Virus record (IMG/VR): IMGVR_UViG_3300025012_000026
Span: 124,001 to 188,000 of that record
Strand: one strand, 5' to 3'
Length of the DNA: 64,000 nt
Positions within the stretch are counted from its first letter, which is position 1. Each line of letters begins with the position of its first letter. The position numbers and the translations under genes are program-made. Positions 1-64,000 of this stretch are shown here, piece after piece. The notes beneath the pieces were generated by a model. It was given only the letters and a program-made list of their open reading frames with translations, had not been told where the DNA came from and ran no database searches.

Positions 1-69
1 TCTAACAATGTCTAAGATATCCATATTTCCATAATCCATTGTCATCATATTTCTATCACCTCCCTTCAA

Positions 70-321
70 TTACTTCCAGTGATTATTCTTCTTTAGAATA
101 TCAACAACCTCATCAGCATAATCAACATCAACATTAATAACAAGATATTTATTTCCTGTATTCTTATTGAATTTATATCTACTGATTCTAATATTTTTAA
201 GTATTCTAGCTAAATCTGTCCTATCTTGTTCTGAAGCATGTTTAATCACATCTTCTTGTTTAATGACAATGTATTTATTGAAGTCTGCACCACTTAAATT
301 AACACTCAAATGTTTTACCAC
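70..321 (-). CDS. hypothetical phage protein
   Basis: 83-aa ORF preceded by a purine-rich RBS (AGAAAGAAG); no recognisable motif. Confidence 0.6.
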   Translation of the reverse strand: MVKHLSVNLSGADFNKYIVIKQEDVIKHASEQDRTDLARILKNIRISRYKFNKNTGNKYLVINVDVDYADEVVDILKKNNHWK

Positions 322-489
322 CTTCTTTCTATTTTAAATAACCATTAATTCTTTTATCATAAAGATATTCACCTAATGATGAACTTAATAAGTTTGCAAA
401 TATTCTCAATTCCTCTAATTGTTTAAAATTTAGAACAGGATAATTATTGAGTAACGGTTTCATTTGTTCGACAATATATATTTCTCTGA

Positions 490-693
490 TTATGTATCAC
501 CTTCTTTATCTTCGATTAATTCTACCTGAACCATCTTGCTCCTATCTCCATAAAACCATTGCCAATTGTTCTCTTTTGAACAAATGTTTTTAAATTTAAT
601 ATAAACAAGATTGGAGGAGTTTTTATATAAGAATCTACTACATACCATTGATTGTATGCAATCGGAGTATTCACATAAGCAGAAATCGAACAC
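490..693 (-). CDS. small Cys-rich hypothetical protein
   Basis: 67-aa ORF with C-x5-C-x5-C-x-R pattern; abuts the upstream gene. Confidence 0.55.
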   Translation of the reverse strand: MFDFCLCEYSDCIQSMVCSRFLYKNSSNLVYIKFKNICSKENNWQWFYGDRSKMVQVELIEDKEGDT

Positions 694-696
694 TAA

Positions 697-903
697 TTAA
701 TCTTCCATCCTTTCATTTTTAATTTCTGACATTTCATTATCAAATACTTCAATTGCCACCTTTTTGTAATAATGACCTTTATTAGTGTCTTGATCTACAA
801 TGAATGCGTAATTAACTTTATCTGTATAGTTTTTCTCATACTCTTCAGAAGTGCACTGAATCCAATCACCATCTCTACCATGTAAAATTTTAATATGTAT
901 CAC
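697..903 (-). CDS. hypothetical protein, paralog of 1031-1177; likely shorter than the 697-1071 ORF call
   Basis: RBS GAGGTG at 901-906 followed by (ATT)KILHGRDGDWIQCTSEEY...; similarity to the upstream mini-ORF begins here; exact start uncertain. Confidence 0.5.
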   Translation of the reverse strand: MIHIKILHGRDGDWIQCTSEEYEKNYTDKVNYAFIVDQDTNKGHYYKKVAIEVFDNEMSEIKNERMED

Positions 904-1030
904 CTCTTTTGATTTAGCAAGAATTTGATTAGTGGTATTAATAAGATATGTGATCAAATTCTTGCTAATATTTATTTTATGCTTATGTATGTTAATTATG
1001 TCAAGATTATTGAATAATAGAATATAGATA

Positions 1031-1177
1031 TTAACCGATTTTCTTATAATAAGTAGTGATATTTGTGTCATTATTTTTGCTGAACATGAAGTTTGCTTTG
1101 TCTTGGGAATTGTATTCTTGAGAAGTGCATGTAGTCCATTTTCCGTCGATGCGATTGATGAGTTTTGTGGGGTTCAT
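1031..1177 (-). CDS. unannotated 48-aa protein MNPTKLINRIDGKWTTCTSQEYNSQDKANFMFSKNNDTNITTYYKKIG
   Basis: translated by hand; strong RBS AGGAGGTG and a consensus promoter directly upstream; paralogous to the next gene. Confidence 0.75.
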   Translation of the reverse strand: MNPTKLINRIDGKWTTCTSQEYNSQDKANFMFSKNNDTNITTYYKKIG

Positions 1178-1207
1178 TTTTGTTTTTCACCTCCTCTCTA
1201 TGTGAAT

Positions 1208-1236
1208 ATTATAGCATGTGGGGAATGTGGTGTCAA
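1208..1236 (-). promoter_or_regulatory. sigma-A type promoter
   Basis: TTGACA-17 bp-TATAAT with TG extended -10 on the minus strand. Confidence 0.8.
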
Positions 1237-1242
1237 GGAATT

Positions 1243-3504
1243 TTATTTATTGGTTTGAGATAGTAGCAATTCTTTAAGATAAGTTTTTCTATTAAAGTCT
1301 GCTTTTTTCTTTATAGCTCTATTTACCGTTTCTATTTCACCAAAATGGAATACTTTTTGCTTTGCTCTCGTTTGCGAAACATAAATAAGATTGCTATTAA
1401 GCATAAAGGTGTGAGCTTTAGGAGTTATCATAATAACCTTTTCACATTGACCGCCTTGGCTCTTTAATATCGAAATACTATATGAAAGCTTAATATTAAT
1501 TAAATCACTTTTATTATAAATAACCAACTCATCAAATTGAATAATTAATTTACCATTCTTAATTTTTACGATTTTACCTATTTCTCCATTTGCAACAAAT
1601 GTTTTATCATCTTCGTCTATATAACTTTCATTATATCTTATCGCACTATAATTATTAACAACTTGAATAACAAGATCATTCTCATAAAATTTTGTATCTC
1701 CAAGTTGAACATGTATATTTCCTGATAATACATTAGGATTTGCTATAGGTTGCAAGTGCTTATTTATAGCAACCGTTCCATAATCACCTACATTATACGA
1801 TGACAATATCATTATATCTTCTTTTGATGTTCCAGATGATAATAATTTTTGATATAACGCCACAACATTTTTCATTATATTTTCTTGCAACATAGGTATA
1901 AACATATATCCTTTGTCATTACCAAACATTTGTGGATTTTTAGAATCTGCTAGGAATTTTTCACTATTTCTTGTTTTTGTTGCTACAGTTAATACTCCTC
2001 CTTCTCCATATCTAAATATTTGAGTAAGAGAAACTATTGGAATTAAATTTGAATTAATTAGATCATAAAAAACATTACCTGCTCCAACAGAAGGAACTTG
2101 AGCTGAATCTCCAATCATCAATAACTTAGTTTTAGAAAAATCAATTGCTTCTAATAGATGTTTCATTAAGAAAACATCACACATCGAAAATTCATCCACA
2201 CAAACGATAGAATAAGGTAATTTACTTTCTTCGTTATATCCCCATATTGGAGGTTTGTATAATAATCCTCTATGTATTGTTGATGCAGGTTCTTTTGCAT
2301 ATTCCGACAATATTTTTGCAGCCCTTCCTGTGGGAGCAAACAAACAAAATGATTTATTATTATCATTCAACATATCAATCAAAGATTTAGTTGTAGCACT
2401 CTTCCCACTCCCGCTAAACCCATTGAGAATACACACATTAGAATTACACACCATAGGTAAAACTTTATGTTGTTGCTCTGTGAGAGTAATATTCCCATTA
2501 TTCTTATATTTTTCCGTATCAATTTCCCATTTATTTTCCACCTTCAATCCTTCTAAAATCCTATTAGCAATATATAATTCTGTTTGATATGTTTCTTCTA
2601 ATGCAACAGTATTTAAACCTTTATCAAAATGAATATCTTTATCATTCTTAATAATATCAACAAAATGTTCAATACATTTCTTTGCTAGTGCTTCAGATTG
2701 TTTTCTTAGGACTTTGATATCAATTTTAGTATTTCCATCATTCTCATTTTCTTCTAGTAGAAACATAATTGCTGATTTTTGTCTTTGACTAGAAGTTTGT
2801 AAATCAAAAGTAAAATCAATTGGAGGAATTTCTCCTTTTGCTTTTGTTGTAATACAATCTTTGTTAAATTCAAGTAGTATCTTATCTGCAGTTTTGAATG
2901 AAATTCTTGACAATCCGCATAAACACATGTACGGATTGTCTTGTAGTTTTTCTTTAATCTTATCCACTGAACCATATTTATCATATAATGCCTTTAAGAT
3001 TTTGAATTCAATAAATCCTTTAAATTCTGTAACTAATTCTCCTAATACAAAATTCTCAACAATTTTTCTTTTAATGACCTCAAATCTAACTTCTCCAATA
3101 TTGTATAATTTCTTTAAATCAATGTCATCTAAGCGATTATTTATAACTCTATCAATAATATCTGGATATTCACGCATCACTTCATCAACCTGACTATTAC
3201 TATCTAATATGCTTTGTAAAAACAATCTAGTTGATGTCTCTGTTTTAGGCATATCCCTTCCTATATTAATTACTTTATACGATATTCCATTTTTCCCTTC
3301 TTTTTCTTCTGATTTTATACTATACTCTATGCCCGTTTCAAGGTCGGGTAAATTTCCTAGAATGCTGACATTTTGATAAGAGTTTTTAACTATATGAGGA
3401 TATTTAGTTTCATCAACATCTAGTGCATATATTTTATAATCGTCAGTATTATAAGGGTTTGCTACCACAACACCTTTAAATTCATAAATTATTTTATTTT
3501 TCAA
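1243..3504 (-). CDS. recD2: RecD2-like SF1B ATP-dependent DNA helicase
   Basis: Walker A GFSGSGKS; APTGRAA, TIHR, VDEFSM, GDSAQVPSVGAG, QIFR, KSQG and YVSQTRA motifs; N-terminal OB/HhH region. Confidence 0.9.
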   Translation of the reverse strand: MKNKIIYEFKGVVVANPYNTDDYKIYALDVDETKYPHIVKNSYQNVSILGNLPDLETGIEYSIKSEEKEGKNGISYKVINIGRDMPKTETSTRLFLQSILDSNSQVDEVMREYPDIIDRVINNRLDDIDLKKLYNIGEVRFEVIKRKIVENFVLGELVTEFKGFIEFKILKALYDKYGSVDKIKEKLQDNPYMCLCGLSRISFKTADKILLEFNKDCITTKAKGEIPPIDFTFDLQTSSQRQKSAIMFLLEENENDGNTKIDIKVLRKQSEALAKKCIEHFVDIIKNDKDIHFDKGLNTVALEETYQTELYIANRILEGLKVENKWEIDTEKYKNNGNITLTEQQHKVLPMVCNSNVCILNGFSGSGKSATTKSLIDMLNDNNKSFCLFAPTGRAAKILSEYAKEPASTIHRGLLYKPPIWGYNEESKLPYSIVCVDEFSMCDVFLMKHLLEAIDFSKTKLLMIGDSAQVPSVGAGNVFYDLINSNLIPIVSLTQIFRYGEGGVLTVATKTRNSEKFLADSKNPQMFGNDKGYMFIPMLQENIMKNVVALYQKLLSSGTSKEDIMILSSYNVGDYGTVAINKHLQPIANPNVLSGNIHVQLGDTKFYENDLVIQVVNNYSAIRYNESYIDEDDKTFVANGEIGKIVKIKNGKLIIQFDELVIYNKSDLINIKLSYSISILKSQGGQCEKVIMITPKAHTFMLNSNLIYVSQTRAKQKVFHFGEIETVNRAIKKKADFNRKTYLKELLLSQTNK

Positions 3505-3520
3505 TTATTTACCCTGCTTT

Positions 3521-6500
3521 CTAATATACATCATAGTTGATAAGTATCTCTTCGTCCTCATCTGACTTCATCCACTTGCCGCCAACGTTCTTTGTCTTCT
3601 TTTGAGTTTTGAATTCATTGACTTTTAAGACATCGTACAACTTGAAGGGGTTTTGGGAGAATATCTTGCCATCCTTGATTTTTGTCTTCATTTCTTTGCC
3701 ATTATTTATTTGGCGTAATGTGACATATGGTTTAGTTTTATCCTTATATACTTCATACTTAATAATTATATAAAAACTATCTCCTGCTCCTTCATTGATA
3801 TACTTAACATATTCTAAATAATCCATTTCAAATTTAACTTGATCTTTAATTGACATTGATTTGTCTTCTATAGTTTGAATAACTTCTCTGACATATCCTA
3901 TCATATCTAATTCTTTATAAAGTGTTTCAGTTGTTTTATTACTATATTTTTTTAATGTATCTTCATTAATATTTAGTTTTGCAATATCTTTGAAATTTAT
4001 TTGTTTACGACTTGCAAAAGTATCATATATTTCAATTATTTGAAGAAGTTTTTTATTCTTGCCAAATTTTTTAAAGAAATCTAGTCCAGTTAATATTTTT
4101 AGCTGTCTTGAATTAGTTGAAGTATTTTTTATATCTTGCAATAGAGTTATAAAATTAGTATATTTAGTTTGTTGTGCTAAATTATATAACTCTATTGCCA
4201 CTTGACCATTGAGAAATTTAATTGAAGTTATAGATTTATAAATTGTATTTGTTTTCCTATCAAATGAATATGTATCTATTGAATTTCCAAATTCAATGTC
4301 TGATAATTTAATATTAAAATAAGGTAATTCTTCAAGAATCTTATGAGTTTTTTCTGTATCGGAATCATATTCATTTAATATAACCGTGTAGTATTCTAAG
4401 GGATAATTTGCTTTTAAATAAGCCCCATATAAACTATCCCAAGCTACAGAAAGGCTGTGACTGGCATTAAAAGAATATTTCGAGGCATCATTGACAACTT
4501 GCCATACATCCTCAAACTTTTCATCATTACCTACGTTTTTTATATATCCTGCAATTAATTCACTTTTAAGTTCTGCAATCTCTTCTTCTTTAAATTTCTT
4601 TTTTGCAATCTTTTTGATGATGTCGTAAGTATGATCTTCTTTAAGTCCACACCATACAAGAAATGCCATAATAGATTCTTGATAAAGCATGAAATGATAT
4701 GATGGTTCTAGAATATCATCTATTTCTTTAACTCCTGTTGAATATTCATTTCTCTCTAAAAATGTATTAAGTAAACTTGCGAACCCTGGCCTAATGGCAG
4801 CTACAAAACCAGAAATTTCTGCTACATTAATGGGGCAGTATCTTTTAACAAAAGTCGTACTTAAATCTGTGTCAACTTGATTAAGAGTTGCTGTCAATCC
4901 ATTTTTATATAAATCCCAAACCTTATCATTAAGGAGTTTTTTTAGTTCTCGAATATTCGGAATTGGTTTATCAAGTAATTTGAAAGTATCTGATACAATT
5001 TTCCAAACTTTTACAGTAAGAAAATCATTTTTAAGATATTTCCAATTATCGGATGTATACCCATCAATACATGCACAAATTTGATCCCCTACTCTTAGCA
5101 ATCCTAATTCTTTAGATATTGGTTTGTTCAACATAACAAAACTACATGGACTAGGAGATATACTATCTATTACTCCTATAAACTTTTTGGATTCTTCAAT
5201 TAAATCTTTCCATTGTGGATCTTTAACGTATTTCTCAACATCTTTACCAACTTCATTGTATTGATCCATTGGCATATCATATGCTCTACATAGGTTTCTA
5301 AAAGCAGAAGACTCTTTCATAGTTCCTATGGCATACATATAGTAAACATTGTCTTCTCCTAAAATATCTTTAGATGCTTTAATTGGAGCTTCTACGTCTG
5401 CCCAATTAAAATCTATATCGGGCAAACTTTTAGATTCAAGAATTCTTGAAACAGTCATAAATCTTGAAGGATATAGAGGAACTTCAGATTCAAATCTATC
5501 TATTTCTGTGAATCCTAGAAGTTTATTTACATAGAAGCTAACCGCACTGCCACGTCCCGTTCTAGTAAGAATTCCATCATATACATTAACTGCCCTATCA
5601 ATAATTCTTTCATTTAATAAAAAATAATCTGCCATATCTGTATCTTTAATGGTATTATATTCAAATGCGATTCCGTCTTGATATTCCTTATGTCTTTTTG
5701 GATCAATATTTTTCTTTTCTTCTTCCCATTTTTCTAAAATAATTGATTTAAGTTTTTTATTAGAATCTTCATTGGGATAAATTGTTGGCATTTTAATATC
5801 TTTTGTGAAAATTAAATCTTCACATTGATCGAATATTAATGTATTATTTAGTGACTGGATAATTTGATTACTTGATAAGACATTTTGATCTTTATATCTT
5901 TCAACGATAGTATCATAATCAGGATAATCTAAGATAAATCCTTCTTCCTCTTCATATCTTAAACCCTTTCCTCTTAGAAATAAATCTCTATCATGTCTTT
6001 GTTCTGGATAGATATAGTGAGAGTCGTTGGCATGAATAATTGGAATATTAAATTCTCTAGCTAATTTAGTTATTTTTAAATTATGTATAACTTGAATTTG
6101 ATGAGCATGCGCTTGTGTTTCTAGATAAAAATTATTACCAAAATGTTTTGCTATAGGTTCTAAAAATATATTTGTAGCATCTTCATCTCTTAATATTCCT
6201 GCAACACAAGCAGATGTAACTATAAAATTGTTTGGATTTAATGAAAGCAATAAGTTTAAATCGATTCTTGACTTATAATAAAATCCTGTCTTATTTGATT
6301 CAGACATTATCTCATTTAATTGATAAAAAGCATCTTGATTTTTACCAATAATAATAATATGGCTATTTCTATTGTCTTTTTCAAATCTATCTTTTACAAT
6401 ATAAAGTTCTGCCCCAAAAATCATTTTAATATCATTCTTTTGGCATAAATCATACATTTCTAAAAAGTTACCGCCCCACCCATGTTGAGTTGTAAATAGG

Positions 6501-6613
6501 GTGGTATGATTTAATTCTTTTGCTCTGTCTATATAATCTTGTGGTCTTACTATACAATCCAATGTCTTAACATTCGAGTAGTGACAATGTTTATGGTAAT
6601 TATTATATCTCAT
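3521..6613 (-). CDS. dnaE: DNA polymerase III alpha subunit (family C, SPbeta YorL-like)
   Basis: PHP domain (HKHCHYS, ANDSHY); GRGSA, LPDIDF and YSFNASHS motifs; no intein seen. Confidence 0.93.
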   Translation of the reverse strand: MRYNNYHKHCHYSNVKTLDCIVRPQDYIDRAKELNHTTLFTTQHGWGGNFLEMYDLCQKNDIKMIFGAELYIVKDRFEKDNRNSHIIIIGKNQDAFYQLNEIMSESNKTGFYYKSRIDLNLLLSLNPNNFIVTSACVAGILRDEDATNIFLEPIAKHFGNNFYLETQAHAHQIQVIHNLKITKLAREFNIPIIHANDSHYIYPEQRHDRDLFLRGKGLRYEEEEGFILDYPDYDTIVERYKDQNVLSSNQIIQSLNNTLIFDQCEDLIFTKDIKMPTIYPNEDSNKKLKSIILEKWEEEKKNIDPKRHKEYQDGIAFEYNTIKDTDMADYFLLNERIIDRAVNVYDGILTRTGRGSAVSFYVNKLLGFTEIDRFESEVPLYPSRFMTVSRILESKSLPDIDFNWADVEAPIKASKDILGEDNVYYMYAIGTMKESSAFRNLCRAYDMPMDQYNEVGKDVEKYVKDPQWKDLIEESKKFIGVIDSISPSPCSFVMLNKPISKELGLLRVGDQICACIDGYTSDNWKYLKNDFLTVKVWKIVSDTFKLLDKPIPNIRELKKLLNDKVWDLYKNGLTATLNQVDTDLSTTFVKRYCPINVAEISGFVAAIRPGFASLLNTFLERNEYSTGVKEIDDILEPSYHFMLYQESIMAFLVWCGLKEDHTYDIIKKIAKKKFKEEEIAELKSELIAGYIKNVGNDEKFEDVWQVVNDASKYSFNASHSLSVAWDSLYGAYLKANYPLEYYTVILNEYDSDTEKTHKILEELPYFNIKLSDIEFGNSIDTYSFDRKTNTIYKSITSIKFLNGQVAIELYNLAQQTKYTNFITLLQDIKNTSTNSRQLKILTGLDFFKKFGKNKKLLQIIEIYDTFASRKQINFKDIAKLNINEDTLKKYSNKTTETLYKELDMIGYVREVIQTIEDKSMSIKDQVKFEMDYLEYVKYINEGAGDSFYIIIKYEVYKDKTKPYVTLRQINNGKEMKTKIKDGKIFSQNPFKLYDVLKVNEFKTQKKTKNVGGKWMKSDEDEEILINYDVY

Positions 6614-6623
6614 ATTTATCCTC

Positions 6624-7775
6624 CTAATCCATCAAATCCTTCATCCACGACAAATCCTCTTCATCTACTTTACTATCTTTATTATTAAACATCTCTAAAG
6701 TATCAAGATATGCCTTATATGGTGCGTGAATTTTTGCTGAATAACCATTCAAATTCGCCAAGAAATAACTTTCTGTATCTGTAACATCTTGCCACCATAT
6801 TTTATTATCCAATGTATTTTTATATTCAACTTGCTTAACCTTAATCTCTTCAACTGTCTTTACAATATCATCTAATAATTCTTGAATTGATTCATCATCT
6901 AGCGATATTTCAACATAACAATCTTTAACTACAAATTTACTCTTTACATCACCAGGTAAACATTCTATTGAATTGTCAACTACCATTTTATTAAGATAAT
7001 CATCTATTTCTTCTTCGCTGAATTTACTATCTGATTTCTTTAACCACATCTTAGCATTTGATGATAAACTACTTCCTATAGCATTTCTTTCAACGATTCT
7101 ACTTTTTAATTTGCCATTAGCTTGCATACATTCTACTTCTACATATTTAAGGAACGCCCATCTAGCAATAATTTGATCCATCGGTATGTTTAGTTTTTTG
7201 TGGACACCATAACTATAAAGTAGAAGTTGACCTTGCTCTTTCTCTATTTTTTTACCTTTATACAAGGAGCTTGTTTTCCAATCTGTGATTACGCAGATAT
7301 CTTTATCTTCTCTTTTTTCCATATGTATAGCATCTACATAAGCCTGTATTAGTATATTATTTATCTTTATTGGAACAAAGACTTCAAGTTTCAATTTATG
7401 AGGTATTCGTTGATGATTTTTAAAGAAGTGTCTCATACATGATTCATATTTATTTCCTATTTTTTTATTTTTGTCTTCATCACTTCTATCATATTTTAGA
7501 TTGCCAATAGTAAATTCAAATAGTTTTTCTTCAAATATTTCTATCATATCGGCGTAGGATATTTCTTTATTATAATATTTTTCTAATATATCATGAGAAG
7601 CGTTACCAAATACCCCGTATATTGAATCTTTTCTGTCCTCTGGTATTTTAAGAATATATCGTAAGAAGAAAGTATAAGTGTCTCCTTTGTATTGGTTATA
7701 TTTTGACCATGAATATATTTCATCACAATCTAATTTATTAGCTATTAATCTAATTTCTTCGCCTGTTTTACGCAT
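6624..7775 (-). CDS. PD-(D/E)XK nuclease (RecB/AddB/Cas4-like superfamily)
   Basis: YSWSK...G..SHDILE N-terminus; E...YVDAI...ITDWKTS...QLLLY catalytic pattern. Confidence 0.8.
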   Translation of the reverse strand: MRKTGEEIRLIANKLDCDEIYSWSKYNQYKGDTYTFFLRYILKIPEDRKDSIYGVFGNASHDILEKYYNKEISYADMIEIFEEKLFEFTIGNLKYDRSDEDKNKKIGNKYESCMRHFFKNHQRIPHKLKLEVFVPIKINNILIQAYVDAIHMEKREDKDICVITDWKTSSLYKGKKIEKEQGQLLLYSYGVHKKLNIPMDQIIARWAFLKYVEVECMQANGKLKSRIVERNAIGSSLSSNAKMWLKKSDSKFSEEEIDDYLNKMVVDNSIECLPGDVKSKFVVKDCYVEISLDDESIQELLDDIVKTVEEIKVKQVEYKNTLDNKIWWQDVTDTESYFLANLNGYSAKIHAPYKAYLDTLEMFNNKDSKVDEEDLSWMKDLMD

Positions 7776-8496
7776 TAGTTATAATCTCCTCTTTATCTAT
7801 ATCTTGAAATGTACATTGCCTATGAGTTTTTCTTTTACCTGCTAAACACTTATTAACATTAGCTTGTATTAAATCATATTTTTTACATATATCAGTTATT
7901 AAACCTATGTCACTTTCTCCAGAAGGTAAATTTATTTTAATGTATCTGTTACTTCTTTTATTTCTTGAATTTTCACTTCTTGTTACTATTCTAATATTTT
8001 CTTCTTCATAATTACCATTGTTATCAATTCTGTCTACTTCATATATTTTATGATTTTGTAATAAATCTTCATACTTATCAACATTTTGTAAATAATCAAT
8101 GAAATATTCAAAGCACAGCCAATTTTCTGAAACGAATATTCCTCTCCCTCCATAATCAATATAACTTTTAGTTGATGGATTGTAACATCTCTCTAACATT
8201 TGTTTCCAATGGGGATATAATTTATGGCGAGAAGACATATTACCCAAACACCCAACTCCACAAACTGCACCGTAATAATATGGATTTTTCAAAGTTCCGT
8301 TTTTTATATTATGATGTCTAGCCGATAATTGCGTACCATCATCAAATTCTACCAAAAAGGTATGATAATTACGGCGTTTTTCTATCATACCAACAATTCT
8401 ACATATACCATAATTATTTGTTTCCCATAAACTACCGTTATAATATGTAACGGAGGTGTTAGCTATTAATTGAATTTCTTCAAATTGTTTTCTCAA
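7768..8496 (-). CDS. free-standing HNH homing endonuclease (probable TTG start at 8496)
   Basis: W..MLERCYNP...YGGRGI.V...W..F..F and DRIDNNGNY...N.R..T..EN.RNKR motifs; C-terminal NUMOD1-like HTH. Confidence 0.85.
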   Translation of the reverse strand: MRKQFEEIQLIANTSVTYYNGSLWETNNYGICRIVGMIEKRRNYHTFLVEFDDGTQLSARHHNIKNGTLKNPYYYGAVCGVGCLGNMSSRHKLYPHWKQMLERCYNPSTKSYIDYGGRGIFVSENWLCFEYFIDYLQNVDKYEDLLQNHKIYEVDRIDNNGNYEEENIRIVTRSENSRNKRSNRYIKINLPSGESDIGLITDICKKYDLIQANVNKCLAGKRKTHRQCTFQDIDKEEIITNA

Positions 8497-9565
8497 GTCT
8501 TTTGTCCCTCTCTTTAATATATTTTTTATGTTCTGAGTCATCATATACAACTCTATGTTTTAGTAAATATCTATATACTTTCTCAGGTTTATCTGCTGGC
8601 GATTCTTTTTCTTCTAGTAATCCATATTTATCGAACACATAACTTACGGTACGGATTCCATAGAATTTATCGCACATACTTCTAATATGTTGTAAGGAAA
8701 CATCTTTGTCCATACAAATAATTATTTCTGTATTAAGAGAAATCAATATTTTTACTTGTTCCTCAGATATATCATGTGATCCTATAGACACACCAGTTCC
8801 ATCTTTTCTACTATGTCTTTTTAATGTTGATTTCTCCGATTCAAACGCAACAACTCTATTTTCTTCTTGAATAGTCTTATAGTTTTCTTGCAATCCGTAT
8901 AAATGTATTGATTTTGGAAACTTTTTTAAAGGAAAATATTTAGGAATGTCTAACATTTTATATTCAGGAATTGTGGTTCTCCCAATCACTCCAACAAAAT
9001 CATTTTCATCACCGCACCAATACCTCCAGGGAATTATAATTCTTTTCTTTTCTGCACTATAACCAATTTTAAATACTTCACAGGTAAAAGGAAGAATACC
9101 ATCTATTCTTATCCAATCAATATGAGGTAATGGAATATACTCCTTGATAATCTCATTGTCATACAACTCAATGTCGTCAATGTTTACAATGCATCTTTTT
9201 CTTTTAACCTTTTTGAATACATTTAATGGATCTTTCTTATCAGGTTTATCTTGTTTATTAGTTTTAAATTTATATTCTAAACCAAATAATTCATGTAAAT
9301 ATTTATTAGCTTTTGAAAATGAAATATTTTTTATAGTTTGGCAAAGAGTAAATATATCTCCTCTTATTATTTCACCATCAGATTGAAATATTTTAGTAGA
9401 AAGTGTTTCTTTGTTTATTGCAATATTATTATTTGATGCATGTTCGGGTAAACCAGACCTATATTCTTTTGTATATTCTTTAATACCATGACAATTTAGG
9501 GATTTAAGTACTTCTTGTGTTTTATCATTGTCTAATATGTATTGTTTAAGCTCAATATAATCCAT
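8480..9565 (-). CDS. DNA primase (SPbeta YorJ-like, TOPRIM)
   Basis: RIIIPWR...VGVIGRT, KY, LYGL, FESEKS and CMDKD TOPRIM motifs; lies next to DnaB. Confidence 0.85.
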   Translation of the reverse strand: MDYIELKQYILDNDKTQEVLKSLNCHGIKEYTKEYRSGLPEHASNNNIAINKETLSTKIFQSDGEIIRGDIFTLCQTIKNISFSKANKYLHELFGLEYKFKTNKQDKPDKKDPLNVFKKVKRKRCIVNIDDIELYDNEIIKEYIPLPHIDWIRIDGILPFTCEVFKIGYSAEKKRIIIPWRYWCGDENDFVGVIGRTTIPEYKMLDIPKYFPLKKFPKSIHLYGLQENYKTIQEENRVVAFESEKSTLKRHSRKDGTGVSIGSHDISEEQVKILISLNTEIIICMDKDVSLQHIRSMCDKFYGIRTVSYVFDKYGLLEEKESPADKPEKVYRYLLKHRVVYDDSEHKKYIKERDKRLEKTI

Positions 9566-9585
9566 TCAAGTATATTCACCTACCT

Positions 9586-10333
9586 TTACTTAACTATTTT
9601 TGCATCAAATCCATATTTTTCATATAAATGACTATTGTTAAAATTTTTTATTTTTATCTCCTCCTTTAATCTTGCTATAATAGCATCATCTAATTCATCA
9701 AAATAACCTAAATGTTTTTTCTTTCCATAAAATATCTGTGAATGCCATTTATTCATCTGTTTGTTAAAATAAACTCCTTGGCAACCACTACTATTATTTA
9801 TATTTGGGTTCCTATTAACATTATTTTGTCTGTGATCTGTAGTTCTGAGATTATATTTACGATTATTACTTTTTTGTCTATCGATATGATCAACTTCTAT
9901 TTCTGGATTATTGACTCCCATAATAAGCCTATGTATTCTAATTGTTTGTTTTTCATCTTCATCATTTTCTGATATACTAGAAACAATATATCCTCGTTTG
10001 TTTTTATGCCAACAATATACTTGTATCTTATCATAGTCTTCTAAATCAAATTCAAAGTAATTATTTCTAAAATCATAACCTATACCATATTCACCAGTTA
10101 AATCATATGTATTAGTTTTGCTACACCTAGCAATATTAACTTCTTTTTGCAAACATCCACAACTTCGAGTATTTCCATTTCTTAAACTAGTGCCATTTAC
10201 TGTAAATATAGTTTTAAGAGGACAACTACATTGAACAATCCAATGACACACCCTATGTTTATTAATGTGAGAAAACTCTAAAACTAATAATCTATCAAAT
10301 GTTTTCCCTTTTAAATCAATTATTTTTCCCCAT
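9586..10333 (-). CDS. HNH + AP2-domain homing endonuclease with a disrupted or non-canonical start
   Basis: IHRLIMG...VDHIDR...NNRKYNLR (HNH); SGCQGVYF...KW..QI...HLGYF...AIIAR (AP2); frame extends upstream of the ORF call as IIDLKGKTFDRLLV, but the ATG at 10333 is out of frame by one base. Confidence 0.8.
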
Positions 10334-10344
10334 ATATAATCTCC

Positions 10345-11874
10345 TTACCAATCCATAGGTATATTAACTATACCTAATTCTTTATATACATTTCTCGAAT
10401 AATCATTTTCGCTGATAATCTGAAATTCATCTGTACTTCCAAATCTATTCTTAGTGACAAATATAATAGTATAAGACTTATTTTTGTCAAGTTTAAAGGG
10501 TATGCGAGTAAGTTTATTTTTACCTTCTAATCTAAAACATTTTAATTCATTTTTACCACCTTCAAATTCATCATCAAATGGTTTTCTTATCATTAAATTT
10601 GTTGATGCTACATCTACGATATTCTTAGCCAAACCAATATTATCATTTGTAAAATGCCTTTGTTTTGTACTACTTTTTCCTAATTGATATGTAATCCATA
10701 TATGTACATTTTTCCCTGCTGGTTTAATACAATCATAAATAGCAACACTATCCTTTGTCATTTCTGTCCATACTTGATCTGTTGAATTAATATCTGCACT
10801 AGCCTTCATTGTATCTAGTATGAACATTGAGCACCCTAATGAATGATATTTTTTGATAGTTTTAATTGCTAAAGACGCATTATATTTAGGAAATGGAATT
10901 ATAGTAATATTTTTATTCTGTTTCTTTTCTTCTATCCAGTCTGCACATTGATGTAATAATTCTTTATCTTCTGGAGAAAATTTACCATCTCGCAATCTAT
11001 ATTTTTGAAAATCTTTTTTGAATATATTATTAGCCACCCATATAATTAATTCTTTTCTCCATTTTGTCACATCTTCTTCATTTATCATTATGCATAATTT
11101 TTCATCATAAGTTATAACTTGTGGAAGAATTAATTCAATAGTTGTTGTGGTCTTACCTGCCCCACTTAAAGCTCCTAACATTGTAATATTACCTTCTAAA
11201 TTACCTCCAATTTCTTTATTTAGAATAGGGGAATTATACAAAGGCATCCCTACTGCCAATCCTTTATCCATTTCATCTACTAAATCATGAATCTCTTCGC
11301 ATAAATTATAACTCTTGACATCTCCTTCTGCATTGATAAATATATGATTTAAGTGAGTTTCATAATATGCATAAATTTGTTCAACATCCATATCCGCAAA
11401 CTTACTTAATTTATCATACACTGGAAATTTTGCTTTCAATAACCCCAACACAGCATTCCATTTATGTAGTTCACTTATATAACCAATTAAGTTTTCTTCC
11501 TTGACATACTCTTTAGCTTTTTCAATAGTATCATAACCACCATATTCTTCATATTTAATCTTCAATTTATTGTGTTTTTCAAGATATAATCCAACAGTTA
11601 TTTCATCTAATGATTGTTTTTTCTCTTTAATTACTACATCATGTGCAATTACAAAATAAATCTTCCATATATTATTACTAAACTCTTCTACTTTTAATTT
11701 CTCATTTGTATAAATTAATTCAGGATTCTTAAAAAATATAGAAGTTATATTGGCTTCTGCTGATAATTTAAACTCTTTTACTTTTTTTACAGCATCAATG
11801 AGTAATTGTTCATAAGGACTTATTTCTTTTTTTACAACAGTAGTTTTTGACTTTGTTTTTGTAGCAACAGCCAT
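10345..11874 (-). CDS. dnaB: replicative DnaB-like helicase (SPbeta YorI-like)
   Basis: Walker A GALSGAGKT; INEE, ILDTMK, TYQL and KNRFG motifs. Confidence 0.88.
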   Translation of the reverse strand: MAVATKTKSKTTVVKKEISPYEQLLIDAVKKVKEFKLSAEANITSIFFKNPELIYTNEKLKVEEFSNNIWKIYFVIAHDVVIKEKKQSLDEITVGLYLEKHNKLKIKYEEYGGYDTIEKAKEYVKEENLIGYISELHKWNAVLGLLKAKFPVYDKLSKFADMDVEQIYAYYETHLNHIFINAEGDVKSYNLCEEIHDLVDEMDKGLAVGMPLYNSPILNKEIGGNLEGNITMLGALSGAGKTTTTIELILPQVITYDEKLCIMINEEDVTKWRKELIIWVANNIFKKDFQKYRLRDGKFSPEDKELLHQCADWIEEKKQNKNITIIPFPKYNASLAIKTIKKYHSLGCSMFILDTMKASADINSTDQVWTEMTKDSVAIYDCIKPAGKNVHIWITYQLGKSSTKQRHFTNDNIGLAKNIVDVASTNLMIRKPFDDEFEGGKNELKCFRLEGKNKLTRIPFKLDKNKSYTIIFVTKNRFGSTDEFQIISENDYSRNVYKELGIVNIPMDW

Positions 11875-12345
11875 TTACCATAATTCCTCCAATTCCTTAT
11901 CAATATTTTTATCTTTTGATTTTGCTGTATATTCAGCTCCTTCATGTATTTGATTTTCTAATTCTATATGTATGGTTTTTTCTTCTGCTTTTTTAGAATT
12001 TTTTAATCTTAATACCACATTATTTATTTCATTTTCAACAAAACTCATAATAGTATTTATTAAATGCCGTTCATCTTTAATCTTATCTCTACTTGGGCCT
12101 AAATATTGAAGAATACTATATTTACAAAATTTACAAGTCAATAATATAATTTTATAATCATAATTTGCTTGTGGTTTCTGTTTTTTATTTGCCATAAATG
12201 TTCCTTTATGTAAACCTTTAAGTCTCAATGCTAAGTATCTTGGGAATTTTACACCCGTTTCATACTGTAAAATTTCTTTAAAAACATAGTTTGCTAATTC
12301 TAACCAATCCTCTTGTTCTTGTTTCTTGGTAATTTTCTCTTCCAT
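11875..12345 (-). CDS. SPbeta YorH-like replication-module protein
   Basis: W..L..YV.KEIL.Y...LRLKGL motif and syntenic position; RBS GAGGTG places the start at MEEKITK (12345). Confidence 0.6.
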   Translation of the reverse strand: MEEKITKKQEQEDWLELANYVFKEILQYETGVKFPRYLALRLKGLHKGTFMANKKQKPQANYDYKIILLTCKFCKYSILQYLGPSRDKIKDERHLINTIMSFVENEINNVVLRLKNSKKAEEKTIHIELENQIHEGAEYTAKSKDKNIDKELEELW

Positions 12346-12374
12346 TAAATCACCTCTATTAGTTTTATTAGAAC

Positions 12375-12404
12375 TAGGGATTATTGACAAATCAATAATC
12401 CCTA
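12375..12404. terminator. intergenic stem-loop, probable terminator
   Basis: TAGGGATTATTGA-caaa-TCAATAATCCCTA perfect 13-bp stem. Confidence 0.6.
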
Positions 12405-12432
12405 TTAAATTCATAGATATGTGTATATTTAT

Positions 12433-13413
12433 TTACAGCATTTCAGCGAATTCTAACACCTGATTCAATTTTTCAATATCATTATTAACTAAATCTTTGA
12501 TGTTGATTTCTAAATCTCTGATTTTCTTTCCAATCTTCTTTTGATTTTCCTCAGAACTAGTTTTTAGTAATGCTTTAATTTGGTTAGCAATATCTTCTGC
12601 TTGTTCATCTTCTGCTTCCATAAATTCAGTGTCTTTACTTACCCCTACTGATAAGTCTAATGCTTTTTTAACTCCAAATTTCTTTGTGCTTTCCCATTTT
12701 GCTCTCCAAATTTCAAAAGAAGGATTTTCAATGATCTCTCCTTTTTTGGTTACTCCAGTTCTATCTTTATAAATTTTACCAAAGTAAGTTACATTGCCAT
12801 CTTTGTCTTCTTTAGTAAACATTTGAAGTACAATATCAAAATCATGTTCTGCCTTCTTAGCTAAATCTGGTGCTTCTCCAATTTTCTTTTTATTAAGAGA
12901 AGATGGATCATCGAAAATATCTTTTTGATGAGCAATTTCAACTACCCACTTACCCATCGAAGAAAATATGATATAAGCAGTTTTTAGAGCTTGATTCCAT
13001 CTTTTAATATGACCCCAATCACGAGTCGCGAGGCCCAAATCTGACATATCCACTTCTTTGCCTTTTCTCATTTGTTTTCTTGATCTTTTTTCAACAACTT
13101 CGTATGCTGCTGCTTGCATGTTCTCATATAATTTTGTTCCACTATCAATTGCAATAGTATCAAAATCTTTTAATGCTTCCTCATCATTTAATTCATCTAG
13201 TGTTTCTTGAACTTCAGAGGCAGATGTGGTACGCATGACTCCAATGATATTAGGATTGCTTTCAAGATAATATGTATTACCATCTTCACTATCTACTAAA
13301 TTAATATTAGGAAATGTTCCTGCAAACGTTGATTTTCCTGACCCCGTGGCCCCAAATGCTAATACTTTACCACCAACATATGCTAAAATTTCTTCTTTTT
13401 TCTGAAAACCCAT
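12433..13413 (-). CDS. AAA_24/Sak4-like P-loop ATPase (SPbeta YorG-like)
   Basis: GATGSGKST, VDSEDG, IAIDSGT, IAHQKD and KDRT motifs. Confidence 0.8.
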   Translation of the reverse strand: MGFQKKEEILAYVGGKVLAFGATGSGKSTFAGTFPNINLVDSEDGNTYYLESNPNIIGVMRTTSASEVQETLDELNDEEALKDFDTIAIDSGTKLYENMQAAAYEVVEKRSRKQMRKGKEVDMSDLGLATRDWGHIKRWNQALKTAYIIFSSMGKWVVEIAHQKDIFDDPSSLNKKKIGEAPDLAKKAEHDFDIVLQMFTKEDKDGNVTYFGKIYKDRTGVTKKGEIIENPSFEIWRAKWESTKKFGVKKALDLSVGVSKDTEFMEAEDEQAEDIANQIKALLKTSSEENQKKIGKKIRDLEINIKDLVNNDIEKLNQVLEFAEML

Positions 13414-13462
13414 TTATTTAATCTCCTTTATTATTTATTTTATTATTTAAATGATTATTGTG

Positions 13463-13493
13463 TTTATCAGGAGGAATTTAACCTCCTGATAAA
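13463..13493. terminator. intergenic stem-loop
   Basis: TTTATCAGGAGG-aatttaa-CCTCCTGATAAA 12-bp stem. Confidence 0.6.
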
Positions 13494-13524
13494 TTCTGTG
13501 AAAATATTAATATATAACTATTAA

Positions 13525-14766
13525 TTATACATCTAACAATTTCATCCATGCTTCATCGTCAACTGCTTCTTCGTCCTCCTCAGTATCATCATCTTCTTTT
13601 TTATCTAGTGTTTTCTCAAATTTAGCAACACTTTCTTCTAAATCTTCTGTTTCTTCCTCCTTCTCTTCTTCAACTTCAATAAATTGAGAAAGAAAAACTA
13701 AATCGCTTTCTTTATATTTATCTTTATTGATTGCTAAAATTGGAACTTTTGTTTCTCCTTCGCCTTCAAATGTAATTAAAGGTCTTTTTATAAGCATTCT
13801 TTTTTCTTTATTACCACCAATTGCACATTTACTAAGAGCTTCTTCCTCTGTGATAACATTAAGTTCAATAAGTTCTTTAATATCTTCAGGAAGATCATCT
13901 AGAGTAATACTTACTACACTTGCCCCTTCAAGCATTTCTCCTTCTACAGTGACTTCTACAAGAGTGCCTTTTTTAGCAGGAGCAAAACATTTAGCAATGA
14001 GTTTCTTAGTATTTTCTGGTTTCACCTTATCTACTTCTAACTCAAATGTTTTTGTGAATGCTACTGTTTTCTTTATTTCTTTGCCGTCATATTTACCAAC
14101 ATAGTCAACTACATATCCCGTAATTGGAAATGATGCTTTTTCTCTATCTAATTTACCAACTGCATTTGCGTCACAAAGTATTGTTTGTGTAAATACTGCT
14201 TTATATTCTTCTGGTTTAGCTTTTGATAAGAATACAGAATTAACTTCTTTTTTAATAGAAACACTATCATTATATGCTTGATATTTCAATTTTCCTTTAA
14301 CATTTACTACCATTCCATTTTCAAGATGTTGTTGTATGTATTGAATTGCATCATATGCAGATAAAAATTTATTTTTGAATGTTTTATCTTTTGTATCTTT
14401 TTCTAAACCAACTTTGATGAAACAAGAGTCTGCTACTGATTCTAGAATTGTTTCGTCAAATCTATCATCCCAATCAATAGTGAATTTATTATCAAAATCT
14501 TCTTGTTTTTTACCATCTACTTCTTTTATACCATGAACATATACTACATTATCTCTTTCTGATCCATAACCACCCATCATATCTGAATAGATGACATTAC
14601 CATTTCCACAATCTACACCAAGATTCATTTGATTCCAAACCCAATCTGATTTTGTAGTATCTTTATCCATTGTGAAAGTATAATCATTTACTTTTGCTTC
14701 TCCGATGAGTAAGAATTGTGCTTTACCTTTTTTCAATCCTAATTGTTCCTCTTTAATTTTTGCCAT
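13525..14766 (-). CDS. YorF-like putative ssDNA-binding protein
   Basis: beta-rich OB-like body with a very acidic C-terminal tail ending in hydrophobic residues; first gene of the replication operon; start likely MAKIKEE. Confidence 0.6.
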   Translation of the reverse strand: MAKIKEEQLGLKKGKAQFLLIGEAKVNDYTFTMDKDTTKSDWVWNQMNLGVDCGNGNVIYSDMMGGYGSERDNVVYVHGIKEVDGKKQEDFDNKFTIDWDDRFDETILESVADSCFIKVGLEKDTKDKTFKNKFLSAYDAIQYIQQHLENGMVVNVKGKLKYQAYNDSVSIKKEVNSVFLSKAKPEEYKAVFTQTILCDANAVGKLDREKASFPITGYVVDYVGKYDGKEIKKTVAFTKTFELEVDKVKPENTKKLIAKCFAPAKKGTLVEVTVEGEMLEGASVVSITLDDLPEDIKELIELNVITEEEALSKCAIGGNKEKRMLIKRPLITFEGEGETKVPILAINKDKYKESDLVFLSQFIEVEEEKEEETEDLEESVAKFEKTLDKKEDDDTEEDEEAVDDEAWMKLLDV

Positions 14767-14943
14767 ATTATCTATTCCTTCTTTCAATAATTTTATTTTA
14801 TTATTTAATGCACATGATCTATTAAAATATATTGAAAGAAGGTGGAGATTTATTGAATTTGATTGGTCTTCTACATTTTCCTTTATTCTTCAACCACTCA
14901 GTCCTTTCTTAATAATTAACTATATTGTTTTAACCACTTAATA

Positions 14944-14972
14944 ATTATAACATAATCAAATTTTCATGTCAA
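14944..14972 (-). promoter_or_regulatory. sigma-A promoter of the replication operon
   Basis: TTGACA-17-TATAAT with TG extended -10. Confidence 0.8.
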
Positions 14973-15065
14973 CAAATATTATTTATTACTTTTAACAAAA
15001 CATAAATCGCATAAAATTCCACTTCTATTGGATGCAATATATAACATAATTATTTATGCCTATTT

Positions 15066-15146
15066 AAATGACCATAAACCCTTATGTAGCAACAGTTACA
15101 GGACTATTTTACTGATTTTATTGAAAATTTGAGTTTATGGTCATTT
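15066..15146. repeat. non-coding element copy 1 with terminal inverted repeat
   Basis: AAATGACCATAAAC (15066-79) / GTTTATGGTCATTT (15133-46); shares AAACCCTTATGTAGCAA and TTGA.AATTTGAG with copy 2. Confidence 0.65.
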
Positions 15147-15189
15147 TAAGCATAACCCCATAAAATGAAAATTTCTTGAGTAATACAAT

Positions 15190-15480
15190 TTACATTACAA
15201 ATTGACTTAATTTATCCCTTAACTCCAAATGTGAATTAATCTTTGCTTCTGCGTCCTCTTTAACTTGCTTATGACTCAATAATTCTTGCTCTAATGCTTC
15301 GATCTTTGCTTGACTTTGTTCTTTTGATTGAGCCAACATCTCATTTGCCTGATCTATTTTAGCAACTGCAATTTTAAATGCGGTTACTGCATTATCTACA
15401 ATACCTACTGCATTGTCAATCATCATGGAAGGGGTTACTGCACTCTTTTTAAACATTTTCATTCTTATTCCTTCTTTCAT
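15190..15480 (-). CDS. coiled-coil hypothetical protein
   Basis: heptad-rich 96-aa ORF. Confidence 0.6.
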   Translation of the reverse strand: MKEGIRMKMFKKSAVTPSMMIDNAVGIVDNAVTAFKIAVAKIDQANEMLAQSKEQSQAKIEALEQELLSHKQVKEDAEAKINSHLELRDKLSQFVM

Positions 15481-16352
15481 TATTAATTTTACATATAAGT
15501 TGACACAAGCAAATATGTTCTCATTCTTCTTTGTTTAAAACTATAATCTGCAACATATTGACCATAACGTACAAAGCAAAATTCTTCAAAAGTATAGATA
15601 TCCATATCGCAACGAGAAAAATCTAAATATAATTTGTCTAATATTTCGTCTGGATAATTAATTTTAAATTTCTGTAACATTTGTTTTCTCCTTTAAATTA
15701 TTATTAACTCCTCTCTACTACTTGAAATAAAACACCACAATCTGCTTTATGTAACCAATATAACTCATCCCTATTCAAATTAACTTGAATACGATAATGC
15801 AATGTAGTTTCTTCCATAATCACTCGATACGTATCTTTCTTGAAGAAATTAAAATCTTTAAGGAATTTTACTTTTTGCATTATATCAACCTCCTTAATTA
15901 TTTTCAATAGTTAAAGTTGATTCAATAATTAACCATTCTTTACTTTTGAGTTTTTCTTCAAGAAAATCAAATGTATATAAATCACTAGACCATGTATAAC
16001 CTTGACCTAAATCAGTTAAGAAGAAAAAGTTACCGTCTTTATTTTCCTTTTTTGTAACTAATCTAAAGTCTTTATAACTAACTGAAATTATAAAAGGCAT
16101 CTTTGGCAATTCAAAGTTCTTTTTCTCATTAATTACTATATTCATATCAACCTTCCTCTCCTTCCATAATTAATTCTTGTAGTGCAATAAAAGCAACATT
16201 ATTAACCAATGGCCCACCTTGACATTCATACTCACAAAACTCTAATTGTTTAATTGCTTTTGCTGGATTATTTTTAAATTCATCAATCATTTTACGTGAT
16301 GTTGATTCCATATGTATTCACCTCTTTAGATATTTAAAATAACTGTTTTAAA

Positions 16353-16706
16353 TTATTTTATCAAAGATTCAATAGTTCTCTCTAATCCTAATTCTTGTCT
16401 ACAATAATGTAAGAAATCTTTACTATTCATTAAACTTTGAAGTTCATTTAATGAGTAATTTTTGGTAGATGAATAACATACTACTTCTTTTGTAACATTT
16501 CTCCCTTCTGATTGCCAAAGACTTAATTCGCAATTATCAACCGCATATCTACTATTAAATAATTCGATTGCTTCTTCTTTAGATTCTGCGAATATTGGAG
16601 TAACCCATCTATATGAATGATCTTTTTCTTTGAATCTATATTTAAAGAAATATAATTTATACAGGTCATATGTAAACTTAACTGCAATAGTATAGACTTT
16701 TCCCAT
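16353..16706 (-). CDS. hypothetical protein
   Basis: ORF with GGAGGTG RBS. Confidence 0.65.
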   Translation of the reverse strand: MGKVYTIAVKFTYDLYKLYFFKYRFKEKDHSYRWVTPIFAESKEEAIELFNSRYAVDNCELSLWQSEGRNVTKEVVCYSSTKNYSLNELQSLMNSKDFLHYCRQELGLERTIESLIK

Positions 16707-16996
16707 AATTCACCTCCAATATAGAATAAAACTAAACTTTGAACTAATTAATATTCATCATCACTTTCTTCTGGTTCTTCTAATTCCATTCCAATAATAT
16801 TTCCGATAGAATATAACGCCCATGCCTCTCCATTGCTACAACCATCATTAAATACATCATTGCTGTTTCCTTCTGATCTAAGTTCTGTGTAACCACAACA
16901 ATATGCTTTATAATGTCCATTTATGTATTCTTTAATTTCTTCAAGTATTTCTAAACTATCATTCATGAATTAATGCCTCCTATTTATTTCATACTT

Positions 16997-17560
16997 CTAC
17001 TTACTAAACTCAATGAAATTTCTCCAAAACAACAACTCACTACTACTTCGATAAGCAACTCTTTCCAAACTATCAGCACACCATTTACGATATTTTTCTT
17101 CACTTTTAAATCTTGAATCAATTCTTTTCTTTGCCCTTCGAACCAATGAAACGCCTTTCATATCAGATATCTTTTGTGAATACTTCTTTAACTCAAAATT
17201 ATCAAGATCAATTTCAATCAATCCAATATCTTTTGGAATTAAATCAATAGGAATAGTGTTAACTGGACTTATGATATATGTATAGGCACTTGCACAGCAA
17301 AACCCATTTTTAAAATCACTCAGACTTGCTTTTGCTTCAATTCCTTTAACATCGTAATGAAATTTTCTTGGTGCTACTCTAACCTTTTTGATACCTACAC
17401 AATCAATGATTTCTTTTCTCTTTTTGCCAATATCTAAGTCCCACATGCCACCTACTTCAGTAGCAAGCATTTTGTAACCCCATCCAAATAATATGTATTT
17501 AGATATTTCCTTTAATAGAAAGTGCGTTTCTGTTTCATTCTTTGGTCTATCGAAACTCAA
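16997..17560 (-). CDS. MmcB-like PD-(D/E)XK nuclease
   Basis: TEV...IIDCVG...GIEAKASLSDF...YIISP...IP..IGLI pattern. Confidence 0.65.
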   Translation of the reverse strand: MSFDRPKNETETHFLLKEISKYILFGWGYKMLATEVGGMWDLDIGKKRKEIIDCVGIKKVRVAPRKFHYDVKGIEAKASLSDFKNGFCCASAYTYIISPVNTIPIDLIPKDIGLIEIDLDNFELKKYSQKISDMKGVSLVRRAKKRIDSRFKSEEKYRKWCADSLERVAYRSSSELLFWRNFIEFSK

Positions 17561-17619
17561 TTAATTATTATCACCTCGAATCATTATTTATTTATTTCAC
17601 ATAATCTAACCACATACTA

Positions 17620-17648
17620 AGTATAACATTTTCACAACCATATGTCAA
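17620..17648 (-). promoter_or_regulatory. sigma-A promoter
   Basis: TTGACA-17-TATACT with TG extended -10. Confidence 0.7.
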
Positions 17649-17860
17649 ACATTTTATTTTAGTATTTAATAAAATTATCCATCTTTATACCAATCACTAA
17701 TTCCATCTTCCTGTGTTTCACATTTGCCATTTTCATCGAGTGCAATAAGTTTTCTACTTTCTAAAGCAATTGTACAAGAATCCTCCCAATTATATTTACA
17801 ATCTGAGTTTTTACAATTGATTAATGTCATTTTATAATTTACCTCCTTTCTAATTATTTA

Positions 17861-18328
17861 TTAAGTATCCTTTATTTTTTGATTCCACAAACGAACATCT
17901 TTATTCAATTCATATATTGCACTATATAACAAATCACATTCATCGATATATTCACTATCATTGATTTCAGATATTGCTAATTCAATAAATTTAATTGAGT
18001 TTAAAATTCTTTGTCTTTGAAGATAGCAACTGTCTAAATTCATGTCTACTTCTTTTACACCATTACATTTATTATCAATAATCTCAACTGTCATTTCTTT
18101 TCTTGTTTCAAATTGTGTATTTTCTTTCATGAATATTTCTGCATCTTTCTGATCAAATGTGCTTGTATCTAATTCAAGACAATCATCATCATATTCGCAA
18201 GTGTATTGAGATGAATTTATCTTTTTCCAAGTTTCAGTAGTCCATTGATTACCAAATCCATCTGTTTGAGATTTATTGTAAGTGAATTTTAAGATGTTTC
18301 CTTCTTCTAATAATTTAAAATAATTCAT
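17861..18328 (-). CDS. hypothetical protein
   Basis: 155-aa ORF with AGGAGG RBS. Confidence 0.65.
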   Translation of the reverse strand: MNYFKLLEEGNILKFTYNKSQTDGFGNQWTTETWKKINSSQYTCEYDDDCLELDTSTFDQKDAEIFMKENTQFETRKEMTVEIIDNKCNGVKEVDMNLDSCYLQRQRILNSIKFIELAISEINDSEYIDECDLLYSAIYELNKDVRLWNQKIKDT

Positions 18329-18376
18329 AATTCCTCCTTTCTAAGCACATGAAAATATCCTTTTATTGGATTATTT

Positions 18377-18466
18377 GATTTTAGAAACCCTTATGTAGCA
18401 AGGGTTTCAGGGTTTAGGATTTTAGATATTTACGTCTTTCTTGACAATTTGAGGTATTTTAGAATC
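18377..18466. repeat. non-coding element copy 2
   Basis: GAAACCCTT-atgtagc-AAGGGTTTC palindrome (18384-408); TTGACAATTTGAG block; weak terminal IR. Confidence 0.6.
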
Positions 18467-18773
18467 AATTGAATGTTTAGATGAATTATTCAAAAATTAA
18501 ATCCTTAAAAATAGTTGTTTCTCCACCATCTTTAGAAATATTATTTTTCAGTTCATCTAGTGAATCACTTTTATAAAAATATCCTTGTCCGTCTAATCTT
18601 ATTAAAACATAAATATGATGACCTACATTAATAAAATTAGGTAATGCAGAAACTATATACCACTGACCTGTATAATCACTATAAGCATAATTGCCAATTT
18701 GCATATCTTCAGTATTTAATTTATTAATTCCATACATATTTATCATTCTCCTTTATTATTAAATGAATCAATC

Positions 18774-19316
18774 TTATTGTAAGTTTATTTTATACGTAGT
18801 ATCTATAGTTCCTTTTGGTACATAGATGTAATACTCTATTGCGCTTGGTTCTAACCAATAATTTGCTCTCTCGTCTTTATATTTCTCTTGTTTGCATATA
18901 ATTGATGGCGACTTTTCATTCGTCTCAACTACATATGTTTTATCCGATACCACTTTACCCATCATTTTACCTTTATCAGTTTCATACATGTAAAAGTAAT
19001 ACATTTGTTGTTCAATATATCCGCTACTTATAAATATCGATCCAGAAAACGATCCACTAATATTTGAATTATCTTTAAGTGCAATTATTTTTGATTCACT
19101 TAATATAATATATTCTTTTGGGGTTTTAGATAATTCATCTGCATGTTTTATTAGATATATAGATGGAACGATAAATATAGCAGAAATTATTAAACCAATA
19201 AGTAATGTTTTAACACTCTCAAGAAATCCATCGTCTATCCAAGTAAATATAAAGAATATTAATGTTGTTGCTATTGCTATCATTCCAAACAATAATAACC
19301 CACCTATTATTGCCAT
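18774..19316 (-). CDS. membrane protein (2 N-terminal TM helices)
   Basis: two hydrophobic segments followed by a soluble domain. Confidence 0.7.
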   Translation of the reverse strand: MAIIGGLLLFGMIAIATTLIFFIFTWIDDGFLESVKTLLIGLIISAIFIVPSIYLIKHADELSKTPKEYIILSESKIIALKDNSNISGSFSGSIFISSGYIEQQMYYFYMYETDKGKMMGKVVSDKTYVVETNEKSPSIICKQEKYKDERANYWLEPSAIEYYIYVPKGTIDTTYKINLQ

Positions 19317-19369
19317 TTAGTTTACCTCCTATTATTTCTTCTGCTCATATAAAACGGACATTTCGTTTA

Positions 19370-19774
19370 CTAATCAATCTTATCCACAGTAATTGGAATC
19401 CACATCTTAGGATTATAATTCAATGTGTATTTATATTTATCAACATTTTTACTTCTTAATTGTTCAACAACATAGGTTACATTGTCTGATAAACCAATAA
19501 AGTGTTTTTGATAACCACCATTCTCATCTTCTACTGTTACTTCAAGTTGATTATCTTCTCTATCAGCATTAATTGATATTCTTCCTGTCATCTGAAATAA
19601 TACATCACCTGTGATACAATCAATTACCGTAAGTTGACGTACAACATTAAAATTATCAGCTTCTAATGATAAATTGTAAGATACTTTTTCTGCTTGGGTT
19701 TGACCACAACCAGTAAGTGTAACTGATAACAAAACTGTACATAATGCAGTTGCAAATATTTTTTTATTTTTCAT
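19370..19774 (-). CDS. lipoprotein
   Basis: basic N-terminus, hydrophobic core and lipobox LTGC. Confidence 0.75.
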   Translation of the reverse strand: MKNKKIFATALCTVLLSVTLTGCGQTQAEKVSYNLSLEADNFNVVRQLTVIDCITGDVLFQMTGRISINADREDNQLEVTVEDENGGYQKHFIGLSDNVTYVVEQLRSKNVDKYKYTLNYNPKMWIPITVDKID

Positions 19775-20005
19775 TTTATATTACTCCTTCTTTTAATTTC
19801 TTATTTTACTTCCGCAACATAATTAATTTGCTCAATTTCTAAATTACCATCGTAATAATCAGTAGCATTATCTAATACCATTTCTTTTGCCTTTTGAATG
19901 GCAGTTACTTCATCAAATGCTTCAACCACTAAACTAGCACAATAACCAACTGCCATTTCGACTACAAACTTTTTCATTTAATTTAACTCCTTTCCTTTTT
20001 TTTAT

Positions 20006-20302
20006 TTATGGCACTAATTCAATATGGTCAATCTTCGAATTGAAAAATCCTACAGTATTTACCTTTACTCTGTCTCCATCTTTAGGATTAAGTTTGACTA
20101 TCTCTTCAATTCCTTTTTCTGTAAAGTCATAGTCTCTGAGCAACCAACTATAATTAGCATATTGATTAGCTATACCTTCTGTAAATACGACCTTAACTCC
20201 ATCATATTTATTTACTCTAGTTACATTTGTACCCTTACCACCACAACCAGTTAAACCAATTGATAAAATAATTGGCAATATTATATAGGTAAATTTTCTC
20301 AT
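20006..20302 (-). CDS. lipoprotein
   Basis: MRKFTYIILPIILSIGLTGC lipobox. Confidence 0.7.
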   Translation of the reverse strand: MRKFTYIILPIILSIGLTGCGGKGTNVTRVNKYDGVKVVFTEGIANQYANYSWLLRDYDFTEKGIEEIVKLNPKDGDRVKVNTVGFFNSKIDHIELVP

Positions 20303-20894
20303 ATTAAAACCACCCACATCTTTCCACACCAATTCTTAATTTTGACGGATATTATCATAAAATAATCTCTCTAAATACAATTTTAAATTTATCTTCATCT
20401 AAAATAATCAATGGTTCATTTAAATAATTAATTTCCTTAATTTTGAAGTTATCGCCCTTAAAATATATCATATGATCAACTTCAATGCTTTTCCCTATGT
20501 CTAGAATATCAAAGTACAATCCTTCTTCATTCTTGGTTCTAATTAGAGTATTCATTTTTAATCAATTCCTTTCTAATCTCTAGAAAAATCATTTATTTGT
20601 CTAGAATAGTTATCGTTGGCAAAGGATTTATTATTTTATCTAATAATTCTTTCCTTATTGTTTTAGTAATTTTCTCTAAAATATCAGGGATATATTCTGC
20701 ATCAGATTCAAAAGTTAATTTATACTCAAATTTACTCATACTCATATATCATTCACCTCCCTATATATTTTCTTCTTCTCTTTTTTGCTTTATATACGCT
20801 ACCAATTATGTATCCTAATATATCCTGTTCTTTTGCTTTAGTTTTTCTCGCTACTTCTTTATCTGCTTCATTCTTAAGATATACAATGATCTTT

Positions 20895-21434
20895 TCAGCT
20901 ATTAGCCACCTCAATATAATAAATACTATTCTTAGTATAAATTATATATTCTGAACCAATAATATCTATATTAGTCACTCTGGATGTAGTAATTGGCCCT
21001 TTACCAGTTAACATAACTATACTTCTACCAATTAATATATCTTCGCCAAACTTAACTGATAAATTGATAAAATTACTATGTTTATCATTTCCTAATGAAT
21101 CAGTAACTTTAGTGATAACACCTTTGATTGTCAAAACTTTCCCATTGATAATATTGCCTTCATCATCTACATAAATTTTATATAAAGGATTACCATTAAT
21201 ACCGTACCAGCTACCATTAATATTTTCACGTTCTTTAGGGGTTAATGGTCTGCAATCTGATTTCTTAAATTTAACATCAATAAATCCATAACCTTCTTCA
21301 AAGTTTCCGATGTAATATGTATCATCTTCAGAATGGATTCTAATCTTATCATCAATATTGCGACCAATATTACCTAATTTATGTATCGCAGGACTATTTG
21401 TTTTAAGCATCATAATTTTGTTCATATTATTCAA
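20895..21434 (-). CDS. hypothetical protein
   Basis: 179-aa ORF with GGGAGG RBS. Confidence 0.65.
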   Translation of the reverse strand: MNNMNKIMMLKTNSPAIHKLGNIGRNIDDKIRIHSEDDTYYIGNFEEGYGFIDVKFKKSDCRPLTPKERENINGSWYGINGNPLYKIYVDDEGNIINGKVLTIKGVITKVTDSLGNDKHSNFINLSVKFGEDILIGRSIVMLTGKGPITTSRVTNIDIIGSEYIIYTKNSIYYIEVANS

Positions 21435-21474
21435 TTGTTTACTTCCTCCCTTTATTATATATTTATTTTAGTAT

Positions 21475-21801
21475 TTAGTCAAATTTAAATTCTTTTGCAT
21501 TGTTGTCAATTCCTAATTGCTCATTTAATTTCTCATATTTCTTCATATCCTTAGTAAACCAAGAGGTATCTGTTCCTATGTAGTTTTTAATCCATAAAAC
21601 ACAATTTTCTCCTACTAGAAATGTTAGACACCCGTATAAACATAATTCTTGTGAACCAAGTTTTACTTTCTTTGATAAGTGATAATTACGAGTTAATTTC
21701 TTCTGAACCATCTCATATGTAAGATATTTATTTCCTTTTACTTTGTTGGTGTAAGTGTCATATACGTGATCGTGTAGATTTAATATTTCCATTACAAGCA
21801 C
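21475..21801 (-). CDS. hypothetical protein
   Basis: 108-aa ORF with AGGAGG RBS. Confidence 0.6.
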   Translation of the reverse strand: MLVMEILNLHDHVYDTYTNKVKGNKYLTYEMVQKKLTRNYHLSKKVKLGSQELCLYGCLTFLVGENCVLWIKNYIGTDTSWFTKDMKKYEKLNEQLGIDNNAKEFKFD

Positions 21802-21813
21802 TCCTCCTTTTAA

Positions 21814-22104
21814 TTAACATGGATACCCTTCATGTAAATTATCATTTTTGTCCGTATAAAAGAATCCATTAAATACATTACTCTCACAAACAATTTCTTC
21901 CGAAGATTTATAATCAATATTATTCTTATTCGCATACCCTAACGATTCTTCTAACTCTTCAAATCCTTCACGATTAGGACAGTAATAAATATCACCTGTT
22001 CTTTCGATCCAACTTCTTGGATGAATCCAATAATGCTCTGAGTATCTAGTTTTCCCATATGTATCACTTTGTATTAATTCTGATCCACAGTATGGACATT
22101 CCAT
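21814..22104 (-). CDS. Zn-ribbon protein, paralog of 62025-62231
   Basis: MECPYC...EHYW..P.SWIE..GDI..C...FYTD....LHEGYPC. Confidence 0.75.
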   Translation of the reverse strand: MECPYCGSELIQSDTYGKTRYSEHYWIHPRSWIERTGDIYYCPNREGFEELEESLGYANKNNIDYKSSEEIVCESNVFNGFFYTDKNDNLHEGYPC

Positions 22105-22120
22105 TTAATTATCACTCTCC

Positions 22121-22456
22121 CTACCCTACTAATCTCTCATTAATTCTCTGAATATCTTCGATAATTCTCACATTTAGATACTTCTTATGAATGTTAAACT
22201 CCGATGAACAAGATGTGTATTCTAAATCTTCTTCTGCTATTAAATAACCACTTTCATCTAACATTAATCCACCAATTAAACATAATCCTTTATCGCCAAC
22301 CGTAGATCCTCTAAGGTATAATGTATCACCTAATTTTTCTTCTCCAACAATGATAATGTCACAATTTAATTCTTTTTGCATATAATCTTTCTTTGACCAT
22401 TGCTGATATGTTTTACTATCTTTCTTTAGTTTGAAAAGATTAAATTCAATATTCAT
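22121..22456 (-). CDS. hypothetical protein
   Basis: ORF overlapping the upstream stop codon. Confidence 0.6.
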   Translation of the reverse strand: MNIEFNLFKLKKDSKTYQQWSKKDYMQKELNCDIIIVGEEKLGDTLYLRGSTVGDKGLCLIGGLMLDESGYLIAEEDLEYTSCSSEFNIHKKYLNVRIIEDIQRINERLVG

Positions 22457-22791
22457 TTAATTATTCTCTCCTTTACAAATTCGGCATTGTCTGGTAATAA
22501 CACCTTAAAATCATCTGGAATTTCACCATTATGCCAAAGGTTAGTAGAAACAATTTCTCTCCCATCGAAGAATTTAATAATGCATTTATCTCCACCAAAG
22601 CCCCTGAATGAACTTTTGCTATTTTCTTCTCCAATATGATAGTGTTTTCCGTCAATTCTTACAGTTTGTTTGTCATCTTTAATTTTCACCTTATCATTCC
22701 AAAAATCAATGTAAAAACATTTATCACCGCAAATTACTTTATGACTATAACAACTTTCTTCAATTTCTTTATCACATATTACACAATTCAA
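22453..22791 (-). CDS. hypothetical Cys-motif protein
   Basis: CxxC...CxxxC N-terminus; AGGAGG RBS. Confidence 0.65.
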   Translation of the reverse strand: MNCVICDKEIEESCYSHKVICGDKCFYIDFWNDKVKIKDDKQTVRIDGKHYHIGEENSKSSFRGFGGDKCIIKFFDGREIVSTNLWHNGEIPDDFKVLLPDNAEFVKERIIK

Positions 22792-23630
22792 TATTATTTA
22801 CCTCCTTAAATTTTACTTACAGGATAAAATGGAATTTTCGAGGGAAGTTATTTTTGTCTTTTGAGTTTAAGCATTTCTACTAAAACAGTTTTTAATTCTC
22901 TTTCTTCTCCCATTATAGATGCTTTAATAAGACGTTTATGTAAATCTAAATTATTTAATAAAAATTCTTCATCTTCTTTAGACACACCATCTTTAGATAT
23001 TTCTGCAATCATTGTTTCCCTTAATAGTTCAAAATCTAATTTATCATCTTCATCTAGTGGAATATCTCCTACAATTTCTATTATACATTCATCGTATATT
23101 TTAACTAATTCGTCTTGATATTTCATTTATTTACCTCCCTTTAAACCATACAACCTATCATTCAACTCATCGCTCCACTTAATCATAAGTTCATAATCTA
23201 CTTCTTCAAAAATACTTCTTTCGTACAATGCTCTGCATAAATCTTGAACTCTTTTAAATTCATAAATGTCTTTTGGCATAACTCCTAATGGTGGTTTAGG
23301 TTTTTGAATGTGATTATATGTATCAAATCCAGTAAATTCTATACTTGTTTTTGACTCTACTTGTTGTACCATGCCATAATTATTCTTACTAACATATTTA
23401 TATCCAATAGAGTCATAACTATTGTCCCAACAATTTACTTTTACTAAACTTTCTCCAGAACTCCATTCTAATCCTTGGTCATAACAATATTTTAAAAATT
23501 CATTTGCAAGATTCTCAGTTTCACAACTTACATAAAATTCGCCATCCATAAATTTATCCCAGTGTTTTCAATAGTAAATATTTCCATATTAATTCCTTCT
23601 TTCATTTAATTTATCGTTCGTCCCATAAAT

Positions 23631-24356
23631 CTAATTTTTCGTGCTATTCAACCAATCACAATACTTTTTGCATTCTTCTTTAATTATAAATCCAATTTTT
23701 GTATTATACTCTTTTTCTTCATGTAATAGCTTAATATCTTCGTTAAATTCATTTACTATCTGACAAAGTTTAAATTCATTATAACTATAATCATCTCTAT
23801 AACTAGATTCTTTTGATGGGATATAAGTTTTTGATATATAAAATTTTCTTTCTGATTGATATCGACTATCTCTTTTATTAAATTTAATTAGAGATAACTC
23901 TGATGCCTCTGGGACAAATTTATGTATCAAATTGCTACAATCACAGTTTGTTTCTGTTGTTTTACCATTTGGAAAATTGGCAACTAATTTACGTTTACCA
24001 TTGCATAGAGAACACTTATCTTGACGGAACCCTTTGCTATCAGCGAACCATACTTCTGATTTTTCTATGTAATCTTTTAAAGTATCACCTATGTTGCTTT
24101 CATAAAATTCTTTTTCGACTTCTCTTTTAAGATTATCTGTTTTATACTTTAAATCTCTTTCTTTATTGTTTATTTCTGATTCTCTTTTACTATATTCATT
24201 ATTTTTCTGTTTGAGTTCAAGATTTTCTTTATTGAGTCTTTCAATTTCTTCACGAATATTTGGCAATAAATGCTCTCTACATTTATCTCTAAATTCCTCA
24301 ACTAATTGATCTACCTCACTTGGTTCATAATAATTTTCATATTCATCGTAATCCAT
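23631..24356 (-). CDS. hypothetical coiled-coil protein with CxxC...CxC motif
   Basis: 241-aa ORF with AGGAGAG RBS. Confidence 0.7.
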   Translation of the reverse strand: MDYDEYENYYEPSEVDQLVEEFRDKCREHLLPNIREEIERLNKENLELKQKNNEYSKRESEINNKERDLKYKTDNLKREVEKEFYESNIGDTLKDYIEKSEVWFADSKGFRQDKCSLCNGKRKLVANFPNGKTTETNCDCSNLIHKFVPEASELSLIKFNKRDSRYQSERKFYISKTYIPSKESSYRDDYSYNEFKLCQIVNEFNEDIKLLHEEKEYNTKIGFIIKEECKKYCDWLNSTKN

Positions 24357-24837
24357 TTATTAAATCTCTCCTTCTTATTTTAAATTCCGTTCAAATCGAC
24401 TTTCTATTCTAAAACAAATTCATTATAATTTTTATGCCACAAAGTACATAATTCTTCACAATTATTTTTATTACAATCTTTACAAGTCATTGAACTTACT
24501 TCATCGCACTTTAACATATCGTTCATAGACGCTTGTGCAATTTCTACGGTTAATTTATACTCTTTTGCCAATTCTTTAACAATTGGATCGTTTATTGAAT
24601 AACCTTTCATAACGTACATCCTCCTTCCTAAAGTCTATGAAAGAAATCTTTGTTTGGATTATTATTATTTTTACACTAACGAACTATGCAAAATTAATCA
24701 TGAGGCATGGGTCTCTCACCCACACGGATAACTGTTGTAGCCTGAAAAAGTTCCAAAAAATCATCTACAACCGCATTTACACTGTTAAAATTCCAGTTAT
24801 GCTTTTTTAATTATCTTTTCATTACTCACCAATCTTT

Positions 24838-24910
24838 TCACAATTAATGGATTTGAACCATCGATCTTCCCTGACTATGGGGATGCATTTTCCGACTATG
24901 CTATACTGTG
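24838..24910 (-). tRNA. tRNA-like element / pseudo-tRNA with aberrant anticodon loop (nominal AGT, Thr)
   Basis: cloverleaf: acceptor CACAGTA/AATTGTG; D-arm GCAT-AGTCGGAAA-ATGC; anticodon arm TCCCC-ATAGTCA-GGGAA; T-arm GATGG-TTCAAAT-CCATT; no encoded CCA. Confidence 0.65.
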
Positions 24911-24956
24911 AATTTATTTATTGTAACGACATCTTGCTCTGCCACCCATTACAATC

Positions 24957-24985
24957 ATTATACACTGCTTGATTGTTAATGTCAA
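24957..24985 (-). promoter_or_regulatory. consensus sigma-A promoter driving the tRNA-like RNA
   Basis: TTGACA-ttaacaatcaagcagtg-TATAAT (17-bp spacer). Confidence 0.8.
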
Positions 24986-24996
24986 CAATTATTATT

Positions 24997-25884
24997 TTAT
25001 AATTGTGAAGTATTAAGAGATAATAAATATTTTTGGATATCTTGTTCTAAATCTTTCCTTTTGTTCCCTTGTGCAAGTATATGTATTAATTTATATTGTT
25101 TGTCCATACTCCATAATTCATGATGATACGTTTTTCCATCTTCATTTTTCTTTCTTAGGATTCTATATAGAGGATTTTCTTCTATGTATAATTTATAATC
25201 TTCTTTTAACCATTTATTAAACTTATCTAACCGTTCCTGAGAAAATACTGGGTTATCATGAGTATACCATTCTTCTATAGTAGAAGAATGTTTAGAACTA
25301 TTACAACTATTACAAGATGGTATACAATTGTCTAACCCATTAGATCCTTTATCATCTGCATGTTCTCTATGTAAATCATGAGGTCTCACTATCCCACGAT
25401 ATTTTTTAAAATGTTTTTCAATTGAAAGTCCACAGAAAGCACAACAATTGTTGAAATAGTTCTTGCACAACCTCCATTCTTTTTCACTAATATAATGCAT
25501 CTTTTCTTTTCGTTTCTCGGTATATATCTTTGATTTTTCTTTTCCCACTTCGCTTTTCAACCATTCTGCATGTTTACCTTTTAATCTTCTTATTTTAGAA
25601 TGTTTTTTAGTACATTCTTTATCTTTTTTGTTTGTGTGATATGTGTTTTTTCTTTTTACTCTTCGTACTTCCTTGTCTGTATTAAAATATCTTTTCTGTA
25701 CATCTTTAATATTACATAATTTACATCTGGAACTTAAATTATCACTACTTTGATTCCATTCATAGAAATTATCTAAATTCATGGGAAACCACTGTTCGCA
25801 TTTAGTACATTGTTTATATTCAATTTCATCAATCATTTTATGACGCTTATTATAATTAAATTGATTTCTTTCTTCTCTTGTCAA
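24997..25884 (-). CDS. HNH endonuclease with N-terminal Zn-finger
   Basis: CxxC...CxxC; CAFCG...HREH...N...NCIPSCNSCNSSK. Confidence 0.85.
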   Translation of the reverse strand: MTREERNQFNYNKRHKMIDEIEYKQCTKCEQWFPMNLDNFYEWNQSSDNLSSRCKLCNIKDVQKRYFNTDKEVRRVKRKNTYHTNKKDKECTKKHSKIRRLKGKHAEWLKSEVGKEKSKIYTEKRKEKMHYISEKEWRLCKNYFNNCCAFCGLSIEKHFKKYRGIVRPHDLHREHADDKGSNGLDNCIPSCNSCNSSKHSSTIEEWYTHDNPVFSQERLDKFNKWLKEDYKLYIEENPLYRILRKKNEDGKTYHHELWSMDKQYKLIHILAQGNKRKDLEQDIQKYLLSLNTSQL

Positions 25885-25923
25885 TTATAAATACTCCTTT
25901 TAATTTCCTATCATATTTGGATT

Positions 25924-26241
25924 CTAAGCTATTTTAATTGCATCATAATATCTATATATTATTCTTTCAAATATTGCTCTATTATGATCTATACAATCCC
26001 CTCCGAAGCATTCAATGAATTCTGAGCGTAAAAGAGTAATGATCTCATCTCTAGTGTAGTATTTTGAGTTGATGTAATATTCTTGTGTATCTTTTGCAAT
26101 TCTGCTCAATTCATGAGTGTATACCTCTTTGTAGGGGATGTCACATTCATCTTTTTCATTGCCAAAAATAGATATGATATGACTTTCTATTACATCCAAT
26201 AATACTAGTTTGCTCTTCATATTTAATATCATTCCTTTCAA
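25924..26241 (-). CDS. hypothetical protein, paralog of 26943-27200
   Basis: shared YYI.SK..T..EI.TLLR.EFI..F..DCI.H...IFERII..YY. Confidence 0.7.
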   Translation of the reverse strand: MKGMILNMKSKLVLLDVIESHIISIFGNEKDECDIPYKEVYTHELSRIAKDTQEYYINSKYYTRDEIITLLRSEFIECFGGDCIDHNRAIFERIIYRYYDAIKIA

Positions 26242-26942
26242 TATTGTGATTTATGGTATGTTAATTACCGAAATCAAACTTATTGCATATTACACAATAT
26301 ATATCGCTGAATGGTGGTGAAGTATAATCTATAGCACTTTTTCCATCTTCCCATTGATGGGTACATTGACTTTGAATATCTTTAAGTTGCTGTTTAAAAT
26401 CAGATTCTAACTTTTCTCGTTGTTGTCTTCGCCATGATTCTAAATCTATGCGTTTTCTTTGTAATGGATGAAAATTTAAACTAGATAAAATAGACACTTA
26501 CTCTACCTCTTTCGTTTTAATAATATCATCAAATTTGCGTATCAGTTTTTCATGCATTTTAGGATGCCTCATAGTTAATGTCTCTAAGTACCCTAAACCA
26601 TTCCTTATAAATATCATTTCATCTTTAGTTAATTCTAGTTTTAATAGTTTTGACATTTGTAACTGCTCCCTCCAAATAGCATTTTTATTGTGGATTCAAA
26701 TAATATTCCTTACCTAAAATACTCAAAGATTTCCTTCTTTGATATTCATCCCAACATTCTACACAACAGACAGGAACGCCTCTGTAATTAAAATCGTATT
26801 TAAAATTGATTCCACAGATACAACAAAACATTGGTTGTTTGGTGAATAATGCCATACTTTATCTCCTTCCTATCCTATAAAACAGTGGTTTGCTAGGATC
26901 TTATAATTGATTCAGCCAATCCACACTAATCTTATCACTTGC

Positions 26943-27200
26943 TTACAACATCCTATTGTAATATTCATTTATAATTCTCTCAAAAATTAAACAATCATGA
27001 TTAATGCAATCTTCATTAAAAGCCAATATAAACTCTGCACGTAATAAAGTAGCAATTTCTTCGTTGGTAAATAGTTTACTATCAATATAATATTGAATTA
27101 TTTCTGTAATTTCTTTTATTTCATGCACTCCATAATCTTCTTCGATATATTCATCATCCCAGATGTATTTTAAATTATTATTAATAGTCGATAACAACAA
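26943..27200 (-). CDS. hypothetical protein, paralog of 25924-26241
   Basis: same shared motif as 25924-26241. Confidence 0.7.
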   Translation of the reverse strand: MLLSTINNNLKYIWDDEYIEEDYGVHEIKEITEIIQYYIDSKLFTNEEIATLLRAEFILAFNEDCINHDCLIFERIINEYYNRML

Positions 27201-27735
27201 TGACTTTCATCCCTTTCTTAATTGGACATAAAATATGAGTTCTAGTGTATTATGTAAACATCCAAACCTTTGCATCGCAACTATTACAAGTTATCCAAAT
27301 TTGATCATGTTCACCAAGAATATCAAAACTTCCTAAATTATCTTCTGAGACATACCAACCATCACTTTCGCTATATGAACGCTCTTCTTTGTCTATTGGC
27401 CTAATTAGATTTACTTCATTTCCGCATGTGCTACAAATTATTTTAAACATTATTTAATCCTCCTCTTTGCTAGGATATTATCCATACTTTATTTGTTGTC
27501 TCAACTACAATAATATCTAGATCAAGCCAATGTTCCACATCAATGATATTTTCATGACTGAAAAATGACCCACCTTCATATACGATTAGTAATGGATTAT
27601 CTAATGTTAATTCGGTTTTTGCCATATCTAATTTCTTATGTAGGTATTGAGGACAGACATCATTTCCAGTGGGTTTGTTTTTAATTGAAGTTATTTCCAT
27701 ATATTTATCCTTTCAAATGGTTTGAAATTCTTTTT

Positions 27736-28218
27736 TTATTGCCAAAATTTATACCACTTTTTCGTTTCAGTTTTAGTATTTAAGCTTTTATTACAATTCC
27801 TTAATTCTTCTATTTGAATCCTCAACTCTACTCTTTCAAGTTCTCGTTGTAGTTCTTCAATTTGATCGTCTATATCTTTTTTGATTTTATTTTTTTCTTC
27901 TATATTATCATCTAATTTTAAAACTTTATCGGTATAATAGATAATATTTCCATCATCAGTACCCTCTACTGATTCAACTATATTACCATTAAATTTCTCC
28001 CCAATATTTAATCTGTAATCTAGATCCTTTAATTCAAAATATGTTTCATATGTGATTTCTTCATTTGAAATAATATCTCCCCATCTTAACATTTCAATCT
28101 TATGTTTAATTTGACGAACTTCATAAGAATCAAAATTAATACGACTAAAATACCAATAATTAACTACGCAAAATTTATAATTTAATTTTATATTTTTACC
28201 TTTAACAATTATTTTCAT
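27736..28218 (-). CDS. hypothetical protein with C-terminal coiled coil and KKWYKFW tail
   Basis: 160-aa ORF; basic/aromatic C-terminal membrane-targeting-like motif. Confidence 0.65.
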   Translation of the reverse strand: MKIIVKGKNIKLNYKFCVVNYWYFSRINFDSYEVRQIKHKIEMLRWGDIISNEEITYETYFELKDLDYRLNIGEKFNGNIVESVEGTDDGNIIYYTDKVLKLDDNIEEKNKIKKDIDDQIEELQRELERVELRIQIEELRNCNKSLNTKTETKKWYKFWQ

Positions 28219-28575
28219 AATAACATCCTTTCAAATCAGTTTTTCGAGGGACTATTTAATTAAACCCCTCTTTCATTTGTTCTTATTTCATTTCAAGAGT
28301 TAGAGACATGCCGTTCTTTTTTACCCATTGAAATTTTCCATCTTTATTCACCATAACATTTTGATCTCCAAATGAGATTGTAAACTTTCTTTCTTCCATA
28401 AATGAATTTATTTCATCTTCGCTAATTCCTTGAGAAAGCATTTTTTCTTTTATTGCATTATATATTTTATACATACCATCAATCCCTTCATTTATTATTC
28501 AGTATCTTCTAAATCTAATGTCTACCTTGCAAATTTATGAAAACAATCTGATAAATATTGAATCTTTCCATAAAT

Positions 28576-28953
28576 TTAGTTGTTGCTAGGATTGCTTTTT
28601 ACATTTGATTTAACCTTAATTGTAAATATACTCAATATTGCGGTTAATACTACATATGTCCAGAATCCATTAATATAAAATCCTAACAAATAATTATCAA
28701 GCAACCACAGTTTCACTGGAGTTAATACAATTGCCACAAAAAATAGAATTATAGTAGTTAAACACCCTATCCCTAAAGGGATTGTTAAAACAGAGGCAAT
28801 CATAAGTAAACTAAACAAATATCCTATAGCGACCATAAGCAAAGTTGCAATAATCATAGTTTTTGTATCAGAGATAGATATATATTCTTTAAAATACTCG
28901 TTACCAACCCAGAACACTAAAAATGTTAATATTGCGTTTAATATATTTCTCAT
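28576..28953 (-). CDS. 4-TM membrane protein, phage holin superfamily IV / YvlD-like
   Basis: four TM segments; LTIPLGIGCLT...GFYINGFW pattern. Confidence 0.65.
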   Translation of the reverse strand: MRNILNAILTFLVFWVGNEYFKEYISISDTKTMIIATLLMVAIGYLFSLLMIASVLTIPLGIGCLTTIILFFVAIVLTPVKLWLLDNYLLGFYINGFWTYVVLTAILSIFTIKVKSNVKSNPSNN

Positions 28954-29311
28954 AACGCTCTCTCTCCTTTTATTTTTATAATCAATTCAATGGTTAATTT
29001 TAAGCCCAATTTATTTTTCTTTATATCGATTACAATCTTTAATAATCTGAATATTAATTTGTTTAATATGTTTGCAATAATTTTTTGGTTGTAATATGAA
29101 TTGTTCAATATGTGATAATACAAAATAATGTCCTTTTTTATACCATTTTCCTAATCCAATGATCTTCAATGGATAATAAGGTAAATAAGTTATAAAATAG
29201 AATATCTGAGCAGGAATAACTACTAAAATTATAAACCACCAAGGGAAAGGATTAAAGAACATATTTTACACCTCCCTCCTTATTATCCTATGAAAGATTC
29301 GTTTCTTGGGG

Positions 29312-29764
29312 TTATCTCAACATCTTAAATCCACCCTTAACCAACCAATCTCTAACTTCTTTGACTTCTTCAATTGGTGTATTTTCTGGAACTAAAATAC
29401 TATTAATGTGTGCATAGGTCGAAGAATCTCCACCTCCCATATATTCATCTGAGATAATTATATAAAGCCAAATCTTATCATTGAAGATTATAAAATATTC
29501 TTTTGTACTATCAGGTAAAGGCATATCAAAATCATAAGCACTTTCCTCTAAGTCTACTTCTTTATTAAGATAGTAAATGAAATCTTCAACTTCTTCTGGT
29601 TCACTTCTATATGGATCTAAATCACTAAATTCCTTTCTAATTACTTTAAAATAATCTGGCTCTTTTCTACCTGTATTAGATATAGAAATCATTTTTCCTT
29701 CTTTGTCTAGTTCTTTATGTTTATACCACACTGCACCTTTACCATTATATTTAGTTACTTTCAT
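29312..29764 (-). CDS. hypothetical protein
   Basis: 150-aa ORF with RBS. Confidence 0.6.
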   Translation of the reverse strand: MKVTKYNGKGAVWYKHKELDKEGKMISISNTGRKEPDYFKVIRKEFSDLDPYRSEPEEVEDFIYYLNKEVDLEESAYDFDMPLPDSTKEYFIIFNDKIWLYIIISDEYMGGGDSSTYAHINSILVPENTPIEEVKEVRDWLVKGGFKMLR

Positions 29765-29978
29765 TATTACCTTCCCTTCATTTTCCTAATAATTTATTTC
29801 TTTTCTCTTGTAGCTCCAATATTTCATTAGAATATTCTTGTCCTAATACAATAAGTCCATTGCCATTCCAACATTTATCATCCATTAATATTTTTGCTTC
29901 AAACTCTTCTAATTCTAATAAATATTTTCAAGTTCTTCGATTCTTTTATGTAATGAATTCATATTAATTTTCTCCTTT

Positions 29979-30623
29979 CTATTCGAATAACCCCTGAACT
30001 TTCGAATTAATTTCTTTTTCTTCCCTAATTGTAAATATACTTATACTTGGATTTACTTTTAAAACATTTGCTAAAGTCGATGAATAGTATACTCTAAGAA
30101 TTTCGCCATACATAATCATTTTTGATTTATTGGCAAGTTCGTTTACTAAATCCAAAGATTTTTTATTGTCTGAACCGATATTATCACCATCTGTTAAATG
30201 TAGAATATAGATATCTAAATCTTTATTATCAATAATATCAATAATTTCTAATGCTTTTTGATAAGCAGGAGAACACCTAGTTCCACCAGTTTCTTGTCCA
30301 TCACTAAAATCTGCTAATTTATTAACTACAAAAGCCTCAGTATTATGTAAAATATAACAAACATCTAAATTTTTATAACTTACTGATAAAATATCAAATA
30401 TCTGATTATAAATTTCAGAAGATATTTTTCTTTCCCATGTTCCCATAGACCCTGAACAATCTCTAATTGCGATTAGTAAAGATGGTTTATCGTTTGTCAG
30501 ACTAAATTTATTAATAGTTTCTATGGCTTGTTCAATTTCTTTAATTTCCTCATTAATTATTTGAATTTCATTTCTTTTAGTTCTTAGCACATTAGTTAAA
30601 TTAATAATTTGTTTATTTATCAT
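29979..30623 (-). CDS. DUF444 (YhbH/YeaH)-type vWA domain protein
   Basis: MIDAS DCSGSMG; HNTEA, ETGGT..S.AY..AL, HLTDGDN..SDN and YGE motifs. Confidence 0.75.
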   Translation of the reverse strand: MINKQIINLTNVLRTKRNEIQIINEEIKEIEQAIETINKFSLTNDKPSLLIAIRDCSGSMGTWERKISSEIYNQIFDILSVSYKNLDVCYILHNTEAFVVNKLADFSDGQETGGTRCSPAYQKALEIIDIIDNKDLDIYILHLTDGDNIGSDNKKSLDLVNELANKSKMIMYGEILRVYYSSTLANVLKVNPSISIFTIREEKEINSKVQGLFE

Positions 30624-30855
30624 ATTATTTCTTCCTTCCTAAATAAAATATTATTTCATCCTTGTCTTTCTTCACATTTATCTTCAAATGCACAACCATT
30701 ACATAACCACACTTTACAGTTTTCACAAAAACAAGATTCTGAAGTTAATGTATTGCCACAAATATCACATTGAAAATCATTTGGATCGCTCATTTTGATT
30801 CTCCTTTCATAAGATAAGTTGTATCATTGAAGGGGTTGTTACACCCCTTATTCTA

Positions 30856-31260
30856 TTACAAATTTTTCATAATCTCATCAATCTCAAGTTCAACTTTCTT
30901 CTCATTAGAAAGTAATTGATGTAATTTAGATTCCATAACTTTCAACTTATTTTCTTCTTCTTTACGACTTACAAAATCTAATTTTGACTTAATATCAGTA
31001 ATCCATTCCATAACATGATACCCTGAAATAACAAAATCAATTTCTAATTCTTTTGCAGATTTAGCATATGAATTTAGTTTTACTAATAGATAAGTTAATT
31101 GCTCTTTATTAAGGACTTGAATATTAACTCTTATGCTGTCTAGTTCAATTGAACAATTAGTAATTGGATTAAATTTCTGAGACTTTCCTAATTTGATTTT
31201 CTTACCCTCAATTTGTTTTTTGAGTTCCATAATTTTAAGATCATTTGTTTCAGTTTTCAT
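30856..31260 (-). CDS. hypothetical phage protein
   Basis: 134-aa ORF coupled to the upstream gene. Confidence 0.7.
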   Translation of the reverse strand: MKTETNDLKIMELKKQIEGKKIKLGKSQKFNPITNCSIELDSIRVNIQVLNKEQLTYLLVKLNSYAKSAKELEIDFVISGYHVMEWITDIKSKLDFVSRKEEENKLKVMESKLHQLLSNEKKVELEIDEIMKNL

Positions 31261-31261
31261 T

Positions 31262-32383
31262 TTATTTCACCATCCTATAAATTTTTCCATTTTCTAAATA
31301 CTCATTTTTATAAACAGGATTATATTTTTTAAATACATCTTCAATAGTACCTATATTATTATGAACATAAGAATTTGTTGATCTTACATAATCTCCTCTT
31401 AAATAATATAAGTTATATTCTTTATCAAATCTAATTTCTGCAATTACTTCTTCAAAATCTTTTTGTGATTTAATATTAAGAGTACGCCAGTTCTCGTCTA
31501 AATCAAGACTATTAACATATTCGATAAATTCCTCAAAAGTGTATTGAATATATTCATCTTTGCTTTTATCATATGGAGAATATTCAGTTTTACATTCAAG
31601 TTTCTCAAATAACTCTGCGTAATTTTCTACACAATTAGTTGAAATAGTATCTATAAACCTTTCTCCTAGTGATTTGATAGTTAAGATGCTTAAATATGAT
31701 TCATCTCGATAATCTTTGGTTTCCCTAGCAAAGAAATGATGTTTACCTTTATTAACATCTTTCTTTACACTTTTATAACTCACACCTCCCCAATTAGTTC
31801 TTCCTTCGGGAATACTATCATATTCAGTGGTATGATAATCGAATCTGCCCATATAAACCCATTCTTCATTTGATTTAGTTTTATATGTAGCACCTAAGAT
31901 TAATTCTTTTGCCTTAACATAACTATTTTTAAGAATCATTTCACTATATTCAGTAATCTCTTTATAGTCAGGTGAATCTACTGGCATTAACAATAAATCC
32001 TTGCCATCCCAACCATAGACAAATTCACCTTCCAAACCCTTACCTTTGATAGAACTAGCATTTTCAAGAATATAGAGTAAGTTCTCTATTGTGACTTCGA
32101 ACTCAAAATTACGAGGATCGTATACCCTTACATACGCCTGTCTATGACTCCAATGGCTTGAATAGTCGCCTACTTTCTTATTTAATACAAATCCACTAGT
32201 TGGTTCATTGGTGAATTCTTGTGGTTCAATTTTATTATCCCTCCAACTATTCCAAGATGCTTCTTTTCTTAATTTACCTTTTTGATCAATGTAAATAACA
32301 TAAGCTAGTTGACCTGTATATGTATCAGAACGTGTTTGATAACCTACTTTAATTGTTTTAGGCAAAAATATTGTAGTATTCAA
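31262..32383 (-). CDS. hypothetical phage protein
   Basis: 373-aa ORF; function not recognised. Confidence 0.75.
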   Translation of the reverse strand: MNTTIFLPKTIKVGYQTRSDTYTGQLAYVIYIDQKGKLRKEASWNSWRDNKIEPQEFTNEPTSGFVLNKKVGDYSSHWSHRQAYVRVYDPRNFEFEVTIENLLYILENASSIKGKGLEGEFVYGWDGKDLLLMPVDSPDYKEITEYSEMILKNSYVKAKELILGATYKTKSNEEWVYMGRFDYHTTEYDSIPEGRTNWGGVSYKSVKKDVNKGKHHFFARETKDYRDESYLSILTIKSLGERFIDTISTNCVENYAELFEKLECKTEYSPYDKSKDEYIQYTFEEFIEYVNSLDLDENWRTLNIKSQKDFEEVIAEIRFDKEYNLYYLRGDYVRSTNSYVHNNIGTIEDVFKKYNPVYKNEYLENGKIYRMVK

Positions 32384-32615
32384 TTTTAGTTTGTCACTCC
32401 TTTATTTCATTATTATTTTCATCAACCAATTTTAAGAAACCACATTCACAACTAATTGTTACAATTTCATCTTTTACACTTACTTGTAATTTTGTGTCTT
32501 TCCAACTGCTTCCGCAATTCGGACATTTCTTATATTTTCTAGTGATATTGACAAATTTAAATGCATCCATTAAATATATCACCTCCCTTCATTCAATTAA
32601 ATATGCAATTTCAAA

Positions 32616-33116
32616 CTAATTAACAACTTCAATTCTTATTTTCTTGCCGTAAAATCTTCTACATATTTCATCCATTTCAAGATTGTCTACTATATACCTA
32701 TCTCTACCCCAATCTGAATATTTAGTACGCAATTCACCTTCATAAAAAGTATTTAAATATGGCAATATTAATTTACTTTCGATGTAATTATAAAAAGTAT
32801 TTACGGAATAATCTTCTTCCGAATCCACACTAAAATAAGGATCATCATCTTCAATAATATGTCCATTAGGTAAACTACCTTGCAATCCAATTTGAATAAA
32901 TTTACTTATCCAACCATCACAATCTTCTACTCTTATATTAGCGTAACTTTGGGATATATTTAAGTTGTGTGTCTGTTTTAATTTAGATAGAGCTTCTTTA
33001 TAATTTAAATTAATAATATCTTGTTCATTAATACATTCTGACTCATGACTTACACAATCATATCTCTCTTCAAATTCAACTCCACATTTCTCACACTTAA
33101 AAACTTCTTTAGGCAT
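32616..33116 (-). CDS. hypothetical protein with N-terminal C2HC Zn-finger
   Basis: FKCEKCG..F....C..HE..C. Confidence 0.65.
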   Translation of the reverse strand: MPKEVFKCEKCGVEFEERYDCVSHESECINEQDIINLNYKEALSKLKQTHNLNISQSYANIRVEDCDGWISKFIQIGLQGSLPNGHIIEDDDPYFSVDSEEDYSVNTFYNYIESKLILPYLNTFYEGELRTKYSDWGRDRYIVDNLEMDEICRRFYGKKIRIEVVN

Positions 33117-33701
33117 TTAATACTTCCTTTCTAATTTAGCATGAATTGTTCTTTTGATTTGGTTTTTATTTGAACCCTTTATCATAAATATCTTTTCTAA
33201 CCCATGCCCACCTATGATCTCCTTGCCCACAATAGTATCCATACAATCCCGTCTCTGGAATAAGGCATCTAATATATTCATACCCATTCCATTTTGCTTT
33301 TCTATCATCCCATTCTTGTTGTGTATATTGATACTCTTCTGCCCAAAAACATTCTGAAGAACTAAACATTAATTTAATTCATCTCCTTTTATTTTATCTT
33401 ACACAACCATTAGGGACTATACTAAAAGATAAATTATCAAACATCAAATCTTCTAATCGTAAAGTTTTAATAATTGTTGCCCCTTTTAAGATACTTATTG
33501 ATTGCCCAATATTTCCTGAAATTTGATAATTGTATTTATGTATCTCATTCATTTCTTCTTCTGGTATAATTGCATCTAATCGTCCAATAGAATTAAGAAA
33601 TTCAAATACCTCATGTTTATAAACTCTTACTTCACTCATTTGTTTATCCCCTTTATTTTATCATAAATCCATAATTTCATCGTGTTTTGTTATTTTCTGT
33701 T

Positions 33702-33736
33702 ATCCAAGCCTACCGCCTATCTCAGTAGGCTTGGAT
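33702..33736. terminator. stem-loop
   Basis: ATCCAAGCCTAC...GTAGGCTTGGAT 12-bp stem downstream of 33757-34176. Confidence 0.6.
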
Positions 33737-33756
33737 TAATTATTTATGCCTATCTA

Positions 33757-34176
33757 TTAAGCGAAATACAGAACAATGTCATCTGGATGCACAATTTTAT
33801 CTGATTCATTTGATATAAATTGATGAGTATTAGAAATGATCAATTGCTTTTTATTTAATGTTGGCACATGACATACAGCCACCGACTCACCATTAATATT
33901 TAAAGAAAAACTCTTTTCATCTTTATGAACCATACCAGCCATAGGAGTTAATTTACTTAGGGCAAAATTTCCACATCTGATACTGACTAAATCTTTATCT
34001 CCAACATTCATATCACATATGTATTGATATAACACCCACTTAACATCGCCAAGATAATGTTTTGTATCTTTAATTCCCTCAAGTGATTTTAAAGCATCAA
34101 AAACAGATTGACATTCTTCTAAAGTACACCACTTATCAAACATTTTTATATTATGAGTATTTTGAAATTCTAACAT
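33757..34176 (-). CDS. hypothetical protein
   Basis: 139-aa ORF with AGGAGAG RBS. Confidence 0.65.
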   Translation of the reverse strand: MLEFQNTHNIKMFDKWCTLEECQSVFDALKSLEGIKDTKHYLGDVKWVLYQYICDMNVGDKDLVSIRCGNFALSKLTPMAGMVHKDEKSFSLNINGESVAVCHVPTLNKKQLIISNTHQFISNESDKIVHPDDIVLYFA

Positions 34177-34289
34177 ATTAAATCTCTCCTTCTTTTATAG
34201 CTGTCGCTCGACATGCTTTTTGGAATTTATTTATATAAACACTCGATAGGAAAGTGTAGATACCATTATGTTAAATTATTTATGTATAG

Positions 34290-35495
34290 TTATATCGCTG
34301 TTTCGAGTGGAATAGGGTTTGATTTTATGTATTCATCGTAATATTGCCATTTGAGAGGTTCATTGGTGATTGGATGCTTCCCTGCAGACTTTCTTTTATT
34401 TAAACATACTAAACTGATATTTTTAAAAGAGGTATTGGTTTTTTCGCCAGCATCAGATAAGGAGTCGTACACTGTATTTGTGTTTATGCATATAACTTTT
34501 CGTTTATTAATTGGATTTCTTTTATATTCCTTTAACTCTATAGGGTTGTTTAACTTGTTATAATCTTCTAAATACATCCAATAATAACCACCTGAGATAT
34601 TCCTTTCTCCACGACATACCAAACTAATATTGCTACAATTACATAATCTTTCTGCATCTGCAATCGATGGGTATATTACAAGTGTATTTAAGTTTATAAC
34701 TTGTTTTTTAATAACATAACTGGATAAAATTTTACCTTTTTCTGTCATTTTAGCTTTATATATTTTTTTATGTCTTATCTTTCTTTTAAGAATTTTTTCA
34801 TCAATATTTCCATTGATGTCTATATAATTCCAATCACGTCCACCAGCAGAAATACGATTGCCTCTACATACATCTCCAATATTTGTCCAATTGACCCCTG
34901 TTATTTTGCCAGCATCGTGTAAACTATTATATATTTCTTTTGTATTCATATCTATTACTTTTTTAGCACTTATAGGTATTTTACCATACATAGGATTTTT
35001 ATTTCCTAATTTTTGTTGTCTAAGAGTATTTATTAACTCTTGTGTGTAAACAATATTGTTAGGTTTACCTTTATGTAAGTCACTTAGTTTCTTTTTATGT
35101 TCATCGGAAAATTTTTTACCTTTATTAACACCTTCTTTGCCTAACCAATAATTATTTAATGATATTTTCTTTTTGCTTTCTTCTGTATGTTTATAGCCAC
35201 TACACCCATCCCCACCAGAAGTTAAATTATAACCATTTGGAGATACGGCATTAAGTTCTTTAATCCAATACTTTTCTTTTTCGTTTAACTCTTGTTCTGT
35301 ATTTGCTACATCTATTACTTCCCATTTAAAATTTTCTTTACCATATTTTCTAATAGCATTGTAGAAATGATAGTTTAATTTCTTTTTAGTATTTACACTA
35401 GAAAGATGTTTCTTTTTTCTTATATCCATTGTATAAATAGTTTTACCTATGTATAATTTATTGTTTATTATATTAGTTGCTTTATAAATTACCAT
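34290..35495 (-). CDS. GIY-YIG homing endonuclease with NUMOD3 and NUMOD1 repeats
   Basis: VIYKATN...YIGKT...R...H...E.YWI...GYN; HTEESKKKIS (NUMOD3); repeated KVI..NT...Y.S..DA (NUMOD1); RBS places the start at MVIYK. Confidence 0.9.
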   Translation of the reverse strand: MVIYKATNIINNKLYIGKTIYTMDIRKKKHLSSVNTKKKLNYHFYNAIRKYGKENFKWEVIDVANTEQELNEKEKYWIKELNAVSPNGYNLTSGGDGCSGYKHTEESKKKISLNNYWLGKEGVNKGKKFSDEHKKKLSDLHKGKPNNIVYTQELINTLRQQKLGNKNPMYGKIPISAKKVIDMNTKEIYNSLHDAGKITGVNWTNIGDVCRGNRISAGGRDWNYIDINGNIDEKILKRKIRHKKIYKAKMTEKGKILSSYVIKKQVINLNTLVIYPSIADAERLCNCSNISLVCRGERNISGGYYWMYLEDYNKLNNPIELKEYKRNPINKRKVICINTNTVYDSLSDAGEKTNTSFKNISLVCLNKRKSAGKHPITNEPLKWQYYDEYIKSNPIPLETAI

Positions 35496-36293
35496 AATTC
35501 TCTCCTCCTGATCAGTGGAGGCGTAGCCACGCTCTACAACTTGCAAGTTCTCCACTAATTTATTTATTATTTGTTTTTATATACACTACCAATTCCAATC
35601 TTCTACAATATCTTGTTCTGCTTTTATTCGATTTTTGATTTGTACTGGTAATTCTTCAACTCTATTATCCCATTCATTTAATTTACTAAGTAAGTCAATA
35701 ATTTGTTGACCACTCTTTTTATATGGATATTTACTATTTAATAATTTGTAGTATTTAAAATAAGTATTAAACCTAATAACTTTATCCATATTTCTCTCCA
35801 CCCTATAAAAGTTAAATTTGATGGATTATGTATGTAATTTAGATAATCTACATTCTTCTAATTGTTTCTGTAATTCCGCTTTTGACACCATATCTCTATA
35901 ATACTCACACTTAGTTGTAATAGTAAATGGTAAACCAAGCATATTTATATCTTTAATCTTACGCTCGACATCAATAGCATAAGGACGTAACCTACATAAA
36001 TCAGTTATTTCACATTTTGCACAATCCATTTACTACCTCCTTTCTGCCAAATAAAATAATCCTTTTAAATGAAGTGTGGAACCCTAATACTTTCACGAAT
36101 TCTTTCATATTCTTCTTCAGAAACTTCCATAAGTATTTCGTCAGAACCTCTTGCTTTAATATACTGTTGCAATTTTACTTTTTCTTTTTCTCCACCAATG
36201 CAAATCATTACATAATTATTAATTCTTGCAGAATATGTTACTAAAAATTTATCGCCTTTCATAATAATCATCCTTTCAATTAATCTCCTTAAA

Positions 36294-37097
36294 TTAATCT
36301 TCTTCCTCTTCATTTATGTCCAAATAATAAGTTGTTTTAACTTCTTTCCTTTGAATAAGTTTAATAATATTCCCCAAATATTTATTATTAATTGTAAAAT
36401 ATAAATCTCCATAATCATCATCAATAGTTATTTCAAAATCATCTAACTCATAATTATTTGCTTTAATATTTAGAACAACAGATTCTTTTAATTCCTCAAG
36501 AGTTATGCGTCTTTGTTCAATATCATAGTATTTTTCATCAATTAGTTTACCTATAATATTTTTATATACAGTATTTTTGATATATTTTATAACAGTAGAA
36601 ATATTATTTAAACCAAATAGATGTTCATTTATAATAAAATTTCTTCCTATTTCTTCGTAAGTATCAAATAAAGTAAAAAGATTTGAGAGTTGTTGTAGTA
36701 ATAATTTTCTTTGAGTTAAAAATATCCTCATGGAAAATGTTCCAGAACCACCTCCTCGTTTATATCCTGCATCGCCTTTAAATGGTCTCATAGAACATAG
36801 CCTATAATTAAAACTCATATCTTCCTCAAAATAATGATCTAAATCAGATTTAAATTCATATAATTGTTGTTTTTCTATTGATCTAAAATGATTATATATT
36901 TCACTAATAAAACCTATGTAATTCATATTATTTAATTCTTCTGATGTATACAATTTACTATCTGGCAAATCTTTTAATTCACTATTATAATCTATAGATA
37001 TTTCAAGTTCATATCCTTTATCTATAGATTCTTTAATAGTTTGTAATATTTCATTTAATTCTACATCTTTTTTATTCATAATAATCATCCTTTTCAT
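36294..37097 (-). CDS. hypothetical protein
   Basis: 267-aa ORF. Confidence 0.7.
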   Translation of the reverse strand: MKRMIIMNKKDVELNEILQTIKESIDKGYELEISIDYNSELKDLPDSKLYTSEELNNMNYIGFISEIYNHFRSIEKQQLYEFKSDLDHYFEEDMSFNYRLCSMRPFKGDAGYKRGGGSGTFSMRIFLTQRKLLLQQLSNLFTLFDTYEEIGRNFIINEHLFGLNNISTVIKYIKNTVYKNIIGKLIDEKYYDIEQRRITLEELKESVVLNIKANNYELDDFEITIDDDYGDLYFTINNKYLGNIIKLIQRKEVKTTYYLDINEEEED

Positions 37098-37947
37098 ATT
37101 TTACATTCAATTAATTCTTAACTAACCCCATATACTTTACCATATTACTTCTAAACTCTACAACTAAGCTCATCAAATCGCTTTTCATCTGCTCTTCTGC
37201 TTTTTCTAATACATCTCTAGAACATCCTTCTGTGATACCATATATTTTCTTTAAAGCCTTTTGCAATAATTCAGTATCCTCATCCGTCGATCCATATCCA
37301 TCAACATACACATCGCTTTCAAGTAATGCACCATAAAGTAAGATATCAGTTTTTGTCATTGTTTTATCATCCTTTCTTTCTATAATTAAATACTCTTATA
37401 CCATTCGCTTAAAGCTAGTGAAAATTCTTGCTCTTTATTATTAAGATATGTTCCATCTTGAAAAAGCTTTTCCATTAACTCTGCTTTGAGTTCAAAAGAT
37501 GCATTTAGAAATCTTTCAAATAGTTTTTGTTTATCTTCTTGAGAGTAAATAGTTTCTGAATCCATTTTAGATATTCCTCCTCTCCTTATTAATCTTTATG
37601 AACGCTTAATAAACCATTTTCACAATCATTGTATCTTGGGCAAGAATCTTCTGTACAAACTTCAGAAGCACATTTAACTTGATTATCTTCTATCCATACT
37701 CTAACCACATAGAATTTAGATTCTGTACGTGTAAAACTCATTTTAATTTTACTCCTTTCTTTGCTTGAAATTTTTACATTCTATTATTGGAAGAGATAAC
37801 GCATCATTATCGTTTTTACCATCAGGAGCAAATTCACACAAATACCAATCATAAAATATCCAATTATCACACTTTCTACATATAGAACCGATAAGTCCTT
37901 CGTCTATCCAGAAACTCATTTAGATTCATTCCTTTCATTTAAAAGTT

Positions 37948-39036
37948 TTATTTAATAATTTTAAATAATGTCTCAATATGTATATCTAAATCCTTTTTCT
38001 TTTTACCAGTAGCAAGGACTTCGATTGTATTTCTTTTCTCATCCACAGACCATAATTGATAAAAATATGTAGTCAATCCTTCTATTCTTTTTCTTTTGAC
38101 TTTATAAGGAGGTTTATCTTCGATAAATTCTTTATGCCCTTCATCCAACCACCATCTAATAAATGATAACATTTCTTTATCGAAATAGTCTTGCTTTCTA
38201 TACCATTCTTCCATATTGCTTGTATGTTTGCCACAATTACATCGTCTACAAGCAGGAATAGCATTACTTAAATCATTATAACCTTCGGGATCGGAATGTT
38301 CTTTATGTAATACTTGACCATGTATAACAAGATGATCTTTTTCAGAAATACTACAATATGCACAACTATAATCAAATATACTCAAACAACTACGCCATTC
38401 TTCTTCTGAAATATCGTGGTCGCGATGATTGGCTGTATATATTCTTACTTTATCTGGATTGTTTTTTACCCATATCTTATAATCACTAATTACTTTATCT
38501 TTATGTTCTTTATTATAAGCTTTTGCTCTAGTATTATAAATTTCTTTATGTCTATAATAATGATCTTGAATACTTTTTCTTGCTCTTTCAACATTTAAAA
38601 GTCTGTGTGCTATTGATTTTGCAGTAAGACAAATTTTACATCCCGAAGAATATCCCAGTTCGGGTTTCTTTTTATTTATCATATAGAAATTATCATAATT
38701 TTCTTCTAACCAATTCTCACATATTGTACATCTTCTTTCTACTATTCCTTGATTATTAATCCTATGATTTAATTTATACATCTCATGCGTATTTATTACT
38801 TTAATACTCTGTTGTTTCGGTGTCTTATTCTTTATTTTTGTATCTTTAAATATTTTTGCTTGATTATCGTCTTTTACTTTTCCTCTCTTAAAGTTTCCAT
38901 ATTGCGTGTGAATGCAATTTCCACTAACTAGAAATTTTACTATTACATTATCACAATTTTGATAATCAACAATTTCCATTTCTTTTCCTTCTTTATTGAA
39001 TCCTACTTCTCCAACTCTATTATTTAAACTTGCCAA
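37948..39036 (-). CDS. HNH endonuclease, paralog of 24997-25884
   Basis: CAYCS...HKEH...NAIPACRRCNCGK; shares the Zn-finger and C-terminal domain with 24997-25884. Confidence 0.85.
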   Translation of the reverse strand: MASLNNRVGEVGFNKEGKEMEIVDYQNCDNVIVKFLVSGNCIHTQYGNFKRGKVKDDNQAKIFKDTKIKNKTPKQQSIKVINTHEMYKLNHRINNQGIVERRCTICENWLEENYDNFYMINKKKPELGYSSGCKICLTAKSIAHRLLNVERARKSIQDHYYRHKEIYNTRAKAYNKEHKDKVISDYKIWVKNNPDKVRIYTANHRDHDISEEEWRSCLSIFDYSCAYCSISEKDHLVIHGQVLHKEHSDPEGYNDLSNAIPACRRCNCGKHTSNMEEWYRKQDYFDKEMLSFIRWWLDEGHKEFIEDKPPYKVKRKRIEGLTTYFYQLWSVDEKRNTIEVLATGKKKKDLDIHIETLFKIIK

Positions 39037-39072
39037 ACTATTCTCATTCTCCTTTTGTTTTATATATTAGGT

Positions 39073-39127
39073 ATATGTGAGCAATTGACAAAATTTTGCA
39101 TGATTTTATTATCAATTGCTCACATAT
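39073..39127. repeat. 16-bp perfect inverted repeat after ligA
   Basis: ATATGTGAGCAATTGA ... TCAATTGCTCACATAT with a 23-nt loop. Confidence 0.7.
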
Positions 39128-39131
39128 TTTC

Positions 39132-41093
39132 CTATTGTTTGTTAATCATAACTAAAAATTCATCTTCTTGTAATACTTTAATTCCTGCATCTAACGCCTT
39201 CTGAGTTTTTGATGAACCTTTTAATTTCCCTACTACTAAAAAATCTAAAGACTTATTAAAACCATTTGCGAATTCTCCACCTAGACTTTCAACAATGCTT
39301 TTAAGTTCTTCCTTCTTATGCGATTCAAACGTTCCTGTACAGTAAAGTTTGAGTCCATTGAGTACGCTATCCACATTAACCACTTCCTTCTTTTCTTCTT
39401 TAATAATATTCACACATTCCAACAACTCCAAAAACATATTCATATTTTCTTCGTTTTGGAAATATTCATAAATTGAAGTTGCAGTAATATCCCCGAAATC
39501 ATTAATGTTTACAAAGTTCATATATGATTTTGTTGCTTTTAAGAATAAATCAATGTCATTATTAAAATGTTTAGTAAGTCTCTTTGATGATCCAAAACCA
39601 ACATTTTTTATGCCAAGGGATGCAATCAATGAAGTCATACTTATTTGTTTTGATTTTTCTAAAGCAGTCATTAAATTGTTAAAAGATTTAACCCCAAATC
39701 CACTAAGTTTTACTAATTCTTTCTTATGTTCTTCCAATTTAAAGATGTCCATGTAATTCTCAATAAACCCTTTATCAATGAACATTTCTAAAGTTGCTTC
39801 ACCAAGATCACCAATATTAAAACATTGCTTGCTCACAAAATGTTTAAGTTTCTGTGTTAATTTAGCTTCACAATCAGGATTAAGACAAAACAAGTCGTGA
39901 GTTTTTACAACCAATTTAACTTCTACATCACCACCACAGGTAGGACATTTTGTAGGCAATTGTTCTGTGTTACTTCTGGTGATATTATTCTCAATGGCAG
40001 GGATAATTTTGTTTCTCTTCGTTATTTCAATGACATCATCCTTTCCAAGTTTTAAATCCCAAAATCTATTTAAGTTATGTGTTGTTGCTCTGGATACTTC
40101 TGACCCTTCAATATTGACAGGTTGGAAGATTCCAGTGCCTATGATTTTACCGAACCTACTTGTATTCCATTCTGTGTATAAATATTTCGTCTTAAACCAT
40201 GAGTCTTCGAATTTAAAAGAAACAGAATGCTTTGGATGGTGAGCCACTTGCCCTAAAGACAATCCATATTCTATATCATTAAACGATAAAACGAGGCCAT
40301 CAATTGGAAAATCGAGAATAGGAATATCTTCTATAATTTTATTCATTGTTTCTTCAATATTATTTTTTGTAACCATCCAATATTGTACAACATAGAATCC
40401 TTGTGATTTCAACCACTCTAATTGCTCTTGTTTTGTTTTGAATTTATTTCCTTTGATAATATTAAATGCACAAAATTCTATATTGCGTTCTTTGCATATT
40501 TTGCTATTTAATAAACCCGTAGATCCATTTGCTAAGTTCCTTGGATTTGCATATTTATCATCTTGATTTAATATTTTTGAATTAATTTCATTGAATGAAG
40601 AATATTTCATGAAATTCTCACCAACGACTATAATATCATCGTTGTCATCAATGCTTAGTGGAATATTTTTTATGCTATGTACGTTGTGCGAAATATCTTC
40701 ACCAATGTTTGTTTCAGAATCACCCCTAGTAACTAATTGTTTAAATTCCTTTTTATAATGTACAGCCCCAGTACCACCATCCATTTTTAACATTAATACA
40801 CCTTGTTTATCCCCTAACCATTTTACTAGTTTAGGAATTTCTTTGACTTTTCCTAAAGATAAGAGTGGGATTTCATGTTTAACTTTTGGCAAATCTGACA
40901 CCACAGGATATCCAGCTCTTTGAGTAGGAGAATCACTCATAACTACTCCTAATTGTTGTTCTAAGGACTCTAATTCATCAAAGAGTAGATTGTATTCTCT
41001 ATTCTCCATAATTGGTTTATTCAGGTTATAATAGGCATTACAGGCGATATTAAGTTGTGTTACTAATTCTTTAATCCGATCTACATTATTCAT
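39132..41093 (-). CDS. ligA: NAD-dependent DNA ligase
   Basis: motif I KMDG; TRGD, NPRN, IDGLV and AT.HN motifs; C4 Zn finger, HhH repeats, C-terminal BRCT. Confidence 0.95.
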   Translation of the reverse strand: MNNVDRIKELVTQLNIACNAYYNLNKPIMENREYNLLFDELESLEQQLGVVMSDSPTQRAGYPVVSDLPKVKHEIPLLSLGKVKEIPKLVKWLGDKQGVLMLKMDGGTGAVHYKKEFKQLVTRGDSETNIGEDISHNVHSIKNIPLSIDDNDDIIVVGENFMKYSSFNEINSKILNQDDKYANPRNLANGSTGLLNSKICKERNIEFCAFNIIKGNKFKTKQEQLEWLKSQGFYVVQYWMVTKNNIEETMNKIIEDIPILDFPIDGLVLSFNDIEYGLSLGQVAHHPKHSVSFKFEDSWFKTKYLYTEWNTSRFGKIIGTGIFQPVNIEGSEVSRATTHNLNRFWDLKLGKDDVIEITKRNKIIPAIENNITRSNTEQLPTKCPTCGGDVEVKLVVKTHDLFCLNPDCEAKLTQKLKHFVSKQCFNIGDLGEATLEMFIDKGFIENYMDIFKLEEHKKELVKLSGFGVKSFNNLMTALEKSKQISMTSLIASLGIKNVGFGSSKRLTKHFNNDIDLFLKATKSYMNFVNINDFGDITATSIYEYFQNEENMNMFLELLECVNIIKEEKKEVVNVDSVLNGLKLYCTGTFESHKKEELKSIVESLGGEFANGFNKSLDFLVVGKLKGSSKTQKALDAGIKVLQEDEFLVMINKQ

Positions 41094-41118
41094 TTATTTA
41101 TCCTTCTTTCTTAAATTT

Positions 41119-41169
41119 ATATCTCTTTTGTACTACCTTAATAATAACACAAAAGAGATATTCTGTCAA
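41119..41169 (-). promoter_or_regulatory. ligA promoter overlapped by a 13-bp inverted repeat
   Basis: TTGACA-17-TATTAT (TG extended); ATATCTCTTTTGT / ACAAAAGAGATAT arms flank the -10. Confidence 0.65.
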
Positions 41170-41197
41170 ATAATTTTATTTATTGATTTATACCTAA

Positions 41198-41662
41198 CTA
41201 ATCCTTAACAATCTTCTTACTCAAACATTTCCTACCATCCCGATATCCAATCACAAATCCTAATTTTCTTAATCCGTGTTCATATACATCCCTACGTCTA
41301 TTATCTGTCCAATAAACACTAATAAAATCTCCATCTTTACAATAAACTGATTTCTCAAACTCAATTATTTGATTCTTGCCCCATAGCAAACCTTCCAATC
41401 CACATTTACCAGTTTCATGATCGGTTAGAATATCTTTTTCACCTAATATCAATTGCCTGAGATGCTTTTTCTTATTAGCAATTGCTAATAGTATTACATA
41501 TTCATTAGATTTGCTTTGCTCATGTTTCCAAAAATATATTCCTATGGTTTGATTATTTTTAAGTTTATGTGTTTTGTAAAGACCATAAATATGTTTGTCT
41601 TCATCGAATTTTATTCTTTCAAAGTCATCCATATAATCTCCTTTCTTATGGCATAAAATCAC
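41198..41662 (-). CDS. hypothetical phage protein
   Basis: ORF with internal RBS before MDDFER. Confidence 0.65.
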   Translation of the reverse strand: MILCHKKGDYMDDFERIKFDEDKHIYGLYKTHKLKNNQTIGIYFWKHEQSKSNEYVILLAIANKKKHLRQLILGEKDILTDHETGKCGLEGLLWGKNQIIEFEKSVYCKDGDFISVYWTDNRRRDVYEHGLRKLGFVIGYRDGRKCLSKKIVKD

Positions 41663-41678
41663 AAACTTATCCTATTGT

Positions 41679-42257
41679 TTAATTCCGCCAATTGCTAGAT
41701 AAATTACCCATACTAATATCAAAACAACTTGCAATATATTTATTATCAATATACAAATGATCAACACTCAATTTTTCTTTTAAACATTTCTCTTCCTTCT
41801 CAATTTCATCAATAAAACTATCCCAATTATCACTTATAAACTTGATAAATCCTTCATCATTGCCCCTTTCCCTAAAACGCCTTATCCATTCATCCTTCAT
41901 GCTCTTATCTGGGTAAACCATGAAGAAATTAATATTATTCTTATTTAATGCTTTTCTCACAATATCGTGACTTGATACAAAGATAACATCTACTTTGCCA
42001 ATATTATCCTTAATATGTTTGATATAATTTGTAGGAAAGTTAGGATCTCTTTCTTTTGTATTTTCTCCATTTTCATCTTTAATCCAACTAAAATTACTCG
42101 AATCAGAATCTAACATTGCAAATGGTTTGCCATTATAATTATTGAACATGTAGGACTTGCCACAGGCAGGAAATGCACTTACTATGATTGTTGGTTTGTA
42201 TCTTGTGTTTATAGATTCACAAATTTTATTCCATTCTTTTGTAGGCATAATACACAT
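41679..42257 (-). CDS. P-loop nucleotide-kinase-like protein
   Basis: IIVSAFPACGKS...DSDSS. Confidence 0.65.
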   Translation of the reverse strand: MCIMPTKEWNKICESINTRYKPTIIVSAFPACGKSYMFNNYNGKPFAMLDSDSSNFSWIKDENGENTKERDPNFPTNYIKHIKDNIGKVDVIFVSSHDIVRKALNKNNINFFMVYPDKSMKDEWIRRFRERGNDEGFIKFISDNWDSFIDEIEKEEKCLKEKLSVDHLYIDNKYIASCFDISMGNLSSNWRN

Positions 42258-42313
42258 AATTTTAAATCTCCTTTATTACTTATAATCCTTTAAAACTTCT
42301 CTTTCCTAGTATC

Positions 42314-42781
42314 TCAATGATCAATCGTAATCTTACCCAATTTCACACAATGTTCACATCTACAAATTTTCCATCTATAGTAGTCCTCTGCTCCCATTAA
42401 ACAATAATAAGGTTTTTTAGAATCATGATTCATATTATTAAATATGTGCCCATTTTTATGATTCAATTGTTTCTTCCTATCTACATAATCTCTAAAACTT
42501 TCTTCAACTTCCGAATTTGTATCAAATTGATTATAAGTATAATGATTAAACCAATTGCAACACCAAGTTTCATCTTCTACAAATTTATATTCAGCATTCT
42601 TAAATACAACTCCATTATGTTTTGCTAATATACCAAGTTTAAACTCTTGTAATTCATTTTCTAATTGACTAGCAGATGGATTATCTTTGTACATAATTGA
42701 ATATCCTGTGCCATTGTTTTCAAAATCATCTTGATCCCAAGTTGCATAAAATTTGTAGATTGGAAATTTATTTTCCATCAT
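42314..42781 (-). CDS. hypothetical phage protein
   Basis: 155-aa ORF with C-terminal CLMGAED...CRCEHC. Confidence 0.65.
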   Translation of the reverse strand: MMENKFPIYKFYATWDQDDFENNGTGYSIMYKDNPSASQLENELQEFKLGILAKHNGVVFKNAEYKFVEDETWCCNWFNHYTYNQFDTNSEVEESFRDYVDRKKQLNHKNGHIFNNMNHDSKKPYYCLMGAEDYYRWKICRCEHCVKLGKITIDH

Positions 42782-44145
42782 TTAATTATCAATCCCTTCC
42801 ACGTTATAATCACCATATCCCATATTTTCATCTGATAAACACTTCTTACTAACTGGATACCCTAACTCTTTTAATAATCTAATCCAATCTTCATTAGAAA
42901 TTCTATGCCCTTCTCGTATAAAATCTTCACCTAGATTTACCTGCAATACTTCCCAGTCACCAGATTTACAAGTAATCAATTCAATTAATGGTTTAATCAT
43001 ATTAATACTTCATTCCTTTCCCATACAATACATTATTTAATTGATCATTAATCTCTCACTTTAAACAAATACTTAATACCATCTCTAATCGTCATTCCAT
43101 TTTCCAAAGAATATTGAGTAATCATATCTTCATTATTCTTCATAAATTTAAATACCTCTCCCTCATCTTCAAACCATAATTCAGCATCTTGCCAATTATA
43201 AGGATTTAATTTTATCAATTAATTCGCTCCAATCCTCAACATTGTTTTCAAAAACTTCTTCAAATAACTTACATTTTCTAATTAAATCATCTCTAGATTT
43301 TTTAATATTCTCAAGCAGATTACACTCAGAACTTACATCAATTCTGTATGTAGTTTCTAAGCAAATTGGATAGAAATAGTCCGTATTGTAACTACCACAA
43401 GTTTCACCTATACATTTCATTATTATTAATTTTCCTTTCCATCATTCTTAGCATGATAAACAATCACTTTGTCTAAAGCACATTTATAATGATTTAATTC
43501 TTTTTCCATTTGTGAAATCTTATCTGGTAAAGAGCATTTTAATTCATTGCTATCTACTGCAAAAACAAAAGCGTCGAGTATGTTACAGAATCCACAATTA
43601 TTTGAAAAATATGATAAACCGCAGTTTTCTTTTATACATTTCATTATTTTTTCACTCCATTATATTTATTATTCCATTCTGAAATAAGTATCGCAAAATT
43701 TACAAAACCAACATGCAAAATCAACTGTCTTCTCAACTTCTATTATTTTTGCTGAACAAAATGGGCAGATATCACTCCATAGAATATCTTGCTGATGTTC
43801 ATTAAGTTGAAATGTGTAAATTAATCTACTCATATTGTTTCTGCTCCTCTCTTATCATATCTCCATATTCTTTAAGCATAATTTTCAATTCTTCTAATGC
43901 CACATTTTCTTCTAATTTTTCAAGTTGCAATTCCATTTTGTCAAGATCACAACCATCAAAGAAACTTCTAAAATCATCCTCTGACATTGTTCCATGGTCT
44001 ATGCATTGATAAGCAACTTCTGTCAATCCTAATAAAATTACAATATCTCTGTTTTTTATTTAATTTTCCTTCTTTCTTCTTGTATAATAATTTACATTAT
44101 GGATATATTACTATCGTCAACTAAAACGTTCTCGTCCTACATCAA

Positions 44146-44173
44146 ACCTTGCCTTCTGGCAGGGTCTTTTTAT
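44146..44173 (+). terminator. intrinsic terminator in the antisense (+) orientation
   Basis: ACCTTGCC-ttct-GGCAGGGT (needs a G-U pair available only on + RNA) followed by CTTTTTATT. Confidence 0.55.
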
Positions 44174-44182
44174 TCCACAGAT

Positions 44183-44365
44183 TTAAATTAATTTAAACAA
44201 TAATACAATTGGTATAGCAAATAATGCTAATATTCCTCCGAAAATTATTGTGTATATTAATCCAACAACCACATATCCGAATAATTTAATAAGTATTGAT
44301 AATGCTTTAAATAATTTACTTTGTATACTTAGTTTAAATAATAATAATTTCCATTTTATTTCCAT
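44183..44365 (-). CDS. small hydrophobic membrane protein
   Basis: 60 aa, Lys-rich N-terminus with a long hydrophobic C-terminus. Confidence 0.6.
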   Translation of the reverse strand: MEIKWKLLLFKLSIQSKLFKALSILIKLFGYVVVGLIYTIIFGGILALFAIPIVLLFKLI

Positions 44366-44385
44366 TAATATTATCCCTCTTTCTC

Positions 44386-45042
44386 TTAAATTATATTAAA
44401 CACAACCTGCTCATGCCCCAAACCTAAGACCAATCCCTCAATATCTTCTTGCAAATTAATCATAGCATCATCAAACAATTTCCTATCTTTACCAATTGTA
44501 TTAACAACATTTTGCTGTGCTTGCATAGATAATATTTGAGTGTCAGATGGACTAAATTGATCGAATAGAAACATTGTATTTCCATCTGTAATTTTAGAGT
44601 TTTGAGTGTTTTGTTCAATATATAATAATTGGACTCGATTCTTTGGGATGCTTATGTATACTTTCCCATCTTCGATTTTCAGAACTTTTATGTATTCAAG
44701 ACTGTTGATTCCAATTCCAAAATTATATTCGAAGTCAAGAGTGATTTCTCTTAAAGTGAACTTATCAAAGAATTTATCTTTATTAGTTATTTTGCTAAAA
44801 TAATTGTATTTACCTTTTAATGATGTAATTTCACCTACTTTTCTTAATTCATTTTGGATTAGAGTTGGGTCTTGCATCTTCTTTAATTCTGCTGTTCTTT
44901 CAATATCTTTTTGATAATCTCTTAGTTGCACTTGTTCAACTGGTATAGGTTTTGGTATAGATAGATTGTGATATTTCATATAAATATTTGTAGCAAATAA
45001 AGTTCCTAATATTGTTAAAGCAATAATTGTTGGTTTTTTCAT
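44386..45042 (-). CDS. DUF4230-like membrane-anchored protein
   Basis: N-terminal TM; GI....I......KVYISIP pattern; C-terminal A..NL...L..LG...V.F. Confidence 0.55.
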   Translation of the reverse strand: MKKPTIIALTILGTLFATNIYMKYHNLSIPKPIPVEQVQLRDYQKDIERTAELKKMQDPTLIQNELRKVGEITSLKGKYNYFSKITNKDKFFDKFTLREITLDFEYNFGIGINSLEYIKVLKIEDGKVYISIPKNRVQLLYIEQNTQNSKITDGNTMFLFDQFSPSDTQILSMQAQQNVVNTIGKDRKLFDDAMINLQEDIEGLVLGLGHEQVVFNII

Positions 45043-45077
45043 TCAACTCACTTCCTAGATTTTATTTTATGATTTAA

Positions 45078-45419
45078 TTAATCATTGTTAGGCATAGGCC
45101 CACGATGTAACTTAACCCAATCAGGCTTATATCTTTCAAGCAATTTAAACATATTGTCTCTTCCTACTCCATCTGCTGTATGAAGAAATATTTGTTTAGG
45201 ATAAATATTTGGATTATATTGTCCTAATTCAATAAGATATTTTACAAAATCATATCCAGTTGGCTCATTTTCGCCTAAATCGTGATCCAAACTAATAATG
45301 TTCACCTCTTGATCTAATTCTTTTAATTCGTCAAGTTTATAAATTAATTGACTTACTGTTTTTACTAATATAAACCCATCTGGGCAATCGCGCAAATCGT
45401 CAAGATATAGTGATATCAT
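45078..45419 (-). CDS. cyclic-phosphate-processing receiver-like domain protein
   Basis: LYLDDLRDCP...ISLDHDLG...TGYD...HTA..VGR.NM. Confidence 0.75.
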   Translation of the reverse strand: MISLYLDDLRDCPDGFILVKTVSQLIYKLDELKELDQEVNIISLDHDLGENEPTGYDFVKYLIELGQYNPNIYPKQIFLHTADGVGRDNMFKLLERYKPDWVKLHRGPMPNND

Positions 45420-46724
45420 TTATTTTCTCCCCTTTCTATAATTTCCAATCAGAAATCTTATCCTTAACCATATCTTTTAATTTTTCATAAACCATTTCAT
45501 GAACTGCTCCATTGTCTAAAAGTTGATAGCTTACACTTTCTGATATTGCTTCAGGTAATAGTTTGTCAATTTCCATTTCAATTATTTGTTGAATATTTTC
45601 ATTAGACATTTTACTGCGAACAATGTCTTTTATGATTTGAGTTAGTCCTTTTTCTTGAATTACAGTTTCAATTTCATCTTTAATGACTTGTTCTAACATT
45701 TTATTTTCCTTCTTTCTTAAATTTTGATAATTTCATTTTCTTTAGTTAACCAAGCAATTTCCATATCTAAATATTCTTCTTCTGGGACAATATAATAGAA
45801 TTTTTTACCTAATTTTTCAGGCGTTCTATTTTTACTTTCTGCTTTTAATATTAAAATATCTTGATAAAATTTAGATGATAAAAACATTCCTCCAATACCA
45901 ATACATAACCCAATGGCAATCCCCTCTAATATCATATAATTACTCCCTTATTCCCATTAGAATAAACCATAGATTTTATCTACCAATCTTTATGTTCAAA
46001 GATAAACTTACTAGGTAATATTTCTAATATTCTCCCCATTTCTTCCGAAGTAATTTCAATATTATCTTTATCTGTATTATAAAAATACCACCAAAATGAT
46101 TCTAAAAATTCATCAATTTCAATCCAAGTCACTAAATCTGGTTCTAATAAAATATTGAAATAATCATTATATTTATTTAATACATTTAATATAGAATTTA
46201 TTAAATCTTCGTTATTAACTTTTAAAGTGTAAAATAATCTACTTTTGCACGATGTAGAGGTTAGGAAATCAGCATTGGTATAATAATAAGGTTTAAATCC
46301 TTTATTTAATAATTTCTTATACATATTTTTCATCCTTTCAAATAGTCATTTTAATAACTTTGTTCCAATTACTTTCTTCTAATATGCCAACTATAATTAT
46401 CTGAAAGACATTCCAATTCCTCATCCCCTTCTAAACGGCATCTTTTTAATTTCCTATCACTGTTTTTACAGTTTATGCAATTATCAATAATTCTCGCATT
46501 AAATAAATCATCTTTTAAACTCTCAATAGTATCAAACAAATCTCTAACCATTTCCATTGCTCCATCTACAAAATTAAATGAACCATATTTATTACATGCA
46601 CTAATTAAATTACAGCAAGGATTTTTTGGAGTACATTCCATACAATTATCATTATATTCTTCGTCTAATTGACCAAGAATCAAAACCTTTAATTTGATTA
46701 ATTCCTCATTGCTTAATATCATAA

Positions 46725-47168
46725 TTAATTTGCCAACTCCTTCTTTACAATTTCACTAGCAATTTTACCGTCATAAGTCCCACCATAGGAGTTCTTCAGT
46801 ACAGACATAACTTTGCCCATTTGCACTTCTGAATTAATATCTTTCAATGCTTCAATAATATCTCTAACAACATTTTCTAACTCCTCTCTACTCATTTTCT
46901 GAGGCAAATACTTACTTAAAACTAAAATCTCAGAAACAATATTACTTGTATTCTTATTATTTTTCAAAAGAATTGTTTGAATCTCATTTGCATTTTTAAT
47001 AAATTTCTCAATGACTTGCAACACTTCTGCATCTGTAGATTGTCTATTTCCAAGGTTTTTACCTATCATAGAGGCTTCAGAATATAGGGTTGTTAATAAT
47101 GTTGCAGTATCAATTTTACGAGCCTTGCGTGCGATAAGAGCATCTGATTTAATTTGATTGATTAACAT
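46725..47168 (-). CDS. GatB/YqeY domain protein
   Basis: A.KAR...L...E...L..YLP..MS.EEL...MGKVM..LK....DGK..S..VK. Confidence 0.85.
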   Translation of the reverse strand: MLINQIKSDALIARKARKIDTATLLTTLYSEASMIGKNLGNRQSTDAEVLQVIEKFIKNANEIQTILLKNNKNTSNIVSEILVLSKYLPQKMSREELENVVRDIIEALKDINSEVQMGKVMSVLKNSYGGTYDGKIASEIVKKELAN

Positions 47169-47186
47169 TTATTTCACTCCTTCTTT

Positions 47187-47795
47187 CTAATTTTTATAAT
47201 TATCAAAATCATTTGATATGGAATTGGAATATTGTTTAACAATTAAAATTCCTTTACCATATTCGGTTCCATAACAACGATAATTAATAGAGACTCCAAA
47301 ATTATTCTTTTTCAAAGTAAGATTAATATCTGAAATCTTTCTACCATATTCATAAGTCCTAATTTCTGCTTTTGCATATCCTAAAACTGGTATTAAAAAT
47401 TCACAGATTTTATTTAGTTTCTCTGTGCCATCATCTCCTTCTTCACTTTCAACACTCATATTAAAATTCAACCCATCATTAGTAGGATATAATTTGAGTG
47501 CATTAAAGAATGCTGTAGCAATTTCTTTTTCTATTTCTGCTTGATCTACTGCCTTCTTATTTTTCTCATCAAGATATTGTGGATTCTTCTCTAGATAATG
47601 TTTACATTCTCTGACACCAAATTTAGTTTCTTCATAAAAGTACACATCTGCTTTGTTAATATAATGCATATCATCTAATAAAGAGTATTGTAATTTATAT
47701 GCTTGAGAGTGTAATTCTTGTTTTACTTCTACGACTTTAGCATTTACTACGCAGATATTACTTTTAACACAATTATCACATTTATTTTTATACAT
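47187..47795 (-). CDS. hypothetical protein
   Basis: 202-aa ORF with RBS. Confidence 0.65.
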   Translation of the reverse strand: MYKNKCDNCVKSNICVVNAKVVEVKQELHSQAYKLQYSLLDDMHYINKADVYFYEETKFGVRECKHYLEKNPQYLDEKNKKAVDQAEIEKEIATAFFNALKLYPTNDGLNFNMSVESEEGDDGTEKLNKICEFLIPVLGYAKAEIRTYEYGRKISDINLTLKKNNFGVSINYRCYGTEYGKGILIVKQYSNSISNDFDNYKN

Positions 47796-48187
47796 TTTAT
47801 CTTCTCTCCCTTTCAGTTAGATATCCAATTCACTGTAACAAATCAACCAATATTATCCTATGTTCTAAAATAAAATCCAATATATCTTGATAATAAACAT
47901 CTTCTGGACAATTTTCACTAACAAATTTAAGCAATTCTTTATCAATATCTTCGATAATTTGATATTCTCCCTTATAAACTTTTACTGATCCATTTTCATC
48001 ATTAAAACATACTCCAATAGAACCATCATCATATACTCTATCATCTTCGACTGTATAAACCTTACCAATATATTTACTAATATCTGAGGCAGTACTACTA
48101 GATGGAGCATTTGCGATAATTTTTACTTTCATTATTTTCTCTCCTTTGTTTTTTTTATTAAAATTAACATTATGCTCTACATTATGA

Positions 48188-48646
48188 CTACTTTACTAAT
48201 CTCAAAATATTAGTATGTAATGGTTTCCTATTTTCTATTGCATCTGAAATTTCTTCATACTCTAAAAAATCCTCATCGTAAAAATTATTGTACGGATCTT
48301 CTTCGTCATAATCCCATTCGTTTGTTTCTTTCCATACTTCAAATGCCCCTTGATGTAAATCATGGTTGTTATCGTATTTTGATATAAATGATTTATCAAT
48401 CATAAAATTTTCGGGAACAATTTTAAATGTTTTAACAAATTTAATTAAACATATTTCACACATTTGCGCTTTCCATGAATTATTATTATCAAATATGCTA
48501 TTATAACCAAATGAAAAATTAAGTTGCTGAATTGAATCTAATTTATCTTGTTCAACTGGTTTACCGCAACAGTTGCAAATAACGCCTACGATGACTTGCT
48601 CTGTTCTTGTAATCTCTACACTTTTTGTTATAATCATTAAATCCAC
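48188..48646 (-). CDS. hypothetical Zn-binding protein
   Basis: CNCCG...FGY.S.FD...CEIC. Confidence 0.65.
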   Translation of the reverse strand: MDLMIITKSVEITRTEQVIVGVICNCCGKPVEQDKLDSIQQLNFSFGYNSIFDNNNSWKAQMCEICLIKFVKTFKIVPENFMIDKSFISKYDNNHDLHQGAFEVWKETNEWDYDEEDPYNNFYDEDFLEYEEISDAIENRKPLHTNILRLVK

Positions 48647-49006
48647 ACTCTTTTCTAATTAATTTATACTTTATAAGATTATACGAATAAGAATTATAAA
48701 TTAAGGGTGTATTGGAAAGTTTTATGAAAATATTTTATGTCTTCTTTTATGTATCACTATCGATTAATAAGTTCTCGTTCATTTATATGTTCTACTATTA
48801 CAAAAGAATTATCAAAAGTTATTTTAAACTTGAAATCATCTGGTTTATTTTTACCAAATCTTTTTATCATTTCCTTCTTTAGTTCATCTTGTTTTCTAAG
48901 TCTATCTCTGAATCCATCAAACTGAACATATACATAATCTCTCATAATATTAAACATCTCCTTAAATTTTATTTTTATATTTTACTAATTTGTTCACATG
49001 ATTATG

Positions 49007-49558
49007 CTAATTTTCTAAAATTGTTACTGTAGCATATCCAATACCGAAATCAATTGATTTTTTACTCGGGTTACTACTATGAAAATCTCCCAGAAACAAA
49101 TCCACTCTATTTCCAATTATTCCTGAACCTGTATCTACTGTTGTATAATTGTCTGAATATTTCTTATGTTTATGATCTATAAATGTCAATTTTACTTTTT
49201 TATTTAATGGAATTACTCTAGTATCAACTGATATGAATCTAGCACCAGTATTTTCCCATGACTTATTTTTTAAGTTTGTACCATTTTTTGTAATACCAAA
49301 ACCACTTTCTCCTCTTGATTTGGTGCATGATTGGACAGATAAATCATAACTAGTCACTTTAAATATGGATTTATCTTCTTCGCTAATTATCTCTTTCTTA
49401 GTAGGAGTCACTATGTATTGCTTTCTTAGTTCTTTCAAAACATTAGCATCACTTCCTTTGTAATTATTAATATGATTTGATCCCATACTACTTATGATAA
49501 TAAAAGCACTAAGTAAAATACTAAGTTTTCTCATTTTGTAACTTCTCTTTTCTGTCAA
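49007..49558 (-). CDS. secreted 3D-domain (MltA-like lytic transglycosylase fold) protein
   Basis: signal-like N-terminus; VTSY...GITKNG...SVDTRVIPL...DTGSGIIGNRVDLF. Confidence 0.85.
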   Translation of the reverse strand: MTEKRSYKMRKLSILLSAFIIISSMGSNHINNYKGSDANVLKELRKQYIVTPTKKEIISEEDKSIFKVTSYDLSVQSCTKSRGESGFGITKNGTNLKNKSWENTGARFISVDTRVIPLNKKVKLTFIDHKHKKYSDNYTTVDTGSGIIGNRVDLFLGDFHSSNPSKKSIDFGIGYATVTILEN

Positions 49559-49595
49559 GTTTTATTTTGGGTTTTATAGATTAAGAGAAAGGGGA

Positions 49596-50087
49596 TTAAA
49601 TCCCCACTTCTACCATTGCTCTGTAATCCATCAAAATACTTTTAATTCCTATGGAATCAACCACTGGATGATCTATTTCTATTTCATTGATCACTATGTG
49701 TTTAAATGGGCAAGTTTTAACAATGCCTAGTTTAACTTCACTTCTTGAAACTTCTAACATATTAACTCTTTCAATATGGAATGCAATCCCAAATTTTATT
49801 TTTATTCCCTTTTCTTGGAGAAGATTTAATTCATTTTTGGCATCCAATTCATCTGTATATGTATAATATCCATTCGAAAGCGTTTCAGAATAAGAATATA
49901 TATATCTCCTAATTTGTTTGTCATATGAGATTGAGTTAACTCCTACAAAATTTCCTCTACTATCTTTTAATACAAATACTTCTAATTCTGTCATTAATTC
50001 AACTGCCCCCTTTATATTTTTTAGTGAAACCAAATGCTTGTTCCTTTCTGAGCATATTTTAGGAACATATATTCTCCCTTTGCCCAA
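49596..50087 (-). CDS. hypothetical protein
   Basis: 163-aa ORF. Confidence 0.55.
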   Translation of the reverse strand: MGKGRIYVPKICSERNKHLVSLKNIKGAVELMTELEVFVLKDSRGNFVGVNSISYDKQIRRYIYSYSETLSNGYYTYTDELDAKNELNLLQEKGIKIKFGIAFHIERVNMLEVSRSEVKLGIVKTCPFKHIVINEIEIDHPVVDSIGIKSILMDYRAMVEVGI

Positions 50088-50226
50088 TTACATTATCCCA
50101 CTTTGTCCATCCAATTGCAAAACAAAAATTATATGCATATAACCATTCTTTCGACAAAATAATTTTAAATTAGATTTAATTATTTTTATACTCTCATGTA
50201 TTTTAAGTTTAGACTGATATAATTGG

Positions 50227-50258
50227 GTCTACAGTCCCATCACTTAGGGACTGTAGAC
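50227..50258. terminator. stem-loop overlapping the yopR-like stop codon
   Basis: GTCTACAGTCCC-atcactta-GGGACTGTAGAC. Confidence 0.65.
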
Positions 50259-51250
50259 TTAGTTTGTGTTTGCTTATAAGTCTCATACATTTCTTTTAAT
50301 CCTTGCCAACCCCTTTCATCCAATTCTAAGTCTTTAAATAATTGCTTAAAATCTTCAGATTTTAATTCACCAAGTTCTATTTCTTTTTGTAAACATCTGT
50401 CAAGCATACCGGATTGAAATATAAGAGTTGGATTTAAAAATTTAATACCTGTATAAGTTCTAAAGTTTTTAAATCTCGAACTTATATTTCCAACAGTAAT
50501 TTTTTCATCATTGTCACTACTTTTCCTGTCAAGTGTTCTAAGAATATATGGAGTATCTTTAACAGGCATAATAGCAAATCTTCCGGTATCTTCTCCATTT
50601 GATTTATGATAAGTGTCTTCAATGCAAGCCATTCGCAATATTTCCATAGTCCTTGGATCTACAGTTATAGGTCTTGGTCGAGGATTTTTAATTTTGTCAT
50701 CTGGATCTCTAGTTATAATAACTATATTTGATTCAGGGTCTAGATCACTCATTTTTAGATTTCTTAATTCTTCATAGGTGTGTCCTTTTATTGTTCTGCC
50801 TCTGATATTTTCATATAATGATGCCATTAATGCTTTATCGACATAATTATACAATCCGTCACAATAATCATACATTTGTTCTCTAGTGATATAGGAATTT
50901 CTCTGAGCTACTTGATGGATATATTTTGGTAAATCTTCTTTTTTATCAACTAATTTCAATACGTTCATTGAACTGTAATTGTTAAATAAACACCAATCAA
51001 GATATTGCATGATAATTGTATAAGATACACCTAATGATTTAAGAGATTTCTTTTTCATTCCAATTAGTAATTCTTTTACTTCCTCGTAACTAAATTTGCT
51101 CAAATCTTTGTTTTTTTCATGCTCGAATCTACTAACACTTTTTAAGATAGAGGTATTTGTCACTCTAGTGCTTTCATTAGGATATTTCTCATCAAGAAAA
51201 CGATTTTTCAATTCTTCGTTAAATAAAGTTCTTTCAATAGTTAATGACAT
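50240..51250 (-). CDS. mrpR: SPbeta YopR/MrpR (SroF)-like master repressor with a tyrosine-recombinase fold
   Basis: FNEELKNRFL, KDLSKFS..V.ELL, QYLDW, YITRE, L.NY..KA....L.E, Y...NG and FLNP..I..SG.L blocks match recalled YopR; HxxR catalytic motif absent; follows a yopQ homolog. Confidence 0.8.
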   Translation of the reverse strand: MSLTIERTLFNEELKNRFLDEKYPNESTRVTNTSILKSVSRFEHEKNKDLSKFSYEEVKELLIGMKKKSLKSLGVSYTIIMQYLDWCLFNNYSSMNVLKLVDKKEDLPKYIHQVAQRNSYITREQMYDYCDGLYNYVDKALMASLYENIRGRTIKGHTYEELRNLKMSDLDPESNIVIITRDPDDKIKNPRPRPITVDPRTMEILRMACIEDTYHKSNGEDTGRFAIMPVKDTPYILRTLDRKSSDNDEKITVGNISSRFKNFRTYTGIKFLNPTLIFQSGMLDRCLQKEIELGELKSEDFKQLFKDLELDERGWQGLKEMYETYKQTQTKSTVPK

Positions 51251-52605
51251 TATGATACCTCCTTCTGAAGTTGATAAACAACATCTTTAAAATAATCAGA
51301 AATCTTTTTAAATGTAGATAAATTTACATGATTTTCGATTCCAATTTTTTTCCAAATTTTATTTGATTTATCGAAATCTAAAGAGTTTAATACTTTTACT
51401 AATCTAGGTTTCCAGTCATCACCATATTCTTGTCTTAATAAATCTCCTAAAATAATATACCCCATAAACATGTTGTTATGTGCAAGATATGAATTTTCTT
51501 TGGTATTAGATAATTCTGTTTTAAACTTTGAATAATTGAGTCCAATAATATTATTGAACAACTCTACAATATCATTTTCAACTTGTGCGGTTCTAATAAC
51601 TGGCTCCTCTTTAAGATCATAAAGAAATTCAATGGATTTTGATAAAGTATCAAATGTCATTAATTTGTTTTCAATAATCAATTCCTTTTCATTTAAGGCT
51701 ATACGATTAAACATTTCGTTTGCCCTTTGTCTAGAATTAATAGCTTTTGCTACTTCCATATTTGGATTGGCTGTATTTTTAAAATCAACCCATTCAGTTT
51801 CAATTTGTGTACTTTTACTTTCTTGTCGAATTATTTCATTGGCACGCTCTTCTGTAACGTGGTGAATATAAATTGATGTAACCCTATCTATGTCATTCTT
51901 AATTTCAACAGTTTTTAACATGCCACAGGTTCTATTTGCACCATCAATTATGTCTACTAACGTAGACGCATTATCTGGTTCAATTAATAACGTTCTAGTT
52001 TTAAGATCATACTTAAACTTTTCTTGTCCATTTATTTTGCGAATGTTCCACATAATAGCATTAGTGCAAAAAGAACCATCTATCATTGACTCTGTAATTT
52101 CTGATACCTTTTTGCTGTCAATATTAATAGATTCAACAATTCTGTTTCCACTTCGTCTTTTTAAAAGTTGTCTTTGAGTATTTGGATTATATGTTAATAG
52201 TCCATTACCCATATAAAGATTAATATTTTGATAAGTTTCCTTTGTACATAACCATTGACTATCATCTATTTGATCGACATTATGAAGTAAAATATACTTA
52301 ACTTTTTCTTTATCAAGTTTTTTGTAATAATCAGCAGAAGACAATTCAATCTCTGTAAAGAACTCATCTGGATTTATTTCTGTTCGGTGAGTGTATCCAT
52401 AAAGATATTTTGTAAATAAACATAGTTCAATTTCTTCAACATAAACCAAAGGAATTGCTTTAGTGAATATACCTGTAGTTCTGCCCCTCGGTATACCTCT
52501 TTCTAATAATTTGCCTATGACTTGCTCTTGAATTTGATTGTCATTTGAATAATCTTCAATGACTAAATTAAGAATATCCTCAAGAATTTGACGATCTTGT
52601 TTCAT
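51250..52605 (-). CDS. yopQ: SPbeta YopQ (SroE)-like DndB/DGQHR-family protein
   Basis: INP..FFTE.E, LL.YNPN.QR, DIIDGANR (DGQHR variant) and LDFDK.NK.W..IG blocks; about 451 aa; RBS places the start at MKQDRQ. Confidence 0.8.
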   Translation of the reverse strand: MKQDRQILEDILNLVIEDYSNDNQIQEQVIGKLLERGIPRGRTTGIFTKAIPLVYVEEIELCLFTKYLYGYTHRTEINPDEFFTEIELSSADYYKKLDKEKVKYILLHNVDQIDDSQWLCTKETYQNINLYMGNGLLTYNPNTQRQLLKRRSGNRIVESINIDSKKVSEITESMIDGSFCTNAIMWNIRKINGQEKFKYDLKTRTLLIEPDNASTLVDIIDGANRTCGMLKTVEIKNDIDRVTSIYIHHVTEERANEIIRQESKSTQIETEWVDFKNTANPNMEVAKAINSRQRANEMFNRIALNEKELIIENKLMTFDTLSKSIEFLYDLKEEPVIRTAQVENDIVELFNNIIGLNYSKFKTELSNTKENSYLAHNNMFMGYIILGDLLRQEYGDDWKPRLVKVLNSLDFDKSNKIWKKIGIENHVNLSTFKKISDYFKDVVYQLQKEVS

Positions 52606-52678
52606 AATATTTATTCCTCCTTTTGACATATCAGCAACAAGTTATGTTGCTATGTATTGGTTAATAATACGCAATGCT

Positions 52679-52777
52679 ATTATAATATATAATATGCCAA
52701 TACGTCAAGAAGAATGCCTGATTAGTTTTATTATTTATGATTATATCATTATAACATTATTGATTGCATAATGTCAA
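52679..52777 (-). promoter_or_regulatory. two tandem sigma-A promoters upstream of yopQ-yopR
   Basis: TTGACA(52772-77)-18-TATAAT(52748-53) and TTGACG(52703-08)-18-TATAAT(52679-84). Confidence 0.6.
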
Positions 52778-52816
52778 ATAATTTATTTTATACACTTGAT
52801 TATCATATCTCTCACC

Positions 52817-53638
52817 TTAATTAATCATATTCTCATAATCTTGATTCCCAACATTTTCACAAACCATTTGTGCTGTTTTTTCTTTGCATAAATAATGATT
52901 AATTACCATTAGTAACCATGTTAAAAATATTACTGGAATAGATGTTATTATAACAATAGCAATTAGTTCATCAATAAATTGTAATTTAATTATAATGCTA
53001 TTGTTTTCTACTAATTTGTTCATATAATTTACCACTAGAACTCTAGTTGACAATACTAACAACAAACCACTAATAATAAATTTATTTCTGATAACCGAAC
53101 TAAATAGATTAATTTTTACTTTGCTGTTTTTTCTAACTAGAATTAAGGAAACAATACATAGATGCAAAATTTTGATTGGAATGGCCCATAAGATATTGTA
53201 CATGACATTATCATTAAAAAAACTATATGGCTTATCTAATAACGATAATAGAAGTGGACAGTATGCGTATTCTATTATTCCTACAATGACGAAGCTTCCG
53301 ACTGTATAGATTGCTGTTTTAAATATTAATGATATGTTTATGTCAAAACTGTTTGTGATGACTATGTATTCCATTAAGATTATCATTAGAAACATAATTG
53401 ATAATATAGAATTTTGTTTTGGTACTATGATAATATACTTGAAGATATTTGCCATTATTGCTACTGGTAATGCTGTGAGCATAATCCATGTTAGACTACG
53501 TTTCCACATTAAAATATCTAGTAGATCATTAATTTTTAAAAGTGATAATGCGATGATTACAATGAACATTTGTTCAGGGAGGCCAACAAATATGGTGTTT
53601 AGGATGGCATTTGTTATGGATTGCATATGGGTGTTCAC
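52817..53638 (-). CDS. polytopic membrane protein B, AgrC-sensor-like without kinase domain
   Basis: about 7 TM segments; MQ.ITNAILN....LPE..F motif shared with 55463-56272; directly downstream of agrB; no H-box or GHKL domain. Confidence 0.7.
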   Translation of the reverse strand: MNTHMQSITNAILNTIFVGLPEQMFIVIIALSLLKINDLLDILMWKRSLTWIMLTALPVAIMANIFKYIIIVPKQNSILSIMFLMIILMEYIVITNSFDINISLIFKTAIYTVGSFVIVGIIEYAYCPLLLSLLDKPYSFFNDNVMYNILWAIPIKILHLCIVSLILVRKNSKVKINLFSSVIRNKFIISGLLLVLSTRVLVVNYMNKLVENNSIIIKLQFIDELIAIVIITSIPVIFLTWLLMVINHYLCKEKTAQMVCENVGNQDYENMIN

Positions 53639-53644
53639 TCCTTT

Positions 53645-54277
53645 TTATTTTATTTTTGAATCTAGCGCAGAATAAACAATTTGCCCTATTCTGCTTATAC
53701 TAAATAATTCTAATAATAATCCAAAACAACTTGAAATTACAATAATCTTTAGATTGAAAAGTAGGGAGATGGTCATTATGATTGTCCATATAAATAGATA
53801 ATATGATGACCATCTTTTGAATTTTTTGATTTCTAATGGCTCTGTGATTGGTTTATTTGGTGTATCTCTAGGTACATAACGATAAATTATATACATTGTC
53901 ATTACAACACAGAAATTGAATAAATACCACATGTCTATAAATGACCAATATTGGAGTGTATATTTGATTAATAATGCTGATCCAATGAACTGAATGGTTG
54001 AAAAAGTTATACATTTATTATATTCCCCGAAATGGTATCCACCTGCTATGATACGTAAACTACTGAAGGTCAAGGCGATTATTAGGGTAGGAAGCTTTAT
54101 GCTAAAAATAGATGCTAAAGATACCATTAACATAGCCTTAAAAATAGCACCCCAAACTACCATGAAACCATATGTGAAAACCTCAATCTGATCTTCTACG
54201 GTAGGATATTTATCATTAGGTACTTTTTTTGCTAACCACTTAGCAGAATGATTTGATACAAATTCTATAAAACTCAT
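53645..54277 (-). CDS. agrB: AgrB autoinducing-peptide processing membrane cysteine protease
   Basis: E...YG; LRIIAGGYH......C (conserved Arg/His/Cys); P.DTPNKPI; about 210 aa, multi-TM. Confidence 0.92.
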   Translation of the reverse strand: MSFIEFVSNHSAKWLAKKVPNDKYPTVEDQIEVFTYGFMVVWGAIFKAMLMVSLASIFSIKLPTLIIALTFSSLRIIAGGYHFGEYNKCITFSTIQFIGSALLIKYTLQYWSFIDMWYLFNFCVVMTMYIIYRYVPRDTPNKPITEPLEIKKFKRWSSYYLFIWTIIMTISLLFNLKIIVISSCFGLLLELFSISRIGQIVYSALDSKIK

Positions 54278-54304
54278 TAAATTATTTAATCTTCCTTTCT
54301 TTTA

Positions 54305-55129
54305 TCATGCATAAGCCACCTGTTGCCCTACACTAGTATAATTATTTTCTTGTATATTCTGTCTGATTGGTTTAACTTTATTTAGATTTTTCAAAGTCTC
54401 TATTGCTTCCTCTTCGTTTACATGTAATTCTAAAATACCCTCAGATTTCATAAGGGCAATTTCAACTTTCAACATTATATTTGAAGGACATTCAGCGACT
54501 TTTTGAAATACTCCATTCTTTCCTATTAATCTTCTTTTTGATATTGTGTTTGGTAATTCACAACATATAATAGAGTCCTGTGGGATATTACATTCTTTAC
54601 TGCTTGCGAAAACGTGAGTCGGCATCTTAGCTTTGGATCTAGTTGTCATCGCTATGACAATAGAGTTGCTAGAGCAAGCATTCCCCTTATTATTTTGCAC
54701 CACAAGCACCATTCTTGGGCCGCCTACTTCACTATCTATCCCTTTGTCACCAAAGTCTGCGAAACAAAAATCTCCTCTTCTGACACGAATATTTTTTATT
54801 TGCTCTAAATCATTATTTGCATATAAAGAGTATCCACATGCTATTTTTAGATCCTGCAACGAAACCCTACCTTCTGAATTATTTGCGAAAACATTGAGGG
54901 TTTGAACGTTCGGATAAACATTTATTTTTTCACGAACGATAAGTTCTATGTACCCTCCTTCAATTTTGCAGTCTGCTCCAAAATTATTGATTGTCCTATG
55001 GGTTCCTTTAGCAAGCATAATTAAACTAGCTAGTTTCTTAAAATCCTTTTTGGCATTTACCTCAGTGTTGGTGGTATTAGTTGATTTGGCAAATAATTTG
55101 TTGAACATAATAATGCACATCCTTTTCAT
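54305..55129 (-). CDS. XRE-type HTH - MazF/PemK endoribonuclease fusion
   Basis: N-term L..AKG..RTIN.F...C.I...YI......P....L..FA....G.VS...L..ACGY (XRE HTH); C-term RRGD..FAD.G....SE.GG.R..LVVQN..GN..S....IAMTT...K.PTH...DS.I.CE...TISK.RL (MazF); probable start MFNKLF at 55108. Confidence 0.85.
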   Translation of the reverse strand: MKRMCIIMFNKLFAKSTNTTNTEVNAKKDFKKLASLIMLAKGTHRTINNFGADCKIEGGYIELIVREKINVYPNVQTLNVFANNSEGRVSLQDLKIACGYSLYANNDLEQIKNIRVRRGDFCFADFGDKGIDSEVGGPRMVLVVQNNKGNACSSNSIVIAMTTRSKAKMPTHVFASSKECNIPQDSIICCELPNTISKRRLIGKNGVFQKVAECPSNIMLKVEIALMKSEGILELHVNEEEAIETLKNLNKVKPIRQNIQENNYTSVGQQVAYA

Positions 55130-55132
55130 ATT

Positions 55133-55201
55133 TAATAAGATATAAAATAATTTTCTTTAACTGATAGTATAATTATATCTTATTATGTATGGATATGTCA
55201 A
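55133..55201 (-). promoter_or_regulatory. promoter of the HTH-mazF/agrB/sensor-B operon with overlapping inverted repeat (candidate operator)
   Basis: TTGACA(55196-201)-18-TATAAT; 13-bp perfect IR TAATAAGATATAA (55133-45) / TTATATCTTATTA (55173-85). Confidence 0.7.
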
Positions 55202-55240
55202 CATAATTATTTTCAATTGTCTATTAATTTATATTATGGT

Positions 55241-55270
55241 TATAGGAGAGAACCGAAGTCCTCTCCTATA
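55241..55270 (-). terminator. UUCG-tetraloop stem-loop after agrD
   Basis: minus strand TATAGGAGAGGAC-TTCG-GTTCTCTCCTATA; no poly-U tail. Confidence 0.65.
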
Positions 55271-55287
55271 TGTAAAAGTGATTAAAA

Positions 55288-55407
55288 TTATTTATTTAGA
55301 CATTTAGGATCTTTTGGTTGATAAGAAAACGCCCAAGAAGCCATATTTGATGTAAATAGTGCTAACATAGATACTAATCCAGCAAGAACAATATATACTT
55401 TCTTCAT
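55288..55407 (-). CDS. agrD: AgrD cyclic (thio)lactone autoinducer propeptide, 39 aa, missing from the ORF track
   Basis: MKKVYIVLAGLVSMLALFTSNMA-SWAFS-YQPKDPKCLNK; RBS AAAGGAGGTG; amphipathic leader and clostridial (H/Y)QPxxPxxL tail. Confidence 0.9.
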   Translation of the reverse strand: MKKVYIVLAGLVSMLALFTSNMASWAFSYQPKDPKCLNK

Positions 55408-55462
55408 GTTAATGTCACCTCCTTTCCAAGAATTTATTTATATAACAAATGCCTTAATCATC

Positions 55463-56272
55463 TTAATCAATAAGATTTTCTTGCGTTTGCTGTATACGTT
55501 TTTCTATACCGACTACACAATTTATCATATACCACAACACCATAAGAAATATAGTTGGTAGACTTAGAATGAATCCTATTGATAATATTTGTTCCCAAAT
55601 TGGCAATGTGCTTAAGATATTATTATATCCTATCAATTTCACAACATAAATTGTAAATAGTGTTAAGAAAGATATTATAAAAATTATCATATTGGTTAAT
55701 GGTTTATTTTTGAACACTAAATTGTACAATTTGATATTTACTTGTTCATTCATCTTAACTATAAAAAATATTATTATTGAGAATTCTAAAATTCTAGAAG
55801 GAATTACTAGTAAAAACATATAAGAAATATTTTGATTAAAATATTCATAAGGAATTTTTAACAATGAAAACGTTAGTGGCATATAAGCTAATTCAATTAA
55901 ACTGACTATTATTAGAGTAATCATTGAGTAAACTATGGTTTTAAATATTAGTTTATTTTCTTGAGTTATTTCAGTAATTCTTATTATGTAAATAATCGCC
56001 AACCAAAATATTATTAATGAGATTATTGATGTTAATAATTTAGGCAAAATTATAATATACTTAAAAATACTTATACACATTGCCATCAGCAATGAAGGTA
56101 TTATAATCCACTTAATATTTATTCTCCACATTCTTATGTCAAGTAAATCAAATCTTTTGAACAATATTAATGTCATACATGTTACAAATATTTCTTCAGG
56201 TAAGGATATAAGAACCATGTTCAATAAAGCATTTGTTACACCTTGCATATGTATTACCTCTTTCTTATTCAT
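55463..56272 (-). CDS. polytopic membrane protein A, AgrC-sensor-like without kinase domain
   Basis: about 7 TM segments; paralog of 52817-53638; directly upstream of agrD; probable start MQGVTN at 56248. Confidence 0.7.
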   Translation of the reverse strand: MNKKEVIHMQGVTNALLNMVLISLPEEIFVTCMTLILFKRFDLLDIRMWRINIKWIIIPSLLMAMCISIFKYIIILPKLLTSIISLIIFWLAIIYIIRITEITQENKLIFKTIVYSMITLIIVSLIELAYMPLTFSLLKIPYEYFNQNISYMFLLVIPSRILEFSIIIFFIVKMNEQVNIKLYNLVFKNKPLTNMIIFIISFLTLFTIYVVKLIGYNNILSTLPIWEQILSIGFILSLPTIFLMVLWYMINCVVGIEKRIQQTQENLID

Positions 56273-56288
56273 TTCTTAACCTGTAATA

Positions 56289-56317
56289 AGTATACCATAA
56301 GACAAGGTGTAACGCAA
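56289..56317 (-). promoter_or_regulatory. promoter of sensor-A/agrD
   Basis: TTGCGT-17-TATACT with TG extended -10. Confidence 0.55.
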
Positions 56318-56329
56318 GTATTATTTTAT

Positions 56330-56941
56330 TTATTGATTCATATATACCTTATTAATTTCTTTGACTGAACAGTAAACTATTATAAAAGCAAATATTCTTA
56401 TTAAAATATCACCAATACTCCAAATTGACATACCAAATATATCAAATATATCGGACAAAAATATTAGATTTGTCATATGATCACCTAAAACATGAAAATC
56501 ATTAAACTTAGAAGCATTCATAATCATATCATACTGAGTGTAACCAGTTGAATAAGATACATCTGGGAAAATAGGCATCATCCCATGATTAAAGTACATT
56601 ACAATATAATTCAATACAAATCCACACAAGAGACTACAACAAGCGATAATATACTCTTTATACTTCTCATGCCTAAATAGAACATCAAGTCCTAGAATCA
56701 TATATGATCCTAATATAGCATTCTTTATTATGTGTTGATATTGAAGAAAGTAGTAATTTTGATTCATTATTGTATATTGTAGATAGATGTAAAATATAGA
56801 CATTAATATAACTGGATAGATACTCCATCTTTTTAGTATTGGTTTTATATTGTATGATTCTTTATGTATTTGGAATTTTCCTAGTTTTATGTAAAGATAT
56901 ATTTTAGAGAATATGAGCGATGCTATTAGTGTCTCGACCAT
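56330..56941 (-). CDS. DUF5317-family membrane protein
   Basis: LNYIVM..NHGMMPI...H......T.L.FLSDI.......SIGDI pattern; multi-TM. Confidence 0.7.
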   Translation of the reverse strand: MVETLIASLIFSKIYLYIKLGKFQIHKESYNIKPILKRWSIYPVILMSIFYIYLQYTIMNQNYYFLQYQHIIKNAILGSYMILGLDVLFRHEKYKEYIIACCSLLCGFVLNYIVMYFNHGMMPIFPDVSYSTGYTQYDMIMNASKFNDFHVLGDHMTNLIFLSDIFDIFGMSIWSIGDILIRIFAFIIVYCSVKEINKVYMNQ

Positions 56942-57001
56942 TTATTGTATTATCTCCTTTGTATTATTTTGTAATAATTTATTTATTTACAATCATGTAT
57001 T

Positions 57002-58738
57002 CTACGGAGGTTTATTATTTTGATCTTTAATCATATTCTCATAATCTACTAAATACATCCATTTAAGTAATTCACCAGTCTCAAGATCTTTACCACATGT
57101 TTTTTGTTTATTTTTGCAACATCTTCCAATTCCGACACGATTTATATTATATTCTTTTGATGCGTTTGCAATAGAATTGAATACTTTGTTTGTTGTCAAA
57201 CATATTATCTTCATATCTCTTGAACTATGTAGTATATACTTTATTTCTTGTTTATCTTTAAAAATATATTCTTCGTAATACATCCAAACCATCTTTTCCC
57301 CTGTTTCGGGATGTTTTCCTGCCGATTTTTGTATACCTAAACAACATGATGAAATATCACTATTCCTTATATTATACTTACTTGTTGCATCAGTTATAGA
57401 ATTAAAAATTTCATTAGTTGTTAAACAAACAACTTTTGTTTGCATTACTTCTTTAGTATCATAATCACACCACCCCAATTCTACACCTTGTTTTAAATAT
57501 CTAGAAACTGTAGAGGTATGAACCTTTATTATATCTGCTATTTCTACAGTCCTTTTAATTCCACTATTCCATAAATTACATGAAATTTTAACTAAACTTG
57601 AACATCCAGCCTCATGACACTTCAACCAATCTATATCTTTTTCTTTAAAATTAAGTAATATGGGCAATCTAGACCTCATTATGCTATTCTTTATCCACTC
57701 TAACTCAGACTTTCTACAATCGATTATTATGTAATTATTAATATTGTTTGTTCTCGCTAACCACTCTTTATCAAAATCATTTTCCTGAACTTCTGCTAAT
57801 GAAACTTTCCAATTACCTGTTATTTCTTCATAATGCTGAATTCCTTGAATTTCAATGACAATTTTATCTAATTTTTCTATGTAAAAATCATATCTGTATC
57901 CACCACACCATTTAAAAGTTATTTTACTCAATTGAGATTTAAAATTTAGATGTAATTGTTCTAAAAAAGATAGAAAGAACTTCTCTGGATAACTCACACC
58001 ATCGGAACATCTAGGGCAAGCAAATCCATGTACTACTAAGGTGCTAAAATTTAAATTTTTATCATATCCACAATCTGGACATTTCATAGGTATTTTTGGA
58101 TTTGATCCAAAAGAATGTTTATTTGCATCTTCTTTATTTACCAAATACTTAATTAAATGTGGATGAGTTGTCACAACCATATTACACATATTGCAATCAA
58201 GACTTCCATTTTGTCCATTTGTAAAACTACTAATACTTTTTAATTCACTTTCATGTTCTGGATGTTCTAAACACTTAAACCAATAACCTTTTTTATTAAA
58301 ACCTGCGGAACTAAAGCTTACATCATTAGGGCTTAATACTTTCCCATTTTTTATATTTTTTGCATCATCCCATCTAGATAATATCCAATCTGCCAATTCT
58401 TTAGGGAGATTATCGTAACACCATTGATAAAAAGATTTACTATTTTTTAATTTTGTAATTCTTCCATTTTCACTCACAAACAGTTTTATGGCACATTTTA
58501 TACAATAATATTTTTCACCCTCATGTCTTAAATCTATATAATGTCGCCATATGACATTTTTTATAATTTCTCCGCAACCATCACACTGAATATCGACTAA
58601 TGCGTGTGAACTATGAGGTAAATCCTCTACTTTCACTTCGAATTCATTGCCCATTTTTGTAAAGATATAATCTCTTTGTTCATAATATTTTTTAATACTT
58701 GCATTCCATTTCATTTTTACGGTTTTAGTTATTAACAA
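57002..58738 (-). CDS. homing-endonuclease-like protein (Zn-ribbons + DUF559/Vsr-like nuclease + NUMOD1 repeats)
   Basis: several CxxC ribbons; S.PE...YDFYI...IEIQGIQHY; C-terminal KVVCLTT..F.SI..A repeats and KSAGKHP.TGE..W shared with 34290-35495. Confidence 0.8.
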   Translation of the reverse strand: MLITKTVKMKWNASIKKYYEQRDYIFTKMGNEFEVKVEDLPHSSHALVDIQCDGCGEIIKNVIWRHYIDLRHEGEKYYCIKCAIKLFVSENGRITKLKNSKSFYQWCYDNLPKELADWILSRWDDAKNIKNGKVLSPNDVSFSSAGFNKKGYWFKCLEHPEHESELKSISSFTNGQNGSLDCNMCNMVVTTHPHLIKYLVNKEDANKHSFGSNPKIPMKCPDCGYDKNLNFSTLVVHGFACPRCSDGVSYPEKFFLSFLEQLHLNFKSQLSKITFKWCGGYRYDFYIEKLDKIVIEIQGIQHYEEITGNWKVSLAEVQENDFDKEWLARTNNINNYIIIDCRKSELEWIKNSIMRSRLPILLNFKEKDIDWLKCHEAGCSSLVKISCNLWNSGIKRTVEIADIIKVHTSTVSRYLKQGVELGWCDYDTKEVMQTKVVCLTTNEIFNSITDATSKYNIRNSDISSCCLGIQKSAGKHPETGEKMVWMYYEEYIFKDKQEIKYILHSSRDMKIICLTTNKVFNSIANASKEYNINRVGIGRCCKNKQKTCGKDLETGELLKWMYLVDYENMIKDQNNKPP

Positions 58739-58805
58739 TTAGCAACACCTTTTTGCCAATTGTTAATAACTTTATATTTTTCAATAAACATCCTTCTCCT
58801 TTTAT

Positions 58806-59228
58806 TTATGCATACACAATATTCTTATCTTTCTGACCTATTGAGAATTGAATAAGTATACCTTGATTTATACGTTCCATAGTTTCAGAATTACAATATC
58901 CAACTTTCTTCAAAAATATATCTTCATTTTTGTTAACTAACATAACTTGTTCACAGAGAGCAATAGAATCTCTTAATAGTCCTGAAGAGTTTTTATTTAT
59001 GCTTTTGTGAGTTGGTAATTTTGACTTCGTGCCGATAGAACTAATTGGACATATATGCACAACTGGACTGTAGCGATTTGCCATATTATTACTTACAATT
59101 ATGCATGGACGCAATTTTCCTTGGATAGATCCCTTGCCTTCTCCTAGATCAACTAACCATATCTCTCCTCGATTAAATTGTTGTGGTTGTTGAACATTAT
59201 TTATTACATTTTGCATAATAATTATCAC
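58806..59228 (-). CDS. mazF: MazF/PemK (NdoA-like) endoribonuclease with no adjacent antitoxin
   Basis: RGEIWLVDLG...GS.QG..RPCIIVSN...NRYSP....PISS...KLPTH...GL.RDS.AL.EQ. Confidence 0.9.
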   Translation of the reverse strand: MIIIMQNVINNVQQPQQFNRGEIWLVDLGEGKGSIQGKLRPCIIVSNNMANRYSPVVHICPISSIGTKSKLPTHKSINKNSSGLLRDSIALCEQVMLVNKNEDIFLKKVGYCNSETMERINQGILIQFSIGQKDKNIVYA

Positions 59229-59340
59229 TCCTTCTTATTTAACCTTGTGATAATTATTATTCCCCACAGCTTGGATAATATACGTTGTCCAACAAAACTT
59301 TTATTTCTACATTCTAATCACCCCCTTACATTCTAATACT

Positions 59341-59611
59341 TTACCACCATAAACTAGGCAAACACAATGCAAATATATTAACTATATCTTCTACTTTTTC
59401 TTTCTGCTCGTCAGTCCTTTTCATTGTACATAGATAATCTTTCATATAACCATAGTTTAAATGTGAAGTCCATTGACCAAGTTTCTTTTTCATCAAAACC
59501 ATATATTTCTCTTTCTTTAATCCATCGTTCTTGCCTTGAATCATCTTTATTCCAACCTTGAGGAGTATTGTCTTCTAATATACCAAGGTCTTTAAGATAT
59601 TTACCTAACAT
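59341..59611 (-). pseudogene. probable internally deleted or frameshifted phage gene
   Basis: N-part ...GFDEKETWSMD..F..WLYERL.MY.E ends at 59411; a plausible C-terminus (...FALCLPSLWW) lies in another frame ending at 59341. Confidence 0.45.
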
Positions 59612-60318
59612 TTATTTTCCTCCTCTAACCCCTTAAATGCCATAATAGCAACCTCTAATTGTTCCACACTTGGTTCCTTTGTGAAAATATATTTCTGCAA
59701 TAAACTTCCTACAAAATAAATTGGCTTAACAAACCACTTAATAATCCTATTATCAGATCTCATTACTTCATATGTAATTCCCCATCCTAATAACATTGCT
59801 CCAGAATGAACTAATGAAACTAATAATCCACTAATTATAATTAATCCAATATACAAATTAGTTCCACAATTATCATTTACACAACTTTGATTCATTGATG
59901 TTTCAATCGACACTTTACCATTTATTTCGTAATCATTTACCACTTTATGTTCTGCTCCATGATAATATTTCGTTTTACTACATTTATTAAATAACAACAT
60001 AAAAATAGGCAATATAATGAAATTATGATAGTTACTGTTTTGTAGACTGCTTGGTTCAAAATTGTATAGACCATAAGAATAAATAAGACTTAGTGCCAAT
60101 AATAACAAACCAAATTTTGTAAAAATTAATTTTAATATAATCCAATATGCTCTAGCAAAAGGTATTCTGTAAAGAAAATTCTCTAAAATATTTTGCTTAT
60201 CATCTTTGAGTATTTTATTTACAATAATATTATTGCCTTTTCTTATTGCTGTTGAAGTATGAGTTTCTGATTCAAACATTACATTATTGTATCCTGCTCT
60301 ACCACCTAGTAAATTCAT
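59605..60318 (-). CDS. DUF1385 (YqhQ-like) membrane metal-binding protein
   Basis: GGRA....VMF, IPF.R, YHGAEHKV, CGTN and LQKY..TKEP...QLEVA motifs. Confidence 0.85.
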   Translation of the reverse strand: MNLLGGRAGYNNVMFESETHTSTAIRKGNNIIVNKILKDDKQNILENFLYRIPFARAYWIILKLIFTKFGLLLLALSLIYSYGLYNFEPSSLQNSNYHNFIILPIFMLLFNKCSKTKYYHGAEHKVVNDYEINGKVSIETSMNQSCVNDNCGTNLYIGLIIISGLLVSLVHSGAMLLGWGITYEVMRSDNRIIKWFVKPIYFVGSLLQKYIFTKEPSVEQLEVAIMAFKGLEEENKC

Positions 60319-60832
60319 ATTCTATCCACCTCAAATCCCCTTAATATCATTCGGAATCCCAAATTCCCACTTATCACAACCTACAACCGGATAAATCTTA
60401 ATTATAAACCCATGTTGTACATTCATTTGCTCTCCTACTCTGCAATATTGTAATCTCCCATCTCTCATTCTAGCATTTTTACAAGTCAAACAAGTTTTAT
60501 TTATCACATTATAATCACAAACTTTTTCATGGATTTCCATTTCTTCTTTTGGGAGTAACATAGTACAGAAATCACATTTGAATATTGGTTTCATATTTAA
60601 TCACTCTCCTTTCTTTAATACAACAAGACAAAAGACTTGTTCTAAACCAACAACTTCTTTAATTCATGTTCAAAATAAAATGTTGCAGGATTTTCAATTA
60701 TAGTATAAGTATATCTAGCTTGTTTCAGTGTATAACCCCATTCATTTACCGTGACAATTTTACCATCTAATAATACTTTTTCTCCATCTTGAAATTTTGG
60801 ATTAAATTCATTAATCAATTTAATTCTCCTTT

Positions 60833-61285
60833 CTACTCAAACATTTTAACAGTATTCTTAAATATCCCTGCCATATCACAAGAATAACCAAATCTATCAT
60901 GATTTTTATCAATATCAATAAGAATATTTCCATCATTGTGTCTTAATGACGATGCTTTCCAATCACAAACCATTTCAATTAAATCTACTAAATCCATATC
61001 TTTAATTCCATTAGGCCAATGTTGGGGGTGATGTCTATTTTTTGCATAATGATGATCTAATGCTTCTTTAAGTTCTTCAAGAGTCTTTTTATCTTCTTCG
61101 CTTCCATAGGTGCAACCAGCCAATTTTGAATTATGTTGAGCAAAAATATCTGCTTCAAAGTCCTCTAGTTTTGAATTATCATGATTGATTGCTCTTTCAC
61201 CTAATTTCTGGATAACTTTATTCATAAACTTATTGACCAATTGCTTATGTTTGTATGTGTCACACATTGTTTCATATTTTGTCAT
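60833..61285 (-). CDS. HD-like protein (DUF5662-type)
   Basis: H...V...RA..HDNSKL...HHY..NRHHP.H...DL.EM.CDW. Confidence 0.7.
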   Translation of the reverse strand: MTKYETMCDTYKHKQLVNKFMNKVIQKLGERAINHDNSKLEDFEADIFAQHNSKLAGCTYGSEEDKKTLEELKEALDHHYAKNRHHPQHWPNGIKDMDLVDLIEMVCDWKASSLRHNDGNILIDIDKNHDRFGYSCDMAGIFKNTVKMFE

Positions 61286-61457
61286 TATTTATTTTCCTCC
61301 CAATGCACAAGCAAAAAATATTCCAATCCACATTATGAAAAACCAAGCAACAGGACTTTGAGGTAAAATATTAATCGTAATATGCTTTGCTTCTTTATTA
61401 TTCTCACACATAATTAAACACTCCTATTCCGATCAAACTATTCTTTGAATTGATAAC

Positions 61458-61832
61458 TCATCTACATAACTTTAAATTTTTTAACCAATTTAATTCTTTT
61501 GGAAAATCATCATAATCGATAATTCCCATATTAATACATGTCAATGTATTAGGTTCTAAATCCGTCCATCCTCTATCTCTGATAGCGATATAACCTTTAA
61601 CTTCTAATTCCTCTAATTTTGATTGCGGAGCATAAAGAATAATTTTCTTTTGATAATTCGTCATATATAATTCAATAGTTGAATCGTATTCCTTACTCTC
61701 ATCAATCATAAAATTATAAAAATATACTGCTACTGCGTGTCCGACTTGACCTGCAAGTTTTCCTTTATTGATTTCAATATCTTCATTAACTAATATATAC
61801 ATTCTTAAATCCATAATTAAATCTCCTATCAA
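61458..61832 (-). CDS. pth2: peptidyl-tRNA hydrolase, Pth2 family
   Basis: MYILVN.D....KGKLAGQVGHA...KIIL...I.DRG.TD...T.TC. Confidence 0.85.
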   Translation of the reverse strand: MIGDLIMDLRMYILVNEDIEINKGKLAGQVGHAVAVYFYNFMIDESKEYDSTIELYMTNYQKKIILYAPQSKLEELEVKGYIAIRDRGWTDLEPNTLTCINMGIIDYDDFPKELNWLKNLKLCR

Positions 61833-62024
61833 TCTCTAAAAATCAATTCTTTATCTTGATAATCCTGACTAATAACTTCATACTTAAACTCAGTCAATAT
61901 TGCATAATTTCTACAAGTCCTTCATTTTCTTGATTAAAAGACACCCAAATTACTTCTTTTATATTTGTGTCTTTACTTTTACAGTAAGGGCATGGGATGT
62001 TGTTTATCATTATTTACTCCTTTT

Positions 62025-62231
62025 CTAACATGGATAACCTTCATGTAATTCATCTCTTGAATCAGTATAAAAACTTTCTTGATACATGTCGCACTCTTCA
62101 TTATCGCATTTGAAAATATCTCCCTCTTTCTCTATCCAAGATTGAGGGTACGACCAATAATGTTCTGCTACTTGACGCTTACCATAGTAATCTGTGCATT
62201 TTAATTCATAACTACAATATGGACATTCCAT
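62025..62231 (-). CDS. Zn-ribbon protein, paralog of 21814-22104
   Basis: MECPYC...EHYW..PQSWIE..GDIF.C...FYTD...LHEGYPC. Confidence 0.75.
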   Translation of the reverse strand: MECPYCSYELKCTDYYGKRQVAEHYWSYPQSWIEKEGDIFKCDNEECDMYQESFYTDSRDELHEGYPC

Positions 62232-62316
62232 AAAAAAATATCACATCCAAATCTTTATCAGGAAGATATACTTCGTTTATCTCCATATATCTTCCATTTA
62301 CTCCACTTTCTAAATC

Positions 62317-64000
62317 TTATTTCAAAACTCTCGCTCTAATTTCTGCTAAACTTTCATCTCTTACTAATTTTCCATCAATAAATACATCTTCAAGTAAATC
62401 AATAATATCAATTGCATCTTTTTCCATTTCATTTAATCCATCAACCAAATAGATACCATTTTCACCATCAACTACTGCAACCATTCCTTTTTGAGATTTT
62501 TTGATTCCACCAATATCGGTTTTAGGATCTTTAAAGATAAACTTTTCAACTCCATCAATAACCGTATAAGTGGCCTTTAAAGCGAACGAAAATGTGTCTC
62601 TGGTGTGATAACCTAAAGAATAACTTCCAACTCCGTATACGATGTTTTCTGCTGAAAACCCCTTTGCTTCTAATTGTTTGAAAGTTTCTTCTGCAATTTC
62701 TGGACTTATGCTATCTCCATATATTAAGCCCACATGACTATCTAGTACCTTATACCCTTTACTATTAATAGTTCCTCCAAAGGTATCCCATAATGCTTCT
62801 ACAGAACCCTTTTGCTCTATAGTTAATTTTACTTCTTTACAAATATGAACATTAGCACCATCAATATAATAATATTGTTTATCATGTCTATTCCAATCAA
62901 TTTCAATAACAATTTCATAATGCTTATCTTGAAATTTAAAAATTGCATCTTGCCTAGAAATACCATGTTCTCCATGAGGTGTATCATTTCTTATATCGTC
63001 AATTATTCTCTCCAACATAATTTCCTTGCAATCTTCCAGATTATCACAATATTCTTCATTGGTTAAATCTTCAACAATCACATTACCGCAAATAATCTTT
63101 ATTGGACTTCCAGAATCAGGACGAATGACACACTTACCATTTCTACTCATAATATCATCTTTCAATGAAGGTAAAATATTCCCCAAGACATTAAAATAAT
63201 CATACCCATCACTAACTATACTTACAATTCCACTAGGGGCAACTTCAGTAATCATTCTCTTAAAATATCTCAAATCATCTTGATATCCACATTGAATACT
63301 ATGTTCCGTTGCTAACACACTTGCTGAAACTAATTCCTTTTCCACATTAACACCATAATATTGCTCTAAATATTGAATACTTGGAATCGTATCACTACCA
63401 GTAAAATATAATAAATGTCCTGCTCCTGTAGTTACTGCATCTTCATGACCACTCATACCTCTATAACTAAAATTATGACATTGCCATTGAATATGATCTT
63501 TACTATCACATGTTTTCTCAGCCCACTTTTCACAAATGTCTCTATATTTCTTTACAATTGTTGTTGCAGTAATTACTTTCCACATATTTGCGGAAATCAA
63601 TGTCTCTAAGAAATTAGTCAACCAATAGAACTCTTTTTTAGTATTTTCAATTGTAAACACAGGAACTTTCATTGGAATCAATGTGCCTTCTTTTACTGCC
63701 TTGATTTTAATAGGAAGGTATCCTAAATCATGTAATGCTTCAATATGAGTTGTATCTGCACAATTATCTCCTAGAGAATTTTTAATGATTCTTTTATAAT
63801 CTGCAACTACTATTGATTTATCAACATTGAAAAAGTTTTCATTGAAATTATCAATTAGATAATCTTTAATAAATCCTTGTAAACCAAAGAATACTACTTC
63901 ATTAATTCCTTCAATTCTTGAATGTCTAGGCGTAAATGTAGAATAAATTTTTTCTGTACCTTTTTCACTCATAATGAGGTGGCTTATTTTGTACGAATCT
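62317..64000 (-). CDS. nicotinamide phosphoribosyltransferase family (Nampt/NadV or Namat), 5' end beyond the window
   Basis: frame continues to the window edge as ...DSYKISH; FFGLQ, HNFSYRG, ATEHS, VSDGYD, IRPDSG, IYGDSI, GVGSY and KDPKTD...KKSQKG motifs. Confidence 0.92.
   Translation of the reverse strand, partial: DSYKISHLIMSEKGTEKIYSTFTPRHSRIEGINEVVFFGLQGFIKDYLIDNFNENFFNVDKSIVVADYKRIIKNSLGDNCADTTHIEALHDLGYLPIKIKAVKEGTLIPMKVPVFTIENTKKEFYWLTNFLETLISANMWKVITATTIVKKYRDICEKWAEKTCDSKDHIQWQCHNFSYRGMSGHEDAVTTGAGHLLYFTGSDTIPSIQYLEQYYGVNVEKELVSASVLATEHSIQCGYQDDLRYFKRMITEVAPSGIVSIVSDGYDYFNVLGNILPSLKDDIMSRNGKCVIRPDSGSPIKIICGNVIVEDLTNEEYCDNLEDCKEIMLERIIDDIRNDTPHGEHGISRQDAIFKFQDKHYEIVIEIDWNRHDKQYYYIDGANVHICKEVKLTIEQKGSVEALWDTFGGTINSKGYKVLDSHVGLIYGDSISPEIAEETFKQLEAKGFSAENIVYGVGSYSLGYHTRDTFSFALKATYTVIDGVEKFIFKDPKTDIGGIKKSQKGMVAVVDGENGIYLVDGLNEMEKDAIDIIDLLEDVFIDGKLVRDESLAEIRARVLK

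Follow-up and report, generated by a model that had tools for sequence, protein, structure and literature searches.

A 28-bp dyad element repeated upstream of early genes in a groundwater phage and in Bacillus phages

The imperfect palindromes that an initial annotation had listed between accessory genes of a giant, SPbeta-like groundwater phage were shown to represent a single dyad-symmetric motif of 28 bp, in which two 11-bp arms flank a 6-bp spacer whose sequence is free. The element is real and not chance AT-rich sequence, because the same site is common to SPbeta and its relatives. It is apparently a control or recombination signal that has not been described previously. The window referred to below is the whole stretch of DNA that was analyzed, 64,000 nucleotides from positions 124,001 to 188,000 of IMG/VR record IMGVR_UViG_3300025012_000026. 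Coordinates are those of the window unless given for the genome, and no strand is assigned to the elements.

Sequence and placement of the element

All 20 of the listed strings were found at their coordinates. We ran our own EM motif search on intergenic DNA, stripped of RBSs, from the minus-strand gene domain and obtained the same motif, ATCCnATaAAA-N6-TTTtATnGGAT; its log-likelihood was 197.8, compared with 93–112 in 12 dinucleotide-shuffled sets. The de novo motif bore out the proposed 11-6-11 bp geometry and included the outer TCC...GGA extension of the arms in its 28-bp consensus. A PWM recovered 19 of the 20 listed sites, each with at least 9.6 bits, did not recover the site listed at 23625, and identified 11 further sites in the window. 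The genome contains about 50 copies of the dyad, 30 of them within the window.

The recovered copies, with the listed position and the PWM score in bits, include 15006-15033 (15011; 23.1), 15155-15182 (15160; 11.6), 19344-19371 (19349; 11.4), 24385-24412 (24390; 9.9), 24632-24659 (24637; 19.0), 27223-27250 (27228; 10.2), 29285-29312 (29290; 22.3), the weak copy 33658-33685 (33663; 9.6), 46332-46359 (46337; 15.2), and 61427-61454 (61432; 21.4). Among the added copies are 26232-26259 (12.1), 28254-28281 (16.2), which adjoins the copy at 28225-28252, 30809-30836 (13.4), 43018-43045 (18.4), and the weak copies 23583-23610 (12.5), near the unsupported site 23625, 26666-26693 (10.2), and 45952-45979 (10.0). 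The remaining copies are given below where they are discussed.

Matches of at least 10 bits with a symmetrized matrix were used to determine the distribution in the genome. Intergenic DNA of the early arm had 47 such matches in 19.7 kb and its coding DNA had 3 in 99.6 kb; the structural arm had 5 intergenic and 5 coding matches. The early/accessory arm that carries the elements is also the arm in which sigma-A-type promoters were seen. As the initial annotation had stated for nearly all of them, the sites occupy the gap between a stop codon and the RBS that follows. The dyad centre is mostly 25–45 nt upstream of the start codon, for example 32 nt for 16329-16356 (listed site 16334; 10.7 bits), 29 nt for 16721-16748 (16726; 14.1 bits), 30 nt for 18344-18371 (18349; 25.0 bits), and 25 nt for 35800-35827 (35805; 15.0 bits); gene calls were our own crude ORF calls, and some intergenic assignments and distances are approximate. 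The reported absence of sites from the replication and Agr operons was also found with the PWM, which gave no score of 9 or more in 1-15005 (replication genes) or in 46360-61426 (the MrpR/YopQ/AgrB/MazF module). The elements are class-specific: they occupy early-arm intergenic DNA, with very few in the structural arm and none in the MrpR/Agr/MazF module.

The core pattern WTNAAA-N6-TTTNAW occurred 19 times in the minus-strand early-arm intergenic DNA, compared with 2.9±1.6 times in shuffled sequence (z=10). A 6-bp spacer gave the strongest excess, as expected from the initial annotation, but was not the only one: a 7-bp spacer gave 12 copies in the same DNA (z=5.5), partly 6-bp sites shifted along A/T runs, and counts for all other spacers were at expectation. 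In the plus-strand structural domain the N6 pattern occurred once against 3.1 expected, with no excess. The initial annotation had cautioned that some copies might be chance matches. In the window as a whole the count was 13 against 10.2 and did not exceed chance. Because 11 of those 13 matches were intergenic, the signal is in the location.

Conservation and arm symmetry

The strict pattern ATNAAA-Nk-TTTNAT peaked only at k=6, with 25 copies in Kirov (at most 2 at any other k). The N6 counts were 34 in FADO, 17 in phi3T, 14 in SPbeta, and 25 in c-st, and Thrax5 had 36 copies of the looser WTNAAA-N6-TTTNAW pattern compared with 12 in a control. The control phages SPO1, SPP1, and phi105 had 0, 0, and 1 copies of the core. 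In SPbeta the top de novo intergenic motif was the same element, and SPbeta and phi3T each have about 40 copies with the same consensus. Across the Bacillus phages SPbeta and phi3T, the tyroviruses, and the present groundwater phage, both the inner arms and the length of the spacer are conserved, and the proteins of element-bearing phages are 22–37% identical; each lineage has its own outer arms. Just 6 of this phage's proteins have homologues in SPbeta, phi3T, Kirov, and FADO.

The arms were examined for pairing and for polarity. Complementary arm cells numbered 294, compared with 306.6±8.8 when the right arms were swapped among 52 copies, and no compensatory changes were found at the variable arm positions in this phage, SPbeta, phi3T, Kirov, or FADO. 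Each arm fits the consensus independently of the other. Of 16 copies tested for folding, only the near-consensus copy at 26872-26899 (listed site 26877; 24.0 bits) formed the expected hairpin (-7.9 kcal/mol, z -4.1). The other 15 had z-scores from -2 to +1.2, and 5 of the 16 had no fold at all; the hairpin was not formed by 18344-18371, and 22819-22846 (22824; 16.3 bits) had an RNA fold of 0 kcal/mol. Base frequencies of the left and right arms were the same at positions 3–13 from the centre in the symmetrized matrix, giving no polarity. Because the arms are independent, mostly unfolded, and alike, the element reads as a putative protein site on double-stranded DNA and not as a hairpin or promoter.

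Candidate functions

The explanation that we tentatively prefer is a family-wide, stoperator-like operator array through which a phage DNA-binding protein would gate early transcription, the element doubling as a recombination hotspot; we infer both the binder and the function. A phage-encoded protein would bind the element on double-stranded DNA, either dimerized or with one monomer on each inverted arm, and the array of sites would work in the manner of the stoperators found in mycobacteriophage L5. Once bound, the protein would gate or block host RNA polymerase as it enters each early gene or small group of genes, for prophage silencing or early-gene shut-off. As a by-product, similar 28-mers dispersed at the 5' edges of gene units could be preferred points for crossovers made by ordinary, non-site-specific recombination between related phages, and we propose this as the reason that mosaic boundaries are enriched at elements. 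Dispersed repressor sites have precedent in SPbeta-like phages, namely the SPBRE and SroF boxes (PMC10516654; bioRxiv 10.1101/2025.11.27.690993). Several of these boxes abut an element, 20–28 nt from the element centre. A single case of operator-like placement is seen in Kirov, where a copy overlaps the -35 of an extended -10 sigma-A promoter. Candidate binders are the MrpR-like protein (50240-51250), an HU-family protein (genome 9548-9823), and small HTH proteins. A road-block before nearly every gene would be an unusual design, a point against such an array.

A special case of the operator array, raised in the initial annotation as MrpR binding, is that the elements are operators of the phage's own MrpR/YopR/SroF homologue, a member of the recombinase-fold repressor family encoded on the minus strand at 50240-51250 (PF22822, 2e-17; PDB 9rd5, 3e-25, and 8a0a, 4e-11). 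Of the 6 proteins that this phage detectably shares with SPbeta, phi3T, Kirov, and FADO, the homologue alone belongs to a sequence-specific DNA-binding family. A recombinase fold suits arms of about 11 bp, and phi3T SroF reads A-tracts in a box that has GAATAAAA, resembling an element arm (bioRxiv 10.1101/2025.11.27.690993). The known MrpR and SroF boxes differ from the element, however, and homology gives no support. All ten SPbeta MrpR ChAP-seq peaks were reported at SPBRE-containing promoter regions (PMC10516654), and the SPBRE motif at these peaks differs from the dyad; at most one of the 42 SPbeta copies, that upstream of aimR, adjoins an SPBRE box. The repressor boxes of SPbeta and phi3T differ from each other, whereas the element is the same in both, and SroF binds its asymmetric box as a monomer (bioRxiv 10.1101/2025.11.27.690993), whereas the element is a dyad. 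This phage has neither type of box in abundance. Binding of MrpR to the element in this phage is possible; that the elements are its operators we consider unlikely.

Less likely again is an mRNA element, either a 5' hairpin or AU-rich module before the RBS that insulates, stabilizes, or tunes translation initiation, or a processing site. Its constant position immediately before the RBS in every lineage, its tendency to travel with the downstream gene, the ability of the consensus to pair (as in 26872-26899), and the precedent of start-associated sequences in Cluster K mycobacteriophages (PMC3203893) all fit such a role. The RBS lies about 2 nt after the right arm in Kirov and FADO, which hints at translation initiation and not DNA, and counts against the operator array. 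The folding results and the lack of compensatory arm changes in five genomes oppose an mRNA element; six A-U pairs with a hexaloop are unstable, the highly expressed structural arm has almost none of the sites, and there was no Rfam match.

The initial annotation had proposed that the palindromes are boundaries of mobile single-gene cassettes, that is, tyrosine (Xer-like) recombinase core sites at which genes are excised, inserted, or swapped as in pdif modules or integrons. Alignment of relatives bore on this proposal in both directions: the elements are statistically associated with gains and losses of genes, and ends of homology were enriched 3–4 fold at elements but were neither exact nor mostly located there. 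When the phage was compared with G001, a mosaic relative, 9 of the 46 ends of homology blocks fell within 16 nt of an element centre, against 3.3±1.7 for random intergenic placement (P=0.004); between SPbeta and phi3T, 8 of 78 ends were this close, compared with 1.9±1.4 expected (P=0.0005). G001 homology ends at the weak added copy 27717-27744 (9.7 bits), starts inside the added copy 33136-33163 (16.0 bits), and starts in the right half of 36046-36073 (listed site 36051; 14.6 bits). Several gene replacements have elements at both boundaries, as where a gene replaced in G001 is bounded downstream by the added copy 41648-41675 (12.4 bits) and upstream by 42285-42312 (42290; 19.2 bits). In five of six orthologous cases in G001 the element was kept together with its downstream gene; 28225-28252 (28230; 17.9 bits) is one copy so kept, and the added copy 28981-29008 (19.4 bits) is also conserved in G001. 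The breakpoint enrichment may reflect a primary function in recombination, another point against the operator array. Core sites would also fit the 11-6-11 geometry, the presence of at least two recombinase-fold proteins in every element-bearing phage examined (for tyroviruses, PMC9703825), and a genuine 11-6-11 site beside a Xer-like gene in Kirov (PMC9703825). Against them, break offsets scattered from -20 to +16 with only one inside a spacer, 80–90% of break ends were away from elements, and genes were also swapped at element-less junctions of 2–23 nt. Shared genes were strictly collinear between the phages compared. Exchange by Xer or Cre is blocked between sites with differing spacers, and the spacers of the elements differ. 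The arms are symmetric with no XerC/XerD polarity, and copies are mostly unfolded. No canonical tyrosine recombinase is common to the element-bearing phages compared: YopP is missing from both this phage and c-st, and SPbeta and c-st lack the 186-aa Int that this phage has. No element-to-element joints were present in contigs of four metagenomes. We regard core sites as improbable.

Equally improbable is a functionless element, either a selfish or passively spread REP/MITE-like repeat or a boundary kept since recombination there yields viable mosaics. Breakpoint enrichment and the dispersal of copies agree with it, but conservation of the inner arms and exact 6-bp spacing across such divergent phages, the fixed position relative to the RBS, and the near absence from the structural arm do not; 28 bp is too short for a mobile element, and no transposase is associated.

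Least probable is a compact promoter for a phage-modified host RNA polymerase or a phage polymerase, with a -10-like TAAAAT in the left arm and the start site in the right arm: about 35–45% of half-sites in SPbeta, phi3T, Kirov, and FADO are TAAAAT, placement before many small genes recalls T4 early/middle/late promoters and HF2 repeats (PMC2839356, PMC8707807), and the phage encodes a sigma-70-family protein, but a dyad without polarity would fire both ways, the base after AAAA in this phage is mostly G and not T, a -35 and a TG element are both lacking, clear sigma-A promoters are found elsewhere, within long spacers, SPbeta YonO uses a single late promoter (PMC5467207), and tyroviruses are reported to depend on host RNA polymerase (PMC9703825).

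Relation to known systems

Xer core sites (dif and the pdif modules of Acinetobacter plasmids) share the 11-6-11 geometry and variable 6-bp centre. Unlike them, the elements have symmetric arms with neither distinct XerC and XerD arms nor an XerD-arm consensus and, in the phages compared, no alternating orientation, precise crossovers, or shared canonical recombinase. The SAS and extended SAS of Cluster K are likewise repeated motifs at gene starts with an inverted-repeat component before the RBS; they differ from the element in sequence and phage group, include the RBS itself, and are asymmetric (PMC3203893). In T4-type phages, the intergenic PeSLs are regulatory motifs that recur on either side of small variable genes, and they are the breakpoints of insertions, deletions, and replacements that distinguish relatives (PMC2839356, PMC4122927). 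A PeSL, however, combines an early promoter with a terminator-like stem-loop of several tens of bases (PMC2839356, PMC4122927), whereas the element lacks both a promoter and a stable stem.

The stoperators of Cluster A phages (sites of L5 gp71) are similar in that dozens of copies of one short site occur genome-wide, in short intergenic gaps inside lytic-gene operons and not only at promoters (PMC9283540); protein binding is predicted for the element. Stoperators are asymmetric sites of 13–14 bp that point in the direction of transcription and bind a monomeric immunity repressor (PMC9283540), whereas the elements are 28-bp dyads without polarity, a difference that counts against the operator array. 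The SPBRE and SroF boxes resemble the element in belonging to SPbeta-like phages, in being AT-rich and A-tract-containing, and in being dispersed over the early region, often just before the RBS. They differ in sequence, number about 10–25 copies, and are asymmetric and bound by monomers (PMC10516654; bioRxiv 10.1101/2025.11.27.690993). SPbeta and phi3T have both their own repressor boxes and their full set of about 40 element copies.

The dyad element and its location in the early arm

The virus record is 227,247 bp long with 28% G+C, and the window corresponds to its bases 124001–188000. Plus-strand genes, comprising the structural genes and one for a YonO-type RNA polymerase, occupy positions 1–88 kb of the genome (the structural arm), and minus-strand genes occupy positions 108–227 kb (the early arm), where the entire window falls. 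Several groundwater and soil metagenomes contain identical sequence. The relatives L002–L006 were 100% identical and gave no comparative information, and a Megablast search against GenBank phages produced no match. Gene coordinates were obtained with a simple ORF caller of our own, and gene starts are approximate.

Genes identified in the window include those for a RecD2-like helicase, a PolIII-alpha-type polymerase, and an NAD-dependent ligase (39132–41093, named by its match to the c-st ligase), together with many small ORFs. A lysogeny-type module on the minus strand (50240–55129) encodes an MrpR/YopR homologue, a YopQ-like (DndB/ParB-like) protein, AgrB, and a 274-aa MazF/PemK-domain protein. 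Because the gene order MazF–YopQ–YopR–ligase is the same as in Clostridium phage c-st, the phage was placed among the large temperate Firmicute phages of the broad SPbeta/c-st group. Six minus-strand genes with homing-endonuclease-type domains (HNH, GIY-YIG, NUMOD, I-HmuI-like) are dispersed over the early arm (7768–8550, 9586–10251, 24997–25884, 34290–35555, 37948–39036, and 57002–58738). A stretch of ~110 bp adjoining the GIY-YIG gene (about 34272–34382) has an 80% identical repeat at genome 86631–86734, at the end of the structural arm. With Rfam covariance models at their gathering score, only a tRNA matched in the window; the long spacer from 24611 to 24996 holds a tRNA-Thr gene (anticodon AGU; 24837–24911, minus strand). 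Outside the window, the gene for the YonO-type single-chain RNA polymerase, which shares ~52% identity with SPbeta YonO, matches in two plus-strand pieces (genome 3310–4989 and 6052–6942) about 1 kb apart, which suggests an inserted element or intron; that of phi3T is likewise in two pieces, with stops.

The initial annotation had listed 20 palindromes with 6-bp spacers, which it read as dif/pdif-like sites of 11-6-11 geometry or, failing that, as MrpR sites. All 20 strings were present at their coordinates, and their placement between a stop codon and the next ribosome-binding site (RBS) was borne out on the transcribed (minus) strand. Unsupervised EM was performed on the intergenic DNA of the minus-strand domain, from which the 14 nt immediately preceding each start codon had been removed. 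The best motif was the dyad element, ATCCnATaAAA-N6-TTTtATnGGAT, and the columns of this de novo matrix reproduced the 11 + 6 + 11 arrangement. Its log-likelihood was 197.8, compared with 93–112 in twelve dinucleotide-shuffled sets. The matrix recovered 19 of the 20 sites, missed that at 23625, and gained 11 further sites in the window.

The core WTNAAA-N6-TTTNAW occurred 19 times in early-arm intergenic DNA, compared with 2.9 ± 1.6 in shuffles (z = 10), the largest excess for any spacer length. The 6-bp specificity was not absolute, since the 7-bp version had a smaller excess (12 copies; z = 5.5) composed partly of 6-bp sites shifted by one base; all other spacers had none. Intergenic DNA of the structural arm contained one copy of the 6-bp core, with 3.1 expected. 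Over the whole window the 6-bp count was not above chance (13 versus 10.2), yet 11 of those 13 copies were intergenic and the 4- and 8-bp-spacer controls were nearly all coding; the signal is therefore one of location. Of the 60 matches scoring at least 10 bits against a symmetrized matrix, 47 were in early-arm intergenic DNA (19.7 kb), 3 were in early-arm coding DNA (99.6 kb), and 5 each were in the intergenic and the coding DNA of the structural arm. Gaps of 36–70 nt contained an element in 23 of 57 cases (40%) and gaps of 35 nt or less in 3 of 88; the lysogeny-type module (50240–55129) contained none. A back-to-back pair of elements, separated by a single base, occupies 28225–28281, upstream of gene 27736–28218; in the mosaic relative G001 the distal copy of the pair is missing, as is the gene upstream of the proximal copy.

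Occurrence in other phages

The core pattern exceeded its reversed control in SPbeta (42 versus 5), phi3T (45 versus 6), Kirov (36 versus 6), FADO (49 versus 6), and Thrax5 (36 versus 12); in c-st the enrichment was less clear (57 versus 27). For spacers of 3 through 10 bp in turn, the strict form ATNAAA-Nk-TTTNAT was found 0, 1, 2, 25, 2, 1, 0, and 2 times in Kirov; 7, 1, 5, 34, 2, 4, 2, and 6 times in FADO; 4, 0, 3, 17, 3, 6, 3, and 3 times in phi3T; 3, 1, 2, 14, 6, 3, 2, and 6 times in SPbeta; and 7, 7, 9, 25, 8, 4, 8, and 8 times in c-st. Despite the c-st peak at 6 bp, the de novo motif search in that phage was dominated by other repeats. In SPbeta intergenic DNA the 6-bp form was present 17 times, compared with 2.0 ± 1.6, and the element was the top-scoring de novo motif. 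Control phages SPO1, SPP1, and phi105 had 0, 0, and 1 copies, respectively; AR9, which is equally AT-rich (251 kb), had 13 mixed matches and phiC2 had 7.

The inner arms and spacer length were constant in all lineages, and the outer arms varied by lineage: ATCCn/nGGAT in the studied phage, TCTnn/nnAGA in SPbeta and phi3T, and TGG/CCA in FADO. An RBS followed shortly downstream in every lineage, with a gap of only ~2 nt in Kirov and FADO.

Full-text searches, a review, and genome papers yielded no description of the element, which has apparently gone unnoticed. SPbeta has been a model prophage of Bacillus subtilis for 50 years, and active work continues on its lysis-lysogeny control; besides the known repressor boxes it contains this 28-bp dyad in roughly 40 copies, in common with tyroviruses of the B. 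cereus/B. anthracis group, Clostridium botulinum phage c-st, and the uncultured 227-kb groundwater phage studied here.

Breakpoints between mosaic relatives

G001, a 45-kb relative represented by an IMG/VR contig that carries the same dyad element, is a strictly collinear mosaic of the window from 49477 down to −7998, with 24 blocks of 69–97% identity between unrelated or missing genes. When its junctions were read at the base level, several replacements ended within or at the edge of dyad elements; for example, gene 41679–42257 was replaced between the elements at 42285–42312 and 41648–41675. The element was kept with its downstream gene in five of six orthologous cases.

Break ends lay within 16 nt of an element center in 9 of 46 cases for the studied phage and G001 (3.3 ± 1.7 expected from random intergenic placement; P = 0.004) and in 8 of 78 cases for SPbeta and phi3T (1.9 ± 1.4 expected on the same basis; P = 0.0005). 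Breaks occurred in 9 of 9 gaps with an element and 3 of 6 without for the first pair (p = 0.044), and in 9 of 16 and 11 of 48, respectively, for the second (p = 0.027). The association of breakpoints with dyad elements is real, and it is relevant to the shuffling of accessory genes among large temperate phages. Breakpoints were enriched 3–4-fold at elements in both phage pairs, but only 10–20% of break ends were there; the other 80–90% lay away from elements, and element-less junctions of 2–23 nt also exchanged genes. Offsets ranged from −20 to +16 from the center with only one in the spacer, BLAST ends being fuzzy by a few bases. Gene order was never permuted, and spacer sequences varied between sites.

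Related variants that diverged from window 24001–30000 at many points were present in contigs of four metagenomes, drawn from groundwater, soil, and sediment, which indicates a mosaic population in nature. Variant joints in these contigs included 27712 to 28607 and 24382 to 24591, and none in the region aligned linked one element to another.

Nature of the site, candidate functions, and known systems

In 52 copies, the 11-bp arms had 294 complementary positions, compared with 306.6 ± 8.8 when right arms were reshuffled. At the most variable inner arm position 18 of the 52 copies paired, with 18.4 expected, and copies in SPbeta, phi3T, Kirov, and FADO also lacked covariation. When 16 window copies were folded as RNA, the expected hairpin formed in only one (26872–26899; −7.9 kcal/mol, z −4.1); five had no structure at all, and the rest had z values of −2 to +1.2. 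The partner shuffle in five genomes and the folding of these 16 copies led to rejection of a hairpin, whether of RNA or of single-stranded DNA. Among copies picked with the symmetric matrix and read in the transcription sense, arm composition was equal at positions 3–13 from the center; asymmetry was confined to the outside of the arms, at the onset of the purine-rich RBS. The absence of polarity in such a dyad speaks against both a promoter and an RNA signal. The lack of selection for pairing, of folding, and of polarity in these sequences points to a site on double-stranded DNA recognized by a protein.

These results demonstrated a conserved, spacer-specific, dyad-symmetric motif that is confined to early-arm intergenic DNA and linked to gene starts. 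It occurs throughout the phage family, differs from the known repressor boxes, and is over-represented at mosaic boundaries. Our tentative preference is that it serves as an operator for a predicted phage DNA-binding protein. Much like the stoperators of mycobacteriophage L5 (PMC9283540), the sites of such a protein would be dispersed, and the bound protein could gate transcription into the early genes, either during the prophage state or at a late stage of infection; any role in recombination would be a by-product of the operator array. One Kirov copy (L052:13760–13810; record 33760–33810), located after a terminator-like hairpin, overlaps the −35 of an extended −10 sigma-A promoter, which fits an operator-like arrangement. 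Against an operator are the symmetry of the site, stoperators being oriented, and its very tight spacing to the RBS in tyroviruses. SPbeta and phi3T are genetically tractable, which opens a direct route to the binder and the function of the element, and thereby to an explanation of the gating of >100 kb of early genes in this phage family.

The phage's own MrpR homologue, the fallback of the initial annotation, remains a candidate binder but an unlikely one. A family repressor is encoded in the window (50240–51250, minus strand; PF22822, 2e-17; PDB 9rd5, 3e-25), as an MrpR/YopR/SroF homologue. Homologues in SPbeta, phi3T, Kirov, and FADO were detected for only six proteins of the phage; this one is among them and is the only one of the six that belongs to the sequence-specific DNA binders. 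All ten ChAP-seq peaks of SPbeta MrpR were at promoters bearing SPBRE (PMC10516654), whose form, AAATACAAAWAATATGTAT, as read from the regions upstream of aimR, yopM, yonT, yonX, yopV, and yonP, is unlike the dyad element. SroF of phi3T binds as a monomer to a 26-bp asymmetric A-tract box (bioRxiv 10.1101/2025.11.27.690993); boxes of this type, with core AGAATAAAAATAAAAT, number ~25 in phi3T (pieces L041–L047: e.g., 105181, 107906, 121039, and 125066). Loose box matches numbered ~14 in SPbeta and ~25 in phi3T, and the repressor boxes of these phages differ from each other while their dyad element is the same. Several boxes adjoin an element, 20–28 nt from its center, which makes box and element separate sites that are sometimes side by side. 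Several phi3T boxes begin exactly 20 nt from the center, in the order element–box–RBS, and similar boxes were seen by eye after two SPbeta elements (pieces L020–L026: e.g., 113663 and 132746). Two other candidate binders were rejected: ParB-like YopQ had no homologue detected in Kirov or FADO, and YopP is absent from the studied phage and c-st.

A broader and speculative proposal, also unlikely, is that large temperate Firmicute phages (SPbeta-like, tyroviruses, and c-st-like) have domesticated recombinase-fold proteins whose DNA target is the element. One 11-6-11 array would then have two roles, in genome-wide silencing and gating of early genes and as preferred crossover points at which co-infecting relatives swap single genes along with the control site belonging to each. 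If true, it would constitute a regulatory-recombinational "gene socket" system of a kind so far undescribed in phages.

The tight element–RBS spacing in tyroviruses, with the RBS ~2 nt after the element in Kirov and FADO, keeps alive a role at the mRNA level; dyad symmetry, lack of covariation, and failure of 15 of the 16 copies to fold make that role decidedly doubtful.

The initial inference of pdif- or integron-like gene cassettes drew on a geometry that proved correct and is in keeping with the breakpoint enrichment, but its mechanism fared poorly, and a site-specific cassette system now appears improbable. The scattered offsets, the majority of break ends elsewhere, the element-less swaps, the unpermuted gene order, the differing spacers, the arms without polarity, and the finding of no element-to-element joint in the contigs all stand against it, as does the lack of any canonical recombinase common to the element-bearing phages compared. 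The one canonical PF00589 protein (186 aa; genome 206617–207177, minus strand) has no counterpart in SPbeta or c-st. Its Pfam catalytic domain covers most of its length, with catalytic-residue-like motifs seen by eye and little room for a core-binding domain, and in size it resembles FimB-type invertases. At a distance of 6 kb is a sigma-70-family gene (genome 200440–200637, minus strand). The tyrovirus "putative attP" (PMC9703825) was rejected as a copy of the element, being a different 11-6-11 sequence. In our analysis the breakpoint pattern fits ordinary recombination promoted by similar 28-mers that recur at the 5′ edges of gene units, and fits Xer- or integron-type exchange less well; recombination of the same kind has been proposed for the PeSLs of T4-type phages (PMC2839356, PMC4122927). 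That the copies are a functionless repeat is about as improbable as a cassette system.

A compact promoter is the least probable reading: with the dyad center mostly 25–45 nt before the start codon, transcription would start within ~12 nt of the center, and the −10 would therefore fall in the unconserved spacer. No sigma-A −35/−10 pair is in register within the element; good sigma-A promoters (TTGACA-N17-TATAAT) are found instead in long spacers near 17.6, 41.1, 52.7, and 55.2 kb, the last two being consensus promoters of the lysogeny-type module. A YonO promoter was rejected because the elements are in the early arm, whereas SPbeta YonO initiates at a single late promoter (PMC5467207). A Class II activator site was rejected because its start, ~41 nt downstream, would land beyond the RBS. 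An IHF/HU-type site is disfavored by A-tracts at the kink positions expected from the IHF-DNA structure and by the absence of copies in SPO1, which presumably encodes the HU-like protein TF1; an HU-family gene, located at genome 9548–9823 in the studied phage, is present in all seven element-bearing genomes and keeps that reading alive.

Dispersed intergenic control sites are already known in phages as stoperators, SPBRE/SroF boxes, PeSLs, and start-associated sequences. Like the stoperator array, the dyad element is present in many copies in short intergenic gaps of operons of lytic genes; stoperators are asymmetric and have one orientation relative to transcription, whereas the element is symmetric. 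It differs in the same respect from the asymmetric MrpR/SroF operators, whose sequences it does not resemble. The PeSL combines an early sigma-70 promoter with a stem-loop, and the element has neither a −35/−10 pair in register nor a stable stem; as with PeSLs, indel and replacement breakpoints are enriched at it. Integron attC sites conserve structure rather than sequence and fold single-stranded, the reverse of what was found here; they stand at the 3′ end of a cassette with IntI adjacent, whereas the element stays with the downstream gene and the phage lacks an integron integrase, the small PF00589 protein being its sole match. With the Xer core site (dif/pdif) it shares two 11-bp arms and a 6-bp center. 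Distinct XerC and XerD arms give that site polarity, pdif orientation alternates, and exchange is precise within the central region; the arms of the dyad element are alike, include no TTATGTWAA-type arm of the dif consensus, and are associated with scattered breaks. What is new here is a 28-bp dyad with Xer-like geometry, conserved over distant Firmicute phage groups that include a classical model phage.

What the first reader, a model, noticed from the sequence alone, without database searches (positions are those of the whole stretch)
52817..56272. Two paralogous kinase-less AgrC-like membrane proteins and no AgrA regulator
Seen: 55463-56272 (upstream of agrD) and 52817-53638 (downstream of agrB) are clear paralogs (MQ.[VI]TNA[LI]LN...LPE..F, DLLDI.MW, FKYIII.PK, LIFKT..Y, P...FN.N..Y). 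Each has about 7 TM helices and only a short C-terminal tail. There is no histidine-kinase domain and no LytTR/AgrA gene in the window. Inference: these are AIP receptors that signal without phosphorelay, for example by sequestering or releasing HTH-MazF at the membrane, by forming an A/B heterodimer, or by acting as decoys of host AgrC. One could read the phage peptide and the other the host peptide.
Basis: partly seen in the sequence, partly recalled or inferred. Interest (0 to 1): 0.78.

Follow-up and report, generated by a model that had tools for sequence, protein, structure and literature searches.

The report
Kinase-less agr membrane proteins in phage
A 227-kb phage carries a peptide-signalling (agr) gene set in which the usual sensor kinase is replaced by two copies of a previously undescribed seven-helix membrane protein that has no kinase part. 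The same protein family sits directly in front of the signal-peptide gene in many cellulose-degrading clostridia.

Summary
55463-56272 (A, 269 aa) and 52817-53638 (B, 273 aa) are paralogs (39% identity, E=1e-50). A confident AlphaFold model of A shows seven TM helices, N-terminus out and C-terminus in. Neither has a kinase domain. The whole 227-kb phage genome has no HATPase, LytTR or receiver domain.

They are not decayed kinases. About 270 homologs are all 227-347 aa, and no Pfam or NCBIfam model covers them. In clostridia related to Ruminiclostridium and Anaerobacterium, each gene examined but one is followed within 100 nt by an agrD gene. At least 15 genomes have the operon agrB-7TM-agrD.

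In one bacterium the same domain (hhalign 99.3%, E=4e-20) is the N-terminal part of HisKA_3/HATPase_c kinases beside agrD, so it can act as a sensor input.

Phage relatives keep a core module: DUF5317, 7TM, agrD, N-domain-MazF, AgrB. A near-identical phage has the same AgrB and B (100%) but different A (41%), agrD (53%) and MazF fusion (57%). A therefore co-varies with the peptide and B does not.

Best reading (about 0.5): peptide receptors without phosphorelay, possibly gating the MazF fusion. Homology to AgrC itself is unproven, and a role in peptide export or maturation remains open.

The parts
56330..56941 (-). DUF5317 membrane protein (203 aa). It lies directly upstream of the 7TM gene in most phage-type modules and within the module in all of them.
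   Evidence: Pfam PF17248 at 1.9e-18. Directly upstream of the 7TM gene in L004, L049, L050, L051 and L052; in L007-L009 the DUF4379 gene lies between. Not linked to agr loci in three bacterial genomes.
55463..56272 (-). 7TM paralog A (269 aa), kinase-less, the member paired with agrD.
   Evidence: It is 41% identical to its counterpart in a phage whose AgrB and B are 100% identical.
55288..55407 (-). agrD precursor (39 aa, ...NMASWAFSYQPKDPKCLNK). The predicted product is a tail-less five-residue Ser-lactone ring, SWAFS.
   Evidence: TIGR04223 at 30.8 bits against a cut-off of 19. The ring is predicted by analogy with the C. thermocellum S25-F29 lactone, which was verified by mass spectrometry (PMC5322536).
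55241..55270 (-). 13-bp hairpin with a UUCG loop just after agrD. It is terminator- or stabiliser-like but has no U tract.
   Evidence: Free energy -19.7 kcal/mol, z-score -5.6, and 0 of 200 shuffles fold as well.
55172..55201 (-). Perfect sigma-70 consensus promoter (TTGACA-18-TATAAT) ahead of the MazF fusion, AgrB and B.
   Evidence: 12 of 12 consensus positions match. This is a consensus match only.
54305..55129 (-). Conserved ~100-aa N-domain fused to a PemK/MazF endoribonuclease domain (274 aa).
   Evidence: PemK_toxin at 1.7e-17, residues 117-228. The N-domain is conserved in 7 loci (alignment A6) but has no Pfam or PDB sequence match. It is present in every phage-type module examined.
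54255..54350 (.). Mosaic joint. Below it the window is 100% identical in DNA to contig L007; above it identity is mostly 50-60%.
   Evidence: Sliding-window identity and protein identities.
53645..54277 (-). AgrB (210 aa), the AgrD-processing membrane peptidase.
   Evidence: Pfam PF04647 at 1.4e-34. It is the only copy in the phage.
52817..53638 (-). 7TM paralog B (273 aa; probably 269 aa from the ATG at 53626), kinase-less. No agrD follows it.
   Evidence: It is 100% identical in the L007 phage and absent from related phages L052 and L053.
58806..59228 (-). Stand-alone MazF/PemK protein (140 aa) at the upstream edge of the variable arm.
   Evidence: PemK_toxin at 6.4e-24. Found at the same position in L004, L007, L049 and L052.

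Best explanation
A and B belong to an undescribed family of seven-helix membrane proteins (N-terminus outside, C-terminus inside, no kinase). This family is the third component of a non-canonical agr system: AgrB matures the AgrD precursor, and the 7TM protein most likely binds the resulting cyclic peptide at the membrane as its receptor.

The following steps are shown:
- The family is natively kinase-less.
- It is tied gene-to-gene to agrD and often to agrB.
- Its domain can serve as the input of a true histidine kinase.
- In the phage, A co-varies with agrD while B and AgrB do not.

The following steps are inferred:
- A binds the phage peptide, predicted to be an SWAFS lactone.
- Because no kinase or regulator exists in the phage, the output goes through protein contacts on the cytoplasmic side. 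The conserved S-I/L-P-E-E and F-D-x-L motifs lie at the inner end of TM1 and in loop 1.
- The most likely target is the N-domain-MazF RNase, which is encoded in the same module and co-varies with A.
- B is an 'orphan' copy that reads something other than the phage's own variable peptide, or acts together with AgrB.
For: All homologs are 227-347 aa and none carries a kinase. No Pfam or NCBIfam model covers the family.

In 12 of 12 bacterial loci first examined an AgrD-type ORF ([SC]xxxx[YH]QP[KR]xP) starts 20-80 nt after the 7TM gene. The same holds in L046 and L048 and for two of the three tandem copies in L047. These peptides pass TIGR04223.

AgrB lies immediately upstream in at least 15 genomes, and the family occurs in 49 of 149 genomes of that order. 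One unlinked AgrB coexists with several 7TM-agrD cassettes in a genome.

Canonical agrBD loci in the same genomes carry AgrC/AgrA and no 7TM gene, so the two are complementary.

In G311 the locus reads: kinase-less 7TM, agrD, two 7TM::HisKA_3::HATPase_c proteins, then a REC-GerE regulator. hhalign of the family against the 463-aa kinase gives 99.3%, E=3.9e-20, over 245 columns.

Topology is like AgrC: 7 TM, N-out, C-in. ESM-model fold matches to AgrC/VirS-type kinases reach TM 0.64-0.76.

Phage allele swap: AgrB and B are 100% identical, while A is 41%, agrD 53% and the MazF fusion 57% identical. The module DUF5317, 7TM, agrD, N-domain-MazF, AgrB is conserved in six independent loci besides the window, down to about 29% identity.
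Against: No peptide binding or signalling has been shown for any member.

Profile comparison finds no similarity between the TM domain and AgrC-type kinases. Only the bacterial C-tail aligns to the segment after the phospho-His (80%, E about 1e-5), and that same kinase segment also hits designer PPR repeats.

The confident AlphaFold model matches nothing in the ESM Atlas, PDB or BFVD.

In G311 a kinase-less copy still precedes agrD although kinase-fused copies are present, which hints at a role other than sensing. One genome (G211) has the 7TM-agrD pair but no detectable AgrB.

The divergent arm above 54,300 extends beyond the agr genes for more than 6 kb. The co-variation may therefore partly reflect a simple mosaic joint.

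Outer and inner halves of the protein are equally conserved.
Confidence: 0.5

Rival explanations
1. The 7TM protein is a peptide-production factor rather than a receptor. It would partner with AgrB to export or flip the cyclised AgrD intermediate, or help release it. This would be functionally analogous to the extra membrane proteins needed in S. aureus (MroQ, AbcA/PmtCD).
For: The gene sits directly before agrD, and often between agrB and agrD, which is the position of a biosynthetic gene. In G311 a kinase-less copy is kept next to agrD even though kinase-fused copies follow. G211 has 7TM-agrD but no detected AgrB. S. aureus needs non-agr membrane proteins for AIP export and leader removal (bioRxiv 10.64898/2026.09.29.755489; PMC9388083 listed). 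The near-invariant Glu26 is replaced by Gln in the kinase-fused form, so it may serve a function specific to the kinase-less forms.
Against: The family has no conserved His, Cys or Ser set and no CPBP or AgrB motifs, and no Pfam model hits it. The leader cut site (Ala|Ser or Ala|Cys) looks like a signal-peptidase site, as noted for C. thermocellum. Canonical agrBD loci in the same genomes have no such gene. Orphan copies without agrD exist, namely B and the middle gene of L047. The domain is used as a kinase input.
Confidence: 0.25
2. The proteins are decoys or immunity factors. They would bind the cyclic peptide to protect the producer, or the infected cell, from its growth-inhibiting effect. 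Alternatively they would soak up or block host signalling without any output of their own.
For: The related C. thermocellum lactone peptide inhibits growth at 50 uM (PMC5322536). The phage proteins lack even the roughly 55-aa cytoplasmic tail of the bacterial members. Each peptide gene has its own 7TM gene, as bacteriocin-immunity pairs do.
Against: The most conserved motifs lie on the cytoplasmic side, which a pure extracellular sink would not need. Tight linkage to a cytoplasmic MazF fusion in phage modules suggests an intracellular output. There are no PADLOC hits.
Confidence: 0.12
3. The proteins are truncated pseudogenes of full AgrC kinases picked up by the phage and have no function.
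For: They have AgrC-like topology and lie in an agr cluster. The bacterial tail weakly resembles the segment after the phospho-His.
Against: The reading frames are intact. There are 191 representative clusters (50% identity) at E<=1e-3, and all of the 150 listed are 326 aa or shorter. The motifs are conserved family-wide. Synteny is conserved across deeply diverged phages. No kinase remnant lies downstream.
Confidence: 0.02

Closest known systems
AgrC (HPK10 histidine-kinase receptor of the staphylococcal/clostridial agr system) and VirS of C. perfringens
   Same: Both are polytopic membrane proteins with N-terminus out and C-terminus in, about 7 TM helices, encoded beside agrD and agrB. Loci carry either AgrC/AgrA or this protein. 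ESM-model fold matches reach TM 0.64-0.76.
   Different: The phage proteins have no DHp His, no HATPase_c_5 domain and no LytTR partner. Profile comparison detects no homology of the TM domain. The confident AlphaFold model could not be compared with an AgrC sensor, because none is solved.
Phage phiCDHM1 agr genes (Hargreaves et al. 2014, PMC3901668)
   Same: Both are clostridial phages carrying agrB and agrD plus a membrane receptor-type gene.
   Different: The agrC of phiCDHM1 was described by its authors as a histidine-kinase homologue. Here the receptor-type genes have no kinase, there are two of them, and they are embedded in a module with DUF5317 and MazF-family genes.
Orphan agrBD loci of clostridia (C. 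difficile agr1; C. thermocellum Clo1313_2818; R. cellulolyticum agrBD1-4)
   Same: All are agr peptide loci without an adjacent AgrC/AgrA. The peptides share the tail-less five-residue ring followed by [YH]QPxxP (PMC5322536, PMC8251862, PMC8534292).
   Different: The passages of those papers that I read name no receptor or third gene. The 7TM family described here is an explicit candidate for it in the Ruminiclostridium/Anaerobacterium group. Whether those particular loci contain it was not tested.
MroQ (CPBP-type membrane protease) and the AbcA/PmtCD exporters of S. aureus AIP biosynthesis
   Same: They are membrane proteins needed for AIP maturation or export in addition to AgrB, which is a possible functional analogy.
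   Different: The 7TM family has no EExxxR, FxxxH or HxxxN motifs, no conserved His and no ABC domains. The S. aureus genes are not encoded in the agr locus.
7TM::HisKA_3::HATPase_c kinases of genome G311 (unnamed)
   Same: Their N-terminal 252 residues are homologous to the whole A/B family (99.3%, E=3.9e-20), and they lie in an agrD locus.
   Different: They carry a NarL-type kinase module and a REC-GerE partner, and the S-I-P-E-E motif is replaced by L-F-P-Q-A. They were found in only one genome among the 149 surveyed.

Membership tests
AgrC / HPK10 sensor kinase | Polytopic N-terminal sensor (6-7 TM, N-out, C-in) | tested here: met
   AlphaFold model of A with 7 helices, pLDDT 95. The Lys/Arg distribution fits N-out, C-in.
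AgrC / HPK10 sensor kinase | DHp helix with a phospho-acceptor His | tested here: not met
   The proteins end 15-25 residues after TM7, and the family has no conserved His.
AgrC / HPK10 sensor kinase | HATPase_c_5 (GHKL) catalytic domain | tested here: not met
   No Pfam hit, and none anywhere in the phage genome.
AgrC / HPK10 sensor kinase | Cognate LytTR response regulator (AgrA) | tested here: not met
   No LytTR or Response_reg domain in the 227-kb genome.
AgrC / HPK10 sensor kinase | Homology or shared fold of the TM sensor domain | tested here: inconclusive
   hhalign finds nothing in the TM region. ESM-model matches reach TM 0.64-0.76. The confident AlphaFold model has no match. No AgrC sensor structure is solved.
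AgrC / HPK10 sensor kinase | Binds the cognate AIP | not testable with these tools
   This needs binding or reporter assays.
agr-associated kinless 7TM family (undescribed; alignments A1, A2, A5) | 250-330 aa, 7 TM, S-[IL]-P-E-[EQ] motif in TM1 and P-x-R in TM5 | tested here: met
   A has SLPEE and B has GLPEQ. E26 is present in 130 of 133 sequences, P25 in 123 and R160 in 114.
agr-associated kinless 7TM family (undescribed; alignments A1, A2, A5) | Gene followed within about 100 nt by an agrD gene | tested here: met
   Met for A and for 12 of 12 bacterial loci. Not met for B or for the middle copy in L047.
AgrD (TIGR04223) | Score above the curated cut-off | tested here: met
   The ORF at 55288-55407 scores 30.8 bits against a cut-off of 19.
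AgrB (PF04647) | A or B themselves match the AgrB profile | tested here: not met
   A and B give no hit. Only the neighbouring gene at 53645-54277 is AgrB.
CPBP / MroQ-type intramembrane protease | EExxxR, FxxxH and HxxxN/D motifs | tested here: not met
   An EE pair is present, but there is no Arg at +4, no conserved His and no Pfam hit.
   The PemK domain is clear. The N-domain has no Pfam or PDB sequence hit and no similarity to the neighbouring XRE regulators in bacterial loci; the only signal is a weak PHROG hit at E=0.013.

The most novel reading that the evidence does not exclude
A phage-borne quorum-sensing circuit that works without phosphorelay. A kinase-less seven-helix receptor (A) reads the phage's own cyclic peptide and directly holds or releases an N-domain-MazF RNase at the membrane. 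Translation shut-off in infected cells would then depend on how many neighbours are infected. Receptor, peptide and RNase would be exchanged together as 'pherotype' alleles between otherwise identical phages. The second receptor (B) would eavesdrop on a different peptide, possibly the host's. The same receptor family would be the missing sensor of orphan agrBD loci in cellulolytic clostridia.
Probability: 0.2. Interest if true: 0.9.

Novelty: new variant of a known kind. Interest (0 to 1): 0.72.

Why it matters
Many clostridial agr loci make a cyclic peptide but have no known receptor. This family is a concrete, testable candidate for the missing component in one large group of cellulose degraders: it occurs in 49 of 149 sampled genomes of that order. 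It shows that an agr system can be built without AgrC/AgrA.

In phages it defines a conserved five-gene module that couples a peptide signal to a MazF-type RNase. That would be a new form of virus-encoded cell-to-cell communication, alongside arbitrium and the phiCDHM1 agr genes. Naturally occurring allele swaps provide ready-made specificity controls for experiments.

Tried and rejected
- **Family libraries.** Pfam, NCBIfam, PHROGs and PADLOC gave no hit for A, B or 38 bacterial members.
- **PDB sequence search.** A profile search against PDB sequences found nothing.
- **First AlphaFold model (23 sequences, pLDDT 77).** Foldseek against PDB and AFDB-SwissProt found nothing. AFDB clusters returned only an uncharacterised family member and a partial MreD match.
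- **Profile comparison with nine AgrC-type kinases.** Only the bacterial C-tail aligned, and I treat that as suggestive at most because the same kinase segment hits designer PPR proteins.
- **Faster divergence on the extracellular side.** No difference was found, family-wide or between alleles.
- **MazF N-domain versus neighbouring bacterial XRE regulators.** No relation was found.
- **DUF5317 linkage to agr in bacteria.** Not linked in three genomes.
- **First genome-contig scan.** The phage-only patterns found nothing.
- **Literature.** I found no description of this family or of DUF5317.
- **RNA evidence.** No RNA run holds the region.
- **Pseudogene reading.** Rejected on the length distribution and conservation.


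Full report
**1. What is there**

The window is part of a 227,247-bp phage record rated 100% complete by CheckV (window = bases 124001-188000). It has 28% G+C and nearly all genes lie on the minus strand. The region reads, in transcription order:
- stand-alone MazF (58806-59228)
- DUF4379/NUMOD protein (57002-58738)
- DUF5317 membrane protein (56330-56941)
- 7TM protein A (55463-56272)
- a 39-aa ORF (55288-55407)
- a strong hairpin
- a perfect sigma-70 consensus promoter
- a 274-aa protein with a C-terminal PemK/MazF domain (54305-55129)
- AgrB (53645-54277)
- 7TM protein B (52817-53638)
- a second perfect promoter
- a DndB-like gene and an MrpR-like recombinase gene

The 39-aa ORF is a bona fide AgrD: it scores 30.8 bits on TIGR04223 against a cut-off of 19.

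**2. Check of the observation**

A and B are 39% identical over 261 residues, E=1e-50. A first AlphaFold model from 23 sequences was mediocre (pLDDT 77). A model from 133 homologs is confident (pLDDT 95.1, pTM 0.90). It shows seven long helices, and the last one extends about 18 residues beyond the membrane. Lys/Arg-rich loops 1 and 5 place the N-terminus outside and the C-terminus inside. B was not modelled separately.

Neither protein matches any Pfam, NCBIfam, PHROG or PADLOC model. The whole phage has no HATPase_c_5, HATPase_c, LytTR or receiver domain. It holds two copies of this family and one AgrB.

**3. The proteins are not broken kinases**

Word-indexed searches with A, with B and with the 133-sequence profile found only proteins of 202-347 aa. 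An exhaustive profile search of 1.84 billion representatives found 191 clusters at E<=1e-3. All 150 listed hits are 326 aa or shorter, and the full-length ones are 250-326 aa. The few that carry names are 'hypothetical protein' from Ruminiclostridium species and Clostridia or Acetivibrionales MAGs. None of 38 bacterial members hits a Pfam or NCBIfam model. I found no paper describing the family. It is an undescribed family that natively lacks a kinase.

**4. Bacterial context**

Twelve bacterial loci were examined first. In all twelve, an ORF of 38-58 aa starts 20-80 nt after the 7TM gene and ends in [SC]xxxx[YH]QP[KR]xP, which is the clostridial AgrD signature. Those tested pass TIGR04223.

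In the order that contains Anaerobacterium chartisolvens, 49 of 149 genomes carry the family, with one to five copies each. AgrB is present in 47 of those 49. In at least 15 genomes AgrB lies immediately upstream, giving the operon agrB-7TM-agrD. In others, one unlinked AgrB coexists with several 7TM-agrD cassettes. Tandem arrays of cassettes also occur, and one array contains a copy without its own agrD (L047).

The same genomes also have canonical loci (agrB-agrD with convergent AgrC and AgrA), and those lack the 7TM gene. Across Clostridia as a whole the family is rare, at 6 of 301 sampled genomes. XRE-type regulators flank the cassette in four independent loci. This is a lead only, because such genes are common.

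**5. Link to kinases**

In genome G311 the locus reads: kinase-less 7TM (286 aa), agrD, a 463-aa protein, a 412-aa protein, a REC-GerE response regulator, and a C39 ABC transporter. The first 252 residues of the 463-aa protein align with the whole family at 99.3% probability, E=3.9e-20, over 245 columns. Its C-terminal half is HisKA_3 plus HATPase_c.

So the domain is used in nature as the membrane input of a true histidine kinase next to agrD. This is the best evidence here that it is a sensing domain. In a tree, the two fused forms nest inside the tail-bearing bacterial group of kinase-less forms, so the fusion looks secondary (the grouping is weakly supported). In the fused form the near-invariant S-I-P-E-E motif is L-F-P-Q-A.

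**6. Relation to AgrC proper**

Topology and context resemble AgrC. However, profile comparison with nine AgrC-type kinases from the same genomes finds nothing in the TM region. Only the roughly 55-residue cytoplasmic tail of the bacterial members aligns, to the kinase segment just after the phospho-His (80%, E about 1e-5). That same kinase segment also hits designer PPR repeats, so I treat the match as suggestive at most. The phage proteins lack this tail.

ESM-Atlas models of A and of the 637-member phage cluster match AgrC/VirS-type kinases (HATPase_c_5) at TM 0.64-0.76 over 224-252 residues. The confident AlphaFold model matches nothing in the Atlas, PDB or BFVD. No AgrC sensor domain is solved. 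'Works like an AgrC sensor' is therefore plausible, but membership in the AgrC family fails on every kinase feature and is undecided for the sensor domain.

**7. The phage module**

Related phage contigs from groundwater and other metagenomes keep the genes DUF5317, 7TM, agrD, [N-domain + PemK/MazF] and AgrB together, even at about 29% identity of the 7TM protein (L004, L007, L049, L050, L051, L052/L053). In L050 no AgrB or agrD gene was called.

The roughly 100-aa N-domain of the MazF fusion is conserved in all seven loci (alignment A6). It has no Pfam or PDB sequence match, so the 'HTH' label is unconfirmed. Paralog B is present only in a subset of phages (window, L007, L004) and is absent in L052 and L053. 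In the tree, all phage A-type and B-type proteins fall in one well-supported clade of short, tail-less forms, and the B clade nests among A-type clades. This indicates a duplication within the phage lineage.

**8. A natural allele swap**

Contig L007 is 100% identical to the window in DNA from about 54,300 down to at least 49,400. That stretch covers AgrB, B, the DndB-like gene and the MrpR-like gene. Above the joint, DNA identity falls mostly to 50-60%. The protein identities there are:
- MazF fusion 57%
- agrD 53% (ring SWAFS versus SWLYS)
- A 41%
- DUF5317 39%

The joint lies at the MazF-fusion stop / AgrB start.

It follows that one AgrB serves two different peptides. A changes with the peptide, and B does not. 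This argues that A is the peptide-specific partner and that A and B have different jobs. One caveat applies: the divergent arm continues upstream for more than 6 kb, so part of the co-variation may be simple mosaicism.

**9. Mechanism**

My best reading (about 0.5) is that the family is the peptide-binding membrane component of a kinase-less agr variant. In the phage, A would read the phage peptide and pass the signal by protein contact on the cytoplasmic face, where the S-L-P-E-E and F-D-L-L-D motifs lie. The likely target is the MazF fusion. B would be an orphan reader or an AgrB partner.

The main rival (about 0.25) is a role in peptide export or maturation with AgrB. Three observations favour it: the gene's position before agrD, the retention of a kinase-less copy in G311, and a genome with 7TM-agrD but no detected AgrB. 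S. aureus shows that such extra membrane factors exist. Against it stand the lack of any catalytic motif, the signal-peptidase-like leader site, the existence of orphan copies, and the use of the domain as a kinase input.

A decoy or immunity role (about 0.12) is suggested by the growth-inhibiting C. thermocellum peptide. The pseudogene reading is rejected.

**10. Verdict**

The proteins are genuine, natively kinase-less agr components of a new family. Their receptor role is likely but not shown. Homology to AgrC is unproven, and the output path is inferred. The novelty class is a new variant of a known kind of system (agr quorum sensing), with a conserved phage module that has not been described in the literature I could search.

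Noticed in passing
window 54255-54350 (compared with L007:4291-10287): A razor-sharp mosaic joint. DNA is 100% identical to a metagenome contig below about 54,300 for at least 4.9 kb, and mostly 50-60% identical above it. The joint lies exactly between the MazF-fusion gene and agrB.
   Followed up: yes
window 55172-55201 and 52748-52777 (minus strand): Two perfect 12/12 sigma-70 consensus promoters, one ahead of the MazF fusion/AgrB/B unit and one ahead of the DndB-like gene. They suggest that A-agrD and MazF-fusion-AgrB-B are separate transcription units.
   Followed up: partly
window 55241-55270 (minus strand): A 13-bp hairpin with a UUCG loop directly after agrD (-19.7 kcal/mol, z -5.6) without a U tract. 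It could be a processing or stability element for the peptide mRNA.
   Followed up: partly
window 57002-58738 and 58806-59228: A 578-aa DUF4379/NUMOD-like protein (only 26-46% identical among relatives) and a stand-alone MazF precede the module. The phage thus has two MazF-family genes and no recognisable antitoxin nearby.
   Followed up: no
window 50240-52629: A DndB-like protein (459 aa) followed by an MrpR-like tyrosine recombinase (336 aa, start overlapping the DndB stop). The pair is conserved next to the agr module in related phages.
   Followed up: no
L046 (G311:C25:9000-17000): A bacterial locus with a kinase-less 7TM, agrD, two 7TM::HisKA_3::HATPase_c kinases, a REC-GerE regulator and a C39-peptidase ABC transporter. 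This is an agr variant wired to a NarL-type two-component system.
   Followed up: partly
L047 (G416:C2:60500-67500): A tandem array of three 7TM genes. The first and third are each followed by a different agrD, and the middle one has none.
   Followed up: partly
L048 (G211:C66): A genome with a 7TM-agrD pair, syntenic with G311, but no detectable AgrB anywhere. Either the assembly is incomplete or the peptide is matured without AgrB.
   Followed up: no
L010, L017, L020/L021, L023: XRE-family HTH_3 regulator genes lie next to the 7TM-agrD cassette, convergent or divergent, in four independent bacterial loci.
   Followed up: partly
(runs X5-X11): Several groundwater and soil metagenome runs hold only 0.3-0.7 of the region's words. 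This is consistent with other allele combinations of the module circulating in those sites. No RNA run holds it.
   Followed up: no
AFDB entry A3DH99: A 305-aa unnamed protein gave a weak partial fold match (TM 0.30 over 111 residues). From memory, this accession range belongs to C. thermocellum, whose AgrD peptide was reported without any agr partner genes (PMC5322536). It may be the family member next to that gene. The organism field was blank in the output, so this is unchecked.
   Followed up: no

Follow-up and report, generated by a model that had tools for sequence, protein, structure and literature searches.

The agr cassette and the fusion gene

The window, meaning the whole analysed stretch of 64,000 nucleotides (positions 124,001 to 188,000 of IMG/VR record IMGVR_UViG_3300025012_000026), comes from a 227-kb phage of Clostridium type. 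It carries an agr cassette, and within it a gene encoding a protein of three parts: an N-terminal XRE/SinR-like helix-turn-helix (HTH), a MazF/PemK domain and a 45-residue C-terminal tail. The first-pass annotation had proposed an XRE-HTH–MazF fusion, and both domains were found, MazF by Pfam and the HTH by profile and fold search. The features of the locus are collected in Table 1.

Table 1. Positions of genes, protein domains and regulatory features of the cassette and its flanks, in window coordinates.
Feature	Position	Strand	Basis or detail
Stand-alone MazF, 140 aa, head of the same gene block	58806..59228	(-)	PemK_toxin, E 6.4e-24
Membrane protein with DUF5317, at the start of the receptor–agrD unit	56330..56941	(-)	PF17248, E 1.9e-18
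Receptor A, multi-pass membrane protein like the AgrC sensor domain, kinase-less	55463..56272	(-)	structural match
agrD, 39-aa autoinducing-peptide precursor	55288..55407	(-)	TIGR04223 quorum_AgrD
RNA stem-loop with UUCG-type loop, just after agrD	55241..55270	(-)	inverted repeat
σ70-type promoter of the fusion–agrB(–receptor B) unit	55172..55201	(-)	TTGACA-18-TATAAT, 12/12
Candidate operator, inverted repeat	55134..55184		arms AATAAGATATAA (55173-55184) and TTATATCTTATT (55134-55145), 27 bp between arms
HTH–MazF–tail fusion gene	54305..55108	(-)	267 aa from the conserved MFNKL start
XRE/SinR-like HTH domain, five helices, aa 19-97	54839..55075	(-)	AF2, profile and Foldseek
MazF/PemK endoribonuclease domain, aa 117-228, R139 and T162	54446..54781	(-)	PF02452 and Foldseek
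Conserved C-terminal extension, aa 229-274	54308..54445	(-)	alignment and AF2
agrB, AgrD-processing membrane peptidase	53645..54277	(-)	Pfam AgrB, E 1.4e-34
Receptor B, paralog of receptor A	52817..53638	(-)	39% identical, E 1e-50
YopQ/SroE homolog (DndB-like)	51250..52629	(-)	Pfam DndB, phrog_5732
MrpR/YopR/SroF homolog	50240..51250	(-)	Pfam MrpR_N_CB E 2e-17, MrpR_C_cat

The listed open reading frame of the fusion, 54305-55129 on the minus strand, is present and encodes 274 aa, but its start had to be moved. Most of the 26 full-length homologs begin at the residue aligned with M8 of that frame, and a conserved ribosome-binding site, AAAGGA, lies about 9 nt upstream of the ATG at 55108. The homologs and the ribosome-binding site thus make this ATG, rather than 55129, the most likely start. 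Residue numbers (R139, T162 and the ranges of the domains) follow the 274-aa frame. The fusion sequence was found in DNA sequencing runs only.

The peptide precursor agrD, of which the first-pass annotation made no mention, is directly upstream of the fusion gene, which therefore lies between agrD and agrB. It scores 30.8 bits against a cut-off of 19 with TIGR04223 (E 2.4e-7); the ring is likely SWAFS, followed by YQPKDPKCL, and homologous peptides occupy the same position in related loci. The agrB gene begins 27 bp downstream of the fusion and is the sole AgrB in the genome. AgrB and AgrD are thus the members of an agr system that are present; the AgrC histidine kinase and the AgrA LytTR regulator are absent, a domain search of the 227-kb genome having found no HATPase_c, HATPase_c_5 or LytTR.

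What may stand in for a sensor is receptor A. A Pfam search with it gave no match; its best ESM Atlas structural match is a 433-aa HATPase_c_5 (AgrC-type) kinase, aligned over 224 residues at TM 0.64. The cluster to which receptor A itself belongs counts 637 members, of which 76% are viral. A CPBP/MroQ-type protease identity for the membrane proteins was dropped on account of the missing Pfam match and the likeness of their structure to an AgrC sensor. The second receptor is found, among the loci compared, only in the window and in L024, L025 and L028.

The three parts of the fusion protein

The N-terminal domain is distant from named families. By itself it gives no significant match in Pfam, NCBIfam, PADLOC or PDB sequence searches, and the window protein has no match to the curated Pfam HTH models at E<0.1; the best such matches among 17 family members are HTH_AraC at 0.087 and HTH_19 at 0.12. 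A language-model atlas search with the domain returned uninformative scores of 0.60. Even at E 1, tblastn with it retrieved nothing from 50,697 phage records, and blastn of the locus gave 0 matches. The profile of the domain, searched against 1.84 billion proteins, collects 275 at E<=1e-3. Pfam HTH_3 is present in 20 of the 44 best profile matches, and others have HTH_31, HTH_19, HTH_26 or Peptidase_S24. Once broadened, the profile reaches the SinR HTH in the PDB (E 0.0024) and also phage Cro and immunity repressors.

AF2 places helices at residues 19-41, 47-54, 58-65, 75-83 and 91-97, and its model of the domain (pLDDT 81) is a five-helix fold. All 50 of the best PDB matches to this model by Foldseek contain an XRE-type HTH, at TM 0.6-0.8 and with modest E-values of 0.016-0.2; SinR aligns at TM 0.79-0.81 with an rmsd of 1.8 Å. 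The HTH fold on which the first-pass annotation had staked its proposal is thereby recovered by both profile and structure search. This supports the N-terminus being an XRE-type HTH, with DNA binding as its putative function.

The MazF domain is plainer. Pfam PemK_toxin (PF02452) covers residues 117-228 at E 1.7e-17, with 64 bits against a cut-off of 23.1, and sequence matches to MazFs in the PDB reach E ~1e-16. Foldseek assigns the model to the SH3-like barrel MazF fold, matching 4HKE, 7BXY, 1NE8 and 4MDX at TM (target) 0.85-0.91 and rmsd 1.4-1.8 Å. The domain is 38-40% identical to MoxT and to the B. subtilis and S. aureus MazFs.

Retention of the catalytic Arg (in GGPR) and Thr (in AMTT) had been read from the letters alone, and the alignment bears this out: R139 and T162 fall on R25 and T48 of B. 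subtilis MazF and are invariant in 27 of 27 family members. Distant fusions (P0029-P0034) keep the Arg together with Thr or Ser. Also invariant across the family are the equivalents of E20, N36 and R85, three positions under strong conservation in UACA-type MazFs (PMC8634880). In B. subtilis MazF, T48A abolishes both the RNase activity and the pro-lysogeny effect (PMC10769878). Because R139, T162 and the equivalents of E20, N36 and R85 are invariant, RNase activity is likely retained in the fusion.

Two other positions differ from B. subtilis MazF: G18 is replaced by an invariant Asp throughout the fusion family, and P26 by Met in this phage. Cleavage specificity, and possibly activity, may therefore differ. 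The R-M pair in place of the usual R-P, remarked on in the first-pass annotation, is real but is confined to the window's own clade, and most homologs have R-P. Counts of UACAU in the genes of the module, set against a codon-shuffled expectation, are numbers too small to interpret.

The tail consists of an acidic helix at residues 239-251 (pLDDT ~82) and then a disordered part (pLDDT <50) ending in VAYA. It is conserved in 27 of 27 family members with a C-terminus of the form [A/V/S][F/Y/C]A, and the short MazF paralogs share an xYA C-terminal motif with the fusion. No alignment was found between the tail and the MazE of the candidate host.

The fusion also stands apart from a canonical MazEF arrangement: its neighbours are agrD upstream and agrB downstream, in place of a cognate antitoxin gene. 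The antitoxin model search, which covered AbrB-type MazE (PF04014), gave no match in the 227-kb genome. Small frames upstream of the short MazF were considered as an antitoxin and rejected, not being homologous across loci. XRE proteins do not appear among the MazF antitoxin partners listed in a 2009 comparative survey (PMC2701414). The short, stand-alone MazF is syntenic in relatives and 27% identical to the MazF domain of the fusion. In the candidate host MAG, mazE and mazF form a canonical locus, and the MazF encoded there shares 38% identity with the MazF domain of the phage protein. A PADLOC search found no matching defence model for the fusion.

Transcription units and conservation of gene order

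The promoter upstream of the fusion matches the consensus, and its -35 TTGACA is kept at the same position in 13 of 17 related loci examined. Downstream, the gaps are 27 bp between the fusion and agrB and 6 bp between agrB and receptor B, with no terminator-like site between the genes. The sequence fits the suggestion that the fusion heads an operon with agrB and receptor B, and the fusion and agrB are probably co-transcribed.

The operator arm AATAAGATATAA overlaps the -10 box of this promoter. TAAGATAT-N-ATATCTTA has a single occurrence in the whole 227-kb genome, and a looser operator pattern has 2 matches in the window against 0.15 expected by chance. At least 10 diverged loci repeat the operator half-sites, set 15-36 bp apart. 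An inverted repeat on its own promoter favours the fusion as a DNA-binding autoregulator. An arm spacing that varies from 15 to 36 bp suits a simple dimer poorly, and the candidate operator could be the site of a different protein.

The stem-loop divides the agrD unit from the fusion promoter, and, when 16 loci are compared, 8 of its 10 base pairs survive substitutions in both partners. At the level of sequence, DUF5317, receptor A and agrD appear to form one transcription unit ending in this conserved stem-loop.

Conservation in related loci had been named as a point on which the proposal might fail. The full-length fusion is conserved in 26 protein clusters (50-93% identity) and at ~17 distinct loci, most of them viral. 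Nearly all loci with sufficient flanking sequence share one gene order. It runs from the short MazF to DUF5317, the AgrC-sensor-like membrane protein, agrD and the stem-loop; then come the σ70 promoter and inverted repeat, HTH–MazF, agrB, sometimes a second receptor, and finally YopQ/SroE and MrpR/SroF. DUF5317 is syntenic in most loci with enough upstream flank, receptor A precedes agrD wherever the flank is long enough, and agrB adjoins the fusion in nearly all. The receptor–agrD–fusion–agrB order recurs even where the fusions are only 30-40% identical, which strengthens the earlier idea that the fusion is part of a communication circuit; synteny among related phages is partly shared ancestry rather than function, and the distant loci are short contigs. 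RNA-repair genes (RtcB, Rnl1-like) near the module in relatives were rejected as members because they are absent from this genome.

In comparison to the closest relative, L024, nucleotide identity is ~57% in the receptor transmembrane region and agrD and 56-84% in agrB, versus 81-91% over the promoter and fusion gene. In staphylococcal agr, hypervariable specificity is likewise set against a conserved response. By analogy with that pattern, the fusion seems to behave as the conserved output of the cassette.

The genes that follow the cassette point to the decision it may serve. The YopQ/SroE homolog matches SPBc2 yopQ by tblastn at E 5e-17, as well as phi3T and CST029 of Clostridium phage c-st; the MrpR/SroF homolog matches phi3T at E 4e-23, and also c-st CST030. 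Both are directly downstream of the cassette in every locus with enough flank. MrpR is the recombinase-fold master repressor of SPβ-like phages (PMC10516654), and in those phages the arbitrium genes and sro operon hold this position (PMC10769878, PMC10516654). The first-pass annotation had likened the fusion to SroB/AimX, and this analogy between arbitrium/MazF and the present locus gains strength from the two downstream homologs. Cassette genes themselves have no matches to AimR, AimP or AimX, Pfam and PHROG giving AgrB, AgrD, MazF and DUF5317 instead, and no SroA-D homologs were seen in the cassette. We infer the lifestyle of the phage solely from the repressor homologs and one tyrosine-recombinase domain.

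Possible roles of the fusion and comparison with known systems

We read the fusion, tentatively, as the conserved intracellular regulator and effector of a kinase-less phage agr cassette, with its RNase feeding the lysis–lysogeny switch; from the sequence and by analogy this is quite possible, if short of probable. DUF5317, the sensor-like membrane protein and agrD would be read as one unit up to the stem-loop; a separate consensus promoter would serve the fusion and agrB, together with receptor B in the present phage. The fusion would dimerise via its MazF domain, as to our knowledge all solved MazFs do, and its two HTHs would bind the inverted repeat over its own -10. Such binding would set the level of the fusion and of AgrB, and hence signal production. 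By analogy to the RNase activity of host MazF in phi3T, and from the genomic position, the RNase of the fusion would be the output that biases an infection to lysogeny or off lytic growth. Candidate restraints on it are its own C-terminal tail, host MazE, rapid turnover driven by the conserved C-terminus, or the receptor. Nothing was found to connect the membrane sensor with the fusion, and the cytoplasmic end of the sensor is not especially conserved in comparison to L024.

A complete pathway free of phosphorelay would run from the AgrD/AgrB cyclic peptide through the kinase-less sensor to HTH–MazF, whose RNase and repressor activities would settle the choice of lysis or lysogeny jointly with the YopQ/MrpR-type repressor. 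The sensor would control the availability or activity of HTH–MazF, e.g., by sequestering or releasing it. As a whole we regard this chain as unlikely. If true, it would have converged on the design of arbitrium, in which the path likewise ends in MazF, but with the toxin as part of the phage's own circuit.

The foremost competing account is that the fusion is a single-chain fused toxin–antitoxin (TA) that makes the host depend on a prophage or plasmid by addiction, or that aborts infection by other phages, with adjacency to agrB incidental or co-regulatory. The HTH would be the DNA-binding half of an antitoxin, and the tail or host MazE would silence MazF until a trigger. Type II TA operons are typically autoregulated via a promoter inverted repeat, and the fusion has an autoregulatory type of repeat on its own promoter. 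The phage is without a separate antitoxin (no AbrB-type MazE, and the frames upstream of the short MazF not conserved). The acidic tail helix is conserved and modelled at pLDDT ~82, the conserved [A/V][F/Y]A C-terminus could be a protease tag, and canonical mazE–mazF is present in the candidate host MAG, its MazF sharing 38% identity with the domain of the fusion. Known examples of fused TAs include CapRel (PMC13423816). However, the tail is dissimilar to the MazE of the candidate host and no PADLOC defence model matches. The account also leaves unexplained why the fusion is locked between agrD and agrB at 30-40% identity, conserved while the specificity genes diverge. We consider it somewhat unlikely.

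It is distinctly improbable that the fusion is instead a peptide-sensing transcription factor, in which the MazF fold would dimerise or bind a ligand of the cassette and so change HTH binding in an RRNPP-like manner, the RNase being secondary or lost. The ligand might be the imported signal or a cytoplasmic AgrD fragment released by AgrB. The architecture suits this account, with an HTH, a dimeric domain and an operator-like repeat at its own promoter, in a gene placed between the peptide gene and its processing enzyme, and in a phage without another regulator for the cassette. Agr peptides are normally sensed outside the cell, however, and a sensor-like membrane protein is present. Moreover, the catalytic Arg/Thr and several RNA-contacting positions are invariant, including in distant members, so dispensable cleavage would not be expected. 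Peptide binding does have precedent, since MazF grooves bind peptides, namely the MazE tail and AimX/YosL (PMC10769878).

Very unlikely is a role as modulator of MazEF in place of one as nuclease, in which the fusion would form heterodimers with the short MazF (58806-59228) or host MazF, or titrate host MazE and thereby free host MazF, in the manner of phi3T_93/SroA. In its favour, the gene block conserves a second MazF, canonical MazEF occurs in the candidate host, phi3T proteins work by binding MazE or MazF (PMC10769878) and cross-neutralisation of non-cognate MazEFs is reported (PMC10893535). At 27% identity between the two phage MazFs, however, heterodimers are not expected, and retention of the catalytic dyad speaks for an enzymatic role of the fusion itself.

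If the reading of the fusion as regulator and effector of the cassette is true, passing a peptide signal through MazF to the lysogeny choice would be a recurring design and not a peculiarity of Bacillus phages. Agr signalling could then run without a kinase or response regulator, and MazF toxins could be recruited as built-in, DNA-tethered regulators. If it is wrong, the HTH–MazF architecture is still previously undescribed and almost entirely phage-borne, and the 267-aa fusion is a compact system for MazF restraint without a separate antitoxin.

The MazF domain shares its fold, its catalytic Arg/Thr and the motif string SE…R(P)…QN…GN…T…PTH with the Firmicute MazF/EndoA proteins (4MDX/1NE8 of B. 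subtilis, the S. aureus protein and 4HKE, MoxT of B. anthracis). Unlike them, the fusion has an N-terminal XRE HTH and a 45-residue C-terminal tail, has the invariant Asp for Gly18 and, in this phage, Met for Pro26, and is phage-borne inside an agr cassette without an upstream mazE. In joining a toxin to an antitoxin-type DNA-binding domain it is like CapRel, EzeT and the XRE-HTH antitoxins HigA/MqsA, and its probable autoregulatory operator is like those of fused TAs and XRE antitoxins; unlike fused TAs, its context is a communication cassette and not a defence island, and a neutralising segment is hypothetical. Also related are the proteins of phrog_1936 ('MazF-like growth inhibitor'), which matches the fusion over residues 112-257 (E 1.5e-12). 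These proteins (e.g., c-st CST027 and Lactobacillus phage homologs) are MazFs with a C-terminal extension, like the fusion, but lack the N-terminal HTH and are not flanked by agrD/agrB. In c-st, the C-extended MazF CST027 is two genes upstream of the YopQ and YopR homologs; CST025, CST026 and CST028 were checked as counterparts of the receptor, AgrD and AgrB and rejected.

Against bacterial agrBDCA, the hypervariable AgrD and sensor region beside conserved flanks resembles the agr specificity groups, while the order agrD–X–agrB with HTH–MazF as X is not canonical. The C. difficile phage phiCDHM1 likewise carries AgrB and AgrD on a phage of a clostridial host and is described with agrD, agrB and agrC (PMC3901668); here, unlike there, a kinase domain is missing from the sensor-like protein, and neither HATPase nor LytTR occurs in the genome.

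The cassette has a parallel in arbitrium, whose peptide lets phages keep count of infections. In the present locus agr, a peptide system unrelated to arbitrium, stands in arbitrium's place before the same repressor type, with its own HTH-fused MazF. Arbitrium acts via host MazF, whose RNase activity tips the lysis–lysogeny choice of phi3T (PMC10769878). In arbitrium/sro (yopMNOPQR) of SPβ/phi3T, the peptide cassette is likewise directly upstream of YopQ/SroE and MrpR/SroF, and a structured RNA separates the peptide gene from the downstream effector gene: in phi3T it is a terminator, here a conserved stem-loop. In contrast to the role of arbitrium in lysogeny, that of the present cassette is one we infer. 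The signals differ, a cyclic peptide of AgrD/AgrB here versus AimP in arbitrium. Together with the SPβ-type repressors, the cassette hints at another way of wiring phage "talk" to MazF, one in which the MazF is phage-encoded and HTH-fused, whereas in phi3T it is the host MazF under small phage inhibitors.

An HTH–MazF fusion with an intact catalytic dyad

The fusion gene belongs to a viral record of 227,247 bp, rated complete by CheckV, of which the window covers bases 124001-188000; the sequence derives from groundwater and soil metagenomes, and the runs that contain it are all DNA runs. Because the first residue of its homologs aligns with M8 (MFNKL) and a conserved AAAGGA box lies ~9 nt 5' of the ATG at 55108, the true product is probably 267 aa starting at that ATG; residue numbers here follow the 274-aa frame. 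Residues 117-228 match Pfam PemK_toxin at 64 bits (cut-off 23.1), and an AF2 model (pLDDT 73) aligns structurally with B. anthracis MoxT and the MazFs of B. subtilis, B. cereus and S. aureus at TM ~0.9, rmsd 1.4-1.8 Å and identity of 38-40%. The first-pass annotation held that the catalytic Arg (GGPR) and Thr (AMTT) are kept, and this is borne out by the residue alignment to B. subtilis MazF, where R139 corresponds to R25 and T162 to T48. Both are invariant (27/27 family members), and much more distant fusions also retain the Arg plus Thr/Ser. The positions equivalent to E20, N36 and R85, reported as highly conserved in UACA-type MazFs (PMC8634880), are invariant in the fusion family too, and the G18 position of B. 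subtilis MazF is an invariant Asp. The R-M noted earlier in place of R-P is correct, though it is confined to the window's clade; the P26 position is Pro in most members. Given this conservation of catalytic and RNA-contact residues, the MazF domain probably works as an RNase, its specificity uncertain.

The N-terminal domain by itself has no match among curated HTH models and no PDB sequence match. A profile built from the N-domains of 17 family members identified 275 proteins at E<=1e-3 among 1.84 billion representatives. Pfam HTH_3 is present in 20 of the 44 best matches, others carry HTH_31, HTH_19, HTH_26 or LexA-type Peptidase_S24, and six of the 44 are further HTH–MazF fusions. When broadened with those matches, the profile reaches the SinR HTH in PDB (E 0.0024) and also phage Cro and immunity repressors. 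The domain modeled alone has five helices (pLDDT 81), and XRE-type HTH domains account for all 50 of its best PDB structural matches (TM up to 0.8), among them SinR, ClgR, C.AhdI, CapH, DdrO and P22 C2. The XRE-type HTH proposed in the first pass is supported by both profile search and domain model, with DNA-binding capacity predicted.

Residues 229-274 are conserved across the family and form an acidic helix (239-251, pLDDT ~82) and then a disordered stretch ending [A/V/S][F/Y/C]A; in this phage group the stand-alone MazF also ends in xYA. More broadly, [V/A/I][A/E/V][Y/F]A-COOH is common to the HTH fusion and stand-alone 120-140-aa MazF families (54305-54316, 58806-58817; alignments A1 and A10), and more distant fusions have similar ends (…SFA, …AYAV, …VYAH). 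The shared motif may serve as a protease tag or for docking.

Fixed membership in a phage agr cassette

Proteins with the full-length architecture make up 26 clusters at 50-93% identity, and there are more distant fusions at 30-40%. The architecture is encoded on 13 contigs of IMG/VR and on another that was binned into a Clostridium sp. MAG. Since that MAG is the only one of 401 sampled genomes of its class to carry the N-domain family, the fusion family is essentially phage-borne. A synteny table made by tblastn over more than 20 loci gives a recurring order of short MazF … DUF5317, ~270-aa membrane protein, agrD, HTH–MazF, agrB, and then YopQ-like and MrpR-like genes; a second membrane paralog follows agrB in four loci, the window included. 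The fusion is conserved in these related loci, and distant fusions retain the core order, as integrase–membrane protein–peptide–fusion–AgrB–YopQ-like (locus L008) and membrane protein–peptide–fusion–DUF7487–YopQ-like–MrpR-like (locus L010).

Features of the cassette and its surroundings (window positions)
Feature	Position	Strand	Remarks
11/12 promoter site	52708-52679
Second promoter	52748-52777		perfect TTGACA-18-TATAAT, TG extension; 5' of YopQ-like and MrpR-like genes
Receptor B	52817-53638	-	paralog of receptor A
Fusion ORF	54305-55129	-	274 aa
σ70 promoter	55201-55172	-	12/12; downstream of stem-loop
Stem-loop	55241-55270		3' of agrD; UUCG-type loop
agrD	55288-55407	-	TIGR04223, 30.8 bits (cut-off 19)
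Receptor A	55463-56272	-	membrane protein
Homing-endonuclease-like gene	57002-58738		578 aa, HNH/NUMOD (phrog_4538, phrog_559)
Short MazF	58806-59228	-	stand-alone
DUF1385 gene	59605-60318		upstream of block
DUF5662 gene	60833-61285		upstream of block
PTH2 peptidyl-tRNA hydrolase gene	61458-61832		upstream of block
NAMPT/NAPRTase-family enzyme gene	62317-63972		upstream of block

The homing-endonuclease-like gene stands between short MazF and DUF5317 and looks like a mobile insertion, since those two genes adjoin in three relatives (L003, L004, L018). RNA-repair genes lie a few kb 5' of the module in relatives, namely RtcB in L018 (558-1778) and a polynucleotide kinase–phosphatase/Rnl1-type ligase in L003 (1-379), neither of them present in this phage. 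RtcB-type ligases can reseal MazF-type cuts, so this co-occurrence may deserve a look. The NAMPT/NAPRTase-family gene suggests NAD salvage, which is seen in other large phages. Among related proteins, P0028 (L017:898-1344), a predicted protein of 148 aa from a metagenome contig of 1.4 kb, has the HTH and first MazF strand fused to a receptor-like last transmembrane helix and tail. It arose either by a natural deletion or as a chimera of assembly; P0027 is a fragment with a frame shift.

Judged by its sequence, the agrD gene is bona fide. Its product's motif, ...SWAFS|YQPKDPKCL, parallels clostridial AgrDs such as that of C. perfringens. The agrB gene is clear-cut and single copy in the genome. 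The membrane proteins belong to no Pfam family. Viral members make up 76% of receptor A's own cluster. The predicted structure of receptor A is most similar to the membrane part of a 433-aa HATPase_c_5 (AgrC-type) kinase (TM 0.64 over 224 residues), a resemblance to the AgrC-type sensor part that is a lead, not proof. HATPase_c, HATPase_c_5, LytTR and AbrB-type MazE are all absent from the phage genome.

The closest relative, L024, has a fusion protein 91% identical to the window's. Nucleotide identity between the two (receptor and agrB at window 55463-56272 and 53645-54277, and at L024:3868-4674 and 5853-6476) is ~57% in the receptor transmembrane region and in agrD, 56-84% in agrB, and 81-91% in the promoter plus fusion gene. 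Close relatives thus differ by hypervariability of the receptor transmembrane region, of agrD and of most of agrB, with the promoter and HTH–MazF between them conserved. Agr allelic groups characteristically surround a conserved response segment with a hypervariable specificity segment. What is seen in these phages looks like specificity groups of the agr kind, with the HTH–MazF gene and its promoter in the conserved 'response' role.

Promoter, inverted repeat and stem-loop

The -35 of the σ70 promoter is conserved in 13 of 17 related loci examined. An inverted repeat, AATAAGATATAA / TTATATCTTATT, overlaps the -10 box with one arm, and its second arm follows 27 bp further downstream. The fusion promoter is the sole occurrence of TAAGATAT-N-ATATCTTA in the whole 227-kb genome, and the half-sites are retained, 15-36 bp apart, in at least 10 diverged loci. 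Because the left arm is upstream of the expected transcription start, we infer that the repeat is more likely a protein-binding operator than an RNA hairpin. Downstream of the fusion gene, agrB follows after 27 bp and receptor B after a further gap of 6 bp, with no terminator-like site between these genes, in agreement with the first-pass view that the fusion heads an operon with those two genes.

The stem-loop keeps 8/10 pairs through double-sided (compensatory) changes across 16 loci and is followed by no U-tract. Its role may be to end the agrD transcript or to stabilise it, and it recalls the terminator between aimP and aimX in phi3T.

Lysis–lysogeny and related systems

Our best explanation, held tentatively, is that the fusion is an autoregulating DNA-binding RNase of the agr cassette that acts on lysis–lysogeny. 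It would bind the inverted repeat and so autoregulate itself and agrB; it would also cleave RNA, and by analogy to MazF in arbitrium phages the cleavage would feed the lysis–lysogeny decision. The RNase might be kept in check by its own tail, by host MazE, by turnover through the C-terminus or by the receptor.

With a toxin domain and an XRE-type domain in one chain, the protein could instead be a self-contained fused toxin–antitoxin or abortive-infection module, which we consider unlikely. The classic type II survey gives AbrB, RHH and others as MazF partners, XRE not among them (PMC2701414). Full-text literature searching found no account of the MazF–HTH fusion architecture, a phage agr + MazF cassette, or a fused toxin–antitoxin with PemK/XRE, and BFVD holds C-extended phage MazFs with no clear HTH–MazF counterpart. 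That the fusion is a peptide-sensing transcription factor is more doubtful. The Clostridium sp. MAG with the related phage contig is a candidate host and has a canonical chromosomal alr–mazE(106 aa)–mazF locus (L038:1486-2113; G001 contig 214), its MazF 38% identical to the phage MazF domain; this locus could be a source of trans-acting antitoxin or a titration target, and a MazE/MazF titrator is an improbable identity for the fusion.

The proposed DNA-binding RNase is encoded beside SPβ-type repressor genes. The first gene downstream of the cassette is a YopQ/SroE homolog (tblastn to SPBc2 yopQ, E 5e-17) and the second a MrpR/YopR/SroF homolog (Pfam MrpR_N_CB E 2e-17; phi3T E 4e-23). In SPβ, MrpR is the master repressor and has a recombinase fold (PMC10516654). 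Arbitrium in phi3T has control of host MazF as its output, and the RNase activity of that MazF promotes lysogeny; MazF T48A is inactive, and AimX and YosL inhibit MazF (PMC10769878). The cassette combines known kinds of element, namely MazF toxins, phage agr genes and SPβ-type lysogeny control, and there is a real but unproven chance that as a whole it is a new signalling route. The YopQ/MrpR-type genes are preceded in SPβ and phi3T by the arbitrium genes and sro operon, and here by the agr cassette. Clostridium (C. botulinum) phage c-st too encodes a MazF-like protein, of 220 aa (CST027, L015:6183-6845; MazF domain at aa 18-130, followed by a C-extension of 90 aa), two genes upstream of YopQ and YopR homologs (CST029, CST030). 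The c-st protein has no HTH, and agr genes are absent there; therefore, by gene content, the MazF–YopQ/YopR neighbourhood reaches beyond agr-bearing phages.
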